The notes below the pieces were generated by a model, which had not been told where the DNA came from, made no database searches, and saw only the letters and a list, made by a program, of their open reading frames with translations. A stretch of 64,000 nt of DNA from Candidatus Doudnabacteria bacterium. GTDB lineage: Bacteria > Patescibacteriota > Doudnabacteria > UBA920. Of this stretch, positions 1 to 64,000 are shown one piece after another. The stretch spans positions 93,210-157,209 of the forward strand of contig PLYC01000013.1 of the NCBI GenBank assembly GCA_003151625.1. The letters run 5' to 3'. How positions within the stretch are numbered: the stretch's first letter is position 1; each line of letters begins with the position of its first letter. A program made the position numbers and the translations under genes.

Positions 1-85
1 TTATGCCCGACTTTTTAGCAAGGTCATGTTGAGTAATCCCCTGCTTGGTTCTTATTCTCTTTAAATTTTCGCCAATAGTTGCCAT
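1..85 (-). CDS. XRE/Cro-C1-type HTH transcriptional regulator (partial; N-terminus only, runs off window start)
   Basis: Minus-strand translation from ATG at 85: MATIGENLKRIRTKQGITQHDLAKKSGI..., a classic helix-turn-helix signature. Divergent from the serine recombinase. Confidence 0.5.
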   Translation of the reverse strand, partial: MATIGENLKRIRTKQGITQHDLAKKSGI

Positions 86-138
86 AGTATCCAAATTTTG
101 ATAGTCTATATGTAAATAAAATTTTAATCAATAATTCT

Positions 139-1701
139 ATGGTATCAAACAAATCTCCTTTAGTAAACAACTATTTCCTCTACGCCCGTAAATCCACTGA
201 CGTGGAAGACAAACAGGTTTTATCCATTGAAGCTCAATTGTCAGAATTACGTACATTGGCAAAGGGGCAGTCCCTAAACATTATTTGTGAGTTCGTGGAA
301 AAACAGTCGGCCAAATCTTTAGGTCGTCCTGTTTTTAACGATATGCTCGCACGGATTGGGAAAGGAGAAGCCCAAGGACTTGTCAGTTGGAAACTAGACA
401 GACTAGCCCGCAATCCAGTCGACGGCGGCCAGATAAGCTGGATGCTGCAGCGCGGAATACTCCAGCATATCCAAACCAATGAGCGGAGCTATTACTCAAC
501 TGACAATGTTCTTCTTATGAGCGTGGAGTTCGGCATGGCCAACCAGTTTATCTTGGATTTGAGCAGTAACACAAAACGTGGTCTTAGGGAAAAAGTCAGA
601 CGCGGTGACTTCCCCGCTCTGGCTCCTATCGGCTATCTTAATGACCCAAGAACTAAGACAGTTGTTATTAACAGAAAAAAAGCCGAGCTCATTAAAAGGG
701 CTTTTGAGATTTATTCTCAAAACAATTCCCGGCTGGAAGATATATCTACCTTTTTAGCCGAACATGGCCATGTTTCAAGCTATGGAAAGCCGTTGAGCCG
801 TGATCAAATTACAATGTTCCTTTCTAACCCTTTTTATTATGGTCACTTTCGATATATGGGCGAAGTCTATGAAGGACGGCATAAGCCGATTGTTACTAAA
901 CAGCTTTGGGATAAGGTGCAGGTAGTTTTAAAAGACCGCGGTCGTGTTCATAAGAGCCCGTATAACGATCCAAGGCCATTCTGCGGTCTCCTTCGCTGTG
1001 GCCAGTGTGGTTGTGCTATCACGGGCGAGAACAAGACAAAATATCAAAAAAATGGCACAACCCACCATTATGTGTATTACCGCTGTACAAGGAAGAAGGG
1101 TATTTGCCGGGAACTTGCCGTTCGTGACGAAGTTTTGGATTTGCAACTTACAAACATTCTTAAGGATTTTGTTATGCCACCGGATTGGGCCGAAACTTTG
1201 GAAAAAATGGCCGACAAACACAGTCAGCAGTCAGCACATTCCACTGCGGGGTTTGTTCAAGACTTGCGGTCAAAGGTTTTGGATATTGACCGCAAGCTCC
1301 AAAGGCTTCGAGACATCTACCTTGACCAGGATATTGAACGGGATGAATACCTAAAAGACAAGAATACCTTGATGTCCGAAAAGAAGTCTTTGGAGGGGCA
1401 GATAGCCCGTTTTGAGCAAAACCAGAATGCTTGGCTCGCACCTCTCAAAAATTGGCTGAAAGACGCAGAAACATTGGGCGAAATAACGCTTTCGCCCGAA
1501 CTGCACCCCAAAAAACTCTTTGCCCAAAAAATCTTCGGCTCGCACCTGTTCCTTCAAAATCAAAAAGTTGTTTTCACCCCACAAAAACAATGGGCGGCCG
1601 TTAAGGCCGCCCGTGCAAAAGTGGGGAAAGTCCCCTTGAGTTGTATAGTGGAGCCCACTATCGGATTTGAACCGATCACCTGCTCCTTACCATTAGGGTA
1701 A
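139..1701 (+). CDS. large serine recombinase (resolvase/invertase N-domain + recombinase domain + zinc ribbon)
   Basis: N-terminal YARKSTDVEDKQVLSIEAQ, a catalytic Ser-recombinase-like motif. Cys cluster CGQCGCAI...YRCTRKKGICR. 520 aa. The C-terminal 18 aa are encoded by the att/tRNA-derived repeat. Confidence 0.85.
   Translation: MVSNKSPLVNNYFLYARKSTDVEDKQVLSIEAQLSELRTLAKGQSLNIICEFVEKQSAKSLGRPVFNDMLARIGKGEAQGLVSWKLDRLARNPVDGGQISWMLQRGILQHIQTNERSYYSTDNVLLMSVEFGMANQFILDLSSNTKRGLREKVRRGDFPALAPIGYLNDPRTKTVVINRKKAELIKRAFEIYSQNNSRLEDISTFLAEHGHVSSYGKPLSRDQITMFLSNPFYYGHFRYMGEVYEGRHKPIVTKQLWDKVQVVLKDRGRVHKSPYNDPRPFCGLLRCGQCGCAITGENKTKYQKNGTTHHYVYYRCTRKKGICRELAVRDEVLDLQLTNILKDFVMPPDWAETLEKMADKHSQQSAHSTAGFVQDLRSKVLDIDRKLQRLRDIYLDQDIERDEYLKDKNTLMSEKKSLEGQIARFEQNQNAWLAPLKNWLKDAETLGEITLSPELHPKKLFAQKIFGSHLFLQNQKVVFTPQKQWAAVKAARAKVGKVPLSCIVEPTIGFEPITCSLPLG
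1647..1688. repeat. 42-bp direct repeat (left copy), identical to the 3' portion (anticodon loop to CCA) of the minus-strand tRNA-Thr at 26196-26237; putative att site
   Basis: Exact match agtggagcccactatcggatttgaaccgatcacctgctcctt at both positions. The reverse complement contains T-arm GGTTCAAATCC, the acceptor 3' strand and CCA. Confidence 0.85.
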
Positions 1702-1884
1702 GATGGAAATAATATCCATTTTCACCCTAGATGGTAAGGGATTACTGGAAAAAAGATTTAAAAAGTTATGCCGTTACAGTGAGCAACTCCCTGCACAAAA
1801 TTCAGGGACGAAATCCAAGAATAAAAGCTACTGCAACAAACTTATTTAAGTGCTTTTTTAATGTTCTATTTAAATCATAGCACA

Positions 1885-2835
1885 CTAAATTAAATTTTCC
1901 ATATTGGCCAAAGACTCCACGTCGGGCCGCAAGGTATGGGTTGGCAGACAGCGCAGATAGACTTCCGTCATGCGCAAATCCGTATGCCCAAGTAACTGCT
2001 TAAGCGCGGCCAAACTTCCTCCGTTCGCCAAAAAGTTTACGGAGAATGTATGCCGGTATTGGTGAACATGAAATTTCACGCCCGAACCCTCAATCACTTT
2101 GTTTACAAAATGTTTGAAGCCGTCAAAACTTAGGCGTTGGTCCCGGCTGTTGGACACAAACAGGTACGGATTTTTATAGTCTTTTTCTTTACGGGCTTTT
2201 AGGTAATCAACTAATAATTTATACGCGGCCGAATTTATGGGAATAAAGCGATCCCTCCTGGACTTGGAAGTTTCCCCCCGCACATGGAGTTCGCGTTTTT
2301 CCAAATTCAAATCAAGCACCTTAAGTTGTATTAATTCCCCTCTCCTAACGCCGGTGTTAAGCAGGGTGCCAATAAGAGCCATACTCCTTTTTTGTATGAA
2401 TGGGCTATGCCAATCAATGTTAAGACTTACGGCTAGCCAAATCCGTTCCAGTTGTTGCTTGTTCAGGAATTTTCTGTCGCTGTAAATAATCCGAGGGTAG
2501 CGCATATGCTTAAATGGATTATCGGCCAGGTATTTATTTTGTACCAGCCAATCAAAAAAACTATTTAATTTTGACCGGTATGTACCAATGGTGCTAATCC
2601 TGACGCCATTCCTTATTTCCCCTTTTCCGACAACTCTGTCGCGCTGTTCCAGGCGTTTGAAGAATTCGTTTAGAGTTTTGATAGTTAGCGTGTTTAAATC
2701 TACCCCAGGCATAAGCTTTTGGAACAATTCAAACGTCGCCACGTATCCTCTAATTGTGGCCGGTGAGCGCCGGGTTGAATACCGGCGCTCGTTCACAAAC
2801 TCCTGGTGGAGTTCGGTTAAATCTCTATTCTTCAT
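1885..2835 (-). CDS. tyrosine recombinase/integrase (XerC/D-phage integrase family)
   Basis: C-terminal HQYRHTFSVNFLANGGSLAALKQLLGHTDLRMTEVYL (R..H..R/H..Y catalytic box). 316 aa. Confidence 0.85.
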   Translation of the reverse strand: MKNRDLTELHQEFVNERRYSTRRSPATIRGYVATFELFQKLMPGVDLNTLTIKTLNEFFKRLEQRDRVVGKGEIRNGVRISTIGTYRSKLNSFFDWLVQNKYLADNPFKHMRYPRIIYSDRKFLNKQQLERIWLAVSLNIDWHSPFIQKRSMALIGTLLNTGVRRGELIQLKVLDLNLEKRELHVRGETSKSRRDRFIPINSAAYKLLVDYLKARKEKDYKNPYLFVSNSRDQRLSFDGFKHFVNKVIEGSGVKFHVHQYRHTFSVNFLANGGSLAALKQLLGHTDLRMTEVYLRCLPTHTLRPDVESLANMENLI

Positions 2836-3808
2836 TTGGATCTCCTTCGGGTAGGCTTGCTACTTTAGCCTCTATAACTTCCGGTTCGGCTTCCTCCGGT
2901 TCGTTTAGCCATCTGGCGACATGCCTTTTGACGCTCCTAAGGTTTAGTAATACCCTGGCAATGTTAATTGCGCCTATATCTGCCGGGTTATAGTTTTGCA
3001 GATGGGTTATAAGCTTTCGGGAGGCATCGCTGATTTTTTCCGCTGGTTCCATGGCGGCACTAATGGCGTCACTAACTGGCGTGGGCGAGTAGTTGGGAAT
3101 AATTTTTGACATCTGGGCATTAACCGCAAATTCGTCTAAGCCCGTGTAATCAACATTCATTATTTCCACGCCTTGGTCCGGGTATTGCACCAACGCTCTT
3201 TTAACCGCCATCGCGCTTTCTTTGGACTGGAACTCTTCGGCAATTATTTTTTCTTCCATCTCTTCCTTAAAGTCTTCCGGGATGTCTTTTAAGGCGCGGG
3301 CGTAGCTAGAGGGTATACCTTTTTCGGTTATGGCTTTTTTCATAACAGGAGAAAGATCAAGTAGACTTAATTTCTCATGCACATAGCTTTCGGACTTACC
3401 TACAGCGTGGGCAAGTTCAGTAATGCCTTTGTCATTGTGACCACCACTCCCTTTTTTTGCCTTGGCAGGAGTGATTAATGAAAGCATCTGATGTAGTGCT
3501 TTGGCTATATCCATATCGGGCATGGAATTTTGGATCAAGTTTTCTATAACCTGTCTTTGAAACCGGGCGCTGGCGTTTTCTGGATTAACTTCGCGGCAGG
3601 GTACAGTTTTTAATCCTGCTTTTTTGGCTCCTTCGTAACGGACGTGACCGGTGACAATGACAAAATTATTGTCAATTTCTATGGGATTAATAATCCCTTG
3701 AGCCGCAATACTCCTGGCCATATCAGCGACCGCCGCAGGGTCAATCTTGGAACGCGGCTGGTTTGGATCGGGTTTAATTTTCCCAATCTGTACTTCTTTG
3801 ATGTTCAT
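2825..3808 (-). CDS. ParB-like nuclease (ParB N-terminal/Srx) domain protein
   Basis: GHVRYEGAKKAGLKTVPC resembles the ParB box GxRRxxAA..G..xVP. Overlaps the integrase gene by 11 nt (operon). Confidence 0.65.
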   Translation of the reverse strand: MNIKEVQIGKIKPDPNQPRSKIDPAAVADMARSIAAQGIINPIEIDNNFVIVTGHVRYEGAKKAGLKTVPCREVNPENASARFQRQVIENLIQNSMPDMDIAKALHQMLSLITPAKAKKGSGGHNDKGITELAHAVGKSESYVHEKLSLLDLSPVMKKAITEKGIPSSYARALKDIPEDFKEEMEEKIIAEEFQSKESAMAVKRALVQYPDQGVEIMNVDYTGLDEFAVNAQMSKIIPNYSPTPVSDAISAAMEPAEKISDASRKLITHLQNYNPADIGAINIARVLLNLRSVKRHVARWLNEPEEAEPEVIEAKVASLPEGDPNEE

Positions 3809-3819
3809 ATTGATTTGAA

Positions 3820-4197
3820 TTAGTTGTTTACAATTTTACCGAATTGTTTGAAGCACAATTCATGGTACTCACACAGAACATCTTTGAAATGTTCCTTAGA
3901 AGTAGCAAATTCGAGTCTTGATTCTTCCCTAAATTTCGGATTGACTAATTCCCAATTACACTTGGCTGGATTCGCTATAAAATGTAACGCTAATACAATA
4001 GCATCGTGTATAACCTCACCGGCTACTTGGCCACATTCTAAGGAGGCGCTGATTTCTACAAGTTCATCGTCGCTAAGTTCGTATCCAAGATGTTCTTTTG
4101 CTATGTCTTTAATTGAGCTTTCAGGGATTGCTAAAACTATACGGTCAATTTTAACTTTTTTTTGATTTTGTTTTGAAGACTTTGTAATTTTGTTCAT
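3820..4197 (-). CDS. hypothetical protein
   Basis: 125-aa ORF tightly following the ParB-like gene. No recognisable motif. Confidence 0.4.
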   Translation of the reverse strand: MNKITKSSKQNQKKVKIDRIVLAIPESSIKDIAKEHLGYELSDDELVEISASLECGQVAGEVIHDAIVLALHFIANPAKCNWELVNPKFREESRLEFATSKEHFKDVLCEYHELCFKQFGKIVNN

Positions 4198-4378
4198 GGT
4201 TTTATTAATTAGTTAATTATTTATTTACTCGCCCTTAAATTTTTTCTATTTCCAGAGCGAATAATTCAGGCAATGTGCAGTTTAATCCCGCCTAAACGGT
4301 AAAGTGGATGGGTAGTGGGCAAACAGAGTTTATAAGCCCTGTTTGCCCCAGTTTCATACCACTTTTTCCAACTCGTTT

Positions 4379-4669
4379 TTACAGAGCTGTTTTAGTCCTT
4401 CTTAACAGCTGTTCGAGAATATCTCTCTCATCGCTCCTGTCATATTCCCGTTTGTCTACCAACCTGTGGAAAGCCCGGCGTAAAGCGCGCTCGTTATAGC
4501 CTTGGCCTTGAACTGCTGCCGAGAAGCAATCCAAGGTGGGAAGATTTTCGTTTCCCGCTTTGGCTTTTACTTCACGGAACTTGGTCCGTATAGTTTGCAT
4601 ATGATTATTTTTTTTCTTAACGGCTTTCATAAAAACAATCAAGGGTAAAGTTGTGCCGCTATTAAACAA
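4379..4669 (-). CDS. hypothetical protein (start uncertain; TTG or internal ATG)
   Basis: 96-aa ORF. Basic/acidic composition. No motif. Confidence 0.3.
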   Translation of the reverse strand: MFNSGTTLPLIVFMKAVKKKNNHMQTIRTKFREVKAKAGNENLPTLDCFSAAVQGQGYNERALRRAFHRLVDKREYDRSDERDILEQLLRRTKTAL

Positions 4670-4693
4670 AATACCACGCTACACGCGTGGTAT
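4661..4693. promoter_or_regulatory. perfect 11-bp-stem inverted repeat (operator-like or bidirectional terminator)
   Basis: aaataccacgc-tacac-gcgtggtattt flanked by an A-run and a T-run. Sits at the 5' end of the minus-strand operon. Confidence 0.4.
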
Positions 4694-5397
4694 TTTGAGT
4701 TTAGGGCATTAAAAAACCCCGCTAAAAACTAAATATCGCGCTATCGCGTATAACTTAGTTTCTGCGGAGGGACAAATTACCCTTGCCTAGATGTATATTA
4801 CTTCAGAACACTTTGCTGACAGTTTCATCGCCCTTTAAGCCCGTAAGCTTTAAAGTGGAGGCCGTAGCCAACCTTAGAATGACATTTTCAGCTGTTTTTC
4901 TGTTGTTGAATATAACAGTAAACCCAATATTTGATTGTTAATACTAAGTATACACCCTAATTAGCAATCTGTCAAGAGGAGTGCTAATAAATATATTAAA
5001 ACTATTTGATTCATTGATGTTTTATTTGCGGAGAAGTGGCACCCATGCCCTAGTTTTTAGTGAATTATCCACAATTTTTTGGAGCCTTAAGGACAGTTCA
5101 TCGAGCTTTAAGGTTTCTTTACGGTTTTAGAATATAACAGCTTTATAAAATTACCAGAAAACCTATAATTGGACGAAAATTGCAAAATTGCAAATACGCC
5201 TCCCACCATAACGCCCATCCCTGGCATTTAACTACTTTAAGCCAAACTACTCCCCTACCCGGTTCCTATACTTTAATCCCTTTTTCCCAGAATATATTCT
5301 AGAAACAAAAATATTTTCAGGCTAGACCTGATTAAGCGTTCCCTGACCGGCATCGTAAACAAGCCGGTCTTTTTTAATTCTTAACTTTATAAATCTA

Positions 5398-5511
5398 TGG
5401 CAAAAGATTACCACAAGTGTCCGCAATGCAATCACAATCTTTCCTACGAGGAAGAGACTGACCAAATGTGCAGTGAATGTGGTTATTCCTGGTACGACAT
5501 AAACACTTAAT
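5398..5511 (+). CDS. small zinc-ribbon protein (37 aa, two CxxC pairs)
   Basis: MAKDYHKCPQCNHNLSYEEETDQMCSECGYSWYDINT. Not in the ORF track (<60 aa). Confidence 0.4.
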
Positions 5512-5579
5512 ACCTTATTTGTGAGCGTTGCCGAGGTCGACGGTAACGTTTTTAAAATTAATCGTTAATCAAAAAATCT

Positions 5580-5804
5580 ATGCAAAAAGTTATAGAAATG
5601 AACGTCGCCCTGGCGGACCATCCATTTATGGGTATGGATCATTGCGAAATTTGCAGGGCATTATTCTTTGCTAGAAGCCGAGAAAAGTGGAATCGGCTTT
5701 TGAGCCGTTGGGATCAAATCCGGGCAAGGTCACTGCAAACCCATAGTCTAAACCCTATGATTCAGCAGGCCATTATGACCAGGACTAAGGAGGACGAGCA
5801 ATGA
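5580..5804 (+). CDS. hypothetical protein
   Basis: 74-aa ORF. Stop overlaps the next start (ATGA), so likely an operon. Confidence 0.4.
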   Translation: MQKVIEMNVALADHPFMGMDHCEICRALFFARSREKWNRLLSRWDQIRARSLQTHSLNPMIQQAIMTRTKEDEQ

Positions 5805-6109
5805 CCGAACACATTGTTAAAACCTTAACCAACTGGACCGGTTCACAAAAAACCGAGGAATTGGTTAGAGAACAAGTCCGTCAGCTCCTTGGCGAGGATG
5901 AGGCAGATTCCTTTGATCCGCGCTATAGTGCCCGGCCTTTAAGGGCGTGGCATAAACTCGGAATGCGGGTTAAGGACTCGGAATTTAACCGGCCACTCCG
6001 TTCCTTCGTGCTTATACAGAAAAAGGACAAAGACGGCGTTGTCACCAAGCGCTACTTTAAAACCATTTTCCTATACCACGTACGGCAAACGGAATTGGTT
6101 AAGAGGTAA
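5801..6109 (+). CDS. hypothetical protein
   Basis: 102-aa ORF in an operon with the RadC-like gene. Confidence 0.45.
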   Translation: MTEHIVKTLTNWTGSQKTEELVREQVRQLLGEDEADSFDPRYSARPLRAWHKLGMRVKDSEFNRPLRSFVLIQKKDKDGVVTKRYFKTIFLYHVRQTELVKR

Positions 6110-6114
6110 AGCCT

Positions 6115-6585
6115 ATGAACTATGTTATAAGCCTTAACTGTAAAGTTGACGCCAGAAATCAAGAAGAGGCCAAAGCCAAGGCGCTGATGAATATCCAGGT
6201 TAGAGAAGCCGCACCTTTAATGCTTGCGCCTCTTGATGTTTATGAGTGTCTAGAAAAATACCGAAAAAAGCAGAAGGAATATTTTATTACCTGCCTCCTT
6301 GATACGCAAAATAACCTCCTGGGCTTTAAGGTTATTGCCGTCGGCACATTAAATACTTCGCTGGTGCATCCGCGCGAAGTATTCAGGCCTGCGATAGCCG
6401 CCAACTGCGCCAGTATTATTGTGGCGCACAACCATCCATCGGGAACATTGGAGCCGAGTCCCGAAGATGTCCAAGTCACCAAAAGGCTCAAGGAGTCAGG
6501 TAAATTGATAGGAATTGAACTCACGGATCATGTCATCATAACCATGTACGGCTTTTATAGCTTCCGCGAACATCACCTGCTCTAA
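6115..6585 (+). CDS. RadC-like JAB/MPN domain protein
   Basis: JAMM motif AHNHPSGTLEPSPEDV (HxHx7Sx2D). Confidence 0.8.
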   Translation: MNYVISLNCKVDARNQEEAKAKALMNIQVREAAPLMLAPLDVYECLEKYRKKQKEYFITCLLDTQNNLLGFKVIAVGTLNTSLVHPREVFRPAIAANCASIIVAHNHPSGTLEPSPEDVQVTKRLKESGKLIGIELTDHVIITMYGFYSFREHHLL

Positions 6586-6642
6586 ATAAAAAATTAATCA
6601 GGCCGAATTGCCTAATAGGCATTTGGCGGAAATATCAAACCC

Positions 6643-7023
6643 GTGAATACTAAGTTACAAATTAACCTGTCTACTCGCATTCAACCGGAGTCGCAAAAAG
6701 TCTTGGAATATTCTGTTTTGGCTAACGTGGCGGCCAATACTATTGATGAACTCTCGGAGTTGTATAGCCAAATGAAGAATGTACTGGGAAAGGAAGTAGT
6801 TATAACCGGCTTACTACAACAACCGTATACTCCAACGCCGGTTCAATTACCGGCCGCTCCGCCGAGGCAAGAAGAAGATTTGGGATTATGCCCAAACTGC
6901 TCCGCGCCTTTAAAGCGCATTGTCTGCAAAAAGTATGGGAGCAAAAACTATGGCAAGCAATACGCTGTCTGCCCCCGTCATAGAACGACCGGGTGCAGCC
7001 ACATTCAGGAACTTGCCAGTTAA
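6643..7023 (+). CDS. zinc-ribbon protein (topoisomerase-type C4 zinc finger-like C-terminus)
   Basis: CPNCSAPLKRIVCKKYGSKNYGKQYAVCPRHRTTGC. Confidence 0.5.
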   Translation: MNTKLQINLSTRIQPESQKVLEYSVLANVAANTIDELSELYSQMKNVLGKEVVITGLLQQPYTPTPVQLPAAPPRQEEDLGLCPNCSAPLKRIVCKKYGSKNYGKQYAVCPRHRTTGCSHIQELAS

Positions 7024-7245
7024 ATAAAATAAGGGTTTGGCTTAGGGCTATATGTCCTTTGTCTTACCCTTATTTTTTTCTTCCCGCTCAACAAAGTCGT
7101 CAATAAGCGTATTTATTATTTGGTATCAGCCATCCCTAAACTTTTTTATTTCTTCGTCTGTTAGGCTTCCAAACTCTTTTCCGAGTATCTCCCTGCATTT
7201 TTCTATGGATAGCATATTTTTTGCTCGCACCCGGTGAGGACAAGA

Positions 7246-7977
7246 TTATTTTGGTTCCTGCTCACTAACAACCAAGGTTTTTAGCAATTCTTCAATCTGC
7301 TGGCGGTCTTTTGGGAAATGGTAAAAAGGATGGGAGGCAATAAGCTTTTGAATCCATTGTTTTTGAATAATATAGGTATTTTCCAGAGGTTTAAGTCCAA
7401 AAGTTATTTTAGCTCTGGAAAACACTATTGTCGGTTTTATATAAATTTCTACTCCCAGTTTTTCTTTAAGAAAGTTATGCAGGGACAAAGCCTGGGACTT
7501 GGATTGCCATAAAAAGTTTTTTTCCAGCAGTTGGCCATATCTGGTTAGCTGGGAGCCATTAAAGCCTATTATGCCTTTGTGGCTTTTAACTTCTATGGTA
7601 AATATTCCGGTTGGCCCGACAAGCACAAAGTCTATATTCCCCTGCTCTGGCTTAATAACGACATCGGCAAATACGGAATAAGCGTCCGGTAGTTTTTTAA
7701 GTTCATAGGCAACTACATCTTCCCCTTTTAACCCCTGAAAAAATTTGTCAGCCATCCCGTCCTCTTTGTCAATTAGTTTTTTTATAACCCAAAAGAGCGG
7801 AGCAAAAACAATAATAGAAATTATTATGTAGCCGGGCTGGGATGTATGGCCGACTAATTTGGTAAAATATTCGTATAAAGCCCAAAGGCCGACTAAAGCG
7901 TATAACAAAACCGCGACCACAGAAACCCAGGCCATACGGATGGAATACTTACTTCGGTTGCCAAAAAATTGAGCCAT
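7246..7977 (-). CDS. NERD (nuclease-related domain) membrane protein
   Basis: N-terminal TM helices then DVVIKPEQGNIDFVLVGPTGIFTIEVKSHKG, NERD-like. Confidence 0.55.
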   Translation of the reverse strand: MAQFFGNRSKYSIRMAWVSVVAVLLYALVGLWALYEYFTKLVGHTSQPGYIIISIIVFAPLFWVIKKLIDKEDGMADKFFQGLKGEDVVAYELKKLPDAYSVFADVVIKPEQGNIDFVLVGPTGIFTIEVKSHKGIIGFNGSQLTRYGQLLEKNFLWQSKSQALSLHNFLKEKLGVEIYIKPTIVFSRAKITFGLKPLENTYIIQKQWIQKLIASHPFYHFPKDRQQIEELLKTLVVSEQEPK

Positions 7978-7981
7978 ATAG

Positions 7982-8566
7982 TTACAGGCTCGGTCCCCAA
8001 TAAATTACGTGGTGAATCTGGGTATGCCATAGCCAGCCGGTCTCCATTCCCAAATTATAAAACATTTTCCACATAAAGAACCTGATTAATAAGTTTGGTG
8101 TCATACACGCCGACTTTTCCCGGCCATTAGAAAAAAGTATATATACTTTGCTAAAATCGGAATCGTCGTATCTCATAGTAACATCATACGTGGCTCCGAA
8201 GTAGCTAACGGTTAGGCCGAGCTGTGGCCCGGACAAAAAAATAAAATGATGGCCGTTACTGTCAAAAGTGTTTAGGTAAAGCCCGTATTTCTTTTCCAAA
8301 TCAGCCACATTTGCCGGTATCTGGCTGGGATTGCTATAGCTTACGTAGTTTAAATAACCAATCGTGGCTTTAACCCCGTGCTTCCTGGCCTCTTGGGCGA
8401 CTTGAATGAAGTTGTAAGACTTGGACAGGTATATTTTGTCGTCTACGATGCTTTTGTAATCGCAAAATGCAAGACTGCCAAAGTCAAAAACGCAATAGTT
8501 AATTGCGGGTAAAACTATAAAAATTATTAACAGCCAAAACCAAACTTTTTTGTAATATTTCTTCAC
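7982..8566 (-). CDS. hypothetical secreted/membrane-anchored protein
   Basis: N-terminal hydrophobic segment. 194 aa. Confidence 0.45.
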   Translation of the reverse strand: MKKYYKKVWFWLLIIFIVLPAINYCVFDFGSLAFCDYKSIVDDKIYLSKSYNFIQVAQEARKHGVKATIGYLNYVSYSNPSQIPANVADLEKKYGLYLNTFDSNGHHFIFLSGPQLGLTVSYFGATYDVTMRYDDSDFSKVYILFSNGREKSACMTPNLLIRFFMWKMFYNLGMETGWLWHTQIHHVIYWGPSL

Positions 8567-8568
8567 AG

Positions 8569-8766
8569 CTAAGTATTTTTATTTGTTTTTAGAAAAGTAA
8601 TCATTTTGGTTATGGCTTCTTCCAAAGTTTTTCCGGTTTCTTTATGCTGGCTTCCGCCGCTAAAATAAGTTCTAACCAAACACTCGCCTGGCTTGTAGTA
8701 TAGGCTAAAGGTATTTTTTTGGGCCAGGGAAATTAATTCTTGAATTTGATTTTCCATAGGTGACAT
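8569..8766 (-). CDS. hypothetical protein
   Basis: 65-aa ORF adjacent to the upstream gene. Confidence 0.35.
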   Translation of the reverse strand: MSPMENQIQELISLAQKNTFSLYYKPGECLVRTYFSGGSQHKETGKTLEEAITKMITFLKTNKNT

Positions 8767-8773
8767 TAAGAAT

Positions 8774-8929
8774 TTATAAATCTAAATCATCAACATCAAT
8801 CCCCAAATTTTCCATCCGCTCTAAAGCCTCGTCAGCATCGCCATTGTTAATCTGCTCGGCCAGTTCTTCCTTTAGCCCGTCTTCGTCCACTTCCATTCTT
8901 ATTTCGTCCTCTAAATCTTCAAGTGGCAT
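8774..8929 (-). CDS. small acidic protein (51 aa)
   Basis: MPLEDLEDEIRMEVDEDGLKEELAEQINNGDADEALERMENLGIDVDDLDL. A truncated paralog of its 5' end lies at 11962-12009. Confidence 0.35.
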   Translation of the reverse strand: MPLEDLEDEIRMEVDEDGLKEELAEQINNGDADEALERMENLGIDVDDLDL

Positions 8930-8948
8930 AATTGCGTATGAGCAAATC

Positions 8949-9944
8949 CTAGTGTTTAATTATGTTAATTTTTGATTCTTTTGAGTTTGCAGTTATTTCT
9001 ACTTCGCCCCCAATGGGAAGTGTAATTTTTGGGTCTGTATGGCCAAAATCTACATTTGCTATTACAGGTATATTTTTAAAGTCAGGTTTGGATGTTATTA
9101 TTTGTTTTATTTTATTATCTGACATCTGGCTGGCTTTTTGAAACCTCCCAATAACTAAACCTCTTACTTTTCCAAAATTCGGTAGCTGAATTAACGATTG
9201 CAAATTGCGGTCAAATTCCACGGCTGAAGATTCCTTTGGTAGATCATCGTCTTCCAAGAAAAGAATACTGTCTGTTAAGTCCGGGAAGTATTCCGTACCC
9301 TGTAGCAAATTAAAGGTGCAAAGATTGCCGCCAAGAATGGTGCCGCTGGCCTTACCCTGATTTATAACCAGTTGTCCTTGGTTAGGAATAAGGGCGCGTT
9401 CATTTTGGTTTTTAAACCACAGGTCATCACTCCAATCCTTGCTGGGTTCAATTTTAAAAGGCTCGTTAGAAAATAAACATTTTTTGCAATAATCCAGCGT
9501 GTAGTCAAAATATTTTTCTTGGCCAAAAGTGGAATAATGCGGCCCGTAATAACTCACAAGCCCGGTCTTGGCAAAAATCGAGTTGTTTAAAATTGTAATG
9601 TCTGAGTACCCGCAGAGAATTTTTGGGTTGTCTTTAATCAACTGCCAATCAACATGCCTTAATAATTGGTTAGAATTATAGCCGCCAATTACTGTAAAAA
9701 TAGCCTTAACGTTCTTGTCCGCAAACGCCTGGTGTAAGTCTTCAATACGCGATTCTATTGTGGTAGAATCAAATTCGTCTTTTTCTTCAACGTTTCTGCC
9801 AAAACTAATCTTTAGCCCCAAGTCATTAAATCGGTTGTTGGCAATTTGCCTTAAGCCGCCTGAAATAATCCCCAGAGATCTTGACGGAGCTATAACCCTA
9901 ACCTCGTCCCCTGTTTTTAATTTTGAAGAGTAGATTTTATTCAT
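8949..9944 (-). CDS. S66 family LD-carboxypeptidase (LdcA/MccF-like)
   Basis: GDEVRVIAPSRSL, CGYSDITIL, GGNLCTF and FGHT motifs. Confidence 0.8.
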   Translation of the reverse strand: MNKIYSSKLKTGDEVRVIAPSRSLGIISGGLRQIANNRFNDLGLKISFGRNVEEKDEFDSTTIESRIEDLHQAFADKNVKAIFTVIGGYNSNQLLRHVDWQLIKDNPKILCGYSDITILNNSIFAKTGLVSYYGPHYSTFGQEKYFDYTLDYCKKCLFSNEPFKIEPSKDWSDDLWFKNQNERALIPNQGQLVINQGKASGTILGGNLCTFNLLQGTEYFPDLTDSILFLEDDDLPKESSAVEFDRNLQSLIQLPNFGKVRGLVIGRFQKASQMSDNKIKQIITSKPDFKNIPVIANVDFGHTDPKITLPIGGEVEITANSKESKINIIKH

Positions 9945-9962
9945 AATAGTTAACTAATATTG

Positions 9963-10157
9963 TTAAAATTTTTTAGCTTTTAGTCTATTATTGGCAAAAT
10001 GCAAAGTAAAAGCCGAACCTGACGGCCGGGAAATTCCAAGCCGCGTGTCCATATAAAAACAGCGCGGACAGTCTAAGAACGTGCCAATCTTGCCCCGGCT
10101 TGGCTTAAAGAGCTTGTCGGTCGCTTGATCGAATAAATAGTTTCTTTTGCTTGGCAT
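9963..10157 (-). pseudogene. truncated paralog of the N-terminus of the Cas4-like nuclease at 15434-16177
   Basis: MPSKRNYLFDQATDKLFKPSRGKIGTFLDCPRCFYMDTRLGISRPSGSAFTL vs MAYKRSNLYEPEADKPFKLSRSKIDMFLDCPRCFYMDRRLGISRPSGPAFTL. ~85% DNA identity over ~150 bp. Confidence 0.6.
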
Positions 10158-10158
10158 A

Positions 10159-10806
10159 TTAGGATGCCAATAATTTTGTTACCCAATCGTTGAAATGTGG
10201 GCAATTATTTCTAATTTCCTGCAAACCGGTTCTGGAAGCTATTAGGCTGCCAAAAAGTGGCTTTCTATAGTTTGGGAAAAGTTTTATAAGTCTTTTGCTT
10301 GGATGAGTTTCCGGACCTTGGTTTATTTCCTCGGGAGTTTTAAAGGCATCTCTTATATTTTGCACATCCTGTTTTTTATTCCGATCCAAAGTATCGGAAA
10401 TAACTTCTGGTACTGAAAAAAGCAGGCCTTCAAACTCGTGAAGTTGCAAATAAGGAATGAAGCGTTCATTATTGATGTCGTTAGCAAAAGCCTGTTCCGC
10501 CGCTTTAACTTTATCGTAGCAAGAACCTTCATTTTTCCAATTTGGAAAGTCGGCAGGCAGGCCATAAAAATCCATCATCGTGGTTACCGCGGTAACATTT
10601 GAGTCCCTGAATAATTTTTTTGCATCGCGCTTTATGGCTCCATACGAACTTACGCCGCCCTTAAAATTTGGACTATTTTTAAGTATTTTTGTATTAATTA
10701 TGGTTGGAATTAAAAACAGACCCTGCTCCTGGAAGGTAGGGTTTAAAATATCTTTTACGAACCGTTCCTCAGTTTGTCCTTCGACTAAGATAAAAATTCT
10801 TTTCAT
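10159..10806 (-). CDS. DUF4276-like protein (partner of AAA_21 ATPase; possibly Toprim/OLD-like)
   Basis: N-terminal MKRIFILVEGQTEERFVKDIL, a characteristic DUF4276 start. 8-nt gap to the ATPase gene. Confidence 0.55.
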   Translation of the reverse strand: MKRIFILVEGQTEERFVKDILNPTFQEQGLFLIPTIINTKILKNSPNFKGGVSSYGAIKRDAKKLFRDSNVTAVTTMMDFYGLPADFPNWKNEGSCYDKVKAAEQAFANDINNERFIPYLQLHEFEGLLFSVPEVISDTLDRNKKQDVQNIRDAFKTPEEINQGPETHPSKRLIKLFPNYRKPLFGSLIASRTGLQEIRNNCPHFNDWVTKLLAS

Positions 10807-10813
10807 AAGTCAG

Positions 10814-11911
10814 TTATGGCCTGCCGCCAATAATATTTTTTTCCCACATATCTCCCAGTCCATAATCTTCAAGCCAAGAACCGAGTTCGTTAGAAGTGAG
10901 TCTTCGAAAAGAAGACTGTCCGTCGCTTCTGTCCACCACAATAATAGATTCGGGTTTTAGCTGATTTATCAAAGTTACGGATTGGGTTGAAACAATAACC
11001 TGTGTTCTGGTCGCGGCGCTTTGCAAAAGATTGGCAAGCAAATTTATTGCCGCGGGATGCAAACCTAATTCAGGTTCATCAAGCAAAATTGTGGTCGGCA
11101 ATTTTTCCGCCGGTTGTAATAATAAAGTTGCCAGGCATATAAAACGCAATGTGCCGTCAGACAATGAAGCTGCATTAAAATAGCTGTCAGAATTTTTGTG
11201 CTGCCATTCCAACTGAATACTGTCCGGTTTTAAGGGCGATGTTCTTAATACGAAAGAGTTAAAAAACGGAGCAATTAATTTAACGGTGTCAGTTATATTT
11301 TTAAAATCATAAGGATATTTTTTTTCCAATAAATACAAATAAGCCGCTAAATTTGAAGCGTCCGGTTTAAAAGAAGCGTTGTCATTTATTGGCCCGGTTT
11401 TTTTTAGTAAAGCTGTGTCGCTGGTATCATGGAAATGATACAGTCTCCAACTTCTTATGCTGGCCAAAGTGCTGGCAGAAACATTTCCCGCTTCTGCCGC
11501 GAGCCCCGTTTCCTTACGGTCGGGAGAGAGTGTATTAAATTCAAACGGTTTGGTGTAATTAGGTCCTAAATAAGAACCCCCTTCTTCTTCAAAAAATAAA
11601 GAATCATCAGCCGTAGGAACCAACTTTAGCCAGTAGGAATTGGGACCAAAATCAACTTTAACTTCCAAGGCGTGAGTAGTTTTTGAACCAAAATAAAGAA
11701 GCGTGTTGGCGCCTCCAGATTTTCTGATAAGGTTTTGCATGCGGCCTTCGGCCATTTCTCCCAAAAATTTGAAGAGTGAAATAAAGTTTGATTTTCCCGC
11801 GCCATTGGAACCAATCATTACATTTAAATCGCCCAATTTAAAATTTTCCAACGACTTGATGGATTTATAGCCTTTTATTGTAATATCAGTAACCTTATTT
11901 TGGTATACCAT
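10814..11911 (-). CDS. ABC-type AAA_21/SMC-like ATPase
   Basis: Walker A GSNGAGKSN, Walker B/D-loop LLDEPELGLHP, and VIVSTQS. Confidence 0.8.
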   Translation of the reverse strand: MVYQNKVTDITIKGYKSIKSLENFKLGDLNVMIGSNGAGKSNFISLFKFLGEMAEGRMQNLIRKSGGANTLLYFGSKTTHALEVKVDFGPNSYWLKLVPTADDSLFFEEEGGSYLGPNYTKPFEFNTLSPDRKETGLAAEAGNVSASTLASIRSWRLYHFHDTSDTALLKKTGPINDNASFKPDASNLAAYLYLLEKKYPYDFKNITDTVKLIAPFFNSFVLRTSPLKPDSIQLEWQHKNSDSYFNAASLSDGTLRFICLATLLLQPAEKLPTTILLDEPELGLHPAAINLLANLLQSAATRTQVIVSTQSVTLINQLKPESIIVVDRSDGQSSFRRLTSNELGSWLEDYGLGDMWEKNIIGGRP

Positions 11912-12214
11912 AATGCTTATATTATATCATAATTTTGACTATTTCATAGGCCAACTAGAAATCACTTTGACTCACCCTTTATTTCGTCCTCTAAATCTTC
12001 AAGCGGCATAGGTTTTAACTATTTGTTCTATCTTCTCCGGTTGTGCTTATTCCCAAGACTAAACAAAGCCCAAACGACAGAAAGCAGGCTTAAGAAAATT
12101 GCCAGTCCTTTGTGCCCGGTTTTAAAGAGTGCGTATATTAAGCAACAAAATGCTACAAATAGTATGAAGTCTAGCATGGGAGTTTAGTTATAATTTTTAT
12201 TAATAAATATAGAT

Positions 12215-12550
12215 TCATTCGCCTCTATTTTGTGTTTCGTATATCTCCCAGGCATAATCAAACGGCAGTAGTGAACATAAAAAATTGCCGTCCTTGTCCT
12301 TTGGGGTATATTCATCCACTATATCCAAAATTGCACTTTGCTCATCTTCCGAAAGTTCTCTCCCAATTAGATCCTGCAACTCAAGGAACTGTTCATCGAT
12401 AATGGCAACATTCCCTTCAATCCGCTGATCTTCATCTGTGGCTTGCTTCTGAGCAACTTTGTGCTCCACCATAAGTGTCCAAAACACATCCTCAAGAGTC
12501 ATCTTAGGAAGCATATTATCTTGTGCAAATTTTTTTGCTTTTTTCTTCAT
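12215..12550 (-). CDS. hypothetical acidic protein (last gene of the 8-gene operon)
   Basis: 111-aa ORF, 11 nt after the upstream gene. Confidence 0.45.
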   Translation of the reverse strand: MKKKAKKFAQDNMLPKMTLEDVFWTLMVEHKVAQKQATDEDQRIEGNVAIIDEQFLELQDLIGRELSEDEQSAILDIVDEYTPKDKDGNFLCSLLPFDYAWEIYETQNRGE

Positions 12551-12561
12551 ATTTATGATTT

Positions 12562-12873
12562 TTAATTTGGCAGCCTACCTTCTTTTTCTCTGATTAGATA
12601 TGTTTCTGACTTTAAACAACGGTTTATAATACCTTCCATATGCCAGTAGGTGTAACCGTTATAGTCAAAATATACCTGCTTTGTTTGATAAAAATGGGAT
12701 TCGTAACCGAAGGTGTCGATGTGATGCGCGAGTGCCAGGAACAAATCGTTATCAACCCGCTCCTGGACAATATACTCGTGAGGCCAGGTTTTTGCGTACG
12801 TGACTGCAAAAATCCACTTTGAATTGTCTATAAATTGTTTTAACTTTTCAGAAAGTTTACCATTCTTGGTCAT
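12562..12873 (-). CDS. hypothetical protein
   Basis: 103 aa. 4-nt overlap with the upstream gene. Confidence 0.45.
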   Translation of the reverse strand: MTKNGKLSEKLKQFIDNSKWIFAVTYAKTWPHEYIVQERVDNDLFLALAHHIDTFGYESHFYQTKQVYFDYNGYTYWHMEGIINRCLKSETYLIREKEGRLPN

Positions 12874-13979
12874 TCCGTCGCCTCCAAAGATTTTTTAATC
12901 CATAAACAGACTTCAAAAAATTCACGCCTGGCGTCTTCATTGGCGATAACCCGGAGAGGCAACTTTAGGCCGTTGTAGCCGTCAACATTATCCACATGTA
13001 CCGTGGCACCTTTGATTGAGCTAAGCCGTTTTAATATTTCGGAACGTTTTACCGGGTTATCAAAAGGGTATGGGCTTTTATTTCCCTGGTGGGGAGCATT
13101 CCAAGAAACATTCCCATCTCCGGTAACCGATAAAGGATAAAAACCTTTTTTACCCTCGGGATAATAACACAAGAAAAAACCGCCGCGCTGGCTCGTGGTC
13201 CATTCAATTTCTATACCATTGTCGTTTGCCCAATCAATGATCTTTTGTGCCGCTATCACTTCTTCTGCGCCAATTTCTTTCAAACGCTCTTTAAATATAT
13301 CCCAGTCCCATAATTTCTTATCACGAGTTGTTGTCTTCATGTCCTTTTTGACCTCGGCTCCAAATATTCTCGGAATAATTATCTCATACGTTTCGTGTTT
13401 ATAATACTCAAGCTCAACAGCATATATATCAAACTGGCTGTTTTGGTTAACGTAAAGTATTAAGTCCTTAAGTCTGGCATCAAGACTGTCCATCAATATG
13501 ACAAAATGAAGAGCACCGTCACTCAAATTATCGCGGACGGAATTCAGCAATTGGGCTATTTCTTCGTTAGATAGGCCAAAGTGTTCCTGAAGTTTTTGAT
13601 TCAGCGAAATCTTGAATGTTTTTTGAACATTCGCCTCAAGTATTGAGGAAAATTCACTAAAATCATTTGAGTGCTTCCAAAGAGCAGCACCATAATCCAG
13701 TGATTGAGCTACTACGGTTCGCTTATCGGGATTTTTGTACAGTTTAGTTTCAATAATATATATTTCTCCCTCTCTATCAACGCCGATTGCGTCAATTGGG
13801 CCGCTGTGCGTCGGGAACTCCCTAGCCAGGATAAGAAGCCGTATATCTTCTTTGATGTCATATAATGGGACACTGTCGGGATTATCGTAAATATATTTCT
13901 GAAGATAATCTTCTTTATCAAAAGTTGATTTTTCTATTTTTTTAGCATTTTTGCCGTTTTTAGAAATAATAATCGCCAT
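12870..13979 (-). CDS. hypothetical protein, possible PD-(D/E)xK nuclease fold
   Basis: GPIDAIGVDREGEIYIIETKLYK, a D..E.K-like arrangement. 369 aa. Confidence 0.4.
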   Translation of the reverse strand: MAIIISKNGKNAKKIEKSTFDKEDYLQKYIYDNPDSVPLYDIKEDIRLLILAREFPTHSGPIDAIGVDREGEIYIIETKLYKNPDKRTVVAQSLDYGAALWKHSNDFSEFSSILEANVQKTFKISLNQKLQEHFGLSNEEIAQLLNSVRDNLSDGALHFVILMDSLDARLKDLILYVNQNSQFDIYAVELEYYKHETYEIIIPRIFGAEVKKDMKTTTRDKKLWDWDIFKERLKEIGAEEVIAAQKIIDWANDNGIEIEWTTSQRGGFFLCYYPEGKKGFYPLSVTGDGNVSWNAPHQGNKSPYPFDNPVKRSEILKRLSSIKGATVHVDNVDGYNGLKLPLRVIANEDARREFFEVCLWIKKSLEATE

Positions 13980-14060
13980 AGGTTATATGTGTTAATTTCG
14001 CTTATACTATTTGTAATCTGATTAAGGCTCTTTCAATTAGTTTAAATTTTTATAGTTAGC

Positions 14061-15419
14061 TTATTCAAGAAAATCAGCTATCTTTTCTTGATTTATGATT
14101 CCATTTGCAAGAAAAAGGTCTTCTAATTGCGAATGGTCAACGCCAGCATGTGAAAGTTTATGAGCAATGATATTAAGTAAATCATTTGCTTTCATTAAAA
14201 CTACAGGGCATCGTGTTTCCTTATAAATATCTTTTATGGAGCTATCCAACGATTGGTTGTCAGAAAAGTCTGATGAGACAATCAGAAATGAAAATTTTTT
14301 AATCCGCCTTTTTTGGAGCTCTTTTTGATATTTTTTTATATATTCACTAATTTCTCTATCCCCAGTGCCAATAGAATATCCTTTTTCTCTAGCCTTTGCG
14401 TCATAAACAATGGCATAATAGTATTCAGAGTTTGCATCTGTCGAATAAGCGATGCCGTCTGGTTCTCTGCCTTTTCCTTGCCCGAGACTTTCCACTTCAT
14501 AACCCAAAATCCCAAATGCATAACCCAATTTTATTTCAAAAGCCCTTTCCGGTTTGAGATTCATTTTTTTTGACCATTCTGTTTCTTTATTTAAGGCAAG
14601 TTCTTTAAGGTCACTGATAATAGGCGGCACCCATTCTCTGACCAATTGATTAGGTTTTTGTTTAATGGGTGATTCCTTTTTGGTTTCTGCCTCTATTATT
14701 TCATCCGTTCTTATTGGCTCTTTAAATCCACCCCAAGGAGCTTGGTCATCTTCCGCATCAACTTTCCATAAATCTTTCACGCCAGACGAATATAGAAAAG
14801 ATGTTAATGTCCGTGGTGAGTATTTTATACCTAACTTTCTAAAACCAGCAATTAAATCATCGTTTGATTGGACAATCTTTTCCCCTATAGGGTCTTTTTC
14901 AAAATCCACGTGGCTTTCAAAGCCAAAGTATTCCGTGGCCTTTTTACGGTCTCTCAGCGAGATAACGCTGACACTGGAAGATGGGTTATAGGCAAAAATC
15001 ATAGCACTGACCGCGTTGCCGCGTGGTCCGGTTAAGTTGTTGTGGTTACCTTCATTTAACTTATATAGTTCATCAATTAATTTAGCTTTTTCTTCACCCA
15101 CGGTTTTGAATATTTGATCTAGTTGTTTATGCAGTTCTGGCTTATTTTTAATTTCATTAAACATCCGACGCCAAGCCCCTTGTGTGATCATAGTCCTCGC
15201 TACTGCTTCACTTTCTCTGGTATTGCCCTTCCCAGCCCTGTCCAATATTCTGATTATTCCATCCAATTCTAAATCATCCAAATCCTCTTTGGAATTGGTC
15301 ATAATCTTACCATTCCAAAAGTCCCTAAACTCCCTGCTTTGTGCTACCCATAAAGCGTCCTTAGACTCGGAGTCATAATTTTTTATAAACTCGTTAAATA
15401 ATTCTATGATTTTGTCCAT
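14061..15419 (-). CDS. hypothetical protein (C-terminal possible PD-(D/E)xK-like motif)
   Basis: EPDGIAYS...YYYAIVYDAKAR. 452 aa. No confident family. Confidence 0.4.
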   Translation of the reverse strand: MDKIIELFNEFIKNYDSESKDALWVAQSREFRDFWNGKIMTNSKEDLDDLELDGIIRILDRAGKGNTRESEAVARTMITQGAWRRMFNEIKNKPELHKQLDQIFKTVGEEKAKLIDELYKLNEGNHNNLTGPRGNAVSAMIFAYNPSSSVSVISLRDRKKATEYFGFESHVDFEKDPIGEKIVQSNDDLIAGFRKLGIKYSPRTLTSFLYSSGVKDLWKVDAEDDQAPWGGFKEPIRTDEIIEAETKKESPIKQKPNQLVREWVPPIISDLKELALNKETEWSKKMNLKPERAFEIKLGYAFGILGYEVESLGQGKGREPDGIAYSTDANSEYYYAIVYDAKAREKGYSIGTGDREISEYIKKYQKELQKRRIKKFSFLIVSSDFSDNQSLDSSIKDIYKETRCPVVLMKANDLLNIIAHKLSHAGVDHSQLEDLFLANGIINQEKIADFLE

Positions 15420-15433
15420 TTTAGTATGCTTAA

Positions 15434-16177
15434 TTATGTAACTTCTACTAGCTGAGATTTTTTTCTATACTGGCAGAATTCGCATTCCGGGTTAGGAGCA
15501 GGGAGACTGGCTTGGTTTAAGCAATCGTGAATATTAAAAATTGTTTGCTCTACCCAGGAGTCCGAGCCGGTGTAAGGGATTAGTTTAGCGTCAAATTCCA
15601 ATACGCCATTAAAGCCTGCCCTGTCTTTCTTGCCGTTCACATAAAAAAAGTAACCGATGTTAGAAACTTTTAAACCATTTTGTCTTAACAGCCACTGGTA
15701 GACTTCCATTTGCCTGCGGTAGGAGTTATGCCACTTGGCATCCGTTAACTCTACCTCACCCTCTTTGCTGGTGGCCTTATAATCCACCACAATGTATTCT
15801 CCTTCCGAGTTTTTCCACAAATCATCAATGGCTCCAAAAATTAACATATTGGTTTTTTTGTGGAGGCACTGCACGCCGGTAAAATTATGCCGCCACTGGT
15901 CTAAAAGCTCATGAGCTACAGGCACAGCGTCCAGGCCGTAGGCTTCCATAAGCGGATGTTTGGTTCCATTGGCGCGGTAGACATCAAATTCTTTTTTCAA
16001 CAAAGCGTCCACGGCAACGTTCAAAGTAAAAGCCGGACCGGATGGTCGGGAAATTCCAAGCCGTCTGTCCATATAAAAACAGCGCGGGCAGTCTAAAAAC
16101 ATGTCAATCTTGCTCCGGCTTAGCTTAAAGGGCTTGTCGGCTTCGGGCTCGTATAGGTTGCTTCTTTTATAGGCCAT
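15434..16177 (-). CDS. Cas4-like/RecB-family PD-(D/E)xK nuclease with 4-Cys cluster
   Basis: N-terminal DCPRCFY, IVVDYKAT (D..K), C-terminal CEFCQY. 247 aa. Confidence 0.6.
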   Translation of the reverse strand: MAYKRSNLYEPEADKPFKLSRSKIDMFLDCPRCFYMDRRLGISRPSGPAFTLNVAVDALLKKEFDVYRANGTKHPLMEAYGLDAVPVAHELLDQWRHNFTGVQCLHKKTNMLIFGAIDDLWKNSEGEYIVVDYKATSKEGEVELTDAKWHNSYRRQMEVYQWLLRQNGLKVSNIGYFFYVNGKKDRAGFNGVLEFDAKLIPYTGSDSWVEQTIFNIHDCLNQASLPAPNPECEFCQYRKKSQLVEVT

Positions 16178-16185
16178 TTTAAAGT

Positions 16186-18771
16186 TTAATTTGAAAGATT
16201 TAATTTATCGCGTCTTTTCTCCAATGCTTTTTTGCCACCTTCCAAAATCTCAATAATTTCATCTCTGATTGCCGGGTTTTCAATAGCCCCTGATTCGTAA
16301 GTAAAGTTTGGATTTTTACCCGCAGTTTTATTTGAGACAACGACTTCCTCGCTGTCTCCGCAAACCACTAGATTTGCGTTATGGGATGCTATTATTATTT
16401 GCCGCTTTATTTTTTCGGCTTTTAGAAAGTCCACAATATGTTTTGAAATAGCTTTTGCATCCAAATCATCCTCTGGTTGATCCAGTAATACCGGGTAATT
16501 ATAATCGTCAAATTTAAAAATAAACTCTAATAAAGCTAGCATCTTTTCGCCATCGGACATATTGACAAACTCATCGCCATTTCGGCTTTTAATACTTTTC
16601 TGAAAGTCTACCTTAAACCTATTCCTAAATAATTCCATGAGCAAAATTTCTTCATTTTTTCCGGACTTCAAAATTAATTGACCTGTTAAAATACCCAGCG
16701 TTAGCTGTTTAAGAAGTAATGAGAATTCAATTTTTTTGTAGTCCCATTGCTCTGGCTCTCTTAGAAATGTATTTGCTTTTTCGTTTTTTGGATTTTCTTT
16801 AAAAGAAATAGAATTGTGGTAATTAATATTGTCTTCAATAAATTTTTTAAATGATTGCGTATCAAAACTAGTGGTAATGTCCACTTTTGAGAAAGCCAAG
16901 CTCCCCAGGTTTATGCTTAAACTTTTGAACTGCTCATTAAACTGGCTATACTTTTCTACAATTTTGCTAAGTCTGTCCGAGTAAGAGGCCCTTAACTTTA
17001 TAATTTCTTCGTCTGTTTCATTAATGGTTTTTAAAATTTCGGCTTTTTCTTGCAAGGTCTTTGTTAACATTAACAGCGCTTGATGTTTTTCTACCTTGGT
17101 TTGTAGAGGCTTTAACTCCGTGTCCAGTTCTTTAATTTTCTTTTTAACGTTTTCCTTTGAATTTACTAATTCCGTAATCTCTTTTTCAATAAAGTCCTTT
17201 TTAAAAACTTCGTCAGATTCTTTAAGTTTGGCCTCCATCTTTATTACATATTTTTGCGAAAATTCAAATTCCAAAATCTTGTCCGCTGAAATTACTTCTT
17301 CCTGCTTCAACATTTTAAAAGAAGCTAAGTCCTTGTCTATAATCTTAATTTCGCGTTCTTGCGCCGCCTTGTCAGAATTTATTTTTTTATAATTTTCAAG
17401 TTCCTTATTTGTGACTTCACTATTACTTTTCCTGGTCAAATTAAGGCTTGCCTCAATTTTCAAAATTTCTTTTTCCAAATCTTCCTTTTTCCCAAGTTTT
17501 TTTAATTTTTCTCCCTTTTCCCTGCCGTTATTCCTTATTGCTAGAAGTTCTCTGACAAGAGATGTTATAGACAATACGTTTTCGTCTTCAAATTTTTTGT
17601 AATTTTGTAGCGCATTTTTAAAGTTGTCTTTATTTTCAAAAAGATTTGACAAAAAGTTGTCAAAATTAACATTTTTTTCATACACCAAGTCCCCTAGGTA
17701 TTTTTGAGGAATAAAAAGAACTCCTTTATCTTCTGTTTCTTTTAAAGAACTAACTTTGCCATCTCTCCAAAATAGTTTGAAATTCTTTAACTGCAGGAAG
17801 TCGGCACCATCAACTCCTTTCAGCCTGCACTGAACTGGATCAATAGAAAAGGCAATATTTCTTAAAAGATTTGATTTCCCTGTGGCCCGACTCCCAATTA
17901 CTGAGTTTAAATTTTGATTAAAGTAAACTATTTGTTTACTACCGTCATGATTTGTGAATTCCGCTCTGTCAATAATACAATAATCGGATTTTTCCTCTGG
18001 TTTTAATTCTTGAATTTTAACCCTACATTCTGGTTCATAAATTATTTGTTTTAAACCTTCAAAAGTTGGATCGGCTTTTATCCAGCAATTTTGTTTAAGG
18101 GAGTATTTTTTGACATTATGGTTATCGGAACAAATAACCATTGGAAAAAAGCCAATCTTCTTAAAGACAGTATCCCTATAGTCGGCCTGGTCTTTCTCCT
18201 GCCCTAACTCAAAAATTTGCACTTCGCTCGCTATGTCTTTTTTCTCAGCCATTTTTACAGGCAGAGAGTTAGTAATTTTTTCTATGGAATTCGACTTCCT
18301 GCCCGCATGGATTGAGACAACGCCGCCGAGTCTTTTTATTAAGTTCGCAGTATCTTTTAAATCGCAGTAAATTTCGTTATCCTTTTGTCCTGATTGTCTT
18401 TGCGATGCAATCTTGGCTTGGGATTGTATTTCGTTCCAAATGTAATTTACATCCGAATTTTCCGGGAAAATGCCAATAAAGTGGACCGGCTCGCTCCCCC
18501 GGCTGTCTGAGCAAAATTCTATTCCTGGCAAAACAGTCAAATCATCACCGCCAGCCTTTTTTAATTTTTCAATAACCTGGGAGTCAATAATGTGATGATC
18601 GGTAATCGCAACAACTTTAATTTGTTGCTTTTTTAAGGCTTCAGCAATTTCCTCTGAAGTGTTGGCTTTATTGTCATGGTCGTAGGAGCTGGGAGTGTGA
18701 AAGTGTAGATCCCATTTTCTCCATTCGGAACCTCTAAAGTATTTTTGCATAGTTTTTATAGTAACGGCCAA
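16186..18771 (-). CDS. PHP-domain + SMC/ABC-like ATPase fusion protein (Ppl-like)
   Basis: N-terminal WDLHFHTPSSYDHD...AITDHH (PHP metal-binding motifs). Walker A GSRATGKSN, long coiled-coil, Walker B LLDQPEDDLD. 861 aa. Confidence 0.7.
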   Translation of the reverse strand: MAVTIKTMQKYFRGSEWRKWDLHFHTPSSYDHDNKANTSEEIAEALKKQQIKVVAITDHHIIDSQVIEKLKKAGGDDLTVLPGIEFCSDSRGSEPVHFIGIFPENSDVNYIWNEIQSQAKIASQRQSGQKDNEIYCDLKDTANLIKRLGGVVSIHAGRKSNSIEKITNSLPVKMAEKKDIASEVQIFELGQEKDQADYRDTVFKKIGFFPMVICSDNHNVKKYSLKQNCWIKADPTFEGLKQIIYEPECRVKIQELKPEEKSDYCIIDRAEFTNHDGSKQIVYFNQNLNSVIGSRATGKSNLLRNIAFSIDPVQCRLKGVDGADFLQLKNFKLFWRDGKVSSLKETEDKGVLFIPQKYLGDLVYEKNVNFDNFLSNLFENKDNFKNALQNYKKFEDENVLSITSLVRELLAIRNNGREKGEKLKKLGKKEDLEKEILKIEASLNLTRKSNSEVTNKELENYKKINSDKAAQEREIKIIDKDLASFKMLKQEEVISADKILEFEFSQKYVIKMEAKLKESDEVFKKDFIEKEITELVNSKENVKKKIKELDTELKPLQTKVEKHQALLMLTKTLQEKAEILKTINETDEEIIKLRASYSDRLSKIVEKYSQFNEQFKSLSINLGSLAFSKVDITTSFDTQSFKKFIEDNINYHNSISFKENPKNEKANTFLREPEQWDYKKIEFSLLLKQLTLGILTGQLILKSGKNEEILLMELFRNRFKVDFQKSIKSRNGDEFVNMSDGEKMLALLEFIFKFDDYNYPVLLDQPEDDLDAKAISKHIVDFLKAEKIKRQIIIASHNANLVVCGDSEEVVVSNKTAGKNPNFTYESGAIENPAIRDEIIEILEGGKKALEKRRDKLNLSN

Positions 18772-21700
18772 TTAGAAATAAGCTGATCAATTTCTTTCAT
18801 AATGCGGATGGTTTCGCGGAGGGAGGCGACGATTTTCATATAGTGCTTTAAGTCGTCCAAAGACAGGCTACGCTCGGCCTTTTTGCGATCCTTTAGCCAC
18901 TTCTCACAAACCTGATAGCCGCCAATCATAAACTCCCAAACTTCTTTTTCCACACCTTCAAAATACTGGCCGGGATTTACGTAAACTCGTCGGTCTTTAG
19001 CTGAATATTTAACCTCGGTAACTTTCCAGTCTTCCAAACTTTCCGGCTTCTCACCCCCAAGACTAATCCCCCATTTGTCCGAATCGTCAAAAATTGTCTT
19101 GGACTGATCAAACGGATTTTCTCCGAGCAAATGCAAATTTACTAACTCGTTACCTTTGGCAACTAATTTTTTAAACAGTTCTTTATTGGAAGTTAGCGGT
19201 AAGCGCGGAAAATCTATTTTCAACTGTTCGGCATACCTGATCCGGTAAGTCGGGCAATGAAAAATAGCATAAGTATAGTAAAACACATCTTCCGGTCCAA
19301 AAGTTTTTTCCAAATCACCTCGCCCATCGCTAATAAAGCTTATCCCAAGTTTTTGAGAACATTCCTTAGTAAATTTTTCGGAAAAATTTACTTTTTTGTT
19401 TAGTTTCCCAAAAAGATTAGATTGTGTTGAGTCGGAGTATAGGTATAGCGGAAAGATATAAGAGCCTATTGCTGAATCTAGATTATGCATATCACACAAT
19501 AATGATGTAACAAAAAAATGGTTATTTTTCTGATTCTGGATATTTCGATGTAGGGTCAGCCCTAAATTATTTTTATTAAGGAAATGTTTCATTATATCTT
19601 GTCTAGGCCAGTCTAACAATTCCTTGTTGTATATTAAATAACGGTTGTCAAAAGCTCTGAATTGAATTTTAATAATCTCATTATTATAATCTATCTTCTT
19701 TTTTCTCGCTTCTGATAAAAGCCATCCTCGCGTATCGCCCTTTAAATACTTACCTGATCTTTTCCCAGAAGAAAAAAATCTGACCCTAATAGTATCATCA
19801 CTATTATTTAAATTAAAAAAATAATCTAACTTTTTTAACAAATCTTTTCTTTCAAATCCATAAACAAGCTGATCCCTTGAAGATTGTATGCCTGTATTGC
19901 AAGAATCAAATACATCCTTTACAGAATTTATTTGGTTATAGTCATCTTCGTGATGGACTACTTTAAAAATGTAATGTGGAGCGTTTGGTTCAATTTCAGT
20001 CCACTCTGTATTATTAACTTCATGAGTTAAAAGGAACTCAAATTTATTTTCTTTTAGGCCAAAAAGTTCAGAATAAAAAATATTCTTTGCTATTTTTCTT
20101 TCGTTTTTGATAAAAAATGAAATTACAACACCTGTTTGAATTGGAAAAACATTTTCATCCTTTGTACCATCAGGCGCCTTTTCATTTTTGACCGAACTGC
20201 CATGTAAATTAAGAATATAAATTTCATCGAAATAATTCAATAAATTATAGCGCATTCCTCTAAAAGTTGGGTTATCCAGAAAATTGTGATTTGTTATAAA
20301 AGATAAAATTCCATGTCCTATATCTGCAATCTTCCATTGAGCAAAACGAATAAATTTTACATAATCATCTTGAAGCCAATGCTTTTTTTCTCCAAAATGT
20401 TTACCATCAATATATTTATAGTCCTCAATAAGTTTATTAATCCATTCTCCTTTATTAGCCGATACCCCGGAATATGGCGGGTTGCCGATTATAGCTAAAA
20501 TTGGCGCGTCTTTTTTGACTTTACGCGCGGCTTCGCTTTCTTCAGCGATTGAGGGAAAGGCTATAGAACCAAAATCAGTTGTAGCTTTGGCCTGTTTTTG
20601 GTAAGCGTTGGGATCATCAAGCGTATTTGCCAAATAAACTTTTAAGCGGTCTTTGTCGCCGTCGCCCTTTGCCATCTCAAAATCAAAACCCAAATCTTCT
20701 AAAAGCAAAGTAAGTTTTAAATGGGCAATGGCGTAAGGTGCGACTAAAAGTTCAAAGCCATAAAAATGTTTTAAAATGTGGTCAACAACTACCCTATTAA
20801 ATTCCTTAGTTACCATTTCTGGGCCCAAGGTGTTATTTTGCTTTTGAACTGCGGAGTGAATTTGCTGAATGGCGGACATTAAGAATGTGCCGGTGCCAGT
20901 GGCCGGGTCAAGTAAATGGACGCTTTCATCAGCCAAACCTTTTTCTTTGCCGAATTTTTCTTTTAAGATGAAATCTACACTACGGACAATGTAATCTACT
21001 ACCGGCTTTGGCGTGTAGTAGACACCTCGCGCTTCGCGTTCCTTAGGGTCGTATTCGTTCAAAAACGGCTCGTAGAAATGAATAACCGGGTCCTCGCCGA
21101 CTTTATGCTCTCGTAACTTTAACTCAATTTTAGCCATCTCGGCCGCGTTCAGCTGGTCTATTAGGGCGGTGGTGGCCTGGTGAATATTAGGAATAACTTG
21201 GGAGACTTTTTTAATCAAAGAATATAAGTCGGCCAAAATAGGAACGCTTGCTGGTAAATAATCCATTGCCGTGGTTAAGGTTAGAACATCGGACTTGCCG
21301 CGCTTGGTATGCTCCAAAGAGGCCAGGAATAAAGAATACGCCACAGTTTCGGCCACCATATTGGCAAACTGGTGCGGCTCTATATTTTGGATTAAAGTTT
21401 TCTCAAAAGTTTCTTTTAGCTTAACCAAGTCCGAAGTTTCGTCGGCATCCTTAAAGGCTTCTTCCACTTGATTAGACAAAAGCTTAGTCTTTTTTGCCAA
21501 GGCCAACGCCAGCTGTTTAGTGGTACGCGCTTCATAAGCTTTGCCGGAAAAGAATTGATGCAAGATGTCAATCAGGTTTTGCTCCTCGCCGGTGGTAAAA
21601 TTTGCAACATCAAAAATTATTTCTTTTATTTTTACCGGCTTGCCTTCGTCACCCCATTGCCAAAGCTGCCACTGTTTAAAATTGGTGAATAGAATATTTT

Positions 21701-22004
21701 CTAAAGCGTCCTTATATTTTTCAAACTGCTTATTGAATTTAGGACTGTCTAAGGAATCTTCCGGTAGTTTTACTTCCACCCAGCCAACCAGCCGGTCTTT
21801 TCGCCGTACAGTAACGTCAGGAAAGCCCACGCCACCGGCAACGGCTTTAGCGCTCTCTTCGGCCGTGGCAAATATGTCTTTGGACTTTTCCAATTCGGCG
21901 AGCTCCTGCAGGAAGTTAGTTAAAGCCGGGTAAAAGGATCGTTCGGTGCCGTGGTCTTTAATCCTTAAAAAACTTTGTTGGAATTTTTCTATTGGTATGT
22001 TCAT
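18756..22004 (-). CDS. N6-adenine DNA methyltransferase, Type IIG/IIL(MmeI)-like or PglX-like; possible N-terminal PD-ExK endonuclease segment
   Basis: Motif I LLDPATGTGTFL and motif IV IIGNPPYSG. N-terminal FPDVTV..GWVEVK. 1082 aa. 16-nt overlap with the downstream gene. Confidence 0.8.
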   Translation of the reverse strand: MNIPIEKFQQSFLRIKDHGTERSFYPALTNFLQELAELEKSKDIFATAEESAKAVAGGVGFPDVTVRRKDRLVGWVEVKLPEDSLDSPKFNKQFEKYKDALENILFTNFKQWQLWQWGDEGKPVKIKEIIFDVANFTTGEEQNLIDILHQFFSGKAYEARTTKQLALALAKKTKLLSNQVEEAFKDADETSDLVKLKETFEKTLIQNIEPHQFANMVAETVAYSLFLASLEHTKRGKSDVLTLTTAMDYLPASVPILADLYSLIKKVSQVIPNIHQATTALIDQLNAAEMAKIELKLREHKVGEDPVIHFYEPFLNEYDPKEREARGVYYTPKPVVDYIVRSVDFILKEKFGKEKGLADESVHLLDPATGTGTFLMSAIQQIHSAVQKQNNTLGPEMVTKEFNRVVVDHILKHFYGFELLVAPYAIAHLKLTLLLEDLGFDFEMAKGDGDKDRLKVYLANTLDDPNAYQKQAKATTDFGSIAFPSIAEESEAARKVKKDAPILAIIGNPPYSGVSANKGEWINKLIEDYKYIDGKHFGEKKHWLQDDYVKFIRFAQWKIADIGHGILSFITNHNFLDNPTFRGMRYNLLNYFDEIYILNLHGSSVKNEKAPDGTKDENVFPIQTGVVISFFIKNERKIAKNIFYSELFGLKENKFEFLLTHEVNNTEWTEIEPNAPHYIFKVVHHEDDYNQINSVKDVFDSCNTGIQSSRDQLVYGFERKDLLKKLDYFFNLNNSDDTIRVRFFSSGKRSGKYLKGDTRGWLLSEARKKKIDYNNEIIKIQFRAFDNRYLIYNKELLDWPRQDIMKHFLNKNNLGLTLHRNIQNQKNNHFFVTSLLCDMHNLDSAIGSYIFPLYLYSDSTQSNLFGKLNKKVNFSEKFTKECSQKLGISFISDGRGDLEKTFGPEDVFYYTYAIFHCPTYRIRYAEQLKIDFPRLPLTSNKELFKKLVAKGNELVNLHLLGENPFDQSKTIFDDSDKWGISLGGEKPESLEDWKVTEVKYSAKDRRVYVNPGQYFEGVEKEVWEFMIGGYQVCEKWLKDRKKAERSLSLDDLKHYMKIVASLRETIRIMKEIDQLISNWPLL

Positions 22005-25000
22005 TTAGGCAGTTATTTTAAATTGTATTTTTGCTAAATTTTTATACTCAAAAGTCATTTCCAGTTTATTCCTTAAATCCATAACTTTTTGGTCTTTCTG
22101 TAAAAACTGTTCCTGCTGCATTTTCATATACTTATTTTGGGCTTTAAATAAATCTTTTTGTTTTTTATCTTTTTCTTCCAATATTTGCTGGCGCTCATGA
22201 AAGCCGGTAGTCTTAGATGAAATTTTTAACTTTTTACCTATTTCCTTAAGCTCCTGCTCGCGCAAGTCCATCTCCTGTTTGTATTTTAAAATGGATTCAT
22301 CCACAAAACGGTCAAGATTCTGCATTTCTTGATCCACATAACCCTCATTTTCAGCTTTAATTTCCTGTTTAAAGTCGTTCCCGTTTTTTTGTATTAAGTC
22401 CGACAATTCGTCCCGAAGCCTTTCGTGCATATTTTTTTCTTCCGTCACTTCCAACTCAAACAGTTTTTCAGCTCTTTTTGGCTCAATTTTTTGCCACTGC
22501 CCGTCTTTAAATACCAACGAGCTTACAATAATTTTTTCAAAAGTTTCTTCGGTGTTGTTTATGGTTTTCCGGCTGCAGTTTAAGACATCAACCGAAATCT
22601 GGCCGTCCAGGCCAATAAATTCTTCCAAGACTTTCCTGTGGTCCTGTGGGTGCTTAAAAGTTAAAGACCATGAACCGGACAATTTTTTGTCCTGATCAAT
22701 GTTGTGCCTGACAAAATTGGTTTCCAGGTTAATTGGCAAAATACCCTCTTCCCTTTCGGCTTCAGAGAGTCTTCCTAAACAAAATTTACCGCCGGAATAT
22801 TCAAAAATTTTGTCACTTTTATAGTTAATGGTTTTACCTAAAGTAAAATTTAAGTAAGCCTTAAGCTGGGCGTCAAACTTGTTCAAAGAATCGTCAAAAG
22901 TCTGCTGGCGAATTTTTAGTTTTTGCCTGATTTCTTCGTCAAAATGTTGAATAACCTTTTTTTGCGTGTCTTCAATCTTTTCCTCAATAAAGTCGCCTAA
23001 GTCCAGCTGTAACTGTTTAAAGCCCTGGGCTATTTGCTGTTCAGTCCGGCACTTACGGTAAATTTCCAAAATTTTTCTTTCAAAATCCAAGCCCGCTCCC
23101 AAACCTCCTAAAGCAACTTCCCGGACCTCGTAACCGTCATCGGTTAATTTTTCAGTTCCTAAAACTTGATCGCTAAAATCAAACAGGTTACCGAATAATT
23201 TGATTTTTTCCTGCAACAATTCGTAAACTCTTTGGTCAGCGTAGTTTTTTTTATTTAAAAAGTTTACTACCAAGACATCCAACTTTTGGCCGTACCTGTG
23301 GCATCTGCCGATGCGCTGTTCAATGCGCTGCGGATTCCACGGTAAATCATAGTTAATAACAATGTTGGCAAACTGTAAGTTTATACCCTCGGCTCCGGCT
23401 TCTGTGGTAATTAAAATCGCCTTTGGCAGTTCTTTAAACTTCCAAACCAAGGCTTTTCTGATGTTGATGCTTTTAGAACCTCTGGCGGCTTCATCGGGAA
23501 AAGTCTGTTCCCATTCCGCGTAAATGTCTTTTGATCGTTTGGAGGCGTTGCTGCCATTAAATAAAACTAATTCGTACCCGCTGGCGCTTAAAAGTTTTTC
23601 CAAATGGTCCTGGGTACGCCTGGACTCAGTAAAGATTACCGCTTTTTGCGGCCAATGTTGCTTTTCGGCGTGAATGAAAACTTTTTTTAATACTTTGACC
23701 AATGCCTGACTTTTTTGGTTGACATCAATACTGCAAGCCAAATAGTAATATTCCAAAACATCCTTAAGTTCACGAAAGATTTCTTCTTTACTAAATTTAT
23801 GGTCTATTTCCCGCTCATTTTTCTTTTCCTGCGTTCCGTCAACTTTTTCGTCCTCTTGTAAGTCGTCCGATTCTTGGGTTTCTTCTTCCACTTCACCGGC
23901 TTTTATTTCCGCGTCTTCAAATCCCGGCAAAACTTCCTGAATCAAATCTTTTGTAGTTTCGGCAGGTTGAAGTTGGATGTCCGGCAGTGCCTTGCTGTAC
24001 TTGGTTTGAATTTCTAATTTTTGTTGCTTTATGTAGGCCTGGACATCTTCAAAAGTTACATCCTGCTCCTGCTGCAGTCTTTTAGCTAGAAAATGGACAA
24101 TCTTTTCCAACGTTCCGGCAATCGCGAACGAGGAACTGGCCAATATTTTGCGGTAAACCAATTCCATCATGTTTCTTTGGGTCGCGAGAGTGGAAGCTAA
24201 AATCGGCCTGCGTAAATATTCGCTTACCAGGTCATAAAGCTCTATTTCGTTGTCGTTCGGCGCGAAGTCTTCGGTGTGGCTAAAACGATTGGTAAAACTT
24301 ACAAATCCTCTAACCTGTTTTCTTAAGGTTCGGGTTAAAACGCCGCCGCTGACTTCCCCATTTTCAATAGTGCCCATTAGCCGTTCCTTGAGCTGGCCTA
24401 ATGAATCATATTTTTTGTGTCTTTTTACCGGATTAACAAAAAGGTTTCTAAAAGAATATTCTGTTCCTAAATAATTTTCTTCCAAAAAACTGGTCAAACC
24501 AAAAAGCTCCATTAAATTATTTTGTAATGGCGTCGCGGTCATTAAGATTTTAGGCCTGCTTAAAATAGCATCCTTAACTTTTTTTGCGACTTTATTTGTT
24601 TTTCTCCAAACGTTCCTTAAGCGATGGGCTTCATCAATTACAACCAAATCCCAGGCAACGTCTTTTACAAATTTTTCATACCGGTAAGCAAAATTATGGG
24701 ACGCTATATATATTCCATTTTCGGAAAGCGGATTTAACTTGTCTGTTTTGTCCTGTAAAATTTTTAACTGGGCCGAATCAACAATACTGCTTTCAAGATT
24801 AAAGCGGAGCGTGAGTTCATCTTGCCATTGAGTTCTTAAGGATGCCGGAACCAAAATTAGAATATGCTGCCTGCCTTCCACCCATAACTGATTGATTATT
24901 AGCCCGGCTTCTATGGTTTTTCCCAAGCCCACTTCATCAGCCAAAATCGCGCCTCTGGAAAGAGGACTTTTAAACGCAAAAACCGCCGCATCGACCTGGT

Positions 25001-25115
25001 GTGGGTTTAAGTCAATATTGGCGGCACGAATTACATTATTCAATTTTTCCGGGTCGCTGATTGATTTTTTTTCAGTCAGCTTGTGGGCTAAATAAAGCCT
25101 TTGAATTTGGGACAT
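22005..25115 (-). CDS. SNF2-family (SF2) helicase/translocase
   Basis: ILADEVGLGKTIEAG (motif I), VVIDEAHRLRN (motif II), MTATPLQNN (motif III), QRIGRCHRYGQ (motif VI). 1036 aa with a C-terminal coiled-coil extension. Confidence 0.85.
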   Translation of the reverse strand: MSQIQRLYLAHKLTEKKSISDPEKLNNVIRAANIDLNPHQVDAAVFAFKSPLSRGAILADEVGLGKTIEAGLIINQLWVEGRQHILILVPASLRTQWQDELTLRFNLESSIVDSAQLKILQDKTDKLNPLSENGIYIASHNFAYRYEKFVKDVAWDLVVIDEAHRLRNVWRKTNKVAKKVKDAILSRPKILMTATPLQNNLMELFGLTSFLEENYLGTEYSFRNLFVNPVKRHKKYDSLGQLKERLMGTIENGEVSGGVLTRTLRKQVRGFVSFTNRFSHTEDFAPNDNEIELYDLVSEYLRRPILASTLATQRNMMELVYRKILASSSFAIAGTLEKIVHFLAKRLQQEQDVTFEDVQAYIKQQKLEIQTKYSKALPDIQLQPAETTKDLIQEVLPGFEDAEIKAGEVEEETQESDDLQEDEKVDGTQEKKNEREIDHKFSKEEIFRELKDVLEYYYLACSIDVNQKSQALVKVLKKVFIHAEKQHWPQKAVIFTESRRTQDHLEKLLSASGYELVLFNGSNASKRSKDIYAEWEQTFPDEAARGSKSINIRKALVWKFKELPKAILITTEAGAEGINLQFANIVINYDLPWNPQRIEQRIGRCHRYGQKLDVLVVNFLNKKNYADQRVYELLQEKIKLFGNLFDFSDQVLGTEKLTDDGYEVREVALGGLGAGLDFERKILEIYRKCRTEQQIAQGFKQLQLDLGDFIEEKIEDTQKKVIQHFDEEIRQKLKIRQQTFDDSLNKFDAQLKAYLNFTLGKTINYKSDKIFEYSGGKFCLGRLSEAEREEGILPINLETNFVRHNIDQDKKLSGSWSLTFKHPQDHRKVLEEFIGLDGQISVDVLNCSRKTINNTEETFEKIIVSSLVFKDGQWQKIEPKRAEKLFELEVTEEKNMHERLRDELSDLIQKNGNDFKQEIKAENEGYVDQEMQNLDRFVDESILKYKQEMDLREQELKEIGKKLKISSKTTGFHERQQILEEKDKKQKDLFKAQNKYMKMQQEQFLQKDQKVMDLRNKLEMTFEYKNLAKIQFKITA

Positions 25116-25252
25116 ATCATATGGTGCATTTCATATAATTGGCAGTAAAAGCTAACGCAAAAAGGCAAGCCAATACTCCAAATTGTCTTTATTGTGGCAT
25201 TTTTTCCGAATTTTAGCAACTTTTTGCCCACACCGGGTGAGGGCAAAATTCT

Positions 25253-26158
25253 TTATAGATTATTCAGCGGGTGTTTCGTGATTTGTGCCCGCAGATGTTC
25301 AGCCGTCGCGCTTAAATAAATTGTCGTGGTCTTGATGTCCGAATGGCCCATCATTTTGCTTAGGCTGTAAATGTCGCACCCACCTTCCAACATTAAAACC
25401 GCAAACGAATGTCTAAGTTTGTGAATTCCAAAGTTTATTTTGCTGGCTTTTTTTATAATCTCCACTAAGTTGCGCAGGCCCATTTGGGTAAAACCCATAT
25501 TCCGGTTTAACGAAGCAAAGAATTCCGGGCAGGTTTTATGTATTCTCTTTCTTTCAACCACGTATCTTTTTAAAGTTTCCGCCAGGGCAAAACAGATTGG
25601 AATCATTCTGTCTTTGTTGCCTTTCCCCTGCCGGACAAAGATTGTAAGGTTTTCCAAGTCTACATCCGCGAATTTTAAGTTTAGCAATTCGCCTTTGCGG
25701 AGCCCGGCCATTATAAATGTGGCAAAAATTGCGTGGTTGCGGTAACGCAGGTATTTATATTGGTACGGGTAATTGTAGACCACTTCCAGCAGTTTCATTG
25801 TCTGCTGTTTTGTCAGCTTGGGTGGCAGCCGCTTTTCTAACTTTGGAATTTCTATTTTCTCCGCGTAATTTTCAGGCATGTATTTCTCTTTGACGCACCA
25901 GCGGAAAAACACAACCAGACTTTTAATAAAGTTAATGTAGGTATTTGTACTCCAATTTCGTTCTGTGCGGCCATAGAAAAACAGCTTCCGGATATTCTCT
26001 TCGTTTATCTGCTCAAACTCGGTGACATTGCAATATTTGCAGTAATAGTTAATAACAAACCTATACCGTCTGATTGTGGCTTTGGCGTATCCTCGTATAA
26101 ACGAGGAATAGTCATAGAACTTTAGGGCCGCTAATTGTATGTCCATATATACCTCCAA
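25253..26158 (-). CDS. tyrosine recombinase/integrase adjacent to tRNA
   Basis: HKLRHSFAVLMLEGGCDIYSLSKMMGHSDIKTTTIYL catalytic box. 301 aa. ~40 bp from the tRNA 3' end. Confidence 0.85.
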   Translation of the reverse strand: MEVYMDIQLAALKFYDYSSFIRGYAKATIRRYRFVINYYCKYCNVTEFEQINEENIRKLFFYGRTERNWSTNTYINFIKSLVVFFRWCVKEKYMPENYAEKIEIPKLEKRLPPKLTKQQTMKLLEVVYNYPYQYKYLRYRNHAIFATFIMAGLRKGELLNLKFADVDLENLTIFVRQGKGNKDRMIPICFALAETLKRYVVERKRIHKTCPEFFASLNRNMGFTQMGLRNLVEIIKKASKINFGIHKLRHSFAVLMLEGGCDIYSLSKMMGHSDIKTTTIYLSATAEHLRAQITKHPLNNL

Positions 26159-26195
26159 AATAAAAACACTGCATAAACTTGTTGCAGTGCTTTTA

Positions 26196-26237
26196 AGTGG
26201 AGCCCACTATCGGATTTGAACCGATCACCTGCTCCTT
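26196..26237. repeat. 42-bp direct repeat (right copy) = 3' exon of tRNA-Thr; putative att site
   Basis: Identical to 1647-1688. Confidence 0.85.
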
Positions 26238-26460
26238 CACTTCTACCTCAATTTCGTAAATCTTATATGAGGGTTAGACTGTATATTTTTCCCGGCGCCG
26301 GGAAACCCTTGTCAGTCGTTCGGGCGATTGCTCGCCACGGTCTTGACCCGTGAGGGCTATTAACCGTTATTCGGGATTCGCTTTGAAATTACTTTCAGAG
26401 TGGGCATGAACATAAGCTGTTCTCACCATGGAGCTGCTCTACCAAATGAGCTAAGTGGGC
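26198..26460 (-). tRNA. tRNA-Thr(GGU), interrupted by a ~186-nt intervening sequence in the anticodon loop (putative intron)
   Basis: Minus strand: GCCCACT-TA-GCTC-ATTTGGTA-GAGC-A-GCTCC-ATGGTGA..[~186 nt]..GGAGC-AGGTG-ATCGG-TTCAAAT-CCGAT-AGTGGGC-T-CCA. All four stems are perfectly paired. Confidence 0.55.
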
Positions 26461-26602
26461 TTACAACGGCATGAGATTTTGAATGAACTTTTTTTGAGCC
26501 CGCGACCATCTCCCTGCGGGAGGTGCTCATGGGCTTTTCTCTTTTTGTGATTTTGCTCTTATATTAGAGCAAATCCCTGATAACAAGGTAGACTGCCTTT
26601 TT

Positions 26603-26638
26603 ACCATGGAGCTGCTCTACCAAATGAGCTAAGTGGGC
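26603..26638 (-). repeat. second tandem copy of the tRNA-Thr 5' half (acceptor, D-arm, anticodon stem 5' strand + GGT AA)
   Basis: 36-nt identity to 26427-26460. No T-arm or 3' half follows it. Confidence 0.55.
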
Positions 26639-26685
26639 ACAAAGTTATTGGATTTTTTAAATACCACTTCGCACGATATATTTTT

Positions 26686-27549
26686 CTACCCAACTTTATT
26701 ATCAGTTCGTGGCAACACTAGCTTTTCCAGCTTGGCTTTAACTACCCCATTTTCCGGTTCAAGGGCTTGGGCTTTATGTAAAATTTCACGGGCCAATTGC
26801 CCGTTGTTGAGCTTTAAATACACATTACTCAAGCTAATGTAATATTTAACGGAAGGTTCAAGAGAGATTGCGGTCTCGAAATTCTTTACCGATTCAGGAA
26901 AATTCCCCGCCCCTTCCAAACTTAGGCCTAGGTTATAATAGCGGTTTGGCTGGGTGGAATCAAGAGCTAAAGATTTTTGATAATGTTCGGCCGCTTTGGC
27001 GAATTGCTTATTTTGGTAAAGGCAATAACCTAAACGCGCCTGGAATTCCGGGTTTCCGGGTTCGTGGTTGCAGAGATATTCATAAATATCCCTGGCATCT
27101 GAATGGTTTGACTGTTCCAAATAAAATTTTCCAAGCAAATCGTAATTGGATAAATTCTTGGGCTGCAATTTTATCATATCCAAATAGTAGGCTTCGCTTT
27201 TTACTTCGTGGGTGGTAATTGGGGCGGCGGCAACAGGGGCTTTAAAACCGGGCAGTTTAACATTATTAAAGATTTTCTGCATTTTGTAGCCGCCTATTGA
27301 GTGAGGCCTTAAGTCCTTGGCTTCCAAAATAAAGTTCCAGATTTTTCTGACCCAAAATTTTAGAAATGAGGCGATTTTTGAAAAAGCTTCGGCAGGCAGG
27401 CCTTTAGCCAAAAGTTTTTGTTGGGCGCCAACTTCCAAAGGCGCTTGTTGTGCCTCGGAGACGGCCTCCGGCAAGCGCCTAAGGATAATTAGCATTATCC
27501 CCAAAACCGCAAAAATAAATATAATATTGGGAAGAATTTGGTAGCTCAA
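26686..27549 (-). CDS. TPR-repeat protein with N-terminal TM anchor
   Basis: Repeated A..Y..G/LG..Y helical-repeat pattern. 287 aa. Confidence 0.65.
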   Translation of the reverse strand: MSYQILPNIIFIFAVLGIMLIILRRLPEAVSEAQQAPLEVGAQQKLLAKGLPAEAFSKIASFLKFWVRKIWNFILEAKDLRPHSIGGYKMQKIFNNVKLPGFKAPVAAAPITTHEVKSEAYYLDMIKLQPKNLSNYDLLGKFYLEQSNHSDARDIYEYLCNHEPGNPEFQARLGYCLYQNKQFAKAAEHYQKSLALDSTQPNRYYNLGLSLEGAGNFPESVKNFETAISLEPSVKYYISLSNVYLKLNNGQLAREILHKAQALEPENGVVKAKLEKLVLPRTDNKVG

Positions 27550-27696
27550 GGAAGGCAGAATTGATAATTAATAATTTATAACTGATAACATCATAACATA
27601 TTTTTAAATGTTTTGAAGTTAATAAATTGCTGTTATAAATTATTTGATTGGTTAGTGTTCCTTCGCAGTGGTTTTAGATTAAAACGGTGCTCTTTT

Positions 27697-27790
27697 GGCG
27701 TCATTCTGAGCCCCTAACGCGCCATCGGGGCGAAGAATCCCTATTAAATTAGAGATCCTTCACTCGGGCGCACTCGTTCAGGATGACGCC
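27697..27790. mobile_element. ~94-bp miniature element with 13-14-bp terminal inverted repeats (MITE-like)
   Basis: ggcgtcattctgag...tcaggatgacgcc. The interior is ~80% identical to the reverse complement of the element at 30233-30327. Confidence 0.55.
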
Positions 27791-27816
27791 GGGAAGGAAG
27801 TGTTTTGCGATTAAGC

Positions 27817-28398
27817 CTAGTTTCCCAGTACAAATCTAGCAAAACGTTTTACCACTACCTTCTCCCCCATTTTTGCAACGGCTTCGCCGATTAAATCTTT
27901 GACTTTAATGTCGGGATTTTTTGCAAATGGTTGCTCCATTAAGCAGGCTTCTTCAAAATATTTGGCAAGTTTACCTTCCAAAATTTTGTTAACCATATCT
28001 TCCGGTTTACCCTTAATTTGTTCTTTGTAGATTTCCTTTTCTTTATCCACAACTTCTACCGGGACATCGGCTGTAGAAACATACAACGGGTTTGCGGCTG
28101 CTATATGCAAAGCCAATTCTTTGGCCAAATGCTTAAAATCGTCCGTACGAGCCACAAAGTCTGTTTCGCAGTTAATTTCCACCAAAACGCCCACGCGGCT
28201 GCCCGGATGGATATAGGCTTCCACAAGGCCTTCATTGGCAACACGGTCGGCCTTTTTGCCGGCTTTAAGTGTGCCTTTTTTGCGCAAAATTTCCACGGCC
28301 TTGGTCTTGTCGCCCCCGGCCTCGGTTAATGCGCCCTTAATTTCCATCATCCCAGCCCCGGTTTGTTCGCGGAGTTCTTTTATTAGATTTTTAGACAT
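27817..28398 (-). CDS. tsf: translation elongation factor Ts
   Basis: MSKNLIKELREQTGAGMMEIKGAL UBA-like N-terminus. 193 aa. Sits downstream of rpsB. Confidence 0.9.
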   Translation of the reverse strand: MSKNLIKELREQTGAGMMEIKGALTEAGGDKTKAVEILRKKGTLKAGKKADRVANEGLVEAYIHPGSRVGVLVEINCETDFVARTDDFKHLAKELALHIAAANPLYVSTADVPVEVVDKEKEIYKEQIKGKPEDMVNKILEGKLAKYFEEACLMEQPFAKNPDIKVKDLIGEAVAKMGEKVVVKRFARFVLGN

Positions 28399-28570
28399 AA
28401 GTTTACGAAGTACCTGCCCACCAATGTTAATTTTTATAGTAGCACTGATGGTAATTATCCATTGTCTGTACTATGAAAGTTTGCTTTGGCAGGCGGGCGA
28501 AATTTTACGAACTTACGAAAGGACAAACTTCGTAAGTTCGTACCTATTCGTACTTCGTAAAATCAGTTAA

Positions 28571-29299
28571 TTATTTAGTTTCAATTAATTTATCAGCTTC
28601 TTTCGTTACCGGTGTCGCTTGTCTTCCTTCGGTTATGGCTTCGGATATAACCGAGCACATAAGTTCAATACTTTTTGTGGCGTCGTCGTTGCAGGGAATA
28701 ACGTAGTCTATGCCTTCGGGGCTGCAGTTGGTGTCTACCAGGCCGATAATTTTTACTTTGCTTTTTTGCGCTTCCTTTACCGCAATGGAATCGTGTTTGA
28801 CATCGGTGACAAAAATCGCGTCAGGGAGTTTTTTCATGCTTTGGATGCCTTCGAACAATTTTCTCATTTTTTCGATTTCGCGTTCTATGAGCAAACGTTC
28901 TTTTTTGGTGTAGCGGCTTTCCAATTCACCGGAGGCTTTTAAGCTTTCCAATTTTTCCATTTTGCGGATGGTTTTTTGAATGGTCTTAAAGTTGGTAAAG
29001 GTTCCGCCGAGCCAGCGGACGTTAACGTACGGCACGGCCGCGGCTATGGCTGAATTTTTTAAAATTTCTTTGCTCTGGCGCTTTGTGCCAACAAACAAAA
29101 TTATGCCGCCGCGTGAAGTTGTTTCCTTGGCAAACTTAGCCGCTTTTTCCAAACCTTGTTTGGTTTTTTCCAAATCCAGAATGTGGATGTTGTTGCGAGT
29201 TGTAAAAATAAACGGCTTCATTTTGGGGTTCCACCTGGAGGTGGTATGGCCAAAGTGCGCGCCGCTCTTCATCAACTCTAAAAGGGTGATGTCTTTCAT
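28571..29299 (-). CDS. rpsB: 30S ribosomal protein S2
   Basis: GAHFGHTTSRWNPKM. 242 aa. rpsB-tsf synteny. Confidence 0.95.
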   Translation of the reverse strand: MKDITLLELMKSGAHFGHTTSRWNPKMKPFIFTTRNNIHILDLEKTKQGLEKAAKFAKETTSRGGIILFVGTKRQSKEILKNSAIAAAVPYVNVRWLGGTFTNFKTIQKTIRKMEKLESLKASGELESRYTKKERLLIEREIEKMRKLFEGIQSMKKLPDAIFVTDVKHDSIAVKEAQKSKVKIIGLVDTNCSPEGIDYVIPCNDDATKSIELMCSVISEAITEGRQATPVTKEADKLIETK

Positions 29300-29550
29300 T
29301 GTGGTTTTATGTAGTGTGCGGCGGTGTAGCGGCGGGTATTGCCCACCATTAATGGAGGCCGAGTAGGCCTTCCGCTACAGCGCATAAAATACACGCTACA
29401 TTATCCTTTTCCTTCCATTCTCTTTATCCCCTGCTTTGGCTCTCGAGCCGCACGGGACAGGATAATTATCCGAGAATGTGCTTAATTAATAACTGGCTTA
29501 TTATAACAGGGGTTGACGAAAATGGCAAGAGCTGGTAAAATGTCTGTACT

Positions 29551-29895
29551 ATGGGCGAAATAGACAGAGGCGCCAAAGACTATATCGATCAAATTCCGAT
29601 TGAAGAATTGGATTATTTGGGTGTAGAAACCGAGAAGGGCAGGCTGCAAGCAATCGAAGCTTTAGCCGGTTCTTTATTGGTTGCTTTAGAGAGGAAGGAT
29701 TACGAAGTTGCTCAAAGAAAAGCCCATTTGATATTTAGAACAAGTTTGCTATTTAATGAAAGATCTGTGCCCATTTCAGAAAAAGGCTTGGAGTTATTTA
29801 AAAGACAATTGGTTAAAGAGCTTTATTCAAATACAGGTAGTCCTAGCAGTTTAGATATTTTATCAAAAGGGAAAAGAATAGAAGATAAGAAATAA
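29551..29895 (+). CDS. hypothetical protein
   Basis: 114-aa ORF. No motif. Confidence 0.4.
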   Translation: MGEIDRGAKDYIDQIPIEELDYLGVETEKGRLQAIEALAGSLLVALERKDYEVAQRKAHLIFRTSLLFNERSVPISEKGLELFKRQLVKELYSNTGSPSSLDILSKGKRIEDKK

Positions 29896-29913
29896 TTAAT
29901 TTAAACAGAATTC

Positions 29914-30174
29914 ATGAAACCCACAATCCATCCCCAATTTAATACAGACGTAGTAGTAACCTGCGCTTGCGGCGCTACTTTTACCACCGGTTCAACGGCC
30001 AAGACTTTGCATACTGAAGTCTGTAGCCAGTGCCATCCGTTTTACACGGGTAAGCAAAAATTGCTTGATGCCGCCGGTTCCATCGACAAATTCAAAAAGC
30101 GCTCCGCCGCCGCCGTTCACATTAAAGCCGCGGTTAAACCCAAAAAGGAACGCAAGAGCAGAACAAAGAAGTAA
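29914..30174 (+). CDS. rpmE: 50S ribosomal protein L31
   Basis: [28 protein letters not shown]...[13 protein letters not shown]. Confidence 0.9.
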
Positions 30175-30184
30175 CTTATTTAAA

Positions 30185-30213
30185 AGGCCCTCTTTAGTTG
30201 GAGGGTCTTTTTG
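30185..30213 (+). terminator. intrinsic terminator after rpmE
   Basis: ggccctc-tttagttg-gagggtc followed by ttttt. Confidence 0.6.
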
Positions 30214-30232
30214 TGGTAAGATTAGTTTATTC

Positions 30233-30327
30233 GGCGTCATCCTGAGGGAGTGCGTCCGACCGAAGGATCTCTGTCAAAAGAAGAGATTCTTCGCCCCTCA
30301 GAGACATTCGGGGTTCAGAATGACGCC
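30233..30327. mobile_element. ~95-bp miniature TIR element, same family as 27697-27790 in opposite orientation
   Basis: ggcgtcatcctgag...ttcagaatgacgcc. Lies immediately upstream of the true prfA start. Confidence 0.55.
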
Positions 30328-30339
30328 AAGGAGATAGTT

Positions 30340-31437
30340 ATGGATTCCACTTTTAAAAAAATAGCAGATGAGTACGAACAGCTAACCGAGCAAATGGCTT
30401 CGGGTAGTTCTTTCGATATGGCTAAATTAGGCAAAAGGCAGGCCGAGCTGGCGCCAATGGTGGGGAAGATCAAAGATTTAGGATTAAAGATTAAAGAACA
30501 AGAAGATAATAAAAAGCTTTTGGAAGACCAAGATTCGGAAATAAAATCGATGGCGCTGGACGAGGGTCGGCGGCTTGAATCTGAAATCTTAAATCTTAAA
30601 TCCTCGATCGAGGATTCCCTGTTGCCCAAGGATAAAAACGACGACAAAAATATAATCGTAGAAATTCGTGCCGGAGCCGGCGGTGACGAAGCCACCCTGT
30701 TTGTGGCGGAGATGTTTAGGGCTTACGGTAAGTTTGCGGAAGAACAGGGTTTTAAACCTCATATTGTTTCTTCTTCCCGTTCGGATGCGGGCGGTTTTAA
30801 AGAAGTAATCTTCGAAATCCACAGCCCCTTGAAGATTCCCATCAAGGGGCACGATGGGAATCTTCAAGGGGCGCCTTATGCTTTGTTTAAATACGAATCC
30901 GGCGTCCACCGCGTACAGCGCGTGCCGGAGACGGAAAAAAGCGGCCGCGTGCATACCTCTACCATAACCGTGGCCGTGTTGCCCATTTTGGAAGAAAAAG
31001 ACTACGCCATTGCGGATAAAGATCTGAACATCGAGGCAACTACATCTTCCGGCCACGGCGGGCAGAGTGTAAATACTACATATAGTGCTATCCGCATAAC
31101 CCATATCCCTACCGGTATAACCGCTCAGTGCCAGGATGAGCGTAGCCAGGCGCAAAACCGGGAGAAGGCCTTGGAAGTTATTCGCGCCCGCGTTGCCCAG
31201 CATTACGAGGAAATAGAAAGCAAAAAAGTGCGCGACCTTACAAAGTCTCAAATAGGAACCGGTGATCGGTCGGAGAAAATCAGAACTTATAATTTTCCCC
31301 AAGATCGTGTTACCGATCACCGTATTAACGAAAATTTTAACCAAATAAATTTGATTATGGAAGGCAAATTTGCCGATATTGTTGAAGCATTACAGAAAGC
31401 GGATTTGGAAGCAAAAAGGGAGGCGTTAAAGAATTGA
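30340..31437 (+). CDS. prfA: peptide chain release factor 1
   Basis: GGQ motif SSGHGGQSVNTT and PET (PxT) tripeptide. AAGGAG 6 nt upstream of ATG 30340. The track ORF begins earlier (30250) inside the miniature element. Confidence 0.9.
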   Translation: MDSTFKKIADEYEQLTEQMASGSSFDMAKLGKRQAELAPMVGKIKDLGLKIKEQEDNKKLLEDQDSEIKSMALDEGRRLESEILNLKSSIEDSLLPKDKNDDKNIIVEIRAGAGGDEATLFVAEMFRAYGKFAEEQGFKPHIVSSSRSDAGGFKEVIFEIHSPLKIPIKGHDGNLQGAPYALFKYESGVHRVQRVPETEKSGRVHTSTITVAVLPILEEKDYAIADKDLNIEATTSSGHGGQSVNTTYSAIRITHIPTGITAQCQDERSQAQNREKALEVIRARVAQHYEEIESKKVRDLTKSQIGTGDRSEKIRTYNFPQDRVTDHRINENFNQINLIMEGKFADIVEALQKADLEAKREALKN

Positions 31438-31443
31438 AAAGGT

Positions 31444-31470
31444 GTGACGGCAACATGAAGTTGCCGTCAC
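31444..31470. terminator. perfect 11-bp-stem hairpin between convergent prfA and a minus-strand ORF (bidirectional terminator)
   Basis: gtgacggcaac-atgaa-gttgccgtcac. Confidence 0.5.
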
Positions 31471-31500
31471 TGGTAAGGAATGCTACTACTCGTCCAGAAC

Positions 31501-31854
31501 TCAGTCCAGAAATTCCTTGTAATGGCGCAGCAGTTCGGCAACCTGGATATCGGTGAGGTAGATGAACTTGCGGGCATTATTCTGGAATGTTGCCCACACC
31601 ATCGCGAAAAGCGGGTATGGGGTGTTGAGCTCGACCTGCGTTAGGCCTTGCTCCATGATGGGGTACAAATCTGACCCGGATTCGTCAACGCCGTCACGGA
31701 ACTTGCGAAGTATTTCCAGGAACTCGGGTTCCGTAAAAGTTGCGCTGTGGATTTCATCTGTGTTGTTTTCCCGCAGCGTGTAGTATGTTGCCGACTTAGT
31801 TTGGGCTTTAATCACCCAAACCTCAGACTGTTGGCGGTTGATCACAGTAGGCAT
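31501..31854 (-). CDS. hypothetical protein
   Basis: 117-aa ORF. Confidence 0.45.
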   Translation of the reverse strand: MPTVINRQQSEVWVIKAQTKSATYYTLRENNTDEIHSATFTEPEFLEILRKFRDGVDESGSDLYPIMEQGLTQVELNTPYPLFAMVWATFQNNARKFIYLTDIQVAELLRHYKEFLD

Positions 31855-31906
31855 TTGCTCCTCCTTGGGTAGCTAGATAGTATAGTATTAAATATTGTTT
31901 GCGTCA

Positions 31907-32023
31907 ATGCAACCTACAATAAAAGATGTATTAAAAAAATACCATAAAATAGAAATAGAACTCCTGCTGGAGCATGTGTTGCGGAAACCAAACCCTTCGA
32001 CAAGCTCAGGGTTAGATTTATGA
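31907..32023 (+). other. 38-codon upstream ORF homologous to the PrmC N-terminus (partial 5' duplication). Its stop overlaps the prmC ATG (ATGA).
   Basis: MQPTIKDVLKKYHKIEIELLLEHVLRKPNPS vs PrmC MTIRQALIKYHCIEIELLLADLLGKSKEF. Confidence 0.35.
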
Positions 32024-32874
32024 CGATACGACAAGCATTAATTAAATATCACTGTATTGAAATTGAGTTGCTTCTTGCGGATCTCCTTGGTAAATCTAAG
32101 GAGTTTTTGTTTATGAATCCCGGGCACAGCTTATCAGCTGGGCAGCTTATAAGCTTATCAGCTCTTGTTAAACGCAGGGAGAGCGGTGAGCCGATGGCTT
32201 ATATTTTGGGGTATAAGGATTTTTATGGGTTAAAATTTAAAGTTAATCGCAACGTGTTAATCCCCCGCCCGGAGACGGAATGGGTGGTTGAAAGAATTAG
32301 GAATTATGAATTAGAAATTATGAATGGGAAACCATTTCGAGTCCTTGATGTCGGTACCGGAAGCGGGTGCATTGTTATAAGCTTAGCGAAATTGTTGCCA
32401 CCCTCCCCTAACCCCTCCCGTCAAGGGAGGGGAAAACTGCAGTTTTGCGCAAGTGACATGTCATCAGAAGCTTTAAAGATTGCCAAGCAAAATGCCAAAA
32501 AGTATAAAGTAAAAATTAAGTTTATTAAAAGCGACCTTTTAAAAAATATTAAGGGCAATTTTGACGTTATAATCGCAAACTTGCCATATGGATGGCGTGG
32601 GGTCAAAAACAGATTTTCTTCGGTTAAAGATGGATTAAAATTTGAGCCAAAGAAGGCTTTATATACATCGGAACGCGGTTTGCGGGAGATCCGCCGCTTG
32701 CTACAACAAGTCGCTTTGTTAAAAAATAAACCAAAGTTGGTTTATTTGGAATTTGACCCAAGACAAAAACGCGAGCTGGGATCACTAATAAAAAAATCCC
32801 TCCCAGGATCTAAAACAAAGTTTTATAAAGACTACAACGGTTTTTGGCGTTATGCGGAAGTTATTCCGTTATGA
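32020..32874 (+). CDS. prmC: release factor glutamine methyltransferase (HemK/PrmC)
   Basis: VLDVGTGSGCIVISLAK (motif I), IIANLPYGW (NPPY-like, here NLPY). Downstream of prfA. Contains a 12-aa GC-rich palindromic insertion. Confidence 0.8.
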   Translation: MTIRQALIKYHCIEIELLLADLLGKSKEFLFMNPGHSLSAGQLISLSALVKRRESGEPMAYILGYKDFYGLKFKVNRNVLIPRPETEWVVERIRNYELEIMNGKPFRVLDVGTGSGCIVISLAKLLPPSPNPSRQGRGKLQFCASDMSSEALKIAKQNAKKYKVKIKFIKSDLLKNIKGNFDVIIANLPYGWRGVKNRFSSVKDGLKFEPKKALYTSERGLREIRRLLQQVALLKNKPKLVYLEFDPRQKRELGSLIKKSLPGSKTKFYKDYNGFWRYAEVIPL

Positions 32875-33754
32875 TTTTTTGGAATTTTTCCAAAGTTTCC
32901 TGTCCATGCACGCGGACACGAGGGATACGCATTAAATCATCCAGATTTATTAGTTTCCCTTCATGCACAGTTACACCCATTACAAAGCCGGATTTTTTGG
33001 CTTGAGTAATATAAGAGTCGGTATAGTGGCCGTAAGGGTAAATTAAAATATTTGTGGTGGTTCCGAGATTGTTGTAAATGTCGGAAATAGATGCGGACAA
33101 GTTTTGAAAAATGTAGCTAGCTGTAAATTTAGGATTTTGTCCGTCAAAATGATTTTGAGTGTGCGAGACAATTTCATTGCCCTGGCTTTGGGCATTTTTT
33201 ATTTCTTCCCAAGGGGCATAAATATTGGTACCCTGCGAAGTTCCGGGGTTTTGTGTAATTATCCCAAAACTGCCCGTATAATTATATTTTTTTAAAATTG
33301 GCACGGCGTTTATAAACACATCTTCGTATCCGTCGTCAAAAGTAAATAACACCGGTTTTTTTGGCATAACAAATTTTCCCTGGCTGTAAAGATAAATATC
33401 CTCCAGAGTAACGCTGTTATACTTGTTATCGCTTAGCCATTTAACCTCCGCTTCAAAATTGGCGGTCGGCACGGTTAAGTCCTGCCGCACTTTATTGGCT
33501 TTTGTCGGCAAATCTTCAACATGGTGGTACATTAGAATGGGAATGGATAGCGTGCGGCCTTTTACTATGGCGTCATTAGGAACCGGCAGCGGCTCGTAGT
33601 CCTTTGGTGTTACCAATTTCGGGTATGTCTTGCCCCTCGGTTCGATTACAGTCACTTTTGGCATTTGGCGATCGAAATAAAAAAATCCTCCCGCCAATAC
33701 CAGGCAGGCGAGGATTAAAATGGACAATTGGATTGCTTTTTTCTTTAGGTACAT
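32861..33754 (-). CDS. polysaccharide deacetylase (NodB/CE4 domain) with N-terminal TM
   Basis: TFDDGYEDV and ILMYHHV motifs. Confidence 0.75.
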   Translation of the reverse strand: MYLKKKAIQLSILILACLVLAGGFFYFDRQMPKVTVIEPRGKTYPKLVTPKDYEPLPVPNDAIVKGRTLSIPILMYHHVEDLPTKANKVRQDLTVPTANFEAEVKWLSDNKYNSVTLEDIYLYSQGKFVMPKKPVLFTFDDGYEDVFINAVPILKKYNYTGSFGIITQNPGTSQGTNIYAPWEEIKNAQSQGNEIVSHTQNHFDGQNPKFTASYIFQNLSASISDIYNNLGTTTNILIYPYGHYTDSYITQAKKSGFVMGVTVHEGKLINLDDLMRIPRVRVHGQETLEKFQKIITE

Positions 33755-33900
33755 TGTAGTTTAAATTATAACATAAGTATAGCGTGCCCATTTATTGGGC
33801 TGCAGCCCAATAAATGGGCACGCTACAGCAAAGATCGTCCGGGCAATAAGAGAAAACAAAACCCGCCCTGTCATCGACAGGGCGGGTTTTAAAATCGTAA

Positions 33901-34602
33901 TTATTTCTTTTCTTCTTTTTTCTCTGACTTTTCTGCCTTTTCGGGTTTTGCACCGTCTTTGGCTTCGGCAACGGGTTTGTCTTCCGCCGCGCCTTCAACT
34001 TTGCTGACGTCTTCCACAACCGGCGCGGTTAATTCTGTTTCCACCTCTCTGGGCGGCTGGACTTTAACTATCATTTCATCGCCGGGTGTTATAATTTTAA
34101 CTTTGGCCGGAGCAATTAAGTCTTTAATGTGTATGGTCTCCTGTAAGGCTTGCAAGACATCCAGGCTGACCGGAATATTGTGGGGTAAATCCGCCGGCAA
34201 ACATTCTACTTCCACTTCATTTAATATTTTGACCAATACGCCGCCGAGCTGTTTTACCGCTTTGCTTTCGCCGGTAAATTCCAAAGCCACTTTGGCTTTG
34301 AGTTTTTCTGTCAGGCTTACCTGGTAAAAGTCCACGTGTGTCGGGACGCTGGTTAAATAGTGGCGTTGAAATTCGTGAATAAGTACCGGGTGGGTTTTAC
34401 CGTCATCGGTTATTAATTCCACAATTGTACTTTCCCCCGCTTTCCTTAAGAGTTTATCAAATTCCCTGGCATTAATAGAAAGAGATACTGTCGGAAGATT
34501 GTGTCCATACATAACAGCGGGTAACAGTCCAACTTTACGCATTTTTTGAGGATTTTCTTTTTTAACATCGCGAACCGATGCTTTGAGCTGTAGTTTTTCC
34601 AT
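33901..34602 (-). CDS. rplY: 50S ribosomal protein L25/general stress protein Ctc, with Lys/Glu-rich C-terminal tail
   Basis: MEKLQLKASVRDVKKENPQKMRKVGLLPAVMYGH. The track ORF extends to 34641. Probable start is the internal Met. Confidence 0.8.
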   Translation of the reverse strand: MEKLQLKASVRDVKKENPQKMRKVGLLPAVMYGHNLPTVSLSINAREFDKLLRKAGESTIVELITDDGKTHPVLIHEFQRHYLTSVPTHVDFYQVSLTEKLKAKVALEFTGESKAVKQLGGVLVKILNEVEVECLPADLPHNIPVSLDVLQALQETIHIKDLIAPAKVKIITPGDEMIVKVQPPREVETELTAPVVEDVSKVEGAAEDKPVAEAKDGAKPEKAEKSEKKEEKK

Positions 34603-34753
34603 TTTATTCCCTGTTCGGCTTTGCCCATCGGTTTTCATCATCGGATAATGATTACTCGCCTACTCACAAAACCTTAAAATTAAATCCTGATTATTCTAAC
34701 AAAAAACCCCTGCTTTGGCAAGGGTTAAAGTAAATTATGTTAAGTAGTGTGAT

Positions 34754-35197
34754 TTAACAGTTTGTTTTAGTTAGGCTGTTTTTGCTTGTAAGTGGATTCT
34801 GTGTAAAGCTGGCCACAAAATCGCCCTTAAAGCTTTTAAGTGCCTGGTGGATGCCGATGATTTCGTTAGTTTGAATGGGACCGAGTTTGTTGAACTTGGA
34901 GCTGTCCTGGCCGGTTAAGTCGGTAACCATGCCAACGCTAAAGACCTCGGGACCGCGAATTTCGACGTTGAACATTACCGAACTTTTGCATTTACTGCAG
35001 TCGGAGTGGATTAAAACCCTGGCTTCGCCGTAAAATTCGTCCTGCTCGCTTTCAATCACCCGGGTTTTATCCAGGTTATATTTAGCCCCGCAGATTGGGC
35101 ATTTAAGCATAATGCCGAGCCACTCTATAATTCTTTTGAAGTCAAAGTTTTTTCCGGCGGAGCCGGATCCCGCTCCGCGGGACATATCATTTCTCAT
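34754..35197 (-). CDS. hypothetical zinc-ribbon protein
   Basis: CPICGAKYN...CSKCKSS. Confidence 0.4.
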   Translation of the reverse strand: MRNDMSRGAGSGSAGKNFDFKRIIEWLGIMLKCPICGAKYNLDKTRVIESEQDEFYGEARVLIHSDCSKCKSSVMFNVEIRGPEVFSVGMVTDLTGQDSSKFNKLGPIQTNEIIGIHQALKSFKGDFVASFTQNPLTSKNSLTKTNC

Positions 35198-35221
35198 ATA
35201 CTTTTATGTTATCATAATTCT

Positions 35222-36322
35222 TTAAAACCGCAAAGCCTTGGATTGGACGGAGACGTTTTGCAGGACGCCAAGGAGCATTAAACAGACAATTAAAGAACTT
35301 CCTCCAGCCGAAACAAAAGGCAAAGGAATGCCAGTTACGGGCAAAAGGCCGATATTCATGCCAATATTAATTAACACATGGAAAAAGAAAAAGAAAAATA
35401 CGCCGCCGGCCAAATACATACCCAGGTCATCTTTGGCTTTTTGCATAATTTTAAGCAGCCTGAAAAGCAGAAAAAAATACAGGCATAACAGGCTGGCCGA
35501 GCCCAAAAAGCCAATTTCTTCACTGCTGGCCGCAAAGATAAAATCGGTTTGCCGTTCGGGTAAAAATTTACTTTGGCTTTCCACTCCTTTGCCCAGTCCC
35601 CTGCCTGTAAATTCTCCGCTACCCACGGCAATGGTTGCCTGGCGTACGTTGTAGCCGCGGCCATGCGGGTCGAGTCCCGGGTTTAAAAATACCTCAATGC
35701 GGCTTTTTTGAAAATCCTTTAAAACAAATTTCCAGGTAATGCCGGCAAAAACCAAAAAGGCTAAAAATAATATGGCTAAATATTTTTTCTTGATCGGGCT
35801 GATTAAAATAATTCCCAACCAAATACCGGAAATAATAAGCGCCGAACCCAAATCTGGTTCCAGCGCCACCAAAAAAGCCGGCACTAAGGCGTAAGCCAAT
35901 GACCAAAGAATGGTTTTGTAGGAATTAATTTGCCCGCGTTTTAAATATAGCAATCGCGCCAGACCTAAAATAACGGTAAACTTTATAAACTCCGCCGGCT
36001 GGAACCTGGTTATGCCAAAATCAACCCAGCGCCGGCCGCCGCGTATTAGCGAACCGAATACAGTTAGATATAAAAGTAATGAAACCAAGACGACGTAAAT
36101 AACGCGGTTAGTTTTGGCCAGCGCGTGATAATCAAAAAAACTCAAAAATAAAAAAGCCGCCAGGCCCATGCCCAAAAATATTAATTGACGATAAAATACC
36201 CCGGAGCTTCCGTCCGAGAGAGTGGTGGCGTACAAAGTCGCCAGCCCCGCCGCTACCAGCAGTAAGGTGCAAACCAACAGCGGGACATCAAAATATTTAA
36301 AACGGTTTAGAAAATTAAACAA
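35222..36322 (-). CDS. SEDS family peptidoglycan glycosyltransferase (FtsW/RodA)
   Basis: 10 TM. PFVSAGGSSLIV C-terminal motif. Confidence 0.85.
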   Translation of the reverse strand: MFNFLNRFKYFDVPLLVCTLLLVAAGLATLYATTLSDGSSGVFYRQLIFLGMGLAAFLFLSFFDYHALAKTNRVIYVVLVSLLLYLTVFGSLIRGGRRWVDFGITRFQPAEFIKFTVILGLARLLYLKRGQINSYKTILWSLAYALVPAFLVALEPDLGSALIISGIWLGIILISPIKKKYLAILFLAFLVFAGITWKFVLKDFQKSRIEVFLNPGLDPHGRGYNVRQATIAVGSGEFTGRGLGKGVESQSKFLPERQTDFIFAASSEEIGFLGSASLLCLYFFLLFRLLKIMQKAKDDLGMYLAGGVFFFFFFHVLINIGMNIGLLPVTGIPLPFVSAGGSSLIVCLMLLGVLQNVSVQSKALRF

Positions 36323-36373
36323 GGTTTTATCCTTTATCTTTTACCCGCGTGAATGATGAAGGATTAAGGGTAA

Positions 36374-37249
36374 TTATTGCTTGCCCGCGGAAGGGTGGCT
36401 AAGGTCAGAGGAGGAGTTAGTTTGGATAGTTGGAGCGGAAAGGTCGGTTGAGTCTAAGGTGTCGGTATCGGCGGTTACATCTACGCGGTTTAAACTCGGC
36501 GCGACTAAGTTGGGCCACAGCTGTTTATAAGCTCGGCGCTCAAACGGGGCGACCGTAAATTCGTCGCGCTGGCTGACGCCGATAATTTTATTATCTTGAT
36601 CAAATAACACCAGAGTTAATCGGACTTTGCTAATGGTATAAGGACTGTTGTTTAAAAAATCTCCTTGCGCCACAAATGCCAAAGGCGAGGTCTGCTCAAA
36701 TGTTTGTGGCAAAGATGTAGAGAAACTTACCGTAGGAATGGACAGTCTTTTTTGCCAAGGCAGAGTTTGAGGCAAATTAAAATCGGCATAGGAAATTTGT
36801 CCGCTCGGCGAGAAGGTTGGAGCCGTTATGTATTTGGTCTGGTTCGGGAGCAAAAAAAGTTTGTCCTGGTACTGGTAGATTTGTTGCTTTTGGGCATTGT
36901 AAAAAGTAAATGAAAAAGGCACGTTGTCCAAAGACAAATCCAAATTTTGGTTGCTAATTTGCACAACCGCGCCAAAGTCTTCGGGGCCTGAAGTGGTTAA
37001 AGTCACCAGCGAAATTTTTGGCGCCTGCGGGTTGGTAAAACTCGGCTTGGCCATTATGGCTCCCTGTTGGTAGCGAGCCAGCCAAGTTTTTTGCGACATG
37101 CTTTTGGAAATATAATAAGCCGGAATAATTGCCAAAAAAGCTATTACAACAACCCAAATAAGAGCCGGCGGGAATTGGGTTAAGTTTTTTTGAGCAAAAA
37201 GTTCAGCCTCCTGAATTTCCAGCTCAACTTTGTCTTTAAAAAGGGACAT
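36374..37249 (-). CDS. hypothetical membrane-anchored protein
   Basis: N-terminal TM. 291 aa. Confidence 0.5.
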   Translation of the reverse strand: MSLFKDKVELEIQEAELFAQKNLTQFPPALIWVVVIAFLAIIPAYYISKSMSQKTWLARYQQGAIMAKPSFTNPQAPKISLVTLTTSGPEDFGAVVQISNQNLDLSLDNVPFSFTFYNAQKQQIYQYQDKLFLLPNQTKYITAPTFSPSGQISYADFNLPQTLPWQKRLSIPTVSFSTSLPQTFEQTSPLAFVAQGDFLNNSPYTISKVRLTLVLFDQDNKIIGVSQRDEFTVAPFERRAYKQLWPNLVAPSLNRVDVTADTDTLDSTDLSAPTIQTNSSSDLSHPSAGKQ

Positions 37250-37324
37250 TTTTGTTTAATTTGTTTAGATTTTTATGTTAATTTTAGTATAGCAAAGTTT
37301 GGGGTTTTTTGGTATTCTGTATGT

Positions 37325-37417
37325 AGAAGCGAAAGAGACGCGAAGACTGCAGCGCGAAAATAGACGCGAATTCGCGTACTGTTCGCTTGTGTCCGATTCG
37401 CGTTTGTATTCGCTTCT
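37325..37417. promoter_or_regulatory. 93-bp imperfect dyad made of 4+4 inverted (A/G)CGCGAA hexamers at ~12-bp spacing, ending 6 bp before the dnaE ATG
   Basis: agaagcgaa..acgcgaa..gcgcgaa..acgcgaa|ttcgcgt..ttcgct..ttcgcgt..ttcgcttct. Confidence 0.45.
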
Positions 37418-37422
37418 ATATT

Positions 37423-40400
37423 ATGACCTTTACCCATCTCCACTGCCATTCCCATTACTCCTTGCTGGACGGCCTTTCCAAGACCGAGCCGCTTATTGAG
37501 CGCGCCAAAGAGCTGGGAATGGACGCCTTGGCCGTGACCGACCACGGCGTTATGTACGGCACAATAGAATTTTACAACAAGTGCCGGGAGGTTGGGGTTA
37601 AACCGATTATCGGCCTGGAAGCATACATCGCGCCGCGGGGTATGGACGAAAAAGAAGGAAAAATAGACGCGGATTACCACCATTTAATTTTGCTCGCGCA
37701 AAATGATGCCGGGTATAAAAATTTAATTAAATTGACGACCGAGGCGCACCTGCGGGGTTTTTACTATAAGCCGCGGATAGATCTGGAGTTATTAACCAAG
37801 CACAGCGAAGGTTTGGTTTGCCTTACCGGATGCCAGCGCGGGGAAATTGCCCGCGCGGTAACAAACAAATCCGAAGACGAGGCGCAAAAAGTTTTGGAAA
37901 AATATCTGGCTATTTTTACTCACGAGCGGTTGTTCGTGGAAATCCAAAGAAACAGCAGAGTGAGAAATTCAAAAGAAGATGAGCTTAATCAAAAACTGAT
38001 TAAGCTGGCCAAAAAAAATAATTTAAACGTAGTTGCCACCGCCGACTGCCACTATATATACCCGGAGGACGCGGAAGCCCAGGATATTTTGGTGTGCATT
38101 GGCACCGGACGCACGGTTAATGACATAGATCGTCTGGATATGCGTAGCCACGATCTTTCTTTAAAATCCGCAGAGCAAATGATGGAACTTTTTGCCGATA
38201 TTCCGGAAGCCGTGGAAAATACGCAAAAAGTTGTAGACTTGTGCAATTTGGAAATTTTAATTGACCAGCGCTATTTCCCAAAGGTAAAAATCCCCGAAGG
38301 CTTGACCTCGGAACAATATTTAATAAATACGACTTACGAAAAGGCTTTGCCGCTTTACGGCAAAGACGGAGCCATCCCTGAGGAAATAAAAAAACGCATA
38401 GATTATGAACTGAATATTATTTGCAAAAAAGGTTTTGACACCTATTTTTTAATGGTGGCCGACGTGGTTCAGGGCGCGCATAAAACTGGCGCCATTACCA
38501 ACACCAGAGGCAGTGCGGCCGGTTCCATTGTGGGAAAAATTTTGGGAATAACGAATGTCGATCCCTTGTATTACGAACTGCCCTTTGAGCGTTTTTTAAC
38601 TATGCATCGCCCAACCCCGCCCGATATTGACCTAGATATTGCCGACAACCGGCGCGATGAGGCCATAGAATATATTACCGAACATTACGGCAAAGACAAA
38701 GTCGCGCAAATTATAACTTTTGGAACAATGGCTGCCAGGGCTGCAGTACGCGATGCCGGTCGCGCCTTGGCTGTTCCGTATTCAAAATGCGATCAAATTG
38801 CCAAAATGATTCCCATTGGCAAACAGGGTTTCCAAATGACACTGGATAAAGCTTTGGAAAAAAGTCCGGAACTGAAAGAAATTTATGAACGTGATCCCGA
38901 GACCCGCCATGTTCTGGAAATTGCCAAAAAATTGGAAGGCTGCGCCCGCCATGCCTCTATGCACGCGGCCGGGATTGTTATTACCCCAACTCCGCTGACC
39001 GACTATATGCCGCTCCAAAAAGAACCGGACGGCGAAAGAATTATTACGCAGTACGACATGTACGCGCTGGACGTTAACGCCAACGGCAAAGCTTTGGGCG
39101 TGGTTAAGCTCGACCTTTTGGGAATTCGCAATTTATCGATTTTGGAATCTGCCGTAAAAACCGCTGAAAAGCGGCACGGAGTCAAGATTGACATTTATAA
39201 TCTCCTCCACCCCGATCCAAAAACATTTAAGTTACTTTCAGAAGGCCTGACTTTCGGCGTTTTCCAGCTGGGGTCTTCCGGCATGACCCGCTATTTGCGG
39301 GAGTTGGAGCCTTCCACAATTTTTGACATTATGGCCATGATAGCCCTATACCGCCCGGGCCCAATGCAATTTATCCCCGACTATATTGCGCGCAAGCACG
39401 ACAAAAGCCTGATAAAATATTTTGACTCGGCTCTGGAGAAAATTTTGCACCGCACTTACGGGATTTTAGTTTACCAGGACGATTTGTTGACCATCGCGCA
39501 CGACTTGGCCGGCTATACCTGGGAAGAAGTGGACAAGTTCCGCAAAGCCGTGGGTAAAAAAATTCCCGAGGATATGGCCAAGCAAAAAATTAAATTTGTC
39601 CAGGGTTGCCAGGATACCAGTAAGTGGTCTTACCAAAAAGCCGAGCAAATTTGGACGTGGATTGAGCCGTTCGCGGCTTACGGTTTTAACAAAGCGCACT
39701 CCGCCTCCTATTCCGTGGTTTCCTACCAGACCGCCTATATGAAGGCGAATTTTCCCGTGGAATTTATGGCCGCGTTTATGACCGCCGAGTCCGGCGATGA
39801 AGACAAAATTTATGAAGCCGTGGAAGACTGCGAACAGATGGGAATTAAAGTTTTGCCCCCGGACGTTAACGAAAGCTTAGGTGATTTTACAGTAGTCGAC
39901 GAAAAAACTATTCGGTTTGGCTTGAACGCGATTAAGAATTTAGGGAGTGATGTAATAGAGAAGATTATAGATTTAAGATTAAAGATTGAAGAAGACGCAA
40001 GTTTGGATTCCGGCCTTAATCTTAAATCTTCCAACTTAAATCTTTTTAACTCTCTAGAGGACTTCCTTCTAAAATCCCACACCAAAAATCTCAACAAAAA
40101 ATCCTGGGAAGCTTTGGTCAAAGCGGGTGCTCTGGATACTTTTGGCGAACGCGGCCAATTGTTGAATAACACAGAAGAAGTTTTGGACTTTGTGCGGCAG
40201 CATTTTAAAAATGAAGCCAGCGGCCAAAATTCGCTGTTTGGAAAATCGGTTGATGCCGGAAAAATAAAACTTCGCCCGTCCCAGCCGGCCACCAAAGAGG
40301 AAAAACTGCTTTGGGAAAAGGAACATTTGGGCATGTATGTTTCCGCACACCCGCTTGACGTTTACAGTAAAGTACTTTCCACGCTTAGAACAGTAAAAAG

Positions 40401-40932
40401 TTTGTCGCTCGATGAGCTTGGGGCGAACGTGGTTATGGGTGGAATAATTTCGCGGCTAAAAAAAACCTTAACGCGTAAAAACGATCCCATGGCATTTTTT
40501 ACCTTGGAAGATATGACCGGCAGTATTGAAGTTTTGGTTTTTCCAAAAGTTATGGAAAAAAGCCTGCCATTTTTAACCGACGACAGGATTGTGCAGGTTA
40601 TTGGGAGACTTTCCGATAAAGATGAGGAATTTAAATTAATTGCCGATGAAATAAAAGAACTGCCGAGCGACGATTTGTACAATATGGCGCTTTCGGAAAT
40701 GGAAAGAAGCAAGCAGGTGGTTATTCACATGCAAAGCCTGGCAAATATGGAAGCTTTAAACAAGATTAAAGATATTTTGCAAAAACATCCGGGCAATGTC
40801 CAAGTGTTTCTCTCGGTCGGCTCCGGCCGCCTCGCCAAAAAAATAAAAACCCAAAGCCAGGTGGCGATGAGTAATGAGCTAATGGCGGAGCTGAGGTCGG
40901 TTTCAGAGATTGCTATGGTGGATACGAATTAG
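37423..40932 (+). CDS. dnaE: DNA polymerase III alpha subunit
   Basis: N-terminal PHP MTFTHLHCHSHYSLLDG. ~1170 aa. Confidence 0.95.
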   Translation: MTFTHLHCHSHYSLLDGLSKTEPLIERAKELGMDALAVTDHGVMYGTIEFYNKCREVGVKPIIGLEAYIAPRGMDEKEGKIDADYHHLILLAQNDAGYKNLIKLTTEAHLRGFYYKPRIDLELLTKHSEGLVCLTGCQRGEIARAVTNKSEDEAQKVLEKYLAIFTHERLFVEIQRNSRVRNSKEDELNQKLIKLAKKNNLNVVATADCHYIYPEDAEAQDILVCIGTGRTVNDIDRLDMRSHDLSLKSAEQMMELFADIPEAVENTQKVVDLCNLEILIDQRYFPKVKIPEGLTSEQYLINTTYEKALPLYGKDGAIPEEIKKRIDYELNIICKKGFDTYFLMVADVVQGAHKTGAITNTRGSAAGSIVGKILGITNVDPLYYELPFERFLTMHRPTPPDIDLDIADNRRDEAIEYITEHYGKDKVAQIITFGTMAARAAVRDAGRALAVPYSKCDQIAKMIPIGKQGFQMTLDKALEKSPELKEIYERDPETRHVLEIAKKLEGCARHASMHAAGIVITPTPLTDYMPLQKEPDGERIITQYDMYALDVNANGKALGVVKLDLLGIRNLSILESAVKTAEKRHGVKIDIYNLLHPDPKTFKLLSEGLTFGVFQLGSSGMTRYLRELEPSTIFDIMAMIALYRPGPMQFIPDYIARKHDKSLIKYFDSALEKILHRTYGILVYQDDLLTIAHDLAGYTWEEVDKFRKAVGKKIPEDMAKQKIKFVQGCQDTSKWSYQKAEQIWTWIEPFAAYGFNKAHSASYSVVSYQTAYMKANFPVEFMAAFMTAESGDEDKIYEAVEDCEQMGIKVLPPDVNESLGDFTVVDEKTIRFGLNAIKNLGSDVIEKIIDLRLKIEEDASLDSGLNLKSSNLNLFNSLEDFLLKSHTKNLNKKSWEALVKAGALDTFGERGQLLNNTEEVLDFVRQHFKNEASGQNSLFGKSVDAGKIKLRPSQPATKEEKLLWEKEHLGMYVSAHPLDVYSKVLSTLRTVKSLSLDELGANVVMGGIISRLKKTLTRKNDPMAFFTLEDMTGSIEVLVFPKVMEKSLPFLTDDRIVQVIGRLSDKDEEFKLIADEIKELPSDDLYNMALSEMERSKQVVIHMQSLANMEALNKIKDILQKHPGNVQVFLSVGSGRLAKKIKTQSQVAMSNELMAELRSVSEIAMVDTN

Positions 40933-41389
40933 TTTGTAGTTGGTAGTTGGTAGTTTGTAGCCAAACAGCGGATGTAGCGGCGGCCACTGGCCGCCGTTTA
41001 TGTCACGTTGCGATCTGTCAGTATATAAAAAAGTTCAACGCGGGCTCCAGAGAAAAGACAATCTCTGAAGTCCGCGTTATTGAATACCGCCGCGAGGGGC
41101 GGCTGGGGTTGTGGGTCGCGCCGCGCCGGGAATCTGGCGGGCGGGTTGCGCTGAATGGGATCTGCTGCTCGCTAGCCGTCGTTGGCATGGGTGATAACCC
41201 ATCTTAGGGCTATCCCAAGAAGCAGAAAGGAGACAGCGAGGATTGTCCAATCTTTTGGCGTGAGATGGGTGAGGTCTTCCCAGAAGTCCCGCATGGGAAT
41301 CTGTTCCTCGATCAGGAGCGCTATAGGGAGGATCATTGCATATCTCCAGTTGGCCTGCCACCATGTCTTCGGTGGCAGGGATTGAGAAG

Positions 41390-41674
41390 CTACGGCTTCG
41401 TCTGACTGCTGGGGGCATTCGCTTGGCGAAGCGCCGCCGTCAGATCGCTGTCGGCGCTGGTGTGCTTTTTGCTCCACCAATAGCTTGCGGCGAAGCCCAG
41501 GACTACAAACAAAAATGCGGCCACGATCACGTAAAACGGGTTTCCTATGATGGTTTGCATTTTCTCTCCAGTGTGGTAAATTCGCAAACAAACCGCTGGT
41601 TCACCCTTGTTGGTAAATCCTCCTGCGGTTTGTTTCGCTAGGCTCAAAATAGCACTACCGTGCCTTGGCGTCAA
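41390..41674 (-). CDS. small membrane protein in a GC-rich atypical segment (possibly frameshifted with 41172-41591)
   Basis: MQTIIGNPFYVIVAAFLFVVLGFAASYWW TM helix. The local GC content looks far above the flanking sequence. Confidence 0.3.
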   Translation of the reverse strand: MTPRHGSAILSLAKQTAGGFTNKGEPAVCLRIYHTGEKMQTIIGNPFYVIVAAFLFVVLGFAASYWWSKKHTSADSDLTAALRQANAPSSQTKP

Positions 41675-42018
41675 TGCCTTAAAAAATGACCTCGGATACG
41701 GGCTTTGGATTTGTCGTAAATATGACGAACAGTAGTGCTAAATTTAGGGTGTGGAAAACATTCTTGTCAGAGTTTTATTGGTATGTTATAGTAATTTCAG
41801 TTCATCAAGCGTTGATCCGAACAACCAATTCGGGGAGTTTGAAACAAATTGTAATAAATCTGTTATGTTCTAGAGCCATAACGGATGAAAAGTTTTCTGA
41901 TGCTAAACATCAGGAAAATTCTGGGACGGAAACGTCCTGCGCAGCAGGGCCCCAGGATTGGGTTATCAAATTTTGATAGCTTAATCTTGGGGCTTTTACG
42001 TATTTTAAAGTCCCATTA

Positions 42019-42454
42019 GTGTGTCATCCCGACCGAGTCGAATGCATCTGAGGCGAGTGGAGGAATCCCTTATCTTTTGTTTATGCAAGACAGGCAGTAT
42101 TTTGTATACATAATGGCCAGCCATAGCGGAACTTTATATATTGGAGTTACTAGTGACTTGTATAAAAGAGTTTATCAGCACAAAAATAATTTAATTGAAG
42201 GTTTTACCAAGAAGTATGAGTGCCATAAGTTAATTTATTTTGAAGATACTTCAGATGTCGAAGGTGCAATTTTAAGAGAAAAGCAACTAAAGAACTGGAA
42301 CAGAAAGAAGAAAGAATTTTTAATTAAAACAAAAAATCCAAGTTGGAAAGATTTAAGCTTAGATTGGAAATAGCTAATATTTAAGGGATCCCCCACTCCC
42401 CCTCGACTCGTCACCCAAAGGGTGACTCGCCCGGGGTAGGTCGGGATGACACAC
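42019..42454. mobile_element. 436-bp element with perfect 16-bp TIRs carrying a GIY-YIG nuclease gene, inserted 12 bp upstream of thrS
   Basis: gtgtgtcatcccgacc ... ggtcgggatgacacac. Subterminal ...gaggaatccc resembles the miniature elements. Confidence 0.6.
42077..42373 (+). CDS. GIY-YIG nuclease family protein (~98 aa)
   Basis: YFVYIMASHSGTLYIGVTSDLYKRVYQH. Confidence 0.8.
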   Translation: MFMQDRQYFVYIMASHSGTLYIGVTSDLYKRVYQHKNNLIEGFTKKYECHKLIYFEDTSDVEGAILREKQLKNWNRKKKEFLIKTKNPSWKDLSLDWK

Positions 42455-42466
42455 TAAAGGAAATTT

Positions 42467-44203
42467 ATGAAGGAAAACGAAAAACTCGAACACATCCGCC
42501 ACAGTCTCGCCCACCTTTTAGCCGCGGCGGTAATTAAGTTGTACCCGGGAACAAAACGGACTATTGGACCGGCTATAGATAACGGCTTTTATTATGACTT
42601 TGAATTTAAGGAACCGATAACGGACAAAGATTTGCCCAAGATTGAAAAGGAAATGAAAAAGCTTCTAAAGACCTGGACGACTTTTGAGCGCCGTGAAATA
42701 ACGGCCGATGAAGCAAGGGAAATTTTTAAAGACAATCCATATAAACTGGAACTCATCGAGGAATTCTCAAAAGAAGGCCAGACTCTTACTATGTACAAGT
42801 CCAGCCAGTACTTTGAGGACTTGTGCCGCGGCGGCCATGCGGAAGATATGTCCAAAATAGACCCGGATTCTTTTAAGCTAAATAAAGTTGCCGGAGCCTA
42901 CTGGCGCGGGGACGAGAAAAACAAAATGCTGACCCGTATTTATGGCTTGGCTTTTGAAACCAAAGAAGATTTGGAAAGTTACCTTAAAATGATGGAAGAA
43001 GCCGAAAAGCGCGACCACAAAATACTTGGCCCAAAACATGAGCTGTTTATGTTCCATCCCACAGCGCCGGGGATGCCATATTGGCTGCCTAAGGGAGTAA
43101 TTTTGTACAATCAGCTAATAGATTTTTGGCGCAAAGAGCACACCAAGCGCGGGTACCAGGAAATTGTTTCTCCTTTGTTGAATAAAAAGGATCTATACGT
43201 GACTTCCGGGCACTTTGACCACTATTGGTCGGATATGTTTGTGGCCAACATGGGTGAAAATGAGGAATACGGCATTAAAGCCATGAACTGCCCTAATGCC
43301 ATGATAGTCTTTGGCCATAAATTGCGCAGTTATAAAGACCTGCCTTTGCGGTTAAGCGATACCGATATGCTGCACCGCTATGAAGGATCGGGCTCTTTAA
43401 ACGGCTTGCTTAGGGTGCGTGAATTTCGCCAGGACGACGCCCATATTTTTATTACCGAAGACCAAATTGAAGCGGAATACGAACGGGTGTTTGAAATTAC
43501 AAAATTATTTTATGGTGTTTTTGGATTGGAGTACAACTACAGGTTGGGTACCAGGCCGGAAAAATTTTTGGGCGATGTTGAGACCTGGAATAAAGCCGAG
43601 GCGTCGCTTAAAAAAATTCTTGAGCACAGCGGACGGAAATATTCCATAGAAGAAGGCGACGGCGCGTTTTACGGTCCGAAGGTAGATATTTTAATGAAAG
43701 ACGCAATAGGCCGGGAGTGGCAAATGGGAACCATTCAGCTGGACTTCCAGCAGCCGCGCAGGTTTGAACTTGAGTACATTGCCGAAGACGGCAGCAGAAA
43801 AACGCCGGTAGCCATTCACCGCGTAATTTACGGCTCCTTGGAAAGATTTATTGGTTTGCTTATTGAGCATTATGCCGCGGCTTTTCCCGTGTGGCTGTCC
43901 CCTGTTCAGGTTGCGGTGTTGCCGATATCGGAAAACCAAGTTGAGTACGCGAAAGAAACAATTAACAATTTACAATTAACAATTAACGATCTTCGGGTTG
44001 AGCTGGATGACCGGTCCGAATCCATAGGCAAAAAAATCCGTGAGGCGACAATGCAAAAAATTCCTTATCAGTTGATAATCGGCGAAAAGGAAGTGGCGGC
44101 CGGAAAAATTGCTATCCGCCTCCGTGACGGAACGGACTTGGGGCAGATGGCGCTAGATGAATTTGTTGATAAAATAAATTTGGAAATCAAAGACAAAAAG
44201 TAA
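42467..44203 (+). CDS. thrS: threonine--tRNA ligase (short N-terminus)
   Basis: HRYEGSGSLNGLLRVREFRQDDAHIF class II motifs. Anticodon-binding C-terminus. 578 aa. Confidence 0.95.
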   Translation: MKENEKLEHIRHSLAHLLAAAVIKLYPGTKRTIGPAIDNGFYYDFEFKEPITDKDLPKIEKEMKKLLKTWTTFERREITADEAREIFKDNPYKLELIEEFSKEGQTLTMYKSSQYFEDLCRGGHAEDMSKIDPDSFKLNKVAGAYWRGDEKNKMLTRIYGLAFETKEDLESYLKMMEEAEKRDHKILGPKHELFMFHPTAPGMPYWLPKGVILYNQLIDFWRKEHTKRGYQEIVSPLLNKKDLYVTSGHFDHYWSDMFVANMGENEEYGIKAMNCPNAMIVFGHKLRSYKDLPLRLSDTDMLHRYEGSGSLNGLLRVREFRQDDAHIFITEDQIEAEYERVFEITKLFYGVFGLEYNYRLGTRPEKFLGDVETWNKAEASLKKILEHSGRKYSIEEGDGAFYGPKVDILMKDAIGREWQMGTIQLDFQQPRRFELEYIAEDGSRKTPVAIHRVIYGSLERFIGLLIEHYAAAFPVWLSPVQVAVLPISENQVEYAKETINNLQLTINDLRVELDDRSESIGKKIREATMQKIPYQLIIGEKEVAAGKIAIRLRDGTDLGQMALDEFVDKINLEIKDKK

Positions 44204-44220
44204 TCACTTAAGTGCAGTAT

Positions 44221-44256
44221 CCCCTCCCCCTTTGGGGGAGGGTTAGGGAGAGGGTC
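44221..44256. repeat. GC-rich palindromic element, cccctccccc-ttt-gggggaggg (terminator-like), related to the insertion inside prmC
   Basis: Its reverse complement is ~80% identical to 32401-32432. Confidence 0.45.
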
Positions 44257-44258
44257 TT

Positions 44259-44630
44259 ATGGTCAAAATAAAAGTTTACGATCCCAAAATAATTAAGTAT
44301 GCCAGAGAGTTAAGAAAAAACTCCACGCCTCAAGAGAGGAAGTTGTGGAGTTTTTTAAAGTCTTCAAAGTTTTACGGGTTTAAGTTCAGAAGGCAATTTC
44401 CTATCGGCGATTTTATTGTTGACCTTTGCTGTGTAAAAGCTAAGTTAGTAATTGAGTTGGATGGTGGACAGCATTCGGATAAAGAAAGTAAAGATTACGA
44501 TAAAGCGCGCAGTGATTACCTTAATAAAGAGAGCTATCGAGTATTGAGGTTTTGGAATAACGATATTGATAAAAATTCGGAAGGTGTTGGCGAGAAAATT
44601 TACGAAATGCTTATGAATCCTCATCCCTAG
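44259..44630 (+). CDS. DUF559/Vsr-like endonuclease domain protein
   Basis: FRRQFPIGDFIVDLCC...VIELDGGQH. Confidence 0.7.
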   Translation: MVKIKVYDPKIIKYARELRKNSTPQERKLWSFLKSSKFYGFKFRRQFPIGDFIVDLCCVKAKLVIELDGGQHSDKESKDYDKARSDYLNKESYRVLRFWNNDIDKNSEGVGEKIYEMLMNPHP

Positions 44631-44712
44631 CACTTTTCCAAAAGAACCCTCATCTGTCGCTCGACTGCACTCGCGACATCTTCTCTCAGGGGGAGAAGAG
44701 CTCCGCGATTTG

Positions 44713-45474
44713 CTAAGTCAAAATCCTCATGCCGGTTTTGGTAACCGCGACGGTATGTTCAAAGTGGGCGGAAAGGCCGCCGTCTTTGGTGGAAATGGTC
44801 CAGCCGTCGGGTTCAAACACAACAAAGTAGTCAAACTCGCACAGCATTGGTTCAATGGCCAAAACCATGCCTTCGCGCAAAACTTCCCCCGTCCCCTTTT
44901 TTCCGTAATTCGGCACCATAGGGTCTTCGTGGACTTCGTAGCCCACACCGTGGCCGACTAAATCCCGGACCACGGAAAAACCTGCGGATTCAGCGGTTGT
45001 TTGGGCGCAGAAAGCAATATCGCCAATCCTGTTTCCCGATCTAACCTGCGCTATGGCCGCGGATAAAGATTTTTTTGTCGTTTCCAAAAGCCTTTTTGCA
45101 ACGTCGGAAATTTTTCCTACCGGAACCGTAATGGCCGTGTCGGTAAAGAGGCTCTTATATTCCATGCCAATATCCAGGCCAATAATGTCGCCGTCGCGCA
45201 AAATTACGTCGCGCGACGGTATTCCGTGCACAACCACGGAGTTAACCGAAGTGCACAGCCCGGCCGGAAAAGGGTTCTTTTTCGGGCCGTAATTTTTAAA
45301 GCTGGGTTTTCCCCCGACCCGCGTTATTTCCTGTTCGGCAAATTCATTTAATTCCCATGTAGAAATACCCGGCTTAATCAGTTCGGCCGTAGAATGCAAG
45401 ATATTATGAAGAAGACGTCCGCCTTCGCCGATTATGTTTATTTCTTCAGGAGTTTTAATTAGACCCTTTTTCAT
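44713..45474 (-). CDS. map: type I methionine aminopeptidase
   Basis: Metal ligands in GHGVGYEVHE and SAHFEHTV. Confidence 0.95.
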   Translation of the reverse strand: MKKGLIKTPEEINIIGEGGRLLHNILHSTAELIKPGISTWELNEFAEQEITRVGGKPSFKNYGPKKNPFPAGLCTSVNSVVVHGIPSRDVILRDGDIIGLDIGMEYKSLFTDTAITVPVGKISDVAKRLLETTKKSLSAAIAQVRSGNRIGDIAFCAQTTAESAGFSVVRDLVGHGVGYEVHEDPMVPNYGKKGTGEVLREGMVLAIEPMLCEFDYFVVFEPDGWTISTKDGGLSAHFEHTVAVTKTGMRILT

Positions 45475-46084
45475 AATTTTGGAGTTTTAACAGCAATCTT
45501 TTTCTGGCTTGGAAAATTGTGCCCAGCGTGGAAATTTTCACAAACGGATAAAGTTTTTTAAAATAAGCCACAACCTCCGTAATATTTTTTTTGTAGTAAG
45601 AAATCCTGTTTTTTAAAGCTTTATTATTGTCATCGGGCCGCTTGGAAAATTTTCCCTTAAAATAGGTTTTGCGCGCCGTCATGCGCAGTATGGTTTCTTT
45701 AAGCGGGATGGAAAGATAAATAAATAAAACGCTTCCACGTTTTTCCTGCTTCAGCCATTTGGCCACTAATTTGGCTTCACCCAGCATTTTGGGCGTGCCG
45801 TTAAATAAAATTCCTTGGTTTTTGGGCGTGCTATGAATTTTATCGCGCAATAAATTCCTGACTAATTCCGTGGGCGTGAGCCTGCCGCTATCCAAAGTTT
45901 TATCCAGCTGATATTTTTTTCGCAGTTCTTTATTGTGTTCCAAGCCCCGCAGTTCTCGTCCCATATCCAAATCGTAAAGGTCATATTTGCGCGCCAAAAA
46001 TTGGCCGTGGGTGGCTTTGCCAGCCGCCGGATCGCCAAGCAGTATTATGTTTAGGGGATGTTGATTTTTCATCAGTGTTAACAA
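45455..46084 (-). CDS. adenylate kinase-like P-loop nucleotide kinase (paralog)
   Basis: LGDPAAGKAT and LFNGTPK motifs. Confidence 0.55.
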   Translation of the reverse strand: MLTLMKNQHPLNIILLGDPAAGKATHGQFLARKYDLYDLDMGRELRGLEHNKELRKKYQLDKTLDSGRLTPTELVRNLLRDKIHSTPKNQGILFNGTPKMLGEAKLVAKWLKQEKRGSVLFIYLSIPLKETILRMTARKTYFKGKFSKRPDDNNKALKNRISYYKKNITEVVAYFKKLYPFVKISTLGTIFQARKRLLLKLQNYEKGSN

Positions 46085-46121
46085 TGGGCATCATTGTGTA
46101 ACACAATGATGCCCATTGTTG

Positions 46122-46697
46122 TTAACTTAATTTCAAAACTTTATTTATTTCCTTAGTTACTTCCTCTACGCTCGGTGTCCCGTCGATTTCAAAAAAACTG
46201 GATTTTGGTCTTAGAAAATCCAAAACCGGTAAAGTGTCTTCCTCGTACTGTTTTAGCCTAAATTCAATTTTTTCCCTGGTGTCGTCCGCTCTTTTTTCAA
46301 TCTCGGCTCTTTTAAGGAGTCTGGCGATAGATTCCTCCCTGGGTAAATTAACAAACAGAGTGGCAAAATCTTTACGCCCCTGATTTAACAAAAATTTTAT
46401 TAAATGTTCGGCCTGGGCCACGCGGCGGGGAATGCCGTCAAAAATAATCCCTACATTATGGGCGATTTCGCCAAGCCGGTTGTCTACAACTTCGTAAAGC
46501 TGTTCGTCGGTTAACAGGACGCCGGAGTCAATCAAATTTTTAATTTTTTTCCCCAGAGGGCTGTCACTTGACCCGACTTCCCGTAAAATCCCTCCCATTT
46601 CCCAGTAAAAAAAGTTGAGTTTTTTTGCCAGAATTCGTGCCTGCGTGCCTTTGCCAGACCCCTGCGGGCCAATAAAGAAAATGGTATTTAGATTCAT
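46122..46697 (-). CDS. adk: adenylate kinase (short form)
   Basis: FFIGPQGSGKGTQ, IFDGIPR. Confidence 0.9.
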   Translation of the reverse strand: MNLNTIFFIGPQGSGKGTQARILAKKLNFFYWEMGGILREVGSSDSPLGKKIKNLIDSGVLLTDEQLYEVVDNRLGEIAHNVGIIFDGIPRRVAQAEHLIKFLLNQGRKDFATLFVNLPREESIARLLKRAEIEKRADDTREKIEFRLKQYEEDTLPVLDFLRPKSSFFEIDGTPSVEEVTKEINKVLKLS

Positions 46698-46794
46698 TTA
46701 AAATAAATTAAAATATTAAGCTTAGTTTATCAAAATTTGGGATTTAAATCAAGTTGTGTTATAATAAATTAAATTTTTCAGACAGAAACAAAAA

Positions 46795-48501
46795 ATGGAC
46801 CACACCTTATTTTACCAGCTCACGGGCGTGCTTTTAATAGCCGGGCTCATTGCCGTCTTAATTAGCGTCCTTAAGCAGCCCAGCGTGCTGGCGTTTATTT
46901 TAACCGGCATTTTGGTCGGTTATTTTGGGTCTACGCAGCTCCACGCGACTGCGGTTTTTTCGGATTTGGGCGAGATTGGCATTACCCTATTGCTTTTTAT
47001 GGTCGGTTTGGAACTAGATGTGGGCAGGTTAAAAGAGCTTGGAAAGGTAGTGGTTGTTACCGCTATTGGACAAATTTTAGGCAGCAGTATTTTGGGATTT
47101 GTCTTTGCCCGACTGTTTGGTTTTAACTTTCAGGCCTCGGTATTCATTGCCGTGGCTCTGACTTTTACTTCTACCATCATTGCCGTAAAGCTTTTAAGCG
47201 AAAAAGGCCAGCTGCAAAGCCTGCACGGCCGGATTGCCGTGGGTTGCAGCATTGTCCAGGATTTTGCCGCGCTGGTCCTTTTGATGTTTTTGGGCAGCTC
47301 AACCAATTCTTCAATAATCCCCTCTGCTTTGCCCGGTTGGCAGCTGGCGGTGATTACGCTGGTTCGGGCTTTAATTTTGTTTTTGCTGCTGCTTGTTGCC
47401 AGCAAAAAAGTTTTGCCCTGGGTTTTAAAATTTTTGAGCAAAAACGGCGAACTGCTTTTGTCGTTTTCTTTGGCCTGGGCTTTGGGTATGGCGGCTTTTG
47501 CCTCTTTGCCCCTGGTGGGTTTTAATTTTGAAATTGGCGGATTTTTAGCCGGCCTGGCTTTGGCCAATTCCCAGGTGCACTGGGAAATCGCGGCGAAGGT
47601 TAAATCTATCCGCGACTTTTTTATTATTATCTTTTTTATAGTTTTTGGTTCTCAGCTGGCTTTTGGCAACGTTTGGGCGCATTGGCCGCAAGTGGCGGCT
47701 TTTTCCGTTTTTATGCTGGTTGTAAATCCTTTTTTGGTTTTGCTCTTGCTTACGAGGCAGGGCTACAAATCCAAAACGGCTTTTTTGGCCGGCAGCGTGG
47801 TGGTTCCTATGTCGGAGTTTAGTTTTATTTTGGCGGCTTTGGGCAGCCGCAGCGGGCAAATTACCCAGGAGGTCGCCAGCTTAATTACTTTGGTCGGGCT
47901 AATAAGCATTGCCTGTTCTTCTTACATAATTATCCATGCCGAAAGACTGTATGTTTTATGGAAACCGGTTTTAAAATATTTTGAACCAAAAAATGGTCTG
48001 GCCGAAATTGCTTCGGACACGGTTTTAAAAAATCACGTAATTTTGGTGGGCGCCCACCGCTTGGGCAGGCATTTAATAGCCACACTGGAAAAATCCAAAA
48101 AGGCATTGGTAATAGTAGATATTAACCCCGATGTCACGGCCGAGTACGCGGCCACGGGCTTAACCGTGGTCTGTGGGGATATTACTGAAGGTTACATTCA
48201 GGACCAGGTAAATTTGGCCGAAGCCAAAGTGATTATTTCCACTGTTCCGGATTTCCAGGATAATCTTTCTTTGCTGGAAGCTGTAAAAATAAAAACAGCC
48301 AACCGCAGAAGCAAGCCCAAACTTATTTTTGCCGCCCAAACCGAAGCCGAGGCCAAAAAACTCTACGAGCAGGAAATAGATTACGCCCTATCCCCTCACT
48401 TTATTAGCGGCCTGCATCTGGCGAAAATCCTGCGCGGCACGGATAATTTTAAGGAACTGAAAACCCTGCGCGAACAACATTTGAAGGTTATAAGGGCCTA
48501 G
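46795..48501 (+). CDS. CPA2 monovalent cation:proton antiporter with C-terminal RCK/TrkA-N domain
   Basis: ~12 TM. ILVGAHRLGRHL Rossmann segment. Confidence 0.8.
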   Translation: MDHTLFYQLTGVLLIAGLIAVLISVLKQPSVLAFILTGILVGYFGSTQLHATAVFSDLGEIGITLLLFMVGLELDVGRLKELGKVVVVTAIGQILGSSILGFVFARLFGFNFQASVFIAVALTFTSTIIAVKLLSEKGQLQSLHGRIAVGCSIVQDFAALVLLMFLGSSTNSSIIPSALPGWQLAVITLVRALILFLLLLVASKKVLPWVLKFLSKNGELLLSFSLAWALGMAAFASLPLVGFNFEIGGFLAGLALANSQVHWEIAAKVKSIRDFFIIIFFIVFGSQLAFGNVWAHWPQVAAFSVFMLVVNPFLVLLLLTRQGYKSKTAFLAGSVVVPMSEFSFILAALGSRSGQITQEVASLITLVGLISIACSSYIIIHAERLYVLWKPVLKYFEPKNGLAEIASDTVLKNHVILVGAHRLGRHLIATLEKSKKALVIVDINPDVTAEYAATGLTVVCGDITEGYIQDQVNLAEAKVIISTVPDFQDNLSLLEAVKIKTANRRSKPKLIFAAQTEAEAKKLYEQEIDYALSPHFISGLHLAKILRGTDNFKELKTLREQHLKVIRA

Positions 48502-48517
48502 TTACTAAGATTTTTTT

Positions 48518-48553
48518 GTAACCATTTTAACGTGGCCACGCTAAAATGGTTAC
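48518..48553. repeat. 36-bp GGCC-centred palindrome (family member 1)
   Basis: gtaaccattttaacgtggccacgctaaaatggttac. Confidence 0.7.
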
Positions 48554-48562
48554 GCATAGTTT

Positions 48563-49081
48563 ATGCCAAGAAGCATAAAACTTAAAATCACCGAAGCAAT
48601 GCTCAAAGCAGTTTGGGACGCTTTTTCTAATTTTGGTGATCATTCGGAATACATTCAAGATAAATATGATTGTTCAAGCCAGTACTATCGCAATTCTCTT
48701 TCCCGATTAAAGAAGCGAGGGCTAATTAAAGTTGTCTCCAAACAAGGAAAAAAATTTATTGAATTGACCAAAAATGGCGAGCTAAAAGTTTTGTTAAGTA
48801 TGGCTGAACTTGAAAAAACCGACGCTTGGGATGGCAAGTGGAGGCTAATAATTTTTGATATTCCTGAAGACGCAGATATTCAAAGAGACAAGTTAAGAAA
48901 ACTTTTAAAACAGCACCAGTTTTTTAAATTGCAAGCGAGCGTTTACATTAATCCTTATCCTTTGAATCGTCAGGCTCTTGATTACTTGAGACAAAGTGGC
49001 TTAATTGATTATATACGGATTTTGCGTGTCGACGACATAGATTTTGACTTGGATTTAAAAAGAAAATTTAAACTAAAATAA
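48563..49081 (+). CDS. PaaX-like regulator C-terminal domain protein
   Basis: WDGKWRLIIFDIPEDADIQRDKLRKLLKQHQFFKLQASVY. Confidence 0.55.
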   Translation: MPRSIKLKITEAMLKAVWDAFSNFGDHSEYIQDKYDCSSQYYRNSLSRLKKRGLIKVVSKQGKKFIELTKNGELKVLLSMAELEKTDAWDGKWRLIIFDIPEDADIQRDKLRKLLKQHQFFKLQASVYINPYPLNRQALDYLRQSGLIDYIRILRVDDIDFDLDLKRKFKLK

Positions 49082-49082
49082 T

Positions 49083-49118
49083 GTAACCACTTTGACGTGG
49101 CCACGTCAAAGTGGTTAC
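49083..49118. repeat. 36-bp perfect palindrome (family member 2)
   Basis: gtaaccactttgacgtggccacgtcaaagtggttac. Confidence 0.7.
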
Positions 49119-49161
49119 AGATAAAATTGACCTTACCATTAATTTTCTTTAAACTAACCCT

Positions 49162-50577
49162 ATGCTTAAGCTTTATAATACTCTATCAAGAAAAATCGAA
49201 GAGGTTCCGCAAAAGGACCATATTAACCTCTATACCTGCGGGCCGACGGTTTATAATTACGCGCATATTGGGAATTTGCGGAGTTATATAATGGCGGATT
49301 TGCTTTATCGTACTTTAAAATACGATGGTTATAAGCCAAAGTGGGTAATGAATATTACGGATATAGACGATAAAACCATTAAGGGGGCAATCACAAAGTT
49401 TGGTAATAAGGCGACCGTGGAAAACCTGCGCGAGTTTACCCAATTTTATTTGGATGAATTTTTAAAGGATTTGAGCGAGGTGAATGTGGTCTCATCGGAA
49501 GATTATCAGATATATCAGCCGGGGCAAGCATTGGATTTTTCAAAGAAACTGATTTTTATTCGCGTAACCGATGTCATAAAAGAAACCCAGGATTTTATCG
49601 TGGAGTTAATAAATAAAGGCTACGCCTACAAAGCCGACGATGGCAGCACTTATTTTAGCATTGAAAAATACCAAAAAGGTTTTGATGATTACGGCGCATT
49701 AGTTGGTGAGAAGTTTATAGAAGGGAAAAAAGTCGGTGCGCGCGTGGCCGTGGATGAGTATGAAAAAGATAACTTGAGCGATTTTGCACTGTGGAAGGCG
49801 TGGGATGAGGCATCGGATGCCCAAATTTTTTGGGATCATTCGACTTTAGGCAAAGGCCGCCCGGGTTGGCACATTGAATGTTCCGTAATAAATAAAATCG
49901 GATTTAACGGCGAACCCACGGACATCCATACTGGCGGTGTTGATTTAATATTCCCCCACCACACCAACGAAATTGCCCAATCACAGGCGTTATTTGGCAA
50001 AGGCAATTTTGTGCACCATTGGTTCCATTCCGAGCACTTGCTTGTTGACGGCAAAAAAATGTCTAAGAGTGCTGGGAATTTTTACGTTTTGAAAGATTTA
50101 AAACCCATAAATAGTTATCATTTGGATAAATATCAGCCCTACGCTTTACGATATTTATTTTTACAAGCGCACTATAGGGTTCAACAGAATTTTACTCAGA
50201 AATCATTAGATGCTTCACACAATGGTTTGCTAGGGTTAATAGTTTCAGCTCATAAGGATGGAGTTATTTCCGATTTAAGATTAGTCGGGCTTGATAATGA
50301 TTTAAACTCGCCTTTAGCTATCTCCGAAAATAAACCCTCGGAGATTTTAGAAGCCTTGATTGGAATTTCTGTTAAATCTATGATTGACCCTAACAGATTA
50401 GTATCAGATGATGAGTTGTCAGCTGACATCAAGAGTTTAAAAAAAGAACGAGAAACAGCTAAAAATCAAAAAGACTTCAAAAAATCTGACGAATTGCGAA
50501 AGCAAATAGAAGATTTGGGGTACGAGGTTATGGACACTCCGGAAGGGCAGAAAGTTAAGAAAAAGCTGCAAATTTAG
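49162..50577 (+). CDS. cysS: cysteine--tRNA ligase
   Basis: HIGN and KMSKS motifs. Zn ligands. Confidence 0.95.
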   Translation: MLKLYNTLSRKIEEVPQKDHINLYTCGPTVYNYAHIGNLRSYIMADLLYRTLKYDGYKPKWVMNITDIDDKTIKGAITKFGNKATVENLREFTQFYLDEFLKDLSEVNVVSSEDYQIYQPGQALDFSKKLIFIRVTDVIKETQDFIVELINKGYAYKADDGSTYFSIEKYQKGFDDYGALVGEKFIEGKKVGARVAVDEYEKDNLSDFALWKAWDEASDAQIFWDHSTLGKGRPGWHIECSVINKIGFNGEPTDIHTGGVDLIFPHHTNEIAQSQALFGKGNFVHHWFHSEHLLVDGKKMSKSAGNFYVLKDLKPINSYHLDKYQPYALRYLFLQAHYRVQQNFTQKSLDASHNGLLGLIVSAHKDGVISDLRLVGLDNDLNSPLAISENKPSEILEALIGISVKSMIDPNRLVSDDELSADIKSLKKERETAKNQKDFKKSDELRKQIEDLGYEVMDTPEGQKVKKKLQI

Positions 50578-50729
50578 GTATACACCTGTATTCCCCACCA
50601 TACCCACAAATAGGCCAAAATAGGCCTATTTTTGGTCTTTCCAGGAGGCTTGAAAGTGAGTATAATAAATAATAGAAGTCATCAAATAACGATTGGCCTT
50701 TGAGGCCGATAAATCGGCACACTACACTT

Positions 50730-52121
50730 ATGTCAGACAACTCATCTATCCAACGAATCCCGCCCCAAAACCTGGACGCAGAAATGTCGGTTTTGGGATG
50801 TTTAATGCTGGACAAAGACGCGATTATAAAGATTGGCGATATTGTTAGCGCAGACCATTTTTACGACGAAAAAAATAAAATAATTTTTGAGGCGGTTTTG
50901 GCTTTGTACGCCACCAATACATCCGTGGATATTTTAACAGTTACCAACTGGCTGGAAGAAAAAAAACTTCTTGAAAAAGTCGGCGGCAGTTCCTATTTAA
51001 CCCAGCTGGTTAACGCGGTGCCCAGCGCCGCGCACGTTACCCACTACGCCTACATTGTCCGAAAAAAGGGCACGCTTCGTAAATTAATTACGGCTGCCGG
51101 AGAAATCAGCAATATCGCTTTTAAGGAAGAAGGCGAAATGGAAGATATTTTGGACGTGGCCGAGCAAAAACTTTTTAATATTTCCCAAAAACATTTAAAA
51201 CAGAATTTTGTTTCTATTGGGAACATTCTACACGCCACCTTTGAAAGAATAGATGAACTGCATCGGGAGAAAGGAAAGTTAAGGGGCCTGCCAACAGGTT
51301 ATGTGGATTTGGATAATTTGCTCGGCGGACTGCAGAAATCGGATTTGGTGGTTTTGGCCGCACGTCCCTCCATGGGCAAAACTTCCCTGGCTTTAGACAT
51401 AATGAGGAATGTTGCCGTAAACGCCAAAGTACCGGTCGGAATTTTTTCCCTGGAAATGAGCAAGGATCAGTTGGTGGACCGTTTGCTTTCCAGCCAGAGC
51501 GATGTTAACTTGTGGAAAATCCGCACCGGACATTTGAACGAGGACGACTTTGACCAAATTGGCAAAGCTATGGGCGAACTTTCCGAGTCCCCTATTTTTA
51601 TAGACGACGCGGCCGGCAGCAACATTATGGAAATTCGTACCAAAGCCCGTCGGCTGCAGTCCGAGCATGGTGTGGGGTTAATTGTGGTAGACTATTTGCA
51701 ATTAATGGAAGGCCGCAACCAGGAAAATCGCGTACAGGAAGTTTCCGAAATTTCCCGCGCTTTAAAATTGTTGGCTCGCGAGCTGAACGTGCCGGTGCTG
51801 GCTTTGTCCCAGCTGTCCCGCGGCGTGGAAAGCCGGCCGGATAAAATCCCCCAGCTAGCCGATTTAAGAGAATCGGGATCTATTGAACAGGATGCGGACG
51901 TGGTTATGTTCATTTACCGTGAGGAAATGTATAAAGGTAAAGATAGCAAGCGCCCTCACATTGCGGAAATCCACATTAAAAAGCACCGTAACGGCCCGAC
52001 CGGACAGGTGGATTTGTATTTTGACCAGGAAAAAACTTCCTTTAAGAATTTGGACCGTAGTTTTGACGTTTCACCGCAGACGGTAATGGACAGTATGGTT
52101 CCGGCGGAAGAACCGGTGTAG
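50730..52121 (+). CDS. dnaB: replicative DNA helicase DnaB
   Basis: Walker A ARPSMGKTS. Walker B/RecA-fold motifs. Confidence 0.9.
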   Translation: MSDNSSIQRIPPQNLDAEMSVLGCLMLDKDAIIKIGDIVSADHFYDEKNKIIFEAVLALYATNTSVDILTVTNWLEEKKLLEKVGGSSYLTQLVNAVPSAAHVTHYAYIVRKKGTLRKLITAAGEISNIAFKEEGEMEDILDVAEQKLFNISQKHLKQNFVSIGNILHATFERIDELHREKGKLRGLPTGYVDLDNLLGGLQKSDLVVLAARPSMGKTSLALDIMRNVAVNAKVPVGIFSLEMSKDQLVDRLLSSQSDVNLWKIRTGHLNEDDFDQIGKAMGELSESPIFIDDAAGSNIMEIRTKARRLQSEHGVGLIVVDYLQLMEGRNQENRVQEVSEISRALKLLARELNVPVLALSQLSRGVESRPDKIPQLADLRESGSIEQDADVVMFIYREEMYKGKDSKRPHIAEIHIKKHRNGPTGQVDLYFDQEKTSFKNLDRSFDVSPQTVMDSMVPAEEPV

Positions 52122-52242
52122 TCAGGTTTTAAGTTATTAGTTATGGAAGCCGGTGTGGTAGTAAGTGGTTGGTTGTAAGTAATCTAAAACTTTTTACTTA
52201 TAACCAAACTGGCTTCTATAACTTATAACCAATTACTATTTC

Positions 52243-52854
52243 ATGACAAAATTACCTACCAGCCTGCAAAAACTAATAAACGAGCTCGGAAGCTTGCCTG
52301 GCATTGGGCCAAAGACAGCGCAGCGGTTGGCTTTTTATCTGCTTAAGGAAGACAATATAGATTTAAACAATTTGTCCGATTCAATTTCCAGAGTTAAGGA
52401 AGGGATTGTTTTTTGTTCCACTTGCCATAATATGGGCGAAAGCGACCCTTGCCACACCTGTACCGACTCTAAGCGCGACAAAAGCCTTATATGCGTGGTG
52501 GAAGAGCCGCTAGACGCGCAAGCTATTGATAAGAGCGGACAGTTTAATGGAGTCTTTCACGTTTTGGGCGGCGTGCTTAACCCTTTGGAAGGAATTGGGC
52601 CGGAGAATTTGGAAGTTGAATCGTTGATCGAAAGAACCAAGAATCAAGATCCAAGAATCAAAGAAATTATAATCGCGACAAACCCATCGCTTGAAGGTGA
52701 GACAACCGCGATGCATTTGTCAAAAGTTATAAAACAATCAAACACCAAAATAAAAATTACCCGCATTGCTCGCGGCCTGCCCATGGGCGGAGACTTGGAG
52801 TACGCGGATGATATTACGCTGATGAGGGCGATGGAAGGGCGGAGGGAATATTAA
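52243..52854 (+). CDS. recR: recombination protein RecR
   Basis: HhH LPGIGPKTAQR, C4 zinc finger, Toprim. Confidence 0.9.
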   Translation: MTKLPTSLQKLINELGSLPGIGPKTAQRLAFYLLKEDNIDLNNLSDSISRVKEGIVFCSTCHNMGESDPCHTCTDSKRDKSLICVVEEPLDAQAIDKSGQFNGVFHVLGGVLNPLEGIGPENLEVESLIERTKNQDPRIKEIIIATNPSLEGETTAMHLSKVIKQSNTKIKITRIARGLPMGGDLEYADDITLMRAMEGRREY

Positions 52855-52855
52855 T

Positions 52856-53488
52856 ATGCAACCAGAAAATTTTTTGGAAAAAGAAAGGCAAGAAGTAAAT
52901 TTTCGTCATCCCGAAACGGTTGTGGAGATTGGAGCTACTGATAATATATTAGATGCCTACTATCTCAGGAATTGGTCAGACTTTGACAAAAATAAGGACG
53001 TTTACGTGGCATTAAATATTATAAATCATCAGGGTTCGTTAAATGGGATTAACTATCAGCTTTCTGATAAAAATATAAAAGGGGCTGCTATACAAGCTGA
53101 TGCTGCGAATATGCCTTTTGGAGATAAAAGTGTTGATAAGTTAGTATTAAATGACGTGCTAAATTCATTCAGATTGCCAAATGCTGACCCAGACATAGAA
53201 AAGCTATTTGTAAATGACGGTATCCATCCTACTTTTGCCGATTCTGATGAGATGTTGGCGGCTATGCGACAAATTTTTAATGATTGCAAAAGGATTGTGA
53301 AAGAAAATGGCGAAATTCTCATAGTTATGGACTTGCCGGATGCCAGTGACGGGATGGTCGATTATTTTATCGAAGGTTTAAAAACCTCGGAATCATATGA
53401 AATTATAAAACAACCAAAATTGAATATTGAACCAGACGGAAAACAAACTAACTCCGAAGTTATCACTATAAAATTTAAACTGCCCTAA
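52856..53488 (+). CDS. hypothetical protein (degenerate SAM-MTase-like)
   Basis: ADAANMPFGDKSVDKLVLNDVL resembles the MTase post-I motif, but no glycine-rich motif I. Confidence 0.35.
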   Translation: MQPENFLEKERQEVNFRHPETVVEIGATDNILDAYYLRNWSDFDKNKDVYVALNIINHQGSLNGINYQLSDKNIKGAAIQADAANMPFGDKSVDKLVLNDVLNSFRLPNADPDIEKLFVNDGIHPTFADSDEMLAAMRQIFNDCKRIVKENGEILIVMDLPDASDGMVDYFIEGLKTSESYEIIKQPKLNIEPDGKQTNSEVITIKFKLP

Positions 53489-53530
53489 GCCTAAGAGCGG
53501 GGTTTTTTTTATCAGCGTTAATTCAATATT

Positions 53531-53574
53531 TTAAATGGCACGATTTTAACGGCCGTTAAAATCGTGCCATTTAA
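53531..53574. repeat. 44-bp perfect palindrome with ttttaacgGCCgttaaaa core
   Basis: ttaaatggcacgattttaacggccgttaaaatcgtgccatttaa. Confidence 0.65.
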
Positions 53575-53607
53575 AATGAATCAATCATAGCAAATTAAAT
53601 TAAAAAG

Positions 53608-53649
53608 TGTGTAACCACTTTGGCGTGGCCACGCCAAAGTGGTTACACA
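53608..53649. repeat. 42-bp perfect palindrome (family member 3)
   Basis: tgtgtaaccactttggcgtggccacgccaaagtggttacaca. Confidence 0.7.
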
Positions 53650-53673
53650 GTAAAATAGTTCCAAACATCAAAA

Positions 53674-53703
53674 AGACTGCAGGTTAGGGCAGTCTTTTTT
53701 TAG
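53674..53703. terminator. bidirectional intrinsic terminator between convergent genes
   Basis: aaaa-agactgc-aggttagg-gcagtct-ttttttt. Confidence 0.6.
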
Positions 53704-53742
53704 CGATATATCAGCGTATTAATCAGCAATTTATCAGCGGTT

Positions 53743-53826
53743 CTATGCTTTTGTAATTTCTACTTCGATGTAAAATTGCCTTGCGCCGATTTTTCTTCCG
53801 CCTTCGCTAAAGCTTCGGCGGATTTT
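53743..53826 (-). pseudogene. start-less duplicated fragment of the rplU 3' end
   Basis: ...GGRKIGARQFYIEVEITKA* vs L21 C-terminus RRKIGARQAYTEIEIVKA*. Confidence 0.4.
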
Positions 53827-53845
53827 ATCGGTTTCTGATTATTTT

Positions 53846-54139
53846 CTAAGCCTTGACGATTTCGATTTCGGTATAGGCTTGCCGGGCTCCTATCTTACGG
53901 CGGTATTTGCTTTTGGCTTTATATTTTAGAACGTGGACTTTGGCTCCCCTGCCCTGCTTTATAACTTTGGCGGTCACTGCCGCGCCGGGGACATACGGCT
54001 TACCGACTTTGCCGTCCGCGTATAAAACTTTATCAAAAGTTAATGTGGCTCCGGCTTCGCCTTCGAGTTTTTCTACCTGGACTTTGTCGCCGGAAGAAAC
54101 CAAATATTGTTTTCCGCCTGATTCGAAAATTGATAGCAT
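53846..54139 (-). CDS. rplU: 50S ribosomal protein L21
   Basis: MLSIFESGGKQYLVSSGDKV. 97 aa. Confidence 0.9.
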   Translation of the reverse strand: MLSIFESGGKQYLVSSGDKVQVEKLEGEAGATLTFDKVLYADGKVGKPYVPGAAVTAKVIKQGRGAKVHVLKYKAKSKYRRKIGARQAYTEIEIVKA

Positions 54140-54169
54140 TAGATTAAAGATTTAGGATTAAAGATTTAG

Positions 54170-55297
54170 TTACTTGGATATTTTACCAGCTTTTTCGTTA
54201 TCCGTCAACTCCGCGTAATCAAACAAATCCGGGATGTGGGGATGTTTCCGCTTGTAGAGAATAACCACCATAATGGCCATAATCAGCATTACAAACACCA
54301 AAACTACCAGCGCTATCAATTTGCCCATACTTTGCAAAGATACCGCTACAGCGCCAAAAATCGCGGAAATTGCGTACAGCGCCAAGACAGCCTGGCGCTG
54401 GCTTAATCCAACATCCAAAAGCCTAAAGTGCAAATGTTGGCGGTCTCCGGCAAAAGGGCTTCGGTGGTAGAAAATTCTTCTGGCAATTGCCCAGGCAACG
54501 TCGAGAATTGGGATGCCCATAACCAACAACGCCGTGGCAATTTTGGCGCCTAAAATTATTGCCAGTACGCCGAGTATAAAGCCGATTAACGTGCTGCCCG
54601 ATTCGCCCAAAAAAATTGAAGCCGGATTAAAATTATAAAATAAAAATCCTAAAAGGCAGCCGGCAAAAATTATCGCGATGCTGGCTGTAATCGGCTGGTT
54701 AACTTTGGAGGTTAAGGATAGGGCGAACATTGTCAGCGAACCAATAAGGCCAATCCCCCCGCATAATCCGTCCAATCCGTCCAAAAGTTTGGTGGTAAAA
54801 ATCATTCCCATCATCCAGAGCCAGACCAAAATTACAGGTAATTGAAAATTGAAAATTGAAAATTGAAAATTGTGATTTATGTTAATTGGGGAGCCAAAAG
54901 GATTACTAATTTGGGTAATGCCAACGCCAATCCCCGACCAAACTATAATTAAAGACGCAATAGCCGGGAATAGCCACAGGATTTTTGGCGGCAGATTAAG
55001 TTTGTCGTCCAAAATTCCTCCGATAATTAAAGTTAACCCGCCAAAAATAATTCCCACAAAAAATTTGACCGGCACGATGCTATAATCCGGATTTCCAAAT
55101 TGCAGGTAAGCAGTAAGTGCGATTAAAAAACTTAAATAAACCGCCAAACCACCGAGCAGAGGCGTTGGTTTGGGATGATTTTTTCTAGGTTGGCTCGGCA
55201 AATCCAAAACACGCCAGCGCCTGGCAAAAATAATAATGGCCGGAGTGATTGCCGCAGAAAGGGCGGCGGATACCAAAAAGAAAATTAGATATGTCAT
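54170..55297 (-). CDS. polyprenyl-phosphate sugar-1-phosphate transferase (MraY/WecA, GT4 family)
   Basis: Polytopic. Contains a 7-bp tandem repeat. 4-nt overlap with the next gene. Confidence 0.7.
   Translation of the reverse strand: MTYLIFFLVSAALSAAITPAIIIFARRWRVLDLPSQPRKNHPKPTPLLGGLAVYLSFLIALTAYLQFGNPDYSIVPVKFFVGIIFGGLTLIIGGILDDKLNLPPKILWLFPAIASLIIVWSGIGVGITQISNPFGSPININHNFQFSIFNFQLPVILVWLWMMGMIFTTKLLDGLDGLCGGIGLIGSLTMFALSLTSKVNQPITASIAIIFAGCLLGFLFYNFNPASIFLGESGSTLIGFILGVLAIILGAKIATALLVMGIPILDVAWAIARRIFYHRSPFAGDRQHLHFRLLDVGLSQRQAVLALYAISAIFGAVAVSLQSMGKLIALVVLVFVMLIMAIMVVILYKRKHPHIPDLFDYAELTDNEKAGKISK
54840..54872. repeat. 7-bp tandem repeat (aattgaa) x4.7 inside the coding sequence
   Basis: aattgaaaattgaaaattgaaaattgaaaattg encodes NFQFSIFNFQL on the minus strand. 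Confidence 0.8.
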
Positions 55298-57576
55298 TGT
55301 TTTAATTTACGTCCGATTTTAAATTGCCAATAAAATAATATCAGCCACGCTAACAGCGCAAAAAAAGACAGTTTCCAGCCTAAACCGTATGCGTAATTCT
55401 TGGGATGATAAGCAATTGTGGAGGAATCTTGTCCGGCTAAAATTGGCAGAGCCCGCAGTCCCATTACATTTGAAACCGGAATTAGCTGGTTGCCAATCTC
55501 TTCAAACCAGCCTGGGTAAAAGTTGTCGGTGGTTATCAAATAGCCTTGCGTCCCGTTATTATAGCCAATTTTTTCTGTACCGTCTTCCAAAACGGAAAAA
55601 GAAGCGACCGGAGAAACCAAATCCAAATTTTTGCCTGTTTGCAAATCGGCAAGCTTATTCGCTAAATCATTAAGATTCGAAGCATTTATGGTGAATGCCC
55701 TAGGCAAAGGGTTGCTTAATTTTAATACGGTATAATTATTATCATTAAAGGCCACGCTGGTATCGCCGGGATGGGATTGCAGAAAGTCCAACCCCTTTTG
55801 ATTTGGAAATAACAAATACCCAACGCTTAAAAAACGCAACGCATTTAAATTGGGGTCGCTAAAAGTATATTCGGGGGAATAGTTGTAATTACCCACGGCT
55901 GCTTTGAGTTGTTTATTGCTGGTTAAATAAATTGTGTCATGGTCGTTGAGTTCGTTAATGTGGTACCAGGTGCCGATGTTAGGGAGCAATACATCGCCAA
56001 AAGTAAAGACACGGTAAAAATTTTGGGTATACTGTGTTTGCAAATAATTCAAAGCAGGCTCGTTTGGGTAAAAGTCCGTTGGCCTGGAAGTTTTCATAAA
56101 AATCATCCCGTGGAAAGCCGTCTCAAACGAAACTAAAATAAACAAAAACGCCAAAGCACTTTTTTTTGGCAAATACTTAAAAATAAAATAGGCAATAAGT
56201 AAATTTACAAAAAATACCGTAATCAATACGTCTTGCCATAGGCTAACCGTGTGCCAGTCTAAATTATGGGCGAACTGCCATCCGTGCGTGATCAACCGAT
56301 TTGCAATAATCAGAACAATCGAAAAAATCGTAAATCCCGCAAACGTCCGGTTTAGAAGCTTACGGCTGATTTTGCCATTAATTAAATTATCCAAACCAAA
56401 GGCCGCGAGCACAGAGCCGCAAAATGCCCATATGTATAAAAGTCGATTGTTATAATTTAGGTTAAAGCCCGGAAGTTTATTTATCAGAAAATAAATAAAC
56501 GGCGCGTGATAAACCAAAGCGAGGCAAAATAGTGTCGCAACTGCGAAAAACCATACGTGTTTTTTTACCTGTCTTTTAAAGGACATCAAGGATAAAATGA
56601 GCCCGCTGATGCCAATGTAGCCAAGCGCCAGTTCACCATAATTTGGCACGAGCAAATAACTGAAGTTTTTGACGCCGGTGTTGCCGTAAAAATCCGGAAT
56701 AATATTCGCCAAAAAAAGTAGTGGTTGTAAATAAAAGGGATTTTCGGTAAAGCCCGAGCGGTAATTTAAGTTGGCGCTTAATTTTAAATATTCCAAAAAT
56801 GGTAATACGGCCATTGCGGAGATAATCAGTCCGAGAAAAAATATGCAGGTAATTAACACAAGGCTAGAGACCCCCTTTTTAAAACTCAAACCGGAAAAAA
56901 ATGATTTAAAAATCGCGTAACCGTAAATTACAAAAAAGATGTAAAAAAAAGTCTGCGGATGTCCGGCTAACAGGCCTAAAGCCGTAACCGGAGCCAGCCA
57001 AAGGACGGTTTTGGCATTATTAGCATTAAAATGCCTTTCAATAATAAAAAGAGATAATGGCAAAATTAAAATAACCGACGTAAGCGGCCATAAAAACCAT
57101 ATTACATTGGCGTTGCAAAATGCAAATAAGATTGCCCCGAGCAAACAGGAATAAATATTTAGCTTCAGCTCTCGCAAGTAAAAATACGTAAACAAACCCA
57201 TTAAAAACAATTTTAAAAAAGCGTAGGCGGCTAATGCTGCCCGAATGTTTAAAAAATAAAAAAGCCAAGTTAGCGGAAAAAATATTGCCGACTGCATATT
57301 CGCTAAAAGCGGCAAGCCGTTTCCGGAAAAAACATTCCAAAATGGAATATGGCCGGTTCGGATAATTTCCCCGGATAATTTCCACCACGGCAGCATTTGG
57401 GTAGTAATGTCTAAATAAGGGGCAACATAGTGGGTTGTATCTACAGGCGCCAATAATCGTCCCTGAAAAAATGACGGGGAAATAAAAAGGAGAACCAAAA
57501 AGCCCAGCACCATCATGGCTGCCAAGTTTGGCCGTGAATTAATAAGTTTTTTAGTCTTAAAAAAAATTTTATTCAT
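55294..57576 (-). CDS. large polytopic membrane protein (YfhO-like)
   Basis: ~14 TM + large extracytoplasmic C-terminal domain. 760 aa. Confidence 0.45.
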   Translation of the reverse strand: MNKIFFKTKKLINSRPNLAAMMVLGFLVLLFISPSFFQGRLLAPVDTTHYVAPYLDITTQMLPWWKLSGEIIRTGHIPFWNVFSGNGLPLLANMQSAIFFPLTWLFYFLNIRAALAAYAFLKLFLMGLFTYFYLRELKLNIYSCLLGAILFAFCNANVIWFLWPLTSVILILPLSLFIIERHFNANNAKTVLWLAPVTALGLLAGHPQTFFYIFFVIYGYAIFKSFFSGLSFKKGVSSLVLITCIFFLGLIISAMAVLPFLEYLKLSANLNYRSGFTENPFYLQPLLFLANIIPDFYGNTGVKNFSYLLVPNYGELALGYIGISGLILSLMSFKRQVKKHVWFFAVATLFCLALVYHAPFIYFLINKLPGFNLNYNNRLLYIWAFCGSVLAAFGLDNLINGKISRKLLNRTFAGFTIFSIVLIIANRLITHGWQFAHNLDWHTVSLWQDVLITVFFVNLLIAYFIFKYLPKKSALAFLFILVSFETAFHGMIFMKTSRPTDFYPNEPALNYLQTQYTQNFYRVFTFGDVLLPNIGTWYHINELNDHDTIYLTSNKQLKAAVGNYNYSPEYTFSDPNLNALRFLSVGYLLFPNQKGLDFLQSHPGDTSVAFNDNNYTVLKLSNPLPRAFTINASNLNDLANKLADLQTGKNLDLVSPVASFSVLEDGTEKIGYNNGTQGYLITTDNFYPGWFEEIGNQLIPVSNVMGLRALPILAGQDSSTIAYHPKNYAYGLGWKLSFFALLAWLILFYWQFKIGRKLKQ

Positions 57577-57694
57577 GTAAACTTATTAGCGACGTAGAGC
57601 GAGTGAAAGTTATCCGCCTGAGGCGGATAACTTTCCGAGCCCAAGGAGTCTTAATACAGGTTCAATACCTCGGAGTTCTACGAAGAGCGAACCT

Positions 57695-59356
57695 TTATTT
57701 GTTAGAATTAGTTTGCATTTCTTTCATGGAAAGCCCGGTGTTCTCCCCTTTGCGGGCTTTGGGCGTTACCCAAAATTCAAGATACTGCCCAAACATTAAA
57801 CGGGTTTGGGCTTCCACGGCGGGCAAGCTGCCAAAAATTACCGAAACTATTGGCACGAAAATCCACTGCACGTACATCATTGCCGACCGCCAAATGCTGT
57901 ATTTTTTCGGCCGCGGCGGCAATAAAACCATATTTATGTAAACACTAAAAATTAAAAATACCAGGGCTATATTTAATAGAATGACTGTTATTTTTGGCAG
58001 ATTGTATCCCACTACGCTTTGGTTAAAAGCGTCACCACCTAAATAAAGCGGCAAACGGCCCAACAGAGTAATAAGAATACTGGCTGTGGCCCAGTTAAAA
58101 TTCCCTTCCGCGTACTGGTAAAGCTTATACATTCTATCCCAAAACGGTGCTTTGGATTTTAAAAGCGCGGGGACCAAATGCGGATAATATTCGACATTGT
58201 AAGCCCAGCGGCGCTTTTGTTTATATTGATTTATTAAAGTTTGCCAGGTACTTGGAGCTAAGCAGGTATCCAGGGAAATGGGCACGAAAAGAGGAACAAC
58301 CTGGTAATCCCCGTTATAATGCAAATAGCATTGCCAATAAATATATCCGTCTTCATTAACAATATCTTTTTTCCAAAAACCTACCTCTATTAGAGCCCGC
58401 AATGTCATGGTGTGGGAAGAAAAAGTCCGCAGGCGGTCGGGCCGACTGCTCTCCGTAAATTGCCAAAAAGAGTTGGAAACCGAAACTACTCGGATTATTG
58501 CAGGACTGTCCCAAATGTTATTGTTGTAAATTGCCACCGGCTGATAGCTTTTTTGGTAAGGTTTGTCGGCGGTTAAAAATTCATACATAACCCGGGCAAA
58601 GTACTGGGGATGGATAATTGTGTCGGAGTCAAAATTGGAAATTAAAACCTGGTCGGTGTTAATTCCCAAATTTTTTAATTCCGGCAAAATTGACTGCACG
58701 GCATAACTGGCATTGGCGCTCTTACCTTTAATCTCGCCAAAAAGCCCGTCGGGGTGGATTGAAACAAAGAATTTAAAAAAATGTTCCTGGTACTTTTGTT
58801 TAATTTGCGCGGCCACTTCCTGGCCTTTAATGCCCGCACGGACTTCACCGGCCAACAGCATTATCATTTTGTCCTTAGGATAGTGGCTCGCGACCAGGGC
58901 TTCGAAAGTTGAATTTAGAACTTCAAAACTTTCGTCAATAAAAGGAATTAAAATTACCTGATAGTAGTTTAAGTAATCGCCGCCCTTTTTGCTTTGGCTA
59001 ATTGCCACTTTTAATCTTTTTACTTCATTTCTAAAAAAAACTTTTGCTTGTGAAGTTTGTGCTGCGTGGCCTTGTGTTGCTAGAAATTCCGTAAAGCTTC
59101 CAAAATTATTAAGCCTTTTTATGTAATCGTGCCAGTCTATAGTGACTATAAATTTAAATTTCCAATAACTGGTGAGTAAATGAGCGGCCACGTTAATGGC
59201 TTTTAAAACCCAGTATAAATCAAAACAAATTATAAAGAGTGCCGCCCATACCGGCTGGTAGTAAGAAAGTAAAATCGAGCCAAAAAAAACCGCCCAGAAC
59301 TGCAGTCCCGGTATTGTTTCCCAAAGTCTTTCTTGAAACGTCCTTTTTCTAAACAT
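57695..59356 (-). CDS. membrane glycosyltransferase family 2 (processive, QxxRW-like)
   Basis: NFDSDT (DxD) and QKRRW motifs. N- and C-terminal TM segments. Confidence 0.6.
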   Translation of the reverse strand: MFRKRTFQERLWETIPGLQFWAVFFGSILLSYYQPVWAALFIICFDLYWVLKAINVAAHLLTSYWKFKFIVTIDWHDYIKRLNNFGSFTEFLATQGHAAQTSQAKVFFRNEVKRLKVAISQSKKGGDYLNYYQVILIPFIDESFEVLNSTFEALVASHYPKDKMIMLLAGEVRAGIKGQEVAAQIKQKYQEHFFKFFVSIHPDGLFGEIKGKSANASYAVQSILPELKNLGINTDQVLISNFDSDTIIHPQYFARVMYEFLTADKPYQKSYQPVAIYNNNIWDSPAIIRVVSVSNSFWQFTESSRPDRLRTFSSHTMTLRALIEVGFWKKDIVNEDGYIYWQCYLHYNGDYQVVPLFVPISLDTCLAPSTWQTLINQYKQKRRWAYNVEYYPHLVPALLKSKAPFWDRMYKLYQYAEGNFNWATASILITLLGRLPLYLGGDAFNQSVVGYNLPKITVILLNIALVFLIFSVYINMVLLPPRPKKYSIWRSAMMYVQWIFVPIVSVIFGSLPAVEAQTRLMFGQYLEFWVTPKARKGENTGLSMKEMQTNSNK

Positions 59357-59599
59357 AAGAAATAAATCGAATCTGCGAATAAGACCCGCCTGCCTTTGCC
59401 TGTCATTTAAGTTTAGATGATTGTTGACAGTTAATTAAAATACCAATACTCATCAAACTAACTACTAAAGGCTATGGCGGGCAGGCGAATCAACGAATGA
59501 CTACGAAGTGGTGCAATCCGTATATTTGTTGTTATTCGTAGATTCGCCCGCCTCGCGTCGACGCGAGTCGAGGCGGGTTCCATTCGTTGATTCGATTTA

Positions 59600-59956
59600 T
59601 TAATTAACTTTTGCCAAAAACAAAACAGCGGCAAGTAAAATTAATTGCGCGCAAATACTGATAAAAACAGTAAGCAGCGACAGAAAGAATTTATTATCCT
59701 TTAGCGCTTTATAAAGGACGTAATTTACAGCCGATACTGCCAGGCCGATCCCGGGAATAAAATATAAATTTTTTCCCTTGCCATACCACTGCACCCCGAC
59801 CAAAACATTATAGTGCAAAGCCAGGGTCTTATTCCCAGGGTGAATTTTGAAATAAATGAATAAAAATGTTATAATGTTAAAAATTAGACAAAGAGCCCAC
59901 AGAAACCAAACGTTCGATAACCAAAATCTGACTTTTTCCGTCCAAGTAAGCGACAT
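59600..59956 (-). CDS. small 4-TM membrane protein
   Basis: 118 aa, hydrophobic. Confidence 0.4.
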   Translation of the reverse strand: MSLTWTEKVRFWLSNVWFLWALCLIFNIITFLFIYFKIHPGNKTLALHYNVLVGVQWYGKGKNLYFIPGIGLAVSAVNYVLYKALKDNKFFLSLLTVFISICAQLILLAAVLFLAKVN

Positions 59957-60086
59957 TTAGTTTGATATGTTTAATTTTTCGTTACCTGCTCAAGTATAGC
60001 AAAATAATAGGGTTATTTCCATCCCCAAACAGTTTTTAAAAATTTCGAATATCGCGAAAAATATCTTAATTAAGGCAAAAAACCAA

Positions 60087-61877
60087 ATGAGTCAAAAGCA
60101 AAAGGCGGGTTTTATTGTAATAATCTTTTTAGCAATATTTTTCAGATTTTATCAAATTGCCAAAATGCCCGGCGGGCTGTTCCCGGACATGGCGGCCAAC
60201 GGCCTGGATATTAATTTAATGCAACAAGGTCGCCTCCAGCCTTTTTACGAAAGGGGCAACGGGCGGGAGGCTTTGTTTTTTTACATGGAATGGGCTTCGG
60301 TCGCGCTTTTTGGCAAAGGAGTCTGGCAATTTAGCATTGTCTCCGCACTGTTTGGCGTTCTGGCTGTTATGATGTGTTATTTTGTCTGCTACAGATTATT
60401 TTTAATGGGTGAGAATCGCGATGATCCTCTGGTCAAGAAAAGGTCGGTTAATATTTCTTTGCTGGCGATGTTTTTAATGGCCGTTTCTTCCTGGCACGTT
60501 GTTTTATCACGAACCGCCTTTAGGGCAACTTTAATCCCATTTTTTTCCGCTTTAACAATATATTTTTTGCTTCGTGCTTATCAGGCCGGTTCTGTAAAAG
60601 CTAAATTAGCCCATTCTTTTTTATTTGGAGCAAGCTTTGCCTTGGGTTTTTATACTTATATTGCTTTCCGTATTATGGCTCCAATTTTGGTCGCGGCGGT
60701 GGCTTGGCCGTGGCTTGGCACGATAAAAATTAGCGAGTTTAAACTAACTGCTAAAAAATATTTTTTGCCTGTAATTGTATCGTTAGTGGCTTTTATAATT
60801 TTCTTTTTCCCATTGGGAAAATATTTTTACGACCACCCTGGCTCTTTTGTCGGCCGCGCCGGGCAAGTCAGTATTTTTAACCAAACTTTGTACACAATTA
60901 ACGGGGTTCAGCTTACTTCCAAGCCTCCCTTAGTGGATGTTATCGCTGTTGCAGTGGAAGTTTTTAAAACGCAATTTTTGGGATTTTTTACCCAGGGCGA
61001 TTTAAACTGGCGGCAAAATATTTCGGGCTATCCGTTTCTGTCGCCATTAGTTAGCCCGTTTTTTGCTGGTGGGCTGGCAGTTATTGTTTTCGTGGGAATT
61101 TGGTACTTTTTTGCCCCGAATAAGCGTTCTTACTGGTGGAAATACTACCTGCTTACAGGTTGGTTCTTTGGCATGCTTTTGCCTGTTATTACCACAGCTG
61201 AAGGCATCCCTCACGGGCTCAGGGGCATCGGGGTTATCCCAGTAGTATTTATAATTTCCGCCTGGGCTATTTATTCATTCGCTCAAATTATTTTGAAACT
61301 TCACAAGAGACTTTGGGAAAGGGTTTTGTACCACTTCAAAGACCCGCAATGGATAAGAGATAATCATTTTACGCCCCTTCGTATGAGGGTGGTAAATTTT
61401 GGGCTTAAGCTCGTCGCGGTTTGTTTTTGTCTGGCGTTAATTTTGCAAACCTACTTTTTGTATTTTGTAAACGCGGCCAATGACCCCGCGAACTTTTATT
61501 ATTTCCGCTCCGACCTAACACCTGTTAGCCAATATCTTATTGATAGTTGTAATCAATCCGTGGGCGCCGGCCTTGGTTCAACTGCGGCGCATACGTATTT
61601 AGTTTTGGACAAATACTCCGTGCAAACAACGGACTATTTAACCAGCAACCGGTATGGAAACTTCAGTGACCCCTGCAATGTCCCCTACCAGCAGATTGAT
61701 CCGGAAAACTCCTGGCAGCTCACCGATTTAACCTCGCAAGACCAAATTGTCTTTACTCAAAGCAGTATGTTCGACACTAAAAAATTTAAGCAATACCATT
61801 CCGACGAACATTTAATTTTAGAATACCGCAACCAATTTAACCAAAGCGTGATGGCGGTATATAAGATAAATAAATAA
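60087..61877 (+). CDS. ArnT/PMT-like (GT39/GT83) glycosyltransferase
   Basis: N-terminal IFFRFYQIAKMPGGLFPDMAANGLD. ~12 TM. Confidence 0.7.
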   Translation: MSQKQKAGFIVIIFLAIFFRFYQIAKMPGGLFPDMAANGLDINLMQQGRLQPFYERGNGREALFFYMEWASVALFGKGVWQFSIVSALFGVLAVMMCYFVCYRLFLMGENRDDPLVKKRSVNISLLAMFLMAVSSWHVVLSRTAFRATLIPFFSALTIYFLLRAYQAGSVKAKLAHSFLFGASFALGFYTYIAFRIMAPILVAAVAWPWLGTIKISEFKLTAKKYFLPVIVSLVAFIIFFFPLGKYFYDHPGSFVGRAGQVSIFNQTLYTINGVQLTSKPPLVDVIAVAVEVFKTQFLGFFTQGDLNWRQNISGYPFLSPLVSPFFAGGLAVIVFVGIWYFFAPNKRSYWWKYYLLTGWFFGMLLPVITTAEGIPHGLRGIGVIPVVFIISAWAIYSFAQIILKLHKRLWERVLYHFKDPQWIRDNHFTPLRMRVVNFGLKLVAVCFCLALILQTYFLYFVNAANDPANFYYFRSDLTPVSQYLIDSCNQSVGAGLGSTAAHTYLVLDKYSVQTTDYLTSNRYGNFSDPCNVPYQQIDPENSWQLTDLTSQDQIVFTQSSMFDTKKFKQYHSDEHLILEYRNQFNQSVMAVYKINK

Positions 61878-61961
61878 TTTTTTGTTTCAAGTTTAGTGTA
61901 ATAAAGCTTATGGCCATATATTCTATTACACTAAATAAAATCGGGATTTTCTTTTAAAGTT

Positions 61962-63023
61962 ATGAAACTAAAATACTGGGCAATTATAATATTAGCAACC
62001 GCCGCAGTTTGCGCCGGAGTCTTTTATTACCTTAACCAACCCGCGCCGGACTTGGGTCCGGTTGTGGTTCATCACGCGTTAAAATCGGAATCTCCTCCCA
62101 CTCCCCAACCTTCCGCTTCTTCATCGTCGGCAGACATTAGCGCGATATCGTTCCCGAGCGCAGTTGAGGGGTGGAAGACATATACCAATAGTCAGTATGG
62201 GTTTTTTGTCTCTTATCCTGACAATTTGGAAGTAACGGAAGGCAAGAAGGATAATTCCGTGTCATTTTCCGATCCAAAATATAATGATCTGCCATCTATT
62301 TTGACTATCTCTGTTGAACAATCTACTAAACAATATTTGGGAACTCAGCAGCAAATGCTTTTAGCGCTTGCAAAGGATCAATTAGGGGGAAATTTTTCTT
62401 CACTTAGGCGTTATCAAGGTAATGAGATAATAGTTGACTCGCTAGACATTTATGGCGTGCACTCATACATTTACGATTCGAGCTTAAATTTGTTCGCTTC
62501 GATTATTGGACGTGATTCTGCGGATGATAATAATGATTTGTATAATAAGATTTTATCAACTTTTCAATTTACCCAACCCCAAGCCGGCGCCAGCGTGACA
62601 ACGTCCCCGAGCGCAGTCGTGGGGTGGAAGACATATGTGAGTAGTGACTATGGGGTTGAGTTTGATTACCCGGCGGATTGGACTATAGGGATTGATTCGT
62701 ATGATCAGTCTATCTCTATTAATGAGCCGGGAGATGATTTGGGTGATGGCAGTATCGGTATCTCAAAAAATTTGTATACTAAAGAAGCCGTTCTTGCTCA
62801 AATAAATCAGGATCCAGAAGTCCAAATTATTGGTCAGACTACAGAGGTATATAACAATTTAAACTGGTCTAAAGTAACAACTAAAGAAAAAGCATCGGGA
62901 CATATTGGTATAGATTATTTTAATAAAAAAAATAACGATACAGTAACTATTGCTTATTTCTATTACCCTACACAAGAAATGGTAGTGAAAAAAGTCTTAA
63001 ACTCTTTTAAATTTACAAAATAA
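61962..63023 (+). CDS. secreted/membrane-anchored protein with repeated GW(K/Q)TYxNSxYG..YP.DW modules
   Basis: Signal-anchor MKLKYWAIIILATAAVCAGVFYYL. Two internal repeats. Confidence 0.5.
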   Translation: MKLKYWAIIILATAAVCAGVFYYLNQPAPDLGPVVVHHALKSESPPTPQPSASSSSADISAISFPSAVEGWKTYTNSQYGFFVSYPDNLEVTEGKKDNSVSFSDPKYNDLPSILTISVEQSTKQYLGTQQQMLLALAKDQLGGNFSSLRRYQGNEIIVDSLDIYGVHSYIYDSSLNLFASIIGRDSADDNNDLYNKILSTFQFTQPQAGASVTTSPSAVVGWKTYVSSDYGVEFDYPADWTIGIDSYDQSISINEPGDDLGDGSIGISKNLYTKEAVLAQINQDPEVQIIGQTTEVYNNLNWSKVTTKEKASGHIGIDYFNKKNNDTVTIAYFYYPTQEMVVKKVLNSFKFTK

Positions 63024-63029
63024 CATTTC

Positions 63030-64000
63030 ATGAAACCAAAATACCGGGCAATTATAATATTAGCAACCGCCGCGATTTGTGCTGGTGTTGTTTATTATCT
63101 AGATCAACCCATTTCTGATTTGGGACCGATTACGATTCATCATGTGGTAAAAACCGCAGTAACTCCCTCATTTGGCACTTCTTCATCGTCAATAGATATC
63201 AGCGGCTGGCAGACTTATACTAATAGCCAGTATGGGTTTGAATTAAAATATCCCGTCGATTGGCAGGATGTAAATGGCACCGGACAGGGTGAGATACTGG
63301 ATATTGTTTACCAAAGAAATAAAGCTACACACGCGGAAGGTGTTGGGTATTCTTATCCCGGAGAGATTTTTTTGAGAGGAATTACAAAAAAATCAATTCT
63401 CGTTCCTTACGGTTCAACTCCGCCAGCAAACTTTTTGGATTTTGCGAAAGAGTACGATGTCTCGGGTTTAGATAACCAGGGAAACGTAGTGCCGCTTATG
63501 GCAATTGACGGTCACCAGGCAGTGCAGATTAATGCACCTGACAATCTCACTGGCCCTGATAAAGGATTAGTGCCAAATATTACACTATTGATTGATTATT
63601 CATCCGATTCTGTCATTTGGGTTGAAGTTAATTATTTTTACGAAAATAAGGATTATGTTTCAAAAACTTTTAATCAAATCCTTTCAACTTTTAAATTTAT
63701 TGCTCCGGTCACACCCCCTACAGCTCAAACCGACACGAGTGGGTGGAAGACATATACCAATAGCCATGACGGTTATCAGATACAGTATCCTTCAGATATA
63801 TCAACATCTTATTCAAATGGTGATTTAAGATTGCAAAACTACCCCTCCACAGAAGATAATTTTAAGAGCGGAGAGTTCTTTATGGATATTTTTGCGACAG
63901 ACATCGAAACTGGCTTCAAAAGCCATATCGATAATGTCCAAACTTACCAATTTGGTAACGCGACCGGTTATGGCGGCGGTCGAGCAGATGCGGACATAAG
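63030..64000 (+). CDS. paralog of the preceding secreted repeat protein (partial, runs off window)
   Basis: MKPKYRAIIILATAAICAGVVYYLDQP... with GWQTYTNSQYGF and GWKTYTNSHDGY modules. Confidence 0.5.
   Translation, partial: MKPKYRAIIILATAAICAGVVYYLDQPISDLGPITIHHVVKTAVTPSFGTSSSSIDISGWQTYTNSQYGFELKYPVDWQDVNGTGQGEILDIVYQRNKATHAEGVGYSYPGEIFLRGITKKSILVPYGSTPPANFLDFAKEYDVSGLDNQGNVVPLMAIDGHQAVQINAPDNLTGPDKGLVPNITLLIDYSSDSVIWVEVNYFYENKDYVSKTFNQILSTFKFIAPVTPPTAQTDTSGWKTYTNSHDGYQIQYPSDISTSYSNGDLRLQNYPSTEDNFKSGEFFMDIFATDIETGFKSHIDNVQTYQFGNATGYGGGRADADI

Follow-up and report, generated by a model that had tools for sequence, protein, structure and literature searches.

A probable non-phage integrative defence island that splits a host tRNA-Thr gene at its anticodon loop and carries an intron-split tRNA-Thr of its own

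Where does this defence island begin and end, and which of the tRNA-Thr pieces around it belong to the host? The window, i.e. the whole 64-kb stretch analysed, stems from a Doudnabacteria-like Patescibacteria (candidate phyla radiation) genome. The 42-mer AGTGGAGCCCACTATCGGATTTGAACCGATCACCTGCTCCTT is present in it exactly twice, at 1647–1688 and 26196–26237 of the plus strand, with 0 mismatches as the first-pass annotation had reported (chance expectation 0.00 matches, 100 shuffles). Its reverse complement corresponds to positions 37–76 of tRNA-Thr(GGU) plus 2 nt. The 5′ half of this tRNA, GCCCACTT...CCATGGT, also occurs twice (26425–26460 and 26603–26638), and neither ARAGORN nor Rfam called a tRNA anywhere in the window. 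As set out below, the locus is very probably a ~24.9-kb non-phage integrative defence island that has split the host tRNA-Thr at the anticodon loop and provides its own intron-split tRNA-Thr as replacement (Table 1).

Table 1 Features of the island and its host flanks (window coordinates)
Feature	Position	Strand	Basis or remark
Large serine recombinase gene	139–1701	+	Pfam Resolvase+Recombinase+Zn_ribbon_recom; host-side flank, outside island
Displaced 3′ half (positions 37–76) of split host tRNA-Thr(GGU)	1649–1688	-	Inside left 42-mer 1647–1688; continuous with flanking host DNA, as in L082
Imperfect inverted repeat CCTTACCAT(C)TAGGGT	1685–1739		Island right end, spans attR core
attR core TTACCAT	1687–1693		Anticodon loop ATGGTAA on minus strand; L082 homology begins at 1693
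Integrative defence island	1694–26600		~24.9 kb; comparison with empty sites
Rec2, second Xer-like tyrosine recombinase, 316 aa	1885–2835	-	Pfam Phage_integrase 6e-32; end distal to integrase
ParB-like protein	2825–3808	-	ParB_N + HTH
RadC-like JAB domain protein, cargo	6115–6585	+	Domain search
NERD nuclease-related protein, cargo	7246–7977	-	Domain search
LD-carboxypeptidase, cargo	8949–9944	-	Not obviously defence
HEC-01, two-gene candidate defence system	10159–11911	-	AAA_21 ATPase 10814–11911 + DUF4276 10159–10806; Pfam
PDC-S11-like candidate defence protein	12870–13979	-	PADLOC 3.6e-18
Protein with FokI-type cleavage domain	14061–15419	-	Pfam 4.8e-7
PD-(D/E)XK / Cas4-like nuclease	15434–16177	-	Domain searches + PADLOC
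PHP-domain + AAA ATPase (TrlF family; Ppl-like)	16186–18771	-	NCBIfam TrlF_fam_ATP 450.8 bits, cut-off 350; PADLOC Ppl 2.6e-35
Type IIG / Type ISP-like methyltransferase-specificity protein	18756–22004	-	Pfam Type_ISP_C 8.6e-88; PADLOC REase_MTase_IIG 1.1e-229
DrmD-like SNF2 helicase	22005–25115	-	Pfam SNF2-rel_dom/Helicase_C; PADLOC DrmD 1.8e-157
Int, Xer-like tyrosine integrase, 297 aa	25253–26146	-	Pfam
Terminator-like hairpin GCACTGC-11 nt-GCAGTG + T-run	26157–26190	-	Between island tRNA and int; read from sequence
Island-borne complete tRNA-Thr(GGU)	26198–26460	-	Interrupted by 187-nt group-I-like intron at 36/37
3′ exon (positions 37–76), island tRNA-Thr(GGU)	26198–26237	-	Inside right 42-mer
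Group-I-like intron, 187 nt	26238–26424	-	tRNA position 36/37; U at -1, G at 3′ end
5′ exon (positions 1–36), island tRNA-Thr(GGU)	26425–26460	-	Sequence + fold
Island spacer, 140 nt, P′ side of attP	26461–26600	-	Homologous spacers in L084, L177, L182
attL core TTACCAT	26601–26607		Anticodon loop; homology to L086, L087 host flank ends at 26601
Orphan 5′ half (positions 1–36) of split host tRNA-Thr(GGU)	26603–26638	-	Directly downstream of TPR gene; upstream flank matches L086, L087
TPR protein gene	26686–27549	-	Host flank

Related metagenome contigs carry the uninterrupted locus in the order TPR gene, intronless tRNA-Thr(GGU) and downstream host DNA. The empty site that had been predicted, with the TPR gene beside an intact tRNA, was thus found in L082, L085, L086 and L087, which represent related species (~78–83% nt identity in rpsB and tsf), and the tRNA is intronless in 4/4. 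L082 reads rpsB-tsf-TPR, intronless tRNA-Thr(GGT), serine recombinase, and corresponds exactly to the window minus 1694–26600. The synteny rpsB-tsf-TPR-tRNA-Thr is conserved in L082, L085–L087, L173, L177 and L182. The last 18 codons of the serine recombinase ORF overlap the displaced tRNA 3′ half, and its homologue abuts the intact tRNA likewise in L082 (80.7% nt, 64% aa). In two other genomic contexts, L081 and L083, the island right end (Rec2, 99%) also adjoins a tRNA 3′ half, and the DNA downstream of it corresponds to the flanks of the empty sites in L086 and L087. Among the related metagenome contigs, neither a circular attP junction nor a same-strain empty site was seen.

Alignment against the empty sites places the end of host homology at 1693 on one side and at 26601 on the other, and the sequence common to attL, attR and attB is ATGGTAA only, 7 bp (TTACCAT on the window strand, the AUGGUAA anticodon loop in RNA). 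ATGGT comes just before the left 42-mer, and AA just after the upstream 5′ half; therefore the whole anticodon loop is present at both junctions, and strand exchange probably occurred inside this core. The inverted repeat across the attR core is kept in L081 and L083 and may comprise recombinase-binding sites, as judged from its sequence. Empty sites and junction alignment hence bear out the earlier proposal that an element is integrated into the anticodon loop of tRNA-Thr, and the left 42-mer is indeed a displaced host 3′ fragment. The 42-bp repeats do not bound the island, nor are they its att sites: the right copy is located 364 bp within the island, so that boundary mapping by the repeat errs by this distance and overlooks the orphan 5′ half. 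That copy was rightly described as a genuine 3′ exon, albeit not of the host gene, since the whole gene is island DNA. The host tRNA-Thr in the window remains split and unrepaired.

The island-borne gene is part of a module (140-nt spacer, tRNA, terminator, integrase) that is co-transferred as a unit. Analogous spacers with the AAACAGGTC motif at both ends occur in L088, L093, L173, L174, L176 and L091, the first copy in L091 being the variant gaaATAGGTC, and the spacer of the window holds a 9-nt relic, GCCGTTGTA (26462–26470), left from the 5′ end of an older island tRNA. The terminator-like hairpin, overlooked by our scan with its loop limit of 8, is kept in L084, L177, L173 and L091. As a separate observation, the intact intronless tRNA of L085 is followed by an island-type terminator.

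Once spliced, the island tRNA has the sequence that the host halves give when rejoined, and it folds into a cloverleaf. Island exons and host halves in the window share 100% identity, which taken alone would fit a local duplication; this was ruled out by L173, L177 and L182, where the island exons differ from the adjacent host 5′ half. In L182 these differences affect the acceptor and T stems and are compensatory. Island 3′ exon and displaced host 3′ half agree at no more than 37/40 positions in L182/L081 (one metagenome), so that a perfect long repeat is dispensable. Reading 26198–26460 as a host gene repaired by an island 3′ segment was likewise rejected, as the whole gene and its spacer travel with the integrase.

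These data contradict a classical tRNA-targeting island at 1689–26237, to which we now assign next to no probability. There, the host tRNA-Thr would already have carried the intron, an attP with a 42-bp 3′ exon copy would regenerate the gene, and the host 3′ exon would be displaced to 1647–1688. The perfect direct repeat and an integrase about 50 bp from its right copy suit this reading, and they compose the usual signature of Islander-type elements (PMC4383910). Conversely, the tRNA is intronless in every empty site, host homology stops at 26601 rather than 26237, a second 5′ half, an orphan with AA behind it, lies at 26601–26638, and the ATGGT before the left copy is intronless loop sequence. 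Spacer, 5′ exon and intron moreover travel with int into hosts with differing tRNA, and the L182/L081 repeat is imperfect. The classical anticodon-loop signature claimed in the first-pass annotation was thus not confirmed, there being no 3′ identity block to regenerate the tRNA. As the island tRNA is entirely island DNA and the host gene is split, the design is one of tRNA replacement. Islander/TIGER islands share site-specific integration at the anticodon-loop sublocation of a tRNA gene, an integrase gene adjoining the tRNA, and a displaced tRNA fragment at the far end. The present island differs in having no target-regenerating identity block; hence its near end does not coincide with the displaced-fragment repeat.

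The insert at 36/37 shows a conserved intron structure, as judged from comparison of its homologues. The intron-containing tRNA retains the cloverleaf in its MFE fold (z = -4.26), and the five distinct introns available, in an alignment fitted to the model, gave 38 pairs, 96.3% paired and 13 with compensatory change (0/500 shuffles). The compensatory changes fall in peripheral helices around a conserved core; P3 and P7 are invariant and hence outside the covariation test. Self-splicing of the 187-nt intron appears plausible from these features. Alternatively, the insertion architecture could be as described with the insert no functional intron, the island tRNA dead and ACC/ACU read by another tRNA-Thr. 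Rfam RF00028 gave no match to the intron even at E<=10, ARAGORN left the gene uncalled, and the proposed P1, read by eye, has only 3 bp (GGU/GCC). Still, the core is invariant across Int lineages 69–96% identical, against L084 the spacer shows about 9 substitutions but the intron none, U at -1 and G at the 3′ end are found in 5/5 sequences, and compensatory exon changes preserve the cloverleaf in L182, L173 and L091. In addition, tRNA-Thr(GGU) 36/37 inserts of Patescibacteria have been classed as divergent group I introns missed by RF00028, and mostly by ARAGORN (Nakagawa et al., mSystems 2026, PMC13011429). They share phylum, isoacceptor, insertion site and terminal U and G with the island intron, which at 187 nt lies near the lower bound of their reported range (184–894 bp). 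We consider the dead-tRNA alternative a slim chance. The same divergent intron class is treated by tFind (Williams 2020, bioRxiv 10.1101/2020.01.27.920355). Every intron copy found here resides in an island-borne tRNA next to the same Int family, whereas the word "integrase" has 0 occurrences in both texts and the sole mention of "island" in the tFind paper is a citation of island-finding software.

Both tyrosine recombinases noted earlier, one near the tRNA and one with a ParB-like gene inside the distal end, were recovered. Int starts with the ATG at 26146, which has GGAGG before it and agrees with homologue length; on the same grounds a TTG at 26158 was rejected. Rec2 is 31% identical to Int, its 99% identical copies sit at attR in L081 and L083, and L093 and L176 have homologues (48–51%) immediately upstream of their attP-like junctions. 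In size and domain layout the recombinases resemble XerC/XerD/XerA, the best NCBIfam matches being XerA, XerD and XerC, and the family alignment shows conserved RHR-H-Y catalytic motifs. They differ in scoring far below the equivalog cut-offs (175 vs 220; 170 vs 330), in residing on a mobile element and in having a tRNA anticodon loop, not dif, as their target. Int has >2000 homologues. In 10/10 sampled contexts (65–96% identity, including 583–981-kb contigs) an island-borne tRNA-Thr(GGU), often unlike the host tRNA, lies just upstream of int and itself follows an orphan 5′ half or an attP-like junction.

Could the locus instead be a fixed, no longer mobile, hypervariable defence hotspot beside a resident tRNA-Thr and xer-like gene, with cargo swapped by homologous recombination and tRNA half-copies as old duplication scars? 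The Int family is unusually conserved (>120 clusters at 65–75% identity) and invariably adjacent to tRNA-Thr, relatives carry mosaic cargo, and both the L085 arrangement and the unseen circular form would agree. We nevertheless judge this very improbable given the clean empty sites for both sides and an Int phylogeny incongruent with host genes: L177 shares 91% identity with the window in Int, as against 71% in rpsB, 77% in tsf and 45% in TPR, and L173 shares 74% in Int as against 84% in rpsB. One right end further recurs at 98–99% identity in three different downstream contexts, and the attP-like junctions in L093 and L176 are those expected from tandem site-specific integration.

Pfam and PADLOC support the proposed defence- and nuclease-related cargo, with HEC-01A and HEC-01B at 3.4e-142 and 4.9e-82. 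The island contains no phage genes and has no phage or plasmid DNA match; it is neither phage nor plasmid.

For the replacement island, we propose that Int, possibly with Rec2, recombined attP with the intronless host tRNA-Thr(GGU) gene, identity being limited to the 7-nt loop. Because no 3′ identity block is present, the host gene would be left as two dead halves, and the island would compensate with its complete tRNA-Thr(GGU) between attP and int. Intron removal would be needed to yield a 76-nt tRNA identical to that of the host. The host may depend on this tRNA, although only 64 kb are visible and a second tRNA-Thr(GGU) elsewhere is possible. The window copy may still be mobile; after its precise excision, the two host halves would again form the same tRNA. 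Among known mechanisms, the nearest is tRNA-dependent lysogeny in actinobacteriophages (Guerrero-Bustamante & Hatfull, mBio 2024, PMC10865867, where prophage Lj965 is also cited). The island is a non-phage variant of it from candidate-phyla-radiation bacteria; its replacement tRNA carries an intron and may be required. Its integrases are a small, Xer-like, conserved pair in which family searches found no arm-binding domain. The replacement tRNA is situated directly between attP and int, and in 6/10 sampled contexts it bears a group-I-type intron in the crossover loop.

The window contains a tRNA-replacement island, bounded at its ends by a 7-bp core and not by the 42-bp repeat. The repeat itself is as the first-pass annotation described it: two exact copies occur (exactly two, 0 mismatches, where chance predicts none), and on the minus strand they correspond to positions 37–76 of tRNA-Thr(GGU) plus two bases. 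A metagenome scan with the 3′ exon as query recovered seven contigs. In the empty sites L082, L085, L086 and L087 the TPR gene is followed by an intact, intronless tRNA-Thr(GGT), the arrangement anticipated for relatives lacking the island. Host-flank alignments of L086 and L087 to the window stop at 26601, and that of L082, where a serine recombinase homologue directly follows the tRNA, runs from 1693 to 1247. The aligned junctions read 5′ half, ATGGTAA, 3′ half at the uninserted site (attB); 5′ half, ATGGTAA, then aaaggcagtcta... at the junction at 26601 (attL); and ...cttacccta, ATGGTAA, 3′ half at the junction at 1693 (attR). ATGGTAA is the sole sequence common to both junctions, neither of which is a tRNA. 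The empty-site alignments and the junction comparison thus define the insertion, which is flanked on both sides by the anticodon-loop sequence TTACCAT, and the 42-bp repeats proposed as island bounds had to be given up. The right copy lies 364 bp within the insertion, which also contains the intron, a second 5′ half and the 140-nt spacer. In L081 and L083 the Rec2-bearing right end of the island (99%) abuts the host 3′ half, and the DNA downstream of it shows homology to the flanks of the empty sites L086 and L087. The attP junction of a circular island would read CTTACCCTA-ATGGTAA-AAAGGCAGTCTACC.

Window positions of the features discussed (arrows give the reading direction)
Feature	Position	Strand	Remarks
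Serine recombinase gene	139-1701	+	520 aa; converges on tRNA-Thr
Its last 18 codons	1647-1701		antisense to the tRNA 3′ half
42-mer, left copy	1647-1688		displaced host 3′ half
42-mer, right copy	26196-26237		3′ exon of island tRNA
TTACCAT	1687-1693; 26601-26607		anticodon loop
Insertion	1694-26600
Motif CCTTACCAT(C)TAGGGT	1685-1699; 1724-1739		inverted pair, island right end
Rec2	1885-2835		Xer-like
Stretch without ORFs >=80 aa	4670-5800		~1.1 kb
23-mer TTTTCTGTTGTTGAATATAACAG	4896-4918; 5118-5140		83%
Palindrome	5281-5308
Direct repeat	9993-10161; 16013-16181		169 nt, 80% identity
HEC-01B (DUF4276)	10159-10806		4.9e-82
HEC-01A ATPase	10814-11911		3.4e-142
Int	25253-26146		Xer-like tyrosine recombinase, 297 aa; true ATG at 26146
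Island tRNA with intron	26460->26198	-	263 nt
Island 5′ half GCCCACTTAGCTCATTTGGTAGAGCAGCTCCATGGT	26460->26425	-	187 nt from right 42-mer
Spacer	26461-26600		140 nt
Relic GCCGTTGTA	26462-26470	-	9 nt
Motif CCTTGTTATCAGGG	26575-26588		within spacer
Host 5′ half	26638->26603	-	identical to island 5′ half

The host 5′ half is followed by the spacer and by no 3′ half, so the target tRNA is not regenerated from host 5′ and element 3′ parts, and the host tRNA-Thr gene is still split in the window. Of the classical tRNA-targeting island put forward in the first-pass annotation, the tyrosine integrase gene beside a tRNA at one element end survives (51 nt separate Int from the 3′ end of the tRNA). The remainder of that model does not: the tRNA-fragment repeat is not an att site and is not found at both element ends, and there is no 3′ identity block that regenerates the target. 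Local duplication of the 5′ half is ruled out as the source of the second copy, as the two 5′ copies differ in L173, L177 and L182.

The right flank carries TPR, tsf and rpsB; the left flank carries a large serine recombinase gene whose final codons overlap the left 42-mer. The same arrangement of serine recombinase and tRNA is found at the empty site L082 (2061–2822, 64% aa), and no serine recombinase lies downstream of the tRNA in L086, L087, L081 or L083. It may represent a second, different element on the 3′ side of the same tRNA. In a scan of a genome collection with EF-Ts, the only close relative was a Candidatus Doudnabacteria MAG with the nearest EF-Ts (82%), on a 2.3-kb contig that ends before the tRNA; this places the host in the candidate phyla radiation (CPR, Patescibacteria).

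The replacement tRNA is borne by the island itself. Its 263 nt fold into a cloverleaf (z = −4.26) in which a structured insert of 187 nt separates positions 36 and 37, and without the intron it is identical to the host tRNA. Neither ARAGORN nor Rfam at gathering score called any tRNA in the 64-kb window, a miss explained by the 187 nt that separate the 5′ half from the 3′ half. A promoter scan of 26100–26760 returned nothing. The intron boundaries (GGU↓GAGAAC...GAAGUG↓AAGGAGC) place a U at position −1 and a G at the intron 3′ end, likewise in L091, L173, L177 and L182. Five distinct introns share the invariant core CCCGAAUWACGGUUAA, AGACCGUGGCGA...UCGCCCGAACGACUGACAAGGG and AUACAGUCUA, which we take to resemble the classical P/Q/R/S elements. 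Predicted helices ACGGUU/GACCGU, GGCGA/UCGCC, GACUG/CAGUC around a variable hairpin, and CCCUC/GAGGU follow an order that fits P4-P5-P6-P7-(P3′)-P8-P7′-P9 of group I. The consensus comprises 38 pairs, 96.3% paired; none of 500 shuffles reached the observed values, and slid controls were far lower. Two-sided changes occur in 13 pairs, all within peripheral hairpins, in an alignment of n = 5 that had been fitted to the model. Neither the core helices nor the proposed CCC/GGG P3 vary, and hence they give no covariation signal.

RF00028 (Intron_gpI) gave no match in the window region and four homologous loci, whether the threshold was the gathering score or E<=10, and in the same regions Rfam at E<=10 returned no tRNA or group I intron, only chance miRNA-type matches. 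The intron model built here matches only island-borne tRNAs among the loci gathered. A group II intron is ruled out by the length of 187 nt, the lack of a reverse transcriptase and the lack of an Rfam match; an archaeal BHB intron by the bacterial organism with its rpsB-tsf; and a MITE or IS insertion in the tRNA by the conserved structured core, the precise U/G boundaries and the single copy per locus. Divergent group I introns at position 36/37 of tRNA-Thr(GGU) have been reported in 3 of 95 complete Patescibacteria genomes, where they were missed by RF00028 and mostly by ARAGORN too (PMC13011429). Neither intron paper (PMC13011429; tFind) mentions an integrase, and the sole mention of an "island" cites island-finding software. 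The island supplies a genomic setting, and a testable rationale, for these introns.

The spacer–tRNA–intron–int module belongs to the island and recurs in other hosts. L084 carries the same module at 93% nucleotide identity to the window over 1.5 kb, with the tRNA and intron differing by homopolymer indels only and the spacer by ~9 substitutions. Its assembly looks error-prone (single-base homopolymer indels in 3816–5309, int frame broken in several places), and its apparent frameshifts are therefore no biological evidence. In L177–L181 (Int 91% aa; rpsB 71%, tsf 77%, TPR 45%), a host 5′ half GCCGTTGTAGCTCAGCTGG...ATCTCC contrasts with an island exon ...CAGTTGG...AACTCC, and in L173 (Int 74% aa) a host half of GCCCACT type contrasts with an island tRNA of GCCGTTG type. 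In L182 (Int 96% aa) compensatory changes affecting the acceptor stem and the T stem set the island tRNA apart from the host half, and only 37 of 40 positions agree between the island 3′ exon and the displaced host half of L081, from the same metagenome. The 9-nt relic that immediately precedes the island tRNA in the window, and likewise in L182 (~5606–5614), is the 5′ end of a GCCGTTG-type tRNA, the type still found in L173, L177 and L091. By this relic, the lineage formerly had a GCCGTTG-type tRNA and evidently gained host-type exons afterwards while keeping the intron, which accounts for the perfect 42-bp identity in the window. Gene conversion and intron mobility are possible routes of the exon swap.

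Int homologues number >2000, with >120 clusters at 65–75% identity. Each of the contexts examined has a tRNA-Thr(GGU) immediately upstream of int, and upstream of each such tRNA is either an attP-like junction or an orphan host 5′ half that terminates with the loop. The island tRNA has a homologous intron in L091 (a 981-kb Patescibacteria contig) and is intronless in L088 (a 583-kb contig), L174, L093 and L176; in these last four ARAGORN calls an intronless island tRNA-Thr(GGT). The attP-like junctions of L093 and L176, each with a Rec2 homologue upstream, are consistent with tandem island copies. There, within long chromosomal contigs (L093 ~5560–5900, L176 ~2577–2890), the order is Rec2 homologue, ..ggtt(A)ATGGTAA, spacer, tRNA and int; a TrwB/TraG-like coupling protein is also encoded in L093, and a Replic_Relax gene is present in L176. 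Downstream cargo in these contexts again consists of restriction-modification or defence genes. The spacers contain a AAACAGGTC-like motif just past the loop, repeated near the spacer 3′ end (first copy gaaATAGGTC in L091), which resembles the tRNA variable-loop/T-stem junction; the motifs could be recombinase half-sites or a decayed former 3′ identity block. At the right end of the island, one copy of the inverted CCTTACCAT(C)TAGGGT pair spans the 7-bp core, and a similar sequence, CCTTGTTATCAGGG, lies within the spacer; all are candidate recombinase-binding sites.

A strategy of splitting a tRNA gene and bringing along a spare was described for actinophages in 2024 as tRNA-dependent lysogeny (PMC10865867). 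Common to both are an attB that overlaps the host tRNA gene, a short core, a tRNA that is not rebuilt, an element tRNA of the same isotype, and element-encoded tyrosine recombinases, here Int and Rec2 with a presumed role in recombination. Unlike those phages, the island is a non-phage element of CPR bacteria with paired Xer-like recombinases, its tRNA is placed between attP and int, and the crossover loop of this tRNA is interrupted by an intron. CPR islands of such design did not turn up in literature searches. The tRNA-replacement strategy extends to non-phage defence islands, which form a large and conserved family in reduced CPR genomes. Since tRNA genes are usually single-copy in candidate-phyla-radiation bacteria, the host may depend on the island tRNA. 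The intron-containing gene is the only functional tRNA candidate in the window and, as standard tools call no tRNA there, tRNA-Thr(GGU) would register as missing wherever completeness is estimated from tRNA counts. Mapping tools that locate islands by repeats of displaced tRNA fragments would place the boundary 364 bp short and overlook the orphan 5′ half. The compact module of Int (with or without Rec2), attP and tRNA, ~1.5 kb on the Int side, could serve as an integration tool for organisms now without genetics.

A tentative reading, which we consider rather doubtful, is that the intron is kept in the replacement tRNA since it splits Int's own target, making the ribozyme an anti-recombination device. 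The target would comprise the anticodon stem, the 7-nt loop and the stem, interrupted by the intron between positions 36 and 37. Lying ~175 bp from attP in direct orientation, the island tRNA would thereby be immune to Int; immunity would block loss of the spacer and 5′ exon by attP × tRNA deletion as well as secondary integrations into the island, and splicing would still yield a normal tRNA. If so, the divergent tRNA-Thr(GGU) introns of Patescibacteria would be hallmarks of this island family. In intron-bearing lineages (window, L182, L091, L177, L173) the island and host anticodon stems differ at 0 or 1 of 5 positions, and in intronless lineages with a visible host half (L088, L174) at 2 or more, a pattern that hints at immunity. 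At the contig end of L085 (1–110), an intact, intronless host-type tRNA-Thr stands right after TPR and is followed by an island-type terminator hairpin, taaaagcactgcga..gcagtgtttttatt. L085 resembles a classical attL and may have arisen when attL recombined with an intronless island tRNA; as the classical-looking product that an attP × tRNA deletion would give, it likewise leans slightly towards immunity.

From right to left, Int is followed by genes for a DrmD-like SNF2 helicase, a Type IIG/ISP-like methylase, a PHP-ATPase of TrlF/Ppl type, a Cas4-like nuclease, a FokI-domain protein, a PDC-S11-like protein, the HEC-01 gene pair, an LD-carboxypeptidase, a NERD protein, RadC, a ParB-like protein and Rec2, the last 31% identical to Int. 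The adjacent HEC-01A and HEC-01B genes constitute a HEC-01 system by PADLOC. DISARM is not called, with only the DrmD-like helicase (1.8e-157) beside the methylase, and DrmB/DUF1998 is absent among the island proteins scanned. Neither Pfam nor PHROGs detected phage structural, lysis or repressor genes in the island, and there are no DNA matches of the island to phages or plasmids. Int relatives in viral contigs are <=38% identical, and no close relative was picked up there by the 3′ exon, the intron core or the Int alignment as queries. Of the 169-nt direct repeat, the right copy covers the Cas4-like nuclease gene at its 5′ end, and the left copy is an intergenic fragment, probably a scar left by recombination as cargo was shuffled; both copies have matches in L081. 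Near the ParB-like gene, the ORF-poor stretch with its repeated 23-mer and palindrome might have a role in replication, partition or regulation.

Follow-up and report, generated by a model that had tools for sequence, protein, structure and literature searches.

The two adjacent genes at positions 10159-11911 of the window, by which we mean the whole 64,000-nt stretch of DNA analysed here, are best read as an intact, self-contained module of the candidate system HEC-01, in which an ABC ATPase is co-transcribed with a DUF4276 protein of predicted Toprim nuclease type and whose most likely role is defence against phages or other mobile genetic elements; we would give this reading a probability of roughly 0.65. 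The module was brought in by an insertion of 3,048 nt with a 32-nt duplication at its borders, as read from a metagenome-assembled contig. The copy in the window is a good example of HEC-01 and not a new kind, and knowledge of the kind is left unchanged by it; what it adds is a well-defined, intact HEC-01 from a reduced genome, likely of the Patescibacteria, together with a list of family-invariant residues (K40, E279 and Q310 in the ATPase; E9, E13, D79, Y81, H123, E124, E126 and K182 in the DUF4276 protein).

The ATPase gene, HEC-01A (10814-11911, minus strand), encodes a 365-aa ABC ATPase of the SMC/Rad50/OLD type, identified from its ORF as well as from Pfam and PADLOC. Its product covers the Pfam model AAA_21 from end to end (E 1.8e-30, model positions 1-304 of 304), and its residues 5-365 align to positions 4-362 of the 363 in the PADLOC model HEC-01A (PDLC04175, E 3.4e-142). 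Walker A (GSNGAGKS, G34-S41, including K40), the ABC signature (LSDGT, residues 250-254) and Walker B with the D-loop (LLDEPELGLHP, residues 276-286) are present in the sequence, and a further family motif, YHFHDTS (residues 158-164), stands out by conservation as well. In VIVSTQS, which begins at residue 305, the H-loop position is taken by Gln310 and not by His, and the alignments show this Gln to be invariant in the family. The AlphaFold2 model (pLDDT 88.0) has an ABC head fold, its best Foldseek matches being the SMC head 4i99, PtuA and the Thermus OLD protein (E ~1e-12), with Rad50 heads also found; the protein therefore carries all hallmarks of the SMC/Rad50/OLD clade with the single exception of Gln310. 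Its C-terminal tail (residues 349-365) is near-invariant in the family, yet disordered in the model. A promoter-like sequence on the minus strand, TTGGCC-17-TATGAT (11926-11954), lies inside the inserted segment, 15 nt ahead of the ATPase start; it is a consensus match only and weak evidence, since the scan of the region returned 13 such sites against 10.7 expected, which is not above chance.

The second gene, HEC-01B (10159-10806, minus strand), encodes a 215-aa DUF4276 protein with the N-terminus MKRIFILVEGQTEERFV, for which ORF, Pfam, PADLOC and AlphaFold2 together suggest a Toprim-type nuclease fold followed by a helical C-terminal part. The protein matches Pfam DUF4276 at E 5.2e-56 (model positions 1-191 of 192) and the PADLOC model HEC-01B (PDLC04188) at E 4.9e-82, residues 1-213 aligning to positions 12-224 of 230. 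Seventeen positions are invariant in the HEC-01B alignments, namely E9, G10, E13, G50, G51, T75, T76, D79, Y81, H123, E124, E126, P169, S170, K171, R172 and K182. The AlphaFold2 model (pLDDT 89.6) shows the three-layer alpha/beta architecture of a Toprim fold with a four-stranded parallel sheet (strands 2-8, 30-36, 71-79 and ~117-121), and the C-terminal Toprim regions of OLD proteins (6njx, 6nk8) fill the top three Foldseek places with a probability of 0.98-1.00 and E values of 7e-5 to 5e-4, at TM-scores of only ~0.4. Of the Glu expected after beta-1 and the DxD expected after beta-3 of a Toprim domain, HEC-01B has invariant E9, E13 and D79, but the second position of the latter motif is an invariant Tyr (D79-x-Y81), and this holds down to 34% identity. 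The i/i+4 spacing of E9 and E13 equals that of E400 and E404 in BpOLD, and D79 probably corresponds to BpOLD D455, as it ends beta-3 in the model in the same way; this mapping was taken from secondary structure, because a sequence-profile search of the PDB with the DUF4276 alignment returned only chance matches to the ryanodine receptor and hence no usable alignment. The other metal ligands may, by analogy with T506/E508 of BpOLD, come from the acidic cluster H123-E124-x-E126.

Adjacent and co-oriented, the two genes match HEC-01A and HEC-01B, respectively, and by these profiles the pair is an intact, full-length member of the PADLOC candidate system HEC-01. In PADLOC, the models of the next system types fall behind those of HEC-01 by over 100 orders of magnitude, and the DUF4276 protein matches HEC-01B models only; none of the AriB, DUF4435, AbiLii and RloB models in Pfam and PADLOC hit the 215-aa protein at E <= 0.1. 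The first-pass annotation of this DNA had thus been right in describing a two-gene module at 10159-11911, in the start of the 215-aa protein, in the three ATPase motifs that it quoted (GSNGAGKS, LLDEPELGLHP and VIVSTQS, at residues 34, 276 and 305) and in the AAA_21 and DUF4276 assignments, and the Toprim fold for which it had proposed a structural check on the DUF4276 protein was indeed recovered. Its 8-nt gap between the genes has to be corrected to a 7-nt spacer, and the module, which it had left without a name, is a catalogued one (Payne et al., bioRxiv 10.1101/2024.01.29.577857).

The spacer from the ATPase stop to the DUF4276 start (10807-10813, minus strand) suggests operon-like coupling, and the two genes are separated by a median aligned gap of 5 nt in related loci. 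An ATPase gene lies directly upstream of the DUF4276 gene on the same strand in all 79 of the 79 testable species-representative loci, which come from many phyla: the pairing of HEC-01A and HEC-01B is obligate. Identity to the window copy also co-varies between the two genes (Pearson 0.89). No third conserved gene was found around the pairs in these 79 loci, the largest family of neighbours being present in nine of them. DUF4276 homologues numbered 1,329 at E <= 1e-5, and all of the 8,000 ATPase candidates that were scored lay at E <= 1e-10. Compared with the closest relative, pN is 0.09 for the ATPase gene and 0.18 for the DUF4276 gene, at a pS of ~0.8; only pN and pS are given here, and not dN/dS, because synonymous sites are saturated. 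Every family-invariant residue is kept in both proteins of the window, and the sequence comparison indicates that both genes are under constraint.

How the pair arrived can be followed by comparison with a closely related metagenome contig, L085, in which the site is empty: there the gene for a 49-aa protein is followed directly by that for a 51-aa acidic protein and the repeat is present only once, and the window therefore holds a 3,048-nt insertion (8931-11978) between the two copies of a 32-nt direct repeat. The inserted segment comprises an LD-carboxypeptidase gene (8949-9944), a nuclease gene stub and both HEC-01 genes together with the upstream region of HEC-01A; a gene fragment, the 49-aa ORF and the LD-carboxypeptidase gene flank the pair. 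The right repeat copy (8899-8930) contains the authentic beginning of the acidic 51-aa ORF (8774-8929), while the left copy (11979-12010) holds the first 10 codons of a 15-codon pseudo-start (MPLEDLEDEIKGESK, then a stop codon; 11962-12009); the copies are identical at 31 of 32 positions, and the left one codes for MPLEDLEDEI..., the beginning of the acidic protein. On the other side of the module, 1 nt beyond the stop codon of HEC-01B, begins what is left of a Cas4-like PD-(D/E)XK nuclease gene, a 5' stub of 64 codons (9963-10157, minus strand), and a full-length gene of the same paralogue type stands in the neighbouring operon (15434-16177, minus strand; Pfam PDDEXK_1 E 1.1e-14, PADLOC Cas4 models). 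The DNA of 9993-10161 is 80% identical to that of 16013-16181, the protein of the stub ORF shares 63% identity with the N-terminal end of the full-length one (E 5e-26), and the DNA identity between the stub and the L085 copy of the nuclease gene is likewise ~80%. The flanking gene-fragment duplications reported in the first-pass annotation (9963-10157; 11962-12009) are accordingly real, and the recombinational shuffling which it had suspected from them is documented by the empty site.

The stub, fused 1 nt past the HEC-01B stop codon, indicates that in another variant of this type of island HEC-01 was once embedded immediately in front of such a nuclease gene, of which the stub is a relic. This donor arrangement, with a full-length PD-(D/E)XK gene right behind HEC-01B, was absent from 81 HEC-01 loci, from 80 metagenome loci with PD-(D/E)XK genes and from the contigs of the closest relatives, and a homologue search with the 64-aa stub gave no candidates. 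Window and L085 make up a natural before-and-after pair, in which the HEC-01 cassette travels as a unit, having earlier stood immediately before a Cas4-like nuclease gene. The insertion sits in a mobile defence island of ~24.5 kb which bears an integrase; a 41-nt repeat at the island ends (1648-1688 and 26197-26237) resembles the 3' end of a tRNA, and neither ARAGORN nor Rfam found a tRNA or tmRNA there.

HEC-01, for Hma-embedded candidate 01, is listed in PADLOC-DB v2 and published as an ABC ATPase with a TOPRIM protein that has an OLD-like metal site (Payne et al., bioRxiv 10.1101/2024.01.29.577857). In the plaque assay of the same authors, their representative protected against none of their phages, whereas another representative, on its own, defended E. 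coli B from one or more of the phages T4, T5 and T7 (PMC12881386). The published defence tests, both made with representatives other than the one in the window, are thus in conflict. For HEC-01, the positive report contains no fold-reduction and no mutants. An environmental survey counts HEC-01 among the most abundant candidate system types (PMC12881386), and by the homologue counts given above the system is widespread as well, yet its activity data disagree. DUF4276 had no match in 50,697 GenBank phage records and belongs to no PHROG family, so the link of HEC-01 to phage biology comes from context alone.

Context also raises the question of whether the pair is autonomous at all. It could be a sensor/effector sub-module, accessory to the methyltransferase-helicase system next to it, and need the modification and restriction functions of the latter, as Mad3 and Mad4 serve MADS; we consider this unlikely. 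The pair lies ~300 nt downstream of an operon of SNF2, methyltransferase and ATPase genes on the same strand, relatives are found between SNF2 helicase and type III Mod/Res genes (~8 of 79 loci) and, on an Aeromonas plasmid, between a methyltransferase and a DEAD-box helicase, the closest relative comes 34 nt after the gene of a large protein which weakly resembles the methyltransferase of the window (28% over 96 aa), and the nuclease stub speaks of an embedded position in the past. MADS itself combines an AAA_21-type ATPase with the DUF4276 homologue Mad4; deletion of either mad3 or mad4 reduces MADS defence, which reaches its full level only with both, and a mad4 deletion cut growth under phage. 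The window ATPase, however, matches MAD3 in part only (NCBIfam, 101 bits against a cut-off of 420) and the mad4 model was not matched, for which reason MADS was rejected; none of the models for the mandatory MAD6-8 is among the PADLOC matches listed for ten neighbouring proteins (for the SNF2 protein, the best 25 of 43 families). Moreover, ~90% of the 79 loci are without any such neighbour, no neighbour family is conserved, close relatives occur in unrelated contexts, and in the window the pair came by a separate insertion with an unrelated LD-carboxypeptidase gene, while the sister island, with the same backbone, is without it. That an HEC-01 cluster alone protected E. coli (PMC12881386) also argues for a self-contained module.

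Somewhat less probable still is a service to the mobile element or to the cell in place of immunity, be it addiction or stabilisation, DNA repair or processing, or a cell-cycle role such as that of the archaeal Cran1. The pair is found on integrative islands and plasmids and beside recombinases, the fold of its ATPase is nearest to SMC, Rad50 and RecN heads, one of the two defence tests was negative (bioRxiv 10.1101/2024.01.29.577857), and Cran1, an archaeal OLD-family ATPase, is reported to have a non-defence role (PMC12796447). On the other hand, HEC-01 is patchily spread over many phyla, its neighbours are repeatedly restriction-modification, Shedu-type and DNA-modification genes, no housekeeping neighbourhood is conserved, and the other plaque assay was positive (PMC12881386); the sister genome lacks the pair, which is therefore dispensable. 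Very improbable, finally, is an inactive relic or an assembly that joined strain variants at short shared sequences, as might be thought from truncated gene pieces on both sides, a metagenome-assembled source and a junction repeat of only 32 nt: the two ORFs are full-length, span the whole of their profiles and have lost none of the family-invariant residues, and they diverge far less at non-synonymous than at synonymous sites. Strain variants wrongly joined at a shared k-mer would give one repeat copy and not two that are 3 kb apart, and the stub, being just 80% identical to both known full-length nuclease genes, is not a mis-joined copy of either.

Returning to an autonomous HEC-01, the module agrees with the published system in its order, ABC ATPase then Toprim-like DUF4276 protein, and in its structural reading, but differs in lying outside any Hma system, within a 3-kb insertion with a nuclease-gene stub and in a host that appears Patescibacteria-like. 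In an Hma system, HmaA (helicase), HmaB (m5C methyltransferase) and HmaC (ATPase) flank the cassette (PMC8565338). An embedded position in the window was rejected: HmaA is matched only weakly (E 4.7e-39 against 1.8e-157 for DrmD), no HmaB or HmaC model gives a hit, and the adjacent methyltransferase is N6/Type-ISP-like.

Among characterised relatives, PARIS likewise splits an ABC ATPase from a separate effector of the Toprim family, and the two belong to one radiation of AAA_15/21 defence ATPases in the tree of the PARIS paper, where DUF4276 is among the domain labels. Its effector AriB, however, is a DUF4435 protein in the place of DUF4276, and AriA is a 55-kDa protein according to the same paper, against 365 aa here; PARIS was rejected, as AriB/DUF4435 was not matched and the AriA models reached E 6.5e-29 or weaker, compared with 3e-142 for HEC-01A. 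OLD proteins (classes 1 and 2) and GajA of Gabija have the same type of ATPase head, the C-terminal Toprim domain of OLD provides the best solved matches of the DUF4276 model, and HEC-01B has an acidic pair spaced like E400/E404 and an Asp that ends beta-3. In HEC-01, by contrast, ATPase and Toprim are two polypeptides without a UvrD-like helicase partner, DxY stands for DxD and Gln for the His of the H-loop; Gabija and OLD were rejected on the two separate ORFs, the lack of a flanking helicase gene and a PADLOC Old match of only E 1.9e-18.

Menshen, too, places an effector after an ABC ATPase, NsnC variants have a DUF4276 domain, and for this system an effector regulated by the ATPase has been proposed. 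HEC-01B differs from NsnC in having no extra N-terminal domain before the effector domain; no NsnA (ParB-DUF262) gene adjoins the pair and the NsnB model gives only E 7e-18, and Menshen was rejected. Septu, the retron-associated PtuA-PtuB and AbiL are also two-gene systems of ATPase and nuclease, and the ATPase model has PtuA as one of its closest structural matches; the effector is an HNH protein in Septu and RloB-type in AbiL, and HEC-01B matches neither. Septu and AbiL/RloAB were rejected, with E values of only 1e-14 to 1e-22 for PtuA and AbiLi models and an AbiLi match (E 8e-22) which concerns the ATPase only. Of the earlier comparison with OLD, PARIS and RloA/RloB, the general analogy of a split ATPase-nuclease module stands, while by profile the pair is not PARIS, RloA/RloB or AbiL. 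The accompanying statement that the module is uncharacterised still applies to its mechanism, but is partly out of date in view of the two HEC-01 plaque assays, one negative and one positive (PMC12881386), and of the Mad4 data; nor does the pair fall into a well-characterised system, HEC-01 being catalogued and mechanistically uncharacterised.

For its mode of action we draw on PARIS, Septu, Gabija/OLD and the predicted NsnB-NsnC complex of Menshen, from which we infer that the HEC-01 ATPase most likely keeps hold of the Toprim nuclease, or regulates it, and switches it on when the cell is infected. Dimers or oligomers of the ATPase would bind and restrain the nuclease; a phage-derived cue would alter ATP binding or hydrolysis, whereupon the Toprim protein would be released or activated and could cut nucleic acid, either DNA or tRNA/RNA, by means of a putative metal site of E9, E13, D79 and H123-E124-x-E126. 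Nuclease chemistry and ATP turnover may differ from those of the analogue systems, because DxY replaces the Toprim DxD and Q310 the H-loop His. A more specific and rather doubtful proposal is that HEC-01, unlike PARIS, OLD and Gabija, might use an ATPase attenuated in hydrolysis by its invariant Gln, the C-terminal tail of which would dock a DxY Toprim protein with a HEFE metal cluster, perhaps acting on RNA or tRNA. Separately, and just as tentatively, the cassette might move without a recombinase of its own, by recombination anchored in the conserved 5' ends of defence genes nearby; such recombinase-free moves could have left the Cas4-like stub and the 32-nt duplication as their scars.

The pair consists of two open reading frames on the minus strand, HEC-01A (10814-11911), a 365-aa ABC ATPase, and HEC-01B (10159-10806), a 215-aa DUF4276 protein, separated by 7 nt (10807-10813) and not by the 8 nt given in the first-pass annotation. 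The ATPase motifs quoted there were found again (GSNGAGKS at residue 34, LLDEPELGLHP at 276, VIVSTQS at 305), accompanied by an ABC signature LSDGT at residue 250, and the smaller protein begins as described, with MKRIFILVEGQTEERFV. Pfam supports both proposed assignments, AAA_21 over the whole model (E 1.8e-30) and DUF4276 over model positions 1-191 of 192 (E 5.2e-56); the pair is a real and intact module, rightly spotted at first reading. In PADLOC-DB the ATPase matches PDLC04175 (HEC-01A) end to end (E 3.4e-142) and its partner PDLC04188 (HEC-01B; E 4.9e-82). The ATPase models of rival systems are all much weaker: AriA (E 6.5e-29), mad3 (1.9e-26), AbiLi (8e-22), Old (1.9e-18), NsnB (7e-18) and PtuA (1.4e-14). 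The 215-aa protein matches HEC-01B models exclusively in PADLOC-DB, and NCBIfam holds no model for it. An identity of the ATPase as MAD3 was rejected, its NCBIfam score being 101 bits against a cut-off of 420 bits. One further PADLOC model, PDLC04144, carries the HEC-01B label but hits the ATPase (E 7.7e-23) instead of the DUF4276 protein; the label may be an oddity, or the database may contain a fused variant.

The pair is thus a member of the catalogued candidate family HEC-01, for which the functional data are thin and conflicting. Payne et al. (bioRxiv 10.1101/2024.01.29.577857) listed HEC-01 among their "Hma-embedded candidates" and described it as an ABC ATPase with a TOPRIM-like protein carrying an OLD-like metal site; the representative that they tested protected against none of the phages in their panel. 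In a cold-seep genome survey of 2026 (PMC12881386), a randomly picked HEC-01 cluster conferred protection on E. coli B against one or more of the phages T4, T5 and T7, reported without fold-values for HEC-01 and without mutants. DUF4276 has been placed in the Toprim superfamily in published work; the MADS system contains a homologue, Mad4, and deletion of either mad3 or mad4 lowers MADS defence.

Homologues of both proteins are numerous: 1,329 for the DUF4276 protein at E <= 1e-5 (closest non-self 72% identity), and all 8,000 scored candidates for the ATPase at E <= 1e-10 (closest 87%). The named relatives nearest to the window pair come from Patescibacteria MAGs, and the source databases give them no label beyond "AAA family ATPase" and "DUF4276 family protein". 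We compared 81 related loci. One is on a Patescibacteria contig; the other 80 come from species-representative genomes in a wide range of phyla, among them Chloroflexota, Pseudomonadota (with Xenorhabdus, Aeromonas, Pectobacterium and Acinetobacter), Cyanobacteriota and Bacteroidota. The pairing is obligate: in 79 loci the ATPase gene is the immediate upstream neighbour in the same orientation, and the remaining two end at a contig edge. The aligned gap between the genes has a median of 5 nt. Identity to the window copy in one gene is correlated with that in the other (Pearson 0.89, Spearman 0.52), and of the two the ATPase shows the stronger conservation at 72 of 80 loci. None of the neighbour families of these loci supplies a conserved third gene. 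In the largest of them, an SNF2 helicase occurs in nine loci, mostly directly upstream (median distance 50 nt), and a type III-like methyltransferase and a type III-like restriction helicase in eight each, so that the pair is embedded as SNF2-[pair]-Mod-Res in about 10% of loci. Close relatives occur in varied company: a serine recombinase with a terminase-like gene, an FtsK-like gene with a recombinase, a BpuSI-like type IIG enzyme or, 34 nt upstream, a large protein weakly similar to the window methyltransferase (28% over 96 aa). The pair was found on 13 plasmids, conjugative ones among them, and on three IMG/VR contigs, with no match among GenBank phage records or in PHROGs. On the conjugative Aeromonas veronii plasmid pHX3 (L175, 1-6648), a distant HEC-01-like pair, at 34% identity, is flanked on one side by a site-specific DNA methyltransferase and on the other by a DEAD/DEAH-box helicase, a further embedded arrangement.

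The Toprim fold suspected for the DUF4276 protein is borne out by an AlphaFold2 model (pLDDT 89.6, pTM 0.86), in which four strands alternate with helices and the C-terminal half is helical. Foldseek against the PDB gives, at E <= 0.001, no matches other than Xanthomonas and Burkholderia OLD, in the C-terminal part made up of the Toprim domain and helices (probability 0.98-1.00, E 7e-5 to 5e-4, TM ~0.4). Residues E9, G10, E13, G50-G51, T75-T76, D79, Y81, H123-E124-F125-E126, P169-S170-K171-R172 and K182 are invariant down to 34% identity. The metal ligands of BpOLD are E400, E404, D455, D457, T506 and E508, with K562 as the catalytic residue. Judged by secondary-structure position in the model, E9/E13 would correspond to E400/E404, with which they share the i/i+4 spacing after beta-1, D79 to D455 at the end of beta-3, and HEFE to T506/E508. 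The Toprim DxD motif departs to DxY (D79-x-Y81), and this Tyr is likewise invariant down to 34% identity.

The ATPase model (pLDDT 88.0) matches SMC heads, PtuA, Thermus OLD, Rad50 and RecN (E ~1e-12). Walker A, YHFHDTS, LSDGTLRF, DEPELGLHP and STQS are family-invariant, and the His of the ABC H-loop is replaced by Gln310, which is invariant among relatives of 51% identity or more and still conserved to at least 90% at 40% identity. The C-terminal tail W346...W356-E-K-N-x-I-G-G-R-P365 is near-invariant across the family; its last 17 residues (...GDMWEKNIIGGRP; 349-365, window 10814-10864) are disordered in the model (pLDDT < 50 from residue 349), and we infer a candidate docking peptide for the partner or another protomer. 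In comparisons with the four closest relatives, HEC-01A has a pN of 0.09-0.15 and HEC-01B one of 0.18-0.24, well under a saturated pS of about 0.75-0.90, so purifying selection has acted on both genes.

PARIS, Septu, Gabija/OLD and the predicted Menshen complex suggest by analogy how the pair may work: an ATPase oligomer would bind and restrain or regulate the Toprim protein, which would be activated by a phage cue linked to ATP binding or hydrolysis and would then cut nucleic acid. Given the DxY and His-to-Gln deviations, the analogy may fail in detail. Classification, obligate pairing, integrity of both genes, folds, conserved residues, mobility and defence-type neighbourhoods are established for the pair; to these the window copy adds empty-site evidence for cassette insertion, a relic of an earlier embedded position and a list of residues to mutate.

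The duplicated gene fragments reported to flank the pair were recovered: 9993-10161 is 80% identical to 16013-16181, and 11979-12010 agrees at 31 of 32 positions with 8899-8930, the start of a 51-aa acidic ORF. In a related metagenome contig, L085 (Ga0265316_10003900), whose backbone shares 88-98% DNA identity with the window, a 49-aa gene (98% protein identity) is followed directly by the 51-aa acidic gene (96%), the repeat is single-copy, and in a three-way alignment the L085 sequence changes from the 12010 side of the window to its 8930 side exactly inside the repeat. The segment 8931-11978 (3,048 nt) is therefore an insertion bounded by a 32-nt duplication, its junctions being read from a metagenome-assembled contig. 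Alternatively, L085 lost the segment through recombination between the repeats, but the duplication would still imply an insertion origin. The inserted segment comprises an LD-carboxypeptidase gene, a nuclease stub, HEC-01B, HEC-01A and a promoter-like site. The stub (9963-10157, 64 codons) shares 63% identity with the N-terminus of the Cas4-like PD-(D/E)XK gene in the adjacent operon, and the stub's ATG lies 1 nt past the HEC-01B stop codon. Being about 80% identical to each of the two known full-length copies, it would derive from a third variant, with HEC-01 immediately upstream of such a gene; this donor arrangement is absent from the 81 HEC-01 loci, from 80 PD-(D/E)XK metagenome loci and from the contigs of the closest relatives. 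The LD-carboxypeptidase gene (8949-9944), apparently intact with N- and C-terminal Peptidase_S66 domains, is an odd passenger in a defence cassette.

The pair lies about 300 nt downstream, in the same orientation, of a minus-strand operon (12215-25115) of helicase-methylase-ATPase composition: an SNF2 helicase (22005-25115; best model DrmD), an N6/Type-ISP-like methyltransferase with a Type_ISP_C domain (18756-22004), a Ppl-like PHP plus ABC ATPase (16186-18771), the Cas4-like PD-(D/E)XK nuclease (15434-16177), a FokI-cleavage-domain protein (14061-15419), a PDC-S11-like protein (12870-13979) and two small ORFs (12215-12873). It matches no PADLOC system definition of Hma, DISARM or BREX; an Hma identity was also rejected on the methylase, which is m5C in Hma (PMC8565338) and N6/Type-ISP-like here. 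Exact 41-nt direct repeats (1648-1688 and 26197-26237) lie ~24.5 kb apart, with tyrosine integrase genes just inside both (1885-2835 and 25253-26158), and probably represent att sites, either of a single integrative island or of two tandem ones. On the minus strand the repeat resembles a tRNA T-arm, acceptor 3' strand and CCA; the window contains no intact tRNA or tmRNA, and the left copy falls within a serine-recombinase ORF (139-1701), at its 3' end. The region between the repeats, which also encodes a 243-aa NERD-domain protein (7246-7977), a RadC-like JAB protein (6115-6585) and a ParB-like protein (2825-3808), has the appearance of an integrative defence island. In L085 (1040-4904), a 92%-identical PD-(D/E)XK gene is preceded by Shedu (SduA) and a 211-aa ORF and followed by a GmrSD_N-HNH protein; in the window (12870-18771) the PHP-ATPase and the FokI-like protein occupy these slots. 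Such differing cargo on either side of the same gene shows cassette turnover, and across the 80 PD-(D/E)XK metagenome loci the immediate neighbours fall into 42 families for 54 upstream genes and 42 for 48 downstream genes.

Follow-up and report, generated by a model that had tools for sequence, protein, structure and literature searches.

Stacked, probably separate defence modules on a tRNA-integrated island of Candidatus Doudnabacteria, with an SNF2/restriction-modification pair as the conserved unit

We suggest that the co-oriented and tightly packed defence genes on a tRNA-integrated island of Candidatus Doudnabacteria are cargo made up of separate modules rather than one eight-gene system, and we assign this reading a probability of roughly 65%. 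The genes lie in the window, i.e. the whole stretch of 64,000 nucleotides that was analyzed. In this model, module 1 would be a DrmD-like SNF2 translocase with a single-chain restriction-modification (R-M) enzyme of the DrdV/BBQ67 kind, the sole conserved multi-gene unit, while module 2 would be a TrlF-family PHP-nuclease/ABC-ATPase with a Cas4-like nuclease, a portable set found alone or behind varied R-M operons. Module 3 would consist of a FokI-type endonuclease with an N-terminal helical domain, module 4 of a NucS-like nuclease and two small ORFs, and module 5 of HEC-01 and, behind it, a truncated Cas4-like gene. The modules would function independently of each other, and the biochemical activities that we assign to their proteins are predicted ones. 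Methylation-based systems often have defence genes embedded in or appended to them (10.1101/2024.01.29.577857).

The eight minus-strand ORFs at 12215-25115 encode proteins of 1036, 1082, 861, 247, 452, 369, 103 and 111 aa and lie exactly where a sequence-only reading of this DNA had placed them, with intergenic distances, in order from the SNF2 gene, of 0, -16, 8, 14, 81, -4 and 11 nt. HMM searches against Pfam, PADLOC and NCBIfam, which had been proposed as a check, agree with the domain calls made from motifs. Two of the junctions overlap, by 16 and 4 nt, and no gap exceeds 14 nt apart from the 81-nt gap upstream of the 369-aa gene. Such close packing suggests co-transcription, and co-transcription could couple the genes functionally in the host even without co-conservation. 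Scans for promoters and terminators gave results no better than shuffles. The co-directional run was described as ending at 12215; all genes from there to 25115 are indeed co-directional, but the run does not stop at this position and goes on through an ABC ATPase, a DUF4276 protein and a truncated Cas4-like ORF.

The sequence-only reading had taken all eight genes for one composite methylation-based defence system. The shared direction, the tight packing with two overlaps, and a defence-compatible content of nucleases, ATPases or methylase throughout the array fit this proposal. However, the neighbourhood comparison, in which the samples are small and drawn by pattern-based scans of MAG-rich collections, did not bear it out: related loci hold at most two or three of the eight genes. 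The 81-nt gap also speaks against a single unit, and the junctions between cassettes carry two truncated genes, one a Cas4-like remnant and the other a small ORF, which show piecemeal assembly. Because co-conservation is absent, the eight-gene system is largely refuted, and we regard it as very improbable.

By contrast, the first two genes form a conserved two-gene unit, the sole fixed pair among the eight. Among 13 loci with an intact methyltransferase at least 48% identical to the window protein, a full-length SNF2 gene is directly upstream in every case (13/13), and the bit scores of the two proteins correlate (r = 0.88; 12 loci). The TrlF, 452-aa, 369-aa, 103-aa and 111-aa proteins occur in none of these 13 loci, a Cas4-like gene occurs in two, and the genes downstream of the pair vary between loci. 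More distant relatives of the methyltransferase, beyond the clade with at least 48% identity, lack the SNF2 gene.

The SNF2-family translocase (22005-25115, minus strand; 1036 aa) has the motifs reported for it, i.e. GLGKT at residue 63, DEAH at 161, TATP at 193 and QRIGRCHRYGQ at 600, and matches Pfam SNF2-rel_dom (2.5e-32) and Helicase_C (3.1e-20). Its neighbour (18756-22004, minus strand; 1082 aa), described as a giant methyltransferase, appears by sequence and structure model to be a full single-chain R-M enzyme of the DrdV/Borrelia BBQ67 kind (Type IIL/IIG-like), with an N-terminal PD-ExK nuclease, a helical region, a gamma-class N6-adenine methyltransferase and a target-recognition domain (TRD) in this order. 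The motifs DPATGTG at 366, NPPY at 508 and GFPD(63)...VEVK(77-79) are all present, and the PD-ExK segment that had been suspected at the N-terminus gains support from the invariance of D63, E77 and K79 in 20 homologues. The protein matches Pfam Type_ISP_C (8.6e-88), N6_Mtase, MmeI_Mtase and Eco57I as well as PADLOC REase_MTase_IIG (1.1e-229). Sequence matches in the PDB are to DrdV (best, 1e-44), LlaGI and LlaBIII, and an AF2 model aligns with DrdV over the full length (E 1e-33). [quoted passage not shown] The TRD is the least conserved region of the enzyme among homologues.

In our model for the pair, the R-M enzyme would methylate one strand of a short asymmetric host site and its PD-ExK domain would cut unmodified DNA. 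The SNF2 protein would act in trans as an ATP-driven translocase, in the role that the fused motor has in Type ISP enzymes, and translocation may serve communication between distant sites or the clearing of DNA. Alternatively, the pair could serve the mobile element as an anti-restriction or establishment methylase without restricting DNA. The location in an integrative island, a large serine recombinase near 7 of the 13 related pair loci, and the frequent occurrence of SNF2 homologues on conjugative plasmids would fit such a role. However, the invariant D63/E77/K79 residues argue that cleavage activity has probably been retained, the TRD varies as in active R-M enzymes, and the neighbours are defence genes. 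We therefore consider a function restricted to the element most unlikely and favor restriction by the pair as a defence module.

The third gene (16186-18771, minus strand; 861 aa) encodes a protein in which a PHP phosphoesterase is joined to an ABC/SMC-like ATPase that contains a coiled-coil insert. The expected motifs are in place (HFH at 23, GSRATGKS at 293, DQPE at 764), and Pfam PHP, SMC_N and AAA_21 match. A likeness to Ppl had been proposed; the architecture is the same and Ppl is a relative, but the protein belongs to the TrlF family and is not Ppl proper, scoring 450.8 bits with NCBIfam TrlF (cut-off 350) and 130 bits with NCBIfam Ppl (cut-off 1000). TrlF has more than 3300 homologues and no known structure, and no paper on it was found in the literature searched. 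The fourth gene (15434-16177, minus strand; 247 aa) encodes a Cas4-like PD-(D/E)xK nuclease with the four predicted cluster cysteines (30/33 and 232/235). It matches Pfam PDDEXK_1 (1.1e-14) and, marginally, Cas_Cas4, while TIGR00372 gives 37 bits, below the cut-off of 65; no CRISPR repeat arrays are present within the window. Together, the two proteins would act as an independent DNA-end-directed or abortive effector.

In seven other sampled loci, TrlF stands alone three times and directly follows Type II, III or IIL R-M operons four times, and a Cas4-domain nuclease follows it in two of the seven. Including TrlF-like genes, this gene comes immediately behind the R-M genes, with no more than 16 nt of overlap or spacing to the last of them, in the window (IIL + SNF2) and in six further loci: behind Type III systems (L006, L174, L095), an MmeI-type IIL enzyme with a DEAD helicase and a T5orf172 nuclease (L175), a Type II system with Vsr (L090) and a Type I HsdR (L110). 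A Cas4-domain nuclease follows TrlF or its relative in the window, L006, L175, L095, L110 and L136, and the order in L175 mirrors that of the first four genes in the window. The order R-M, TrlF, Cas4-type nuclease is thus recurrent and non-obligatory, and the likeness to L175 and the R-M adjacency of TrlF in four of seven loci hint at more than chance adjacency.

These observations also bear on a reading in which the SNF2, IIL, TrlF and Cas4-like genes form one four-component system and genes 5-8 are separate. The R-M pair would recognize and cut unmodified DNA, and TrlF with the Cas4-type nuclease would destroy the ends, by analogy to Rad50/Mre11 with a RecB-like exonuclease, or would stand guard and fire upon inhibition of the R-M enzyme, in the manner of PrrC and RloC, which guard Type I systems. 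The recurrent order is what such a system predicts, and related arrangements occur in L111 (SNF2, Type III Mod-Res, AAA_13 ABC ATPase, Cas4-like) and in L009 and L010, in which an SMC-like ATPase directly follows the SNF2/methyltransferase pair. However, plain accretion or embedding in defence islands also predicts adjacency to R-M genes, and 11 of the 13 SNF2/methyltransferase loci lack an adjoining ABC ATPase or Cas4-like gene. TrlF homologues stand alone not only in the three sampled loci but also in defence islands on E. coli and Klebsiella plasmids, and its relative Ppl is a single-gene defence system. Metagenomes contain at least 580 relatives of the Cas4-like protein, most of which have other gene surroundings. 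Among the best 80 loci, the neighbours are TrlF-like in three, a methyltransferase in two and SNF2 in two; the commonest neighbours are MnmA, YceG and UDG, in usually housekeeping surroundings. Accordingly, we consider the four-component system possible and rather unlikely. For the modular reading, the SNF2/IIL pair and the recurring order of R-M genes, TrlF and Cas4-type nuclease are the parts worth testing.

The remaining four genes of the array have relatives in unrelated places. The PD-(D/E)xK-like motifs suspected in the 452-aa and 369-aa proteins hold, and belong to FokI-type and NucS-like domains, respectively. In the 452-aa protein (14061-15419, minus strand), residues 1-220 are all-helical, followed by a linker, and no clear structural relative of this region was found; residues 256-452 form the FokI-type cleavage domain (PD320...D340-A-K342). 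Its two closest homologues (65% and 63% identity) have unrelated surroundings, with a Type I R-M system in one case and a T5orf172-ResIII-Eco57I protein, i.e. a fused nuclease-helicase-methylase, in the other. The 369-aa protein (12870-13979, minus strand) has the residues D63...E77-T-K79 and an uncharacterized C-terminal half. It matches NCBIfam NucS far below the cut-off (2.3e-05) and the PADLOC candidate PDC-S11 in its N-terminal 220 residues only (3.6e-18, residues 7-223). Homologues with 57% and 54% identity are on viral contigs beside methylases, a terminase, a reverse transcriptase and an SNase. The 103-aa gene (12562-12873, minus strand), the start of which overlaps the end of the 369-aa gene by 4 nt, has one homologue (33% identical), which is on a viral contig and flanked by PAPS-reductase and ParB_N genes; none of these viral contigs carries any other of the eight genes. 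Neither the 103-aa nor the 111-aa protein (12215-12550, minus strand) matches Pfam, PADLOC, NCBIfam or PHROGs. Both had been called acidic, which applies to the 111-aa protein (pI 4.4) and not to the 103-aa protein (pI 7.0).

Downstream of the eight genes lies the PADLOC candidate system HEC-01 (10159-11911, minus strand), with an ABC ATPase (10814-11911; HEC-01A 3.4e-142, Pfam AAA_21) and a DUF4276/TOPRIM-like protein (10159-10806; HEC-01B 4.9e-82, Pfam DUF4276), both matching near full-length. HEC-01 and PDC-S11 are candidates derived from "guilt-by-embedding", and HEC-01 gave no protection in the assay used in its description (bioRxiv 10.1101/2024.01.29.577857). One nt after the DUF4276 gene is the remnant of a second, truncated Cas4-like gene (9963-10157, minus strand). 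A 169-nt repeat links it to 16013-16181 at 80% identity, and its translation is 63% identical in amino acids to residues 1-64 of the Cas4-like protein (E 5e-26).

All of these genes are located within an integrative island of ~24.6 kb that carries two tyrosine integrases. The island is delimited by a direct repeat, 42 nt long and exact, of a tRNA 3' exon. The split tRNA gene (26196-26460, minus strand) is interrupted in the anticodon loop by ~187-194 nt, as read directly from the sequence; when ARAGORN is run with its intron option, it predicts a tRNA interrupted by 187 nt, default ARAGORN and Rfam gave no match, and the spliced constructs all fold as tRNA. Its 3' exon is the left attachment-site repeat (26196-26237), and the exact copy at the far end is the right one (1647-1688, minus strand). 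A 25-nt core of the repeat has exact matches at just these two places and none in shuffles, and in an alignment the identity reaches 42 nt. One integrase (25253-26158, minus strand; Pfam Phage_integrase E 6.8e-28) is adjacent to the tRNA gene, 137 nt upstream of the SNF2 gene; the other, also identified by Pfam, is at the far end (1885-2835, minus strand). Between the latter and the defence genes are ParB-like (2825-3808), RadC (6115-6585) and NERD (7246-7977) genes, all assigned by Pfam. Thus, the proposed integrase-bounded island is confirmed and sharpened by the repeat and by integrases at both ends, and the reading as a mobile island that carries a defence locus is supported.

The locus was not classified as BREX, DISARM or an ordinary Type I/III RM system, as the sequence-only reading had anticipated, and it is not a BREX system. 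Class 1 DISARM loci have an SNF2 gene ahead of an N6A methylase gene, and DISARM is defined by the core triplet DrmA/DrmB/DrmC (10.1101/2021.12.28.474362). A reduced or variant Class 1 DISARM, with DrmD, DrmMI and replaced effectors, would account for the DrmD-like SNF2 gene directly before the N6-adenine methylase gene and for the best HMM matches of the SNF2 protein, which are DrmD models (PADLOC PDLC02619, 1.8e-157; NCBIfam DrmD_b, 531 bits). However, 531 bits falls short of the 950 set as equivalog cut-off for DrmD_b, the methyltransferase matches no DrmMI model and bears its own nuclease, and full-length SNF2 homologues also head Type III-like plasmid operons. DrmA, DrmB (DUF1998) and DrmC (PLD) were not found among 28 island and flanking ORFs searched with Pfam, 12 of which were also searched with PADLOC. 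The locus is therefore no DISARM system, and a variant of one is highly improbable.

The Hma/Gao_RL/MANTIS systems (SNF2-nuclease, methylase and DUF499 ATPase) have helicase, methylase and ATPase parts in common with the locus and are known to host embedded defence genes. However, the locus lacks a DUF499 AAA+ ATPase and an MtsB-like protein and is not a member; in PADLOC, the SNF2 protein matches HmaA at just 4.7e-39 and HmaB gives no match to the methyltransferase. Ppl and the TrlF protein, which are from sister NCBIfam families, both have an N-terminal PHP domain and an SMC/ABC-like ATPase, with a weak full-length match. The R-M enzyme has the same domain order as the Type IIL/IIG enzymes DrdV, MmeI and BBQ67/BBE02. 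However, known members act alone, while the clade of the window enzyme (at least 48% identity) always has an SNF2 translocase gene upstream, joined start-to-stop. Finally, the methyltransferase and TRD are homologous to those of the Type ISP enzymes LlaGI and LlaBIII, and the parts list is the same, i.e. nuclease, SF2 motor, methyltransferase and TRD. Type ISP enzymes combine these parts in a single chain (nuclease-motor-methyltransferase-TRD), and their motor is Type I-like; in the window, by contrast, the motor stands apart as an SNF2-family protein, and the methyltransferase chain carries the nuclease. Asymmetric sites together with ATP-driven translocation, the logic of Type ISP (PMC3874165), are likely common to both.

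The eight minus-strand open reading frames at 12215-25115, encoding an SNF2 protein, a methyltransferase, a TrlF protein, a Cas4-like protein and proteins of 452, 369, 103 and 111 aa, are all present where the sequence-only reading had placed them, and the distances between consecutive frames are 0, -16, 8, 14, 81, -4 and 11 nt. The catalytic motifs that it had named were found in the translations, and its domain calls were upheld by HMM searches in three libraries (Pfam, PADLOC and NCBIfam). That reading had also taken the eight genes for one composite defence system, a proposal that, on its own terms, would fall if the genes were not co-conserved; co-conservation is absent in the loci compared, and we now regard a full eight-gene system as very improbable. 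That genes on a mobile island run in one direction and are tightly packed is no evidence of a single system, and similar scans should be read with this in mind. A promoter and terminator scan gave counts equal to those in shuffled sequences and was uninformative on operon structure. The locus is probably a defence island of separate modules. Methylation-based systems commonly hold embedded or appended defence genes (10.1101/2024.01.29.577857). The gene contexts described here come from small samples rich in metagenome-assembled genomes (MAGs), in which the search patterns bias the loci that appear, and most close homologues are from Patescibacteria/CPR MAGs.

The methyltransferase (1082 aa) belongs to a family with >7000 detected relatives. 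Scanning one genome per species using an alignment of 20 homologues gave 73 methyltransferase loci, all ORFs of which were then searched with the proteins of the window. A full-length SNF2 gene lies directly upstream (1046-1913 bits) in 13/13 of the loci that have an intact methyltransferase at least 48% identical to that of the window and available upstream sequence, and the scores of the two proteins are correlated across 12 loci (r = 0.88). Methyltransferases with at most 46% identity are without a helicase neighbour. In the 13 loci, TrlF and the 452-, 369-, 103- and 111-aa proteins are never found, the Cas4-like gene occurs twice (once upstream and divergent, once downstream), and the genes 3' of the pair vary from locus to locus. 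Separately, the SNF2-less relatives of the methyltransferase in four Cloacimonadota MAGs (loci L024, L025, L052 and L063) share three upstream co-directional ORFs of about 340, 321 and 367 aa, with no function assigned.

By domain content, the methyltransferase matches Type_ISP_C (8.6e-88), N6_Mtase, MmeI_Mtase and Eco57I in Pfam and REase_MTase_IIG in PADLOC (1.1e-229), and its NPPY motif is at residue 508. The suspicion that it starts with a PD-ExK segment is borne out: residues D63, E77 and K79 (GFPD...VEVK) do not vary across 20 homologues, and the AF2 model shows, where it is confident, an alpha/beta nuclease-like N-domain. In Foldseek, the whole model aligns to DrdV (Type IIL; E 1e-33), which ranks before LlaBIII and LlaGI (both Type ISP), MmeI and PglX; the PDB sequence matches, including LlaGI (1e-37) and LlaBIII (2e-36), agree. 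The target recognition domain (TRD; residues 641-900) is least conserved (0.50 versus 0.62-0.80 elsewhere), as expected of diversifying specificity. Sequence and model together indicate that the methyltransferase is a complete single-chain restriction-modification (R-M) enzyme.

The SNF2 protein is nearest to DrmD and RapA, with a PADLOC DrmD match of 1.8e-157 in two partial stretches and an NCBIfam DrmD_b score of 531 bits, under the cut-off of 950. On plasmids of Salmonella and Rhizobium, full-length homologues with 33-36% identity head operons of the form HTH-SNF2-methylase-(inserted gene)-DEAD helicase, and another heads a Type III operon (locus L111); together these cases imply that the SNF2 family recurrently leads R-M-type operons. 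The two plasmids, NZ_CP117699.1 from Salmonella (L172) and NZ_CP072872.1 from Rhizobium (L173), are both conjugative, and the inserted genes of their operons differ (IS256 plus Abi, or DUF262), a clear embedding. A literature search for Type IIL enzymes with SNF2 proteins found nothing relevant, and a viral-contig scan by single, poorly conserved SNF2 and TrlF peptide patterns gave no match. As judged by these comparisons, the window appears to hold an obligate pair of SNF2 protein and IIL-type enzyme, a putative split, in-trans relative of Type ISP that has no description in the literature searched. In such a pair, the IIL-type enzyme would methylate an asymmetric site on one strand, thereby marking host DNA, and would cut unmodified DNA; the SNF2 protein would act in trans as the ATP-driven translocase. 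In Type ISP enzymes this task falls to the fused motor, and DNA is cleaved after two translocating enzymes have collided (PMC3874165).

The third gene had been likened to the single-gene Ppl architecture. Its composition of a PHP domain and an SMC/ABC ATPase was upheld; however, the protein scores only 130 bits against NCBIfam Ppl_antiphage (cut-off 1000) and passes the cut-off of TrlF (NF045780; 450.8 bits versus 350, residues 13-857), a family named by NCBIfam, with >3300 detected relatives, for which neither a solved structure nor a paper was found in the literature searched, where matches to the name were confined to spectroscopy and an unrelated tropolone gene. The gene that accompanies it encodes a PDDEXK_1/Cas4-like protein by HMM, and PDB sequence searches returned nothing for either protein. 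A CRISPR-associated Cas4 was considered and rejected: TIGR00372 gives 37 bits where its cut-off is 65, no repeat arrays were found in the window, and elsewhere the gene usually has housekeeping genes as neighbours, MnmA, YceG and UDG being the commonest (about 10 of the best 80 Cas4-like loci). At least 580 close relatives of the Cas4-like protein occur in metagenomes, and a copy 92% identical to it sits between Shedu and a GmrSD-HNH gene. We suggest that TrlF, with its PHP nuclease and Rad50-like ABC ATPase, and the Cas4-like exonuclease may form a second module acting on DNA ends or abortively. A DNA-end or abortive effector role has also been proposed for Ppl-like proteins.

A serious, if improbable, rival to separate modules is that the first four genes work together, and the contexts of TrlF speak to this directly. 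TrlF lies directly behind an R-M operon in the window and in four of seven loci sampled via TrlF itself: after Type III Mod-Res in L006 and L174, after a Type II system with Vsr in L090, and after an MmeI-family IIL enzyme, a DEAD helicase and a T5orf172 nuclease in L175. The last of these repeats the logic of the window with non-orthologous parts, an IIL enzyme and a helicase (with a nuclease) being followed by TrlF and then by a Cas4-domain nuclease. Against this, 11 of the 13 loci with the SNF2 and methyltransferase genes lack such neighbours, TrlF is often alone (L007, L086 and L088), and island accretion predicts the same adjacency. Among distant plasmid members of TrlF (about 27% identity), neighbours include a Type I system and a Gabija-like pair, and other members stand alone. 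Viewed from the Cas4-like gene, a TrlF-like gene is directly upstream in three of the best 80 loci, and the arrangement of the two follows Type III Mod-Res in L095 and Type I HsdR in L110; a distant methyltransferase and an SNF2 gene occur in two each of these 80 loci. In L006 and L175, a DUF2779 protein comes after TrlF. The link between DUF2779 and the Cas4-like protein derives only from a marginal N-terminal Cas4-domain match in the former (Pfam Cas_Cas4), BLASTP between the two being not significant. DUF2779 proteins recur beside R-M/TrlF genes at 12645-14135 in L006, 10760-12244 in L175 and 9340-10947 in L004. An order of R-M system, TrlF and Cas4-type nuclease thus appears, from gene neighbourhoods, to be recurrent, and it has no description in the literature searched. 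Joint action of the first four genes is more probable than an eight-gene system, a DISARM variant or a methylase serving the mobile element.

With separate modules as our preferred reading, the remaining genes would be stand-alone nucleases and candidate systems. The 452-aa protein carries a FokI cleavage domain by HMM; among its 329 detected relatives, the N-terminal half is common and is joined to a FokI-type or a NucS/DUF1016-type nuclease. Of the two homologues nearest to it (65% and 63% identity), one follows a Type I R-M operon and the other precedes a 1320-aa T5orf172-ResIII-Eco57I protein. The 369-aa protein matches the PADLOC candidate PDC-S11 and, weakly, NucS, with nothing significant in a PDB sequence search and no record of its exact sequence. 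Homologues of the 369-aa and 103-aa proteins occur in viral contigs without any other of the eight genes. The 103-aa and 111-aa proteins have no match in any HMM library searched; both had been described as acidic, which holds for the 111-aa protein and fails for the 103-aa one.

A tyrosine integrase (Pfam) lies directly upstream of the eight-gene run on the same strand, and upstream of it is a tRNA gene (26196-26460, minus strand) with its anticodon loop broken by an intervening sequence of ~190 nt (about 187-194 nt). The ARAGORN intron option calls the tRNA and spliced constructs fold as tRNA, while default ARAGORN and Rfam leave it uncalled; Rfam gives the intervening sequence no family, and it has no match to group I introns. 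The identity of the tRNA is Thr, His or Pro, according to the splice point, and 41 nt of its 5' half recur with 95% identity 178 nt upstream (26598-26638). The 42-nt 3' exon is repeated exactly at 1647-1688, which places the eight genes in an integrative island of ~24.6 kb (1647-26237). Also on the island are an S66 peptidase, another tyrosine integrase and a ParB protein (Pfam), a RadC-like JAB protein (6115-6585, plus strand), a NERD-domain protein (7246-7977, minus strand) and several ORFs without a family match (7982-8566, 6643-7023, 5801-6109 and 3820-4197). The 3' end of a large serine recombinase gene (139-1701, plus strand) overlaps the right attachment repeat, and such a recombinase is near the SNF2 and methyltransferase pair in 7/13 related loci. 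That the methylase serves the mobile element would sit with these recombinases; it is highly unlikely for what appears to be a complete R-M enzyme.

The co-directional run extends beyond the eight genes: after a 303-nt gap, an ABC ATPase and a DUF4276 protein follow (10159-11911, minus strand), which match HEC-01A (PADLOC 3.4e-142) and the TOPRIM-like HEC-01B (4.9e-82) over nearly their full lengths and are 7 nt apart. That gap, which separates the 111-aa gene from HEC-01A, contains an ORF of 49 aa (12027-12176, minus strand; MLDFILFVAFCCLIYALFKTGHKGLAIFLSLLSVVWALFSLGNKHNRRR) that is strongly hydrophobic and may encode a small membrane peptide or a toxin. Directly after the DUF4276 gene is a truncated second Cas4-like copy of 64 codons (9963-10157, minus strand), 63% identical in amino acids to residues 1-64 of the Cas4-like protein; the DNA is 80% identical to 16013-16181 across 169 nt. 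By sequence, this second gene is one severed at a cassette junction. A 32-nt direct repeat (31/32; 8899-8930 and 11979-12010) flanks the segment with HEC-01, the Cas4 remnant and the S66 peptidase; an acidic ORF of 51 aa (8774-8929) starts with this repeat, the other copy being a version truncated to 15 codons. Gene remnants at cassette junctions imply piecemeal assembly of the island.

Should the SNF2 and IIL pair be an ATP-dependent restriction enzyme, the Type ISP design would exist in nature in a two-protein form, and a Type IIL enzyme would be shown able to recruit a chromatin-remodeller-type motor in trans. The question bears on how one-strand-methylating enzymes distinguish new host DNA from foreign DNA and on the role of DrmD in DISARM, and it extends past this genome because Type III-like operons on plasmids of enterobacteria and rhizobia are also headed by members of this SNF2 family. 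The order of R-M system, TrlF and Cas4-type nuclease offers a specific, testable clue to what the very large TrlF family does. We speculate, at perhaps one chance in five, that TrlF, usually with a Cas4-domain nuclease, is a dedicated accessory module behind any R-M type (I, II, III or IIL), finishing restricted ends or acting as back-up when restriction is blocked, and that in the window it is docked to an undescribed split Type ISP-like enzyme consisting of an SNF2 motor in trans and an IIL-type nuclease-methyltransferase-TRD chain.

Compared with known systems, a DISARM variant would account for the DrmD-like SNF2 protein beside an adenine methyltransferase. In agreement with the sequence-only reading, which saw no DrmA, DrmB or DrmC and no PglZ or BrxC, searches of 28 island and flanking ORFs with Pfam, and of 12 of these with PADLOC, gave no DUF1998 (DrmB), PLD (DrmC) or second helicase (DrmA); DrmMI is absent from the 13 PADLOC matches of the methyltransferase, the best being REase_MTase_IIG models. 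Class 1 DISARM is rejected on these grounds, and the chance of a DISARM variant is slight. For DrmD itself the signals are mixed, with a PADLOC match in two partial stretches and a DrmD_b score under its cut-off. BREX is ruled out since PglZ and BrxC have no match in Pfam or PADLOC, PglX matching the methyltransferase core weakly (PADLOC, 2.3e-07). Hma/MANTIS (Gao_RL), defined by a DUF499 AAA+ ATPase and co-regulator with a methylase and a helicase-nuclease, is likewise ruled out, there being no DUF499 AAA+ ATPase and the ATPases here being of the ABC/SMC type. TrlF differs from Ppl in family membership, and the adjacent ABC ATPase and DUF4276 genes are both parts of HEC-01. Type ISP is a single polypeptide of nuclease, SF2 motor, methyltransferase and TRD (PMC3874165); the window shares with it a homologous gamma-class methyltransferase and the Type_ISP_C specificity domain, whereas motor and methyltransferase-TRD are on two proteins here and the motor is of the SNF2 type. 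In sequence and fold, the methyltransferase has the features of Type IIL/IIG enzymes (DrdV/MmeI), carrying an N-terminal PD-ExK nuclease, methyltransferase and TRD on one chain, and, by analogy with them, its one-strand methylation and cleavage are predicted. As a whole, the object is of an ordinary kind, a mobile defence island.
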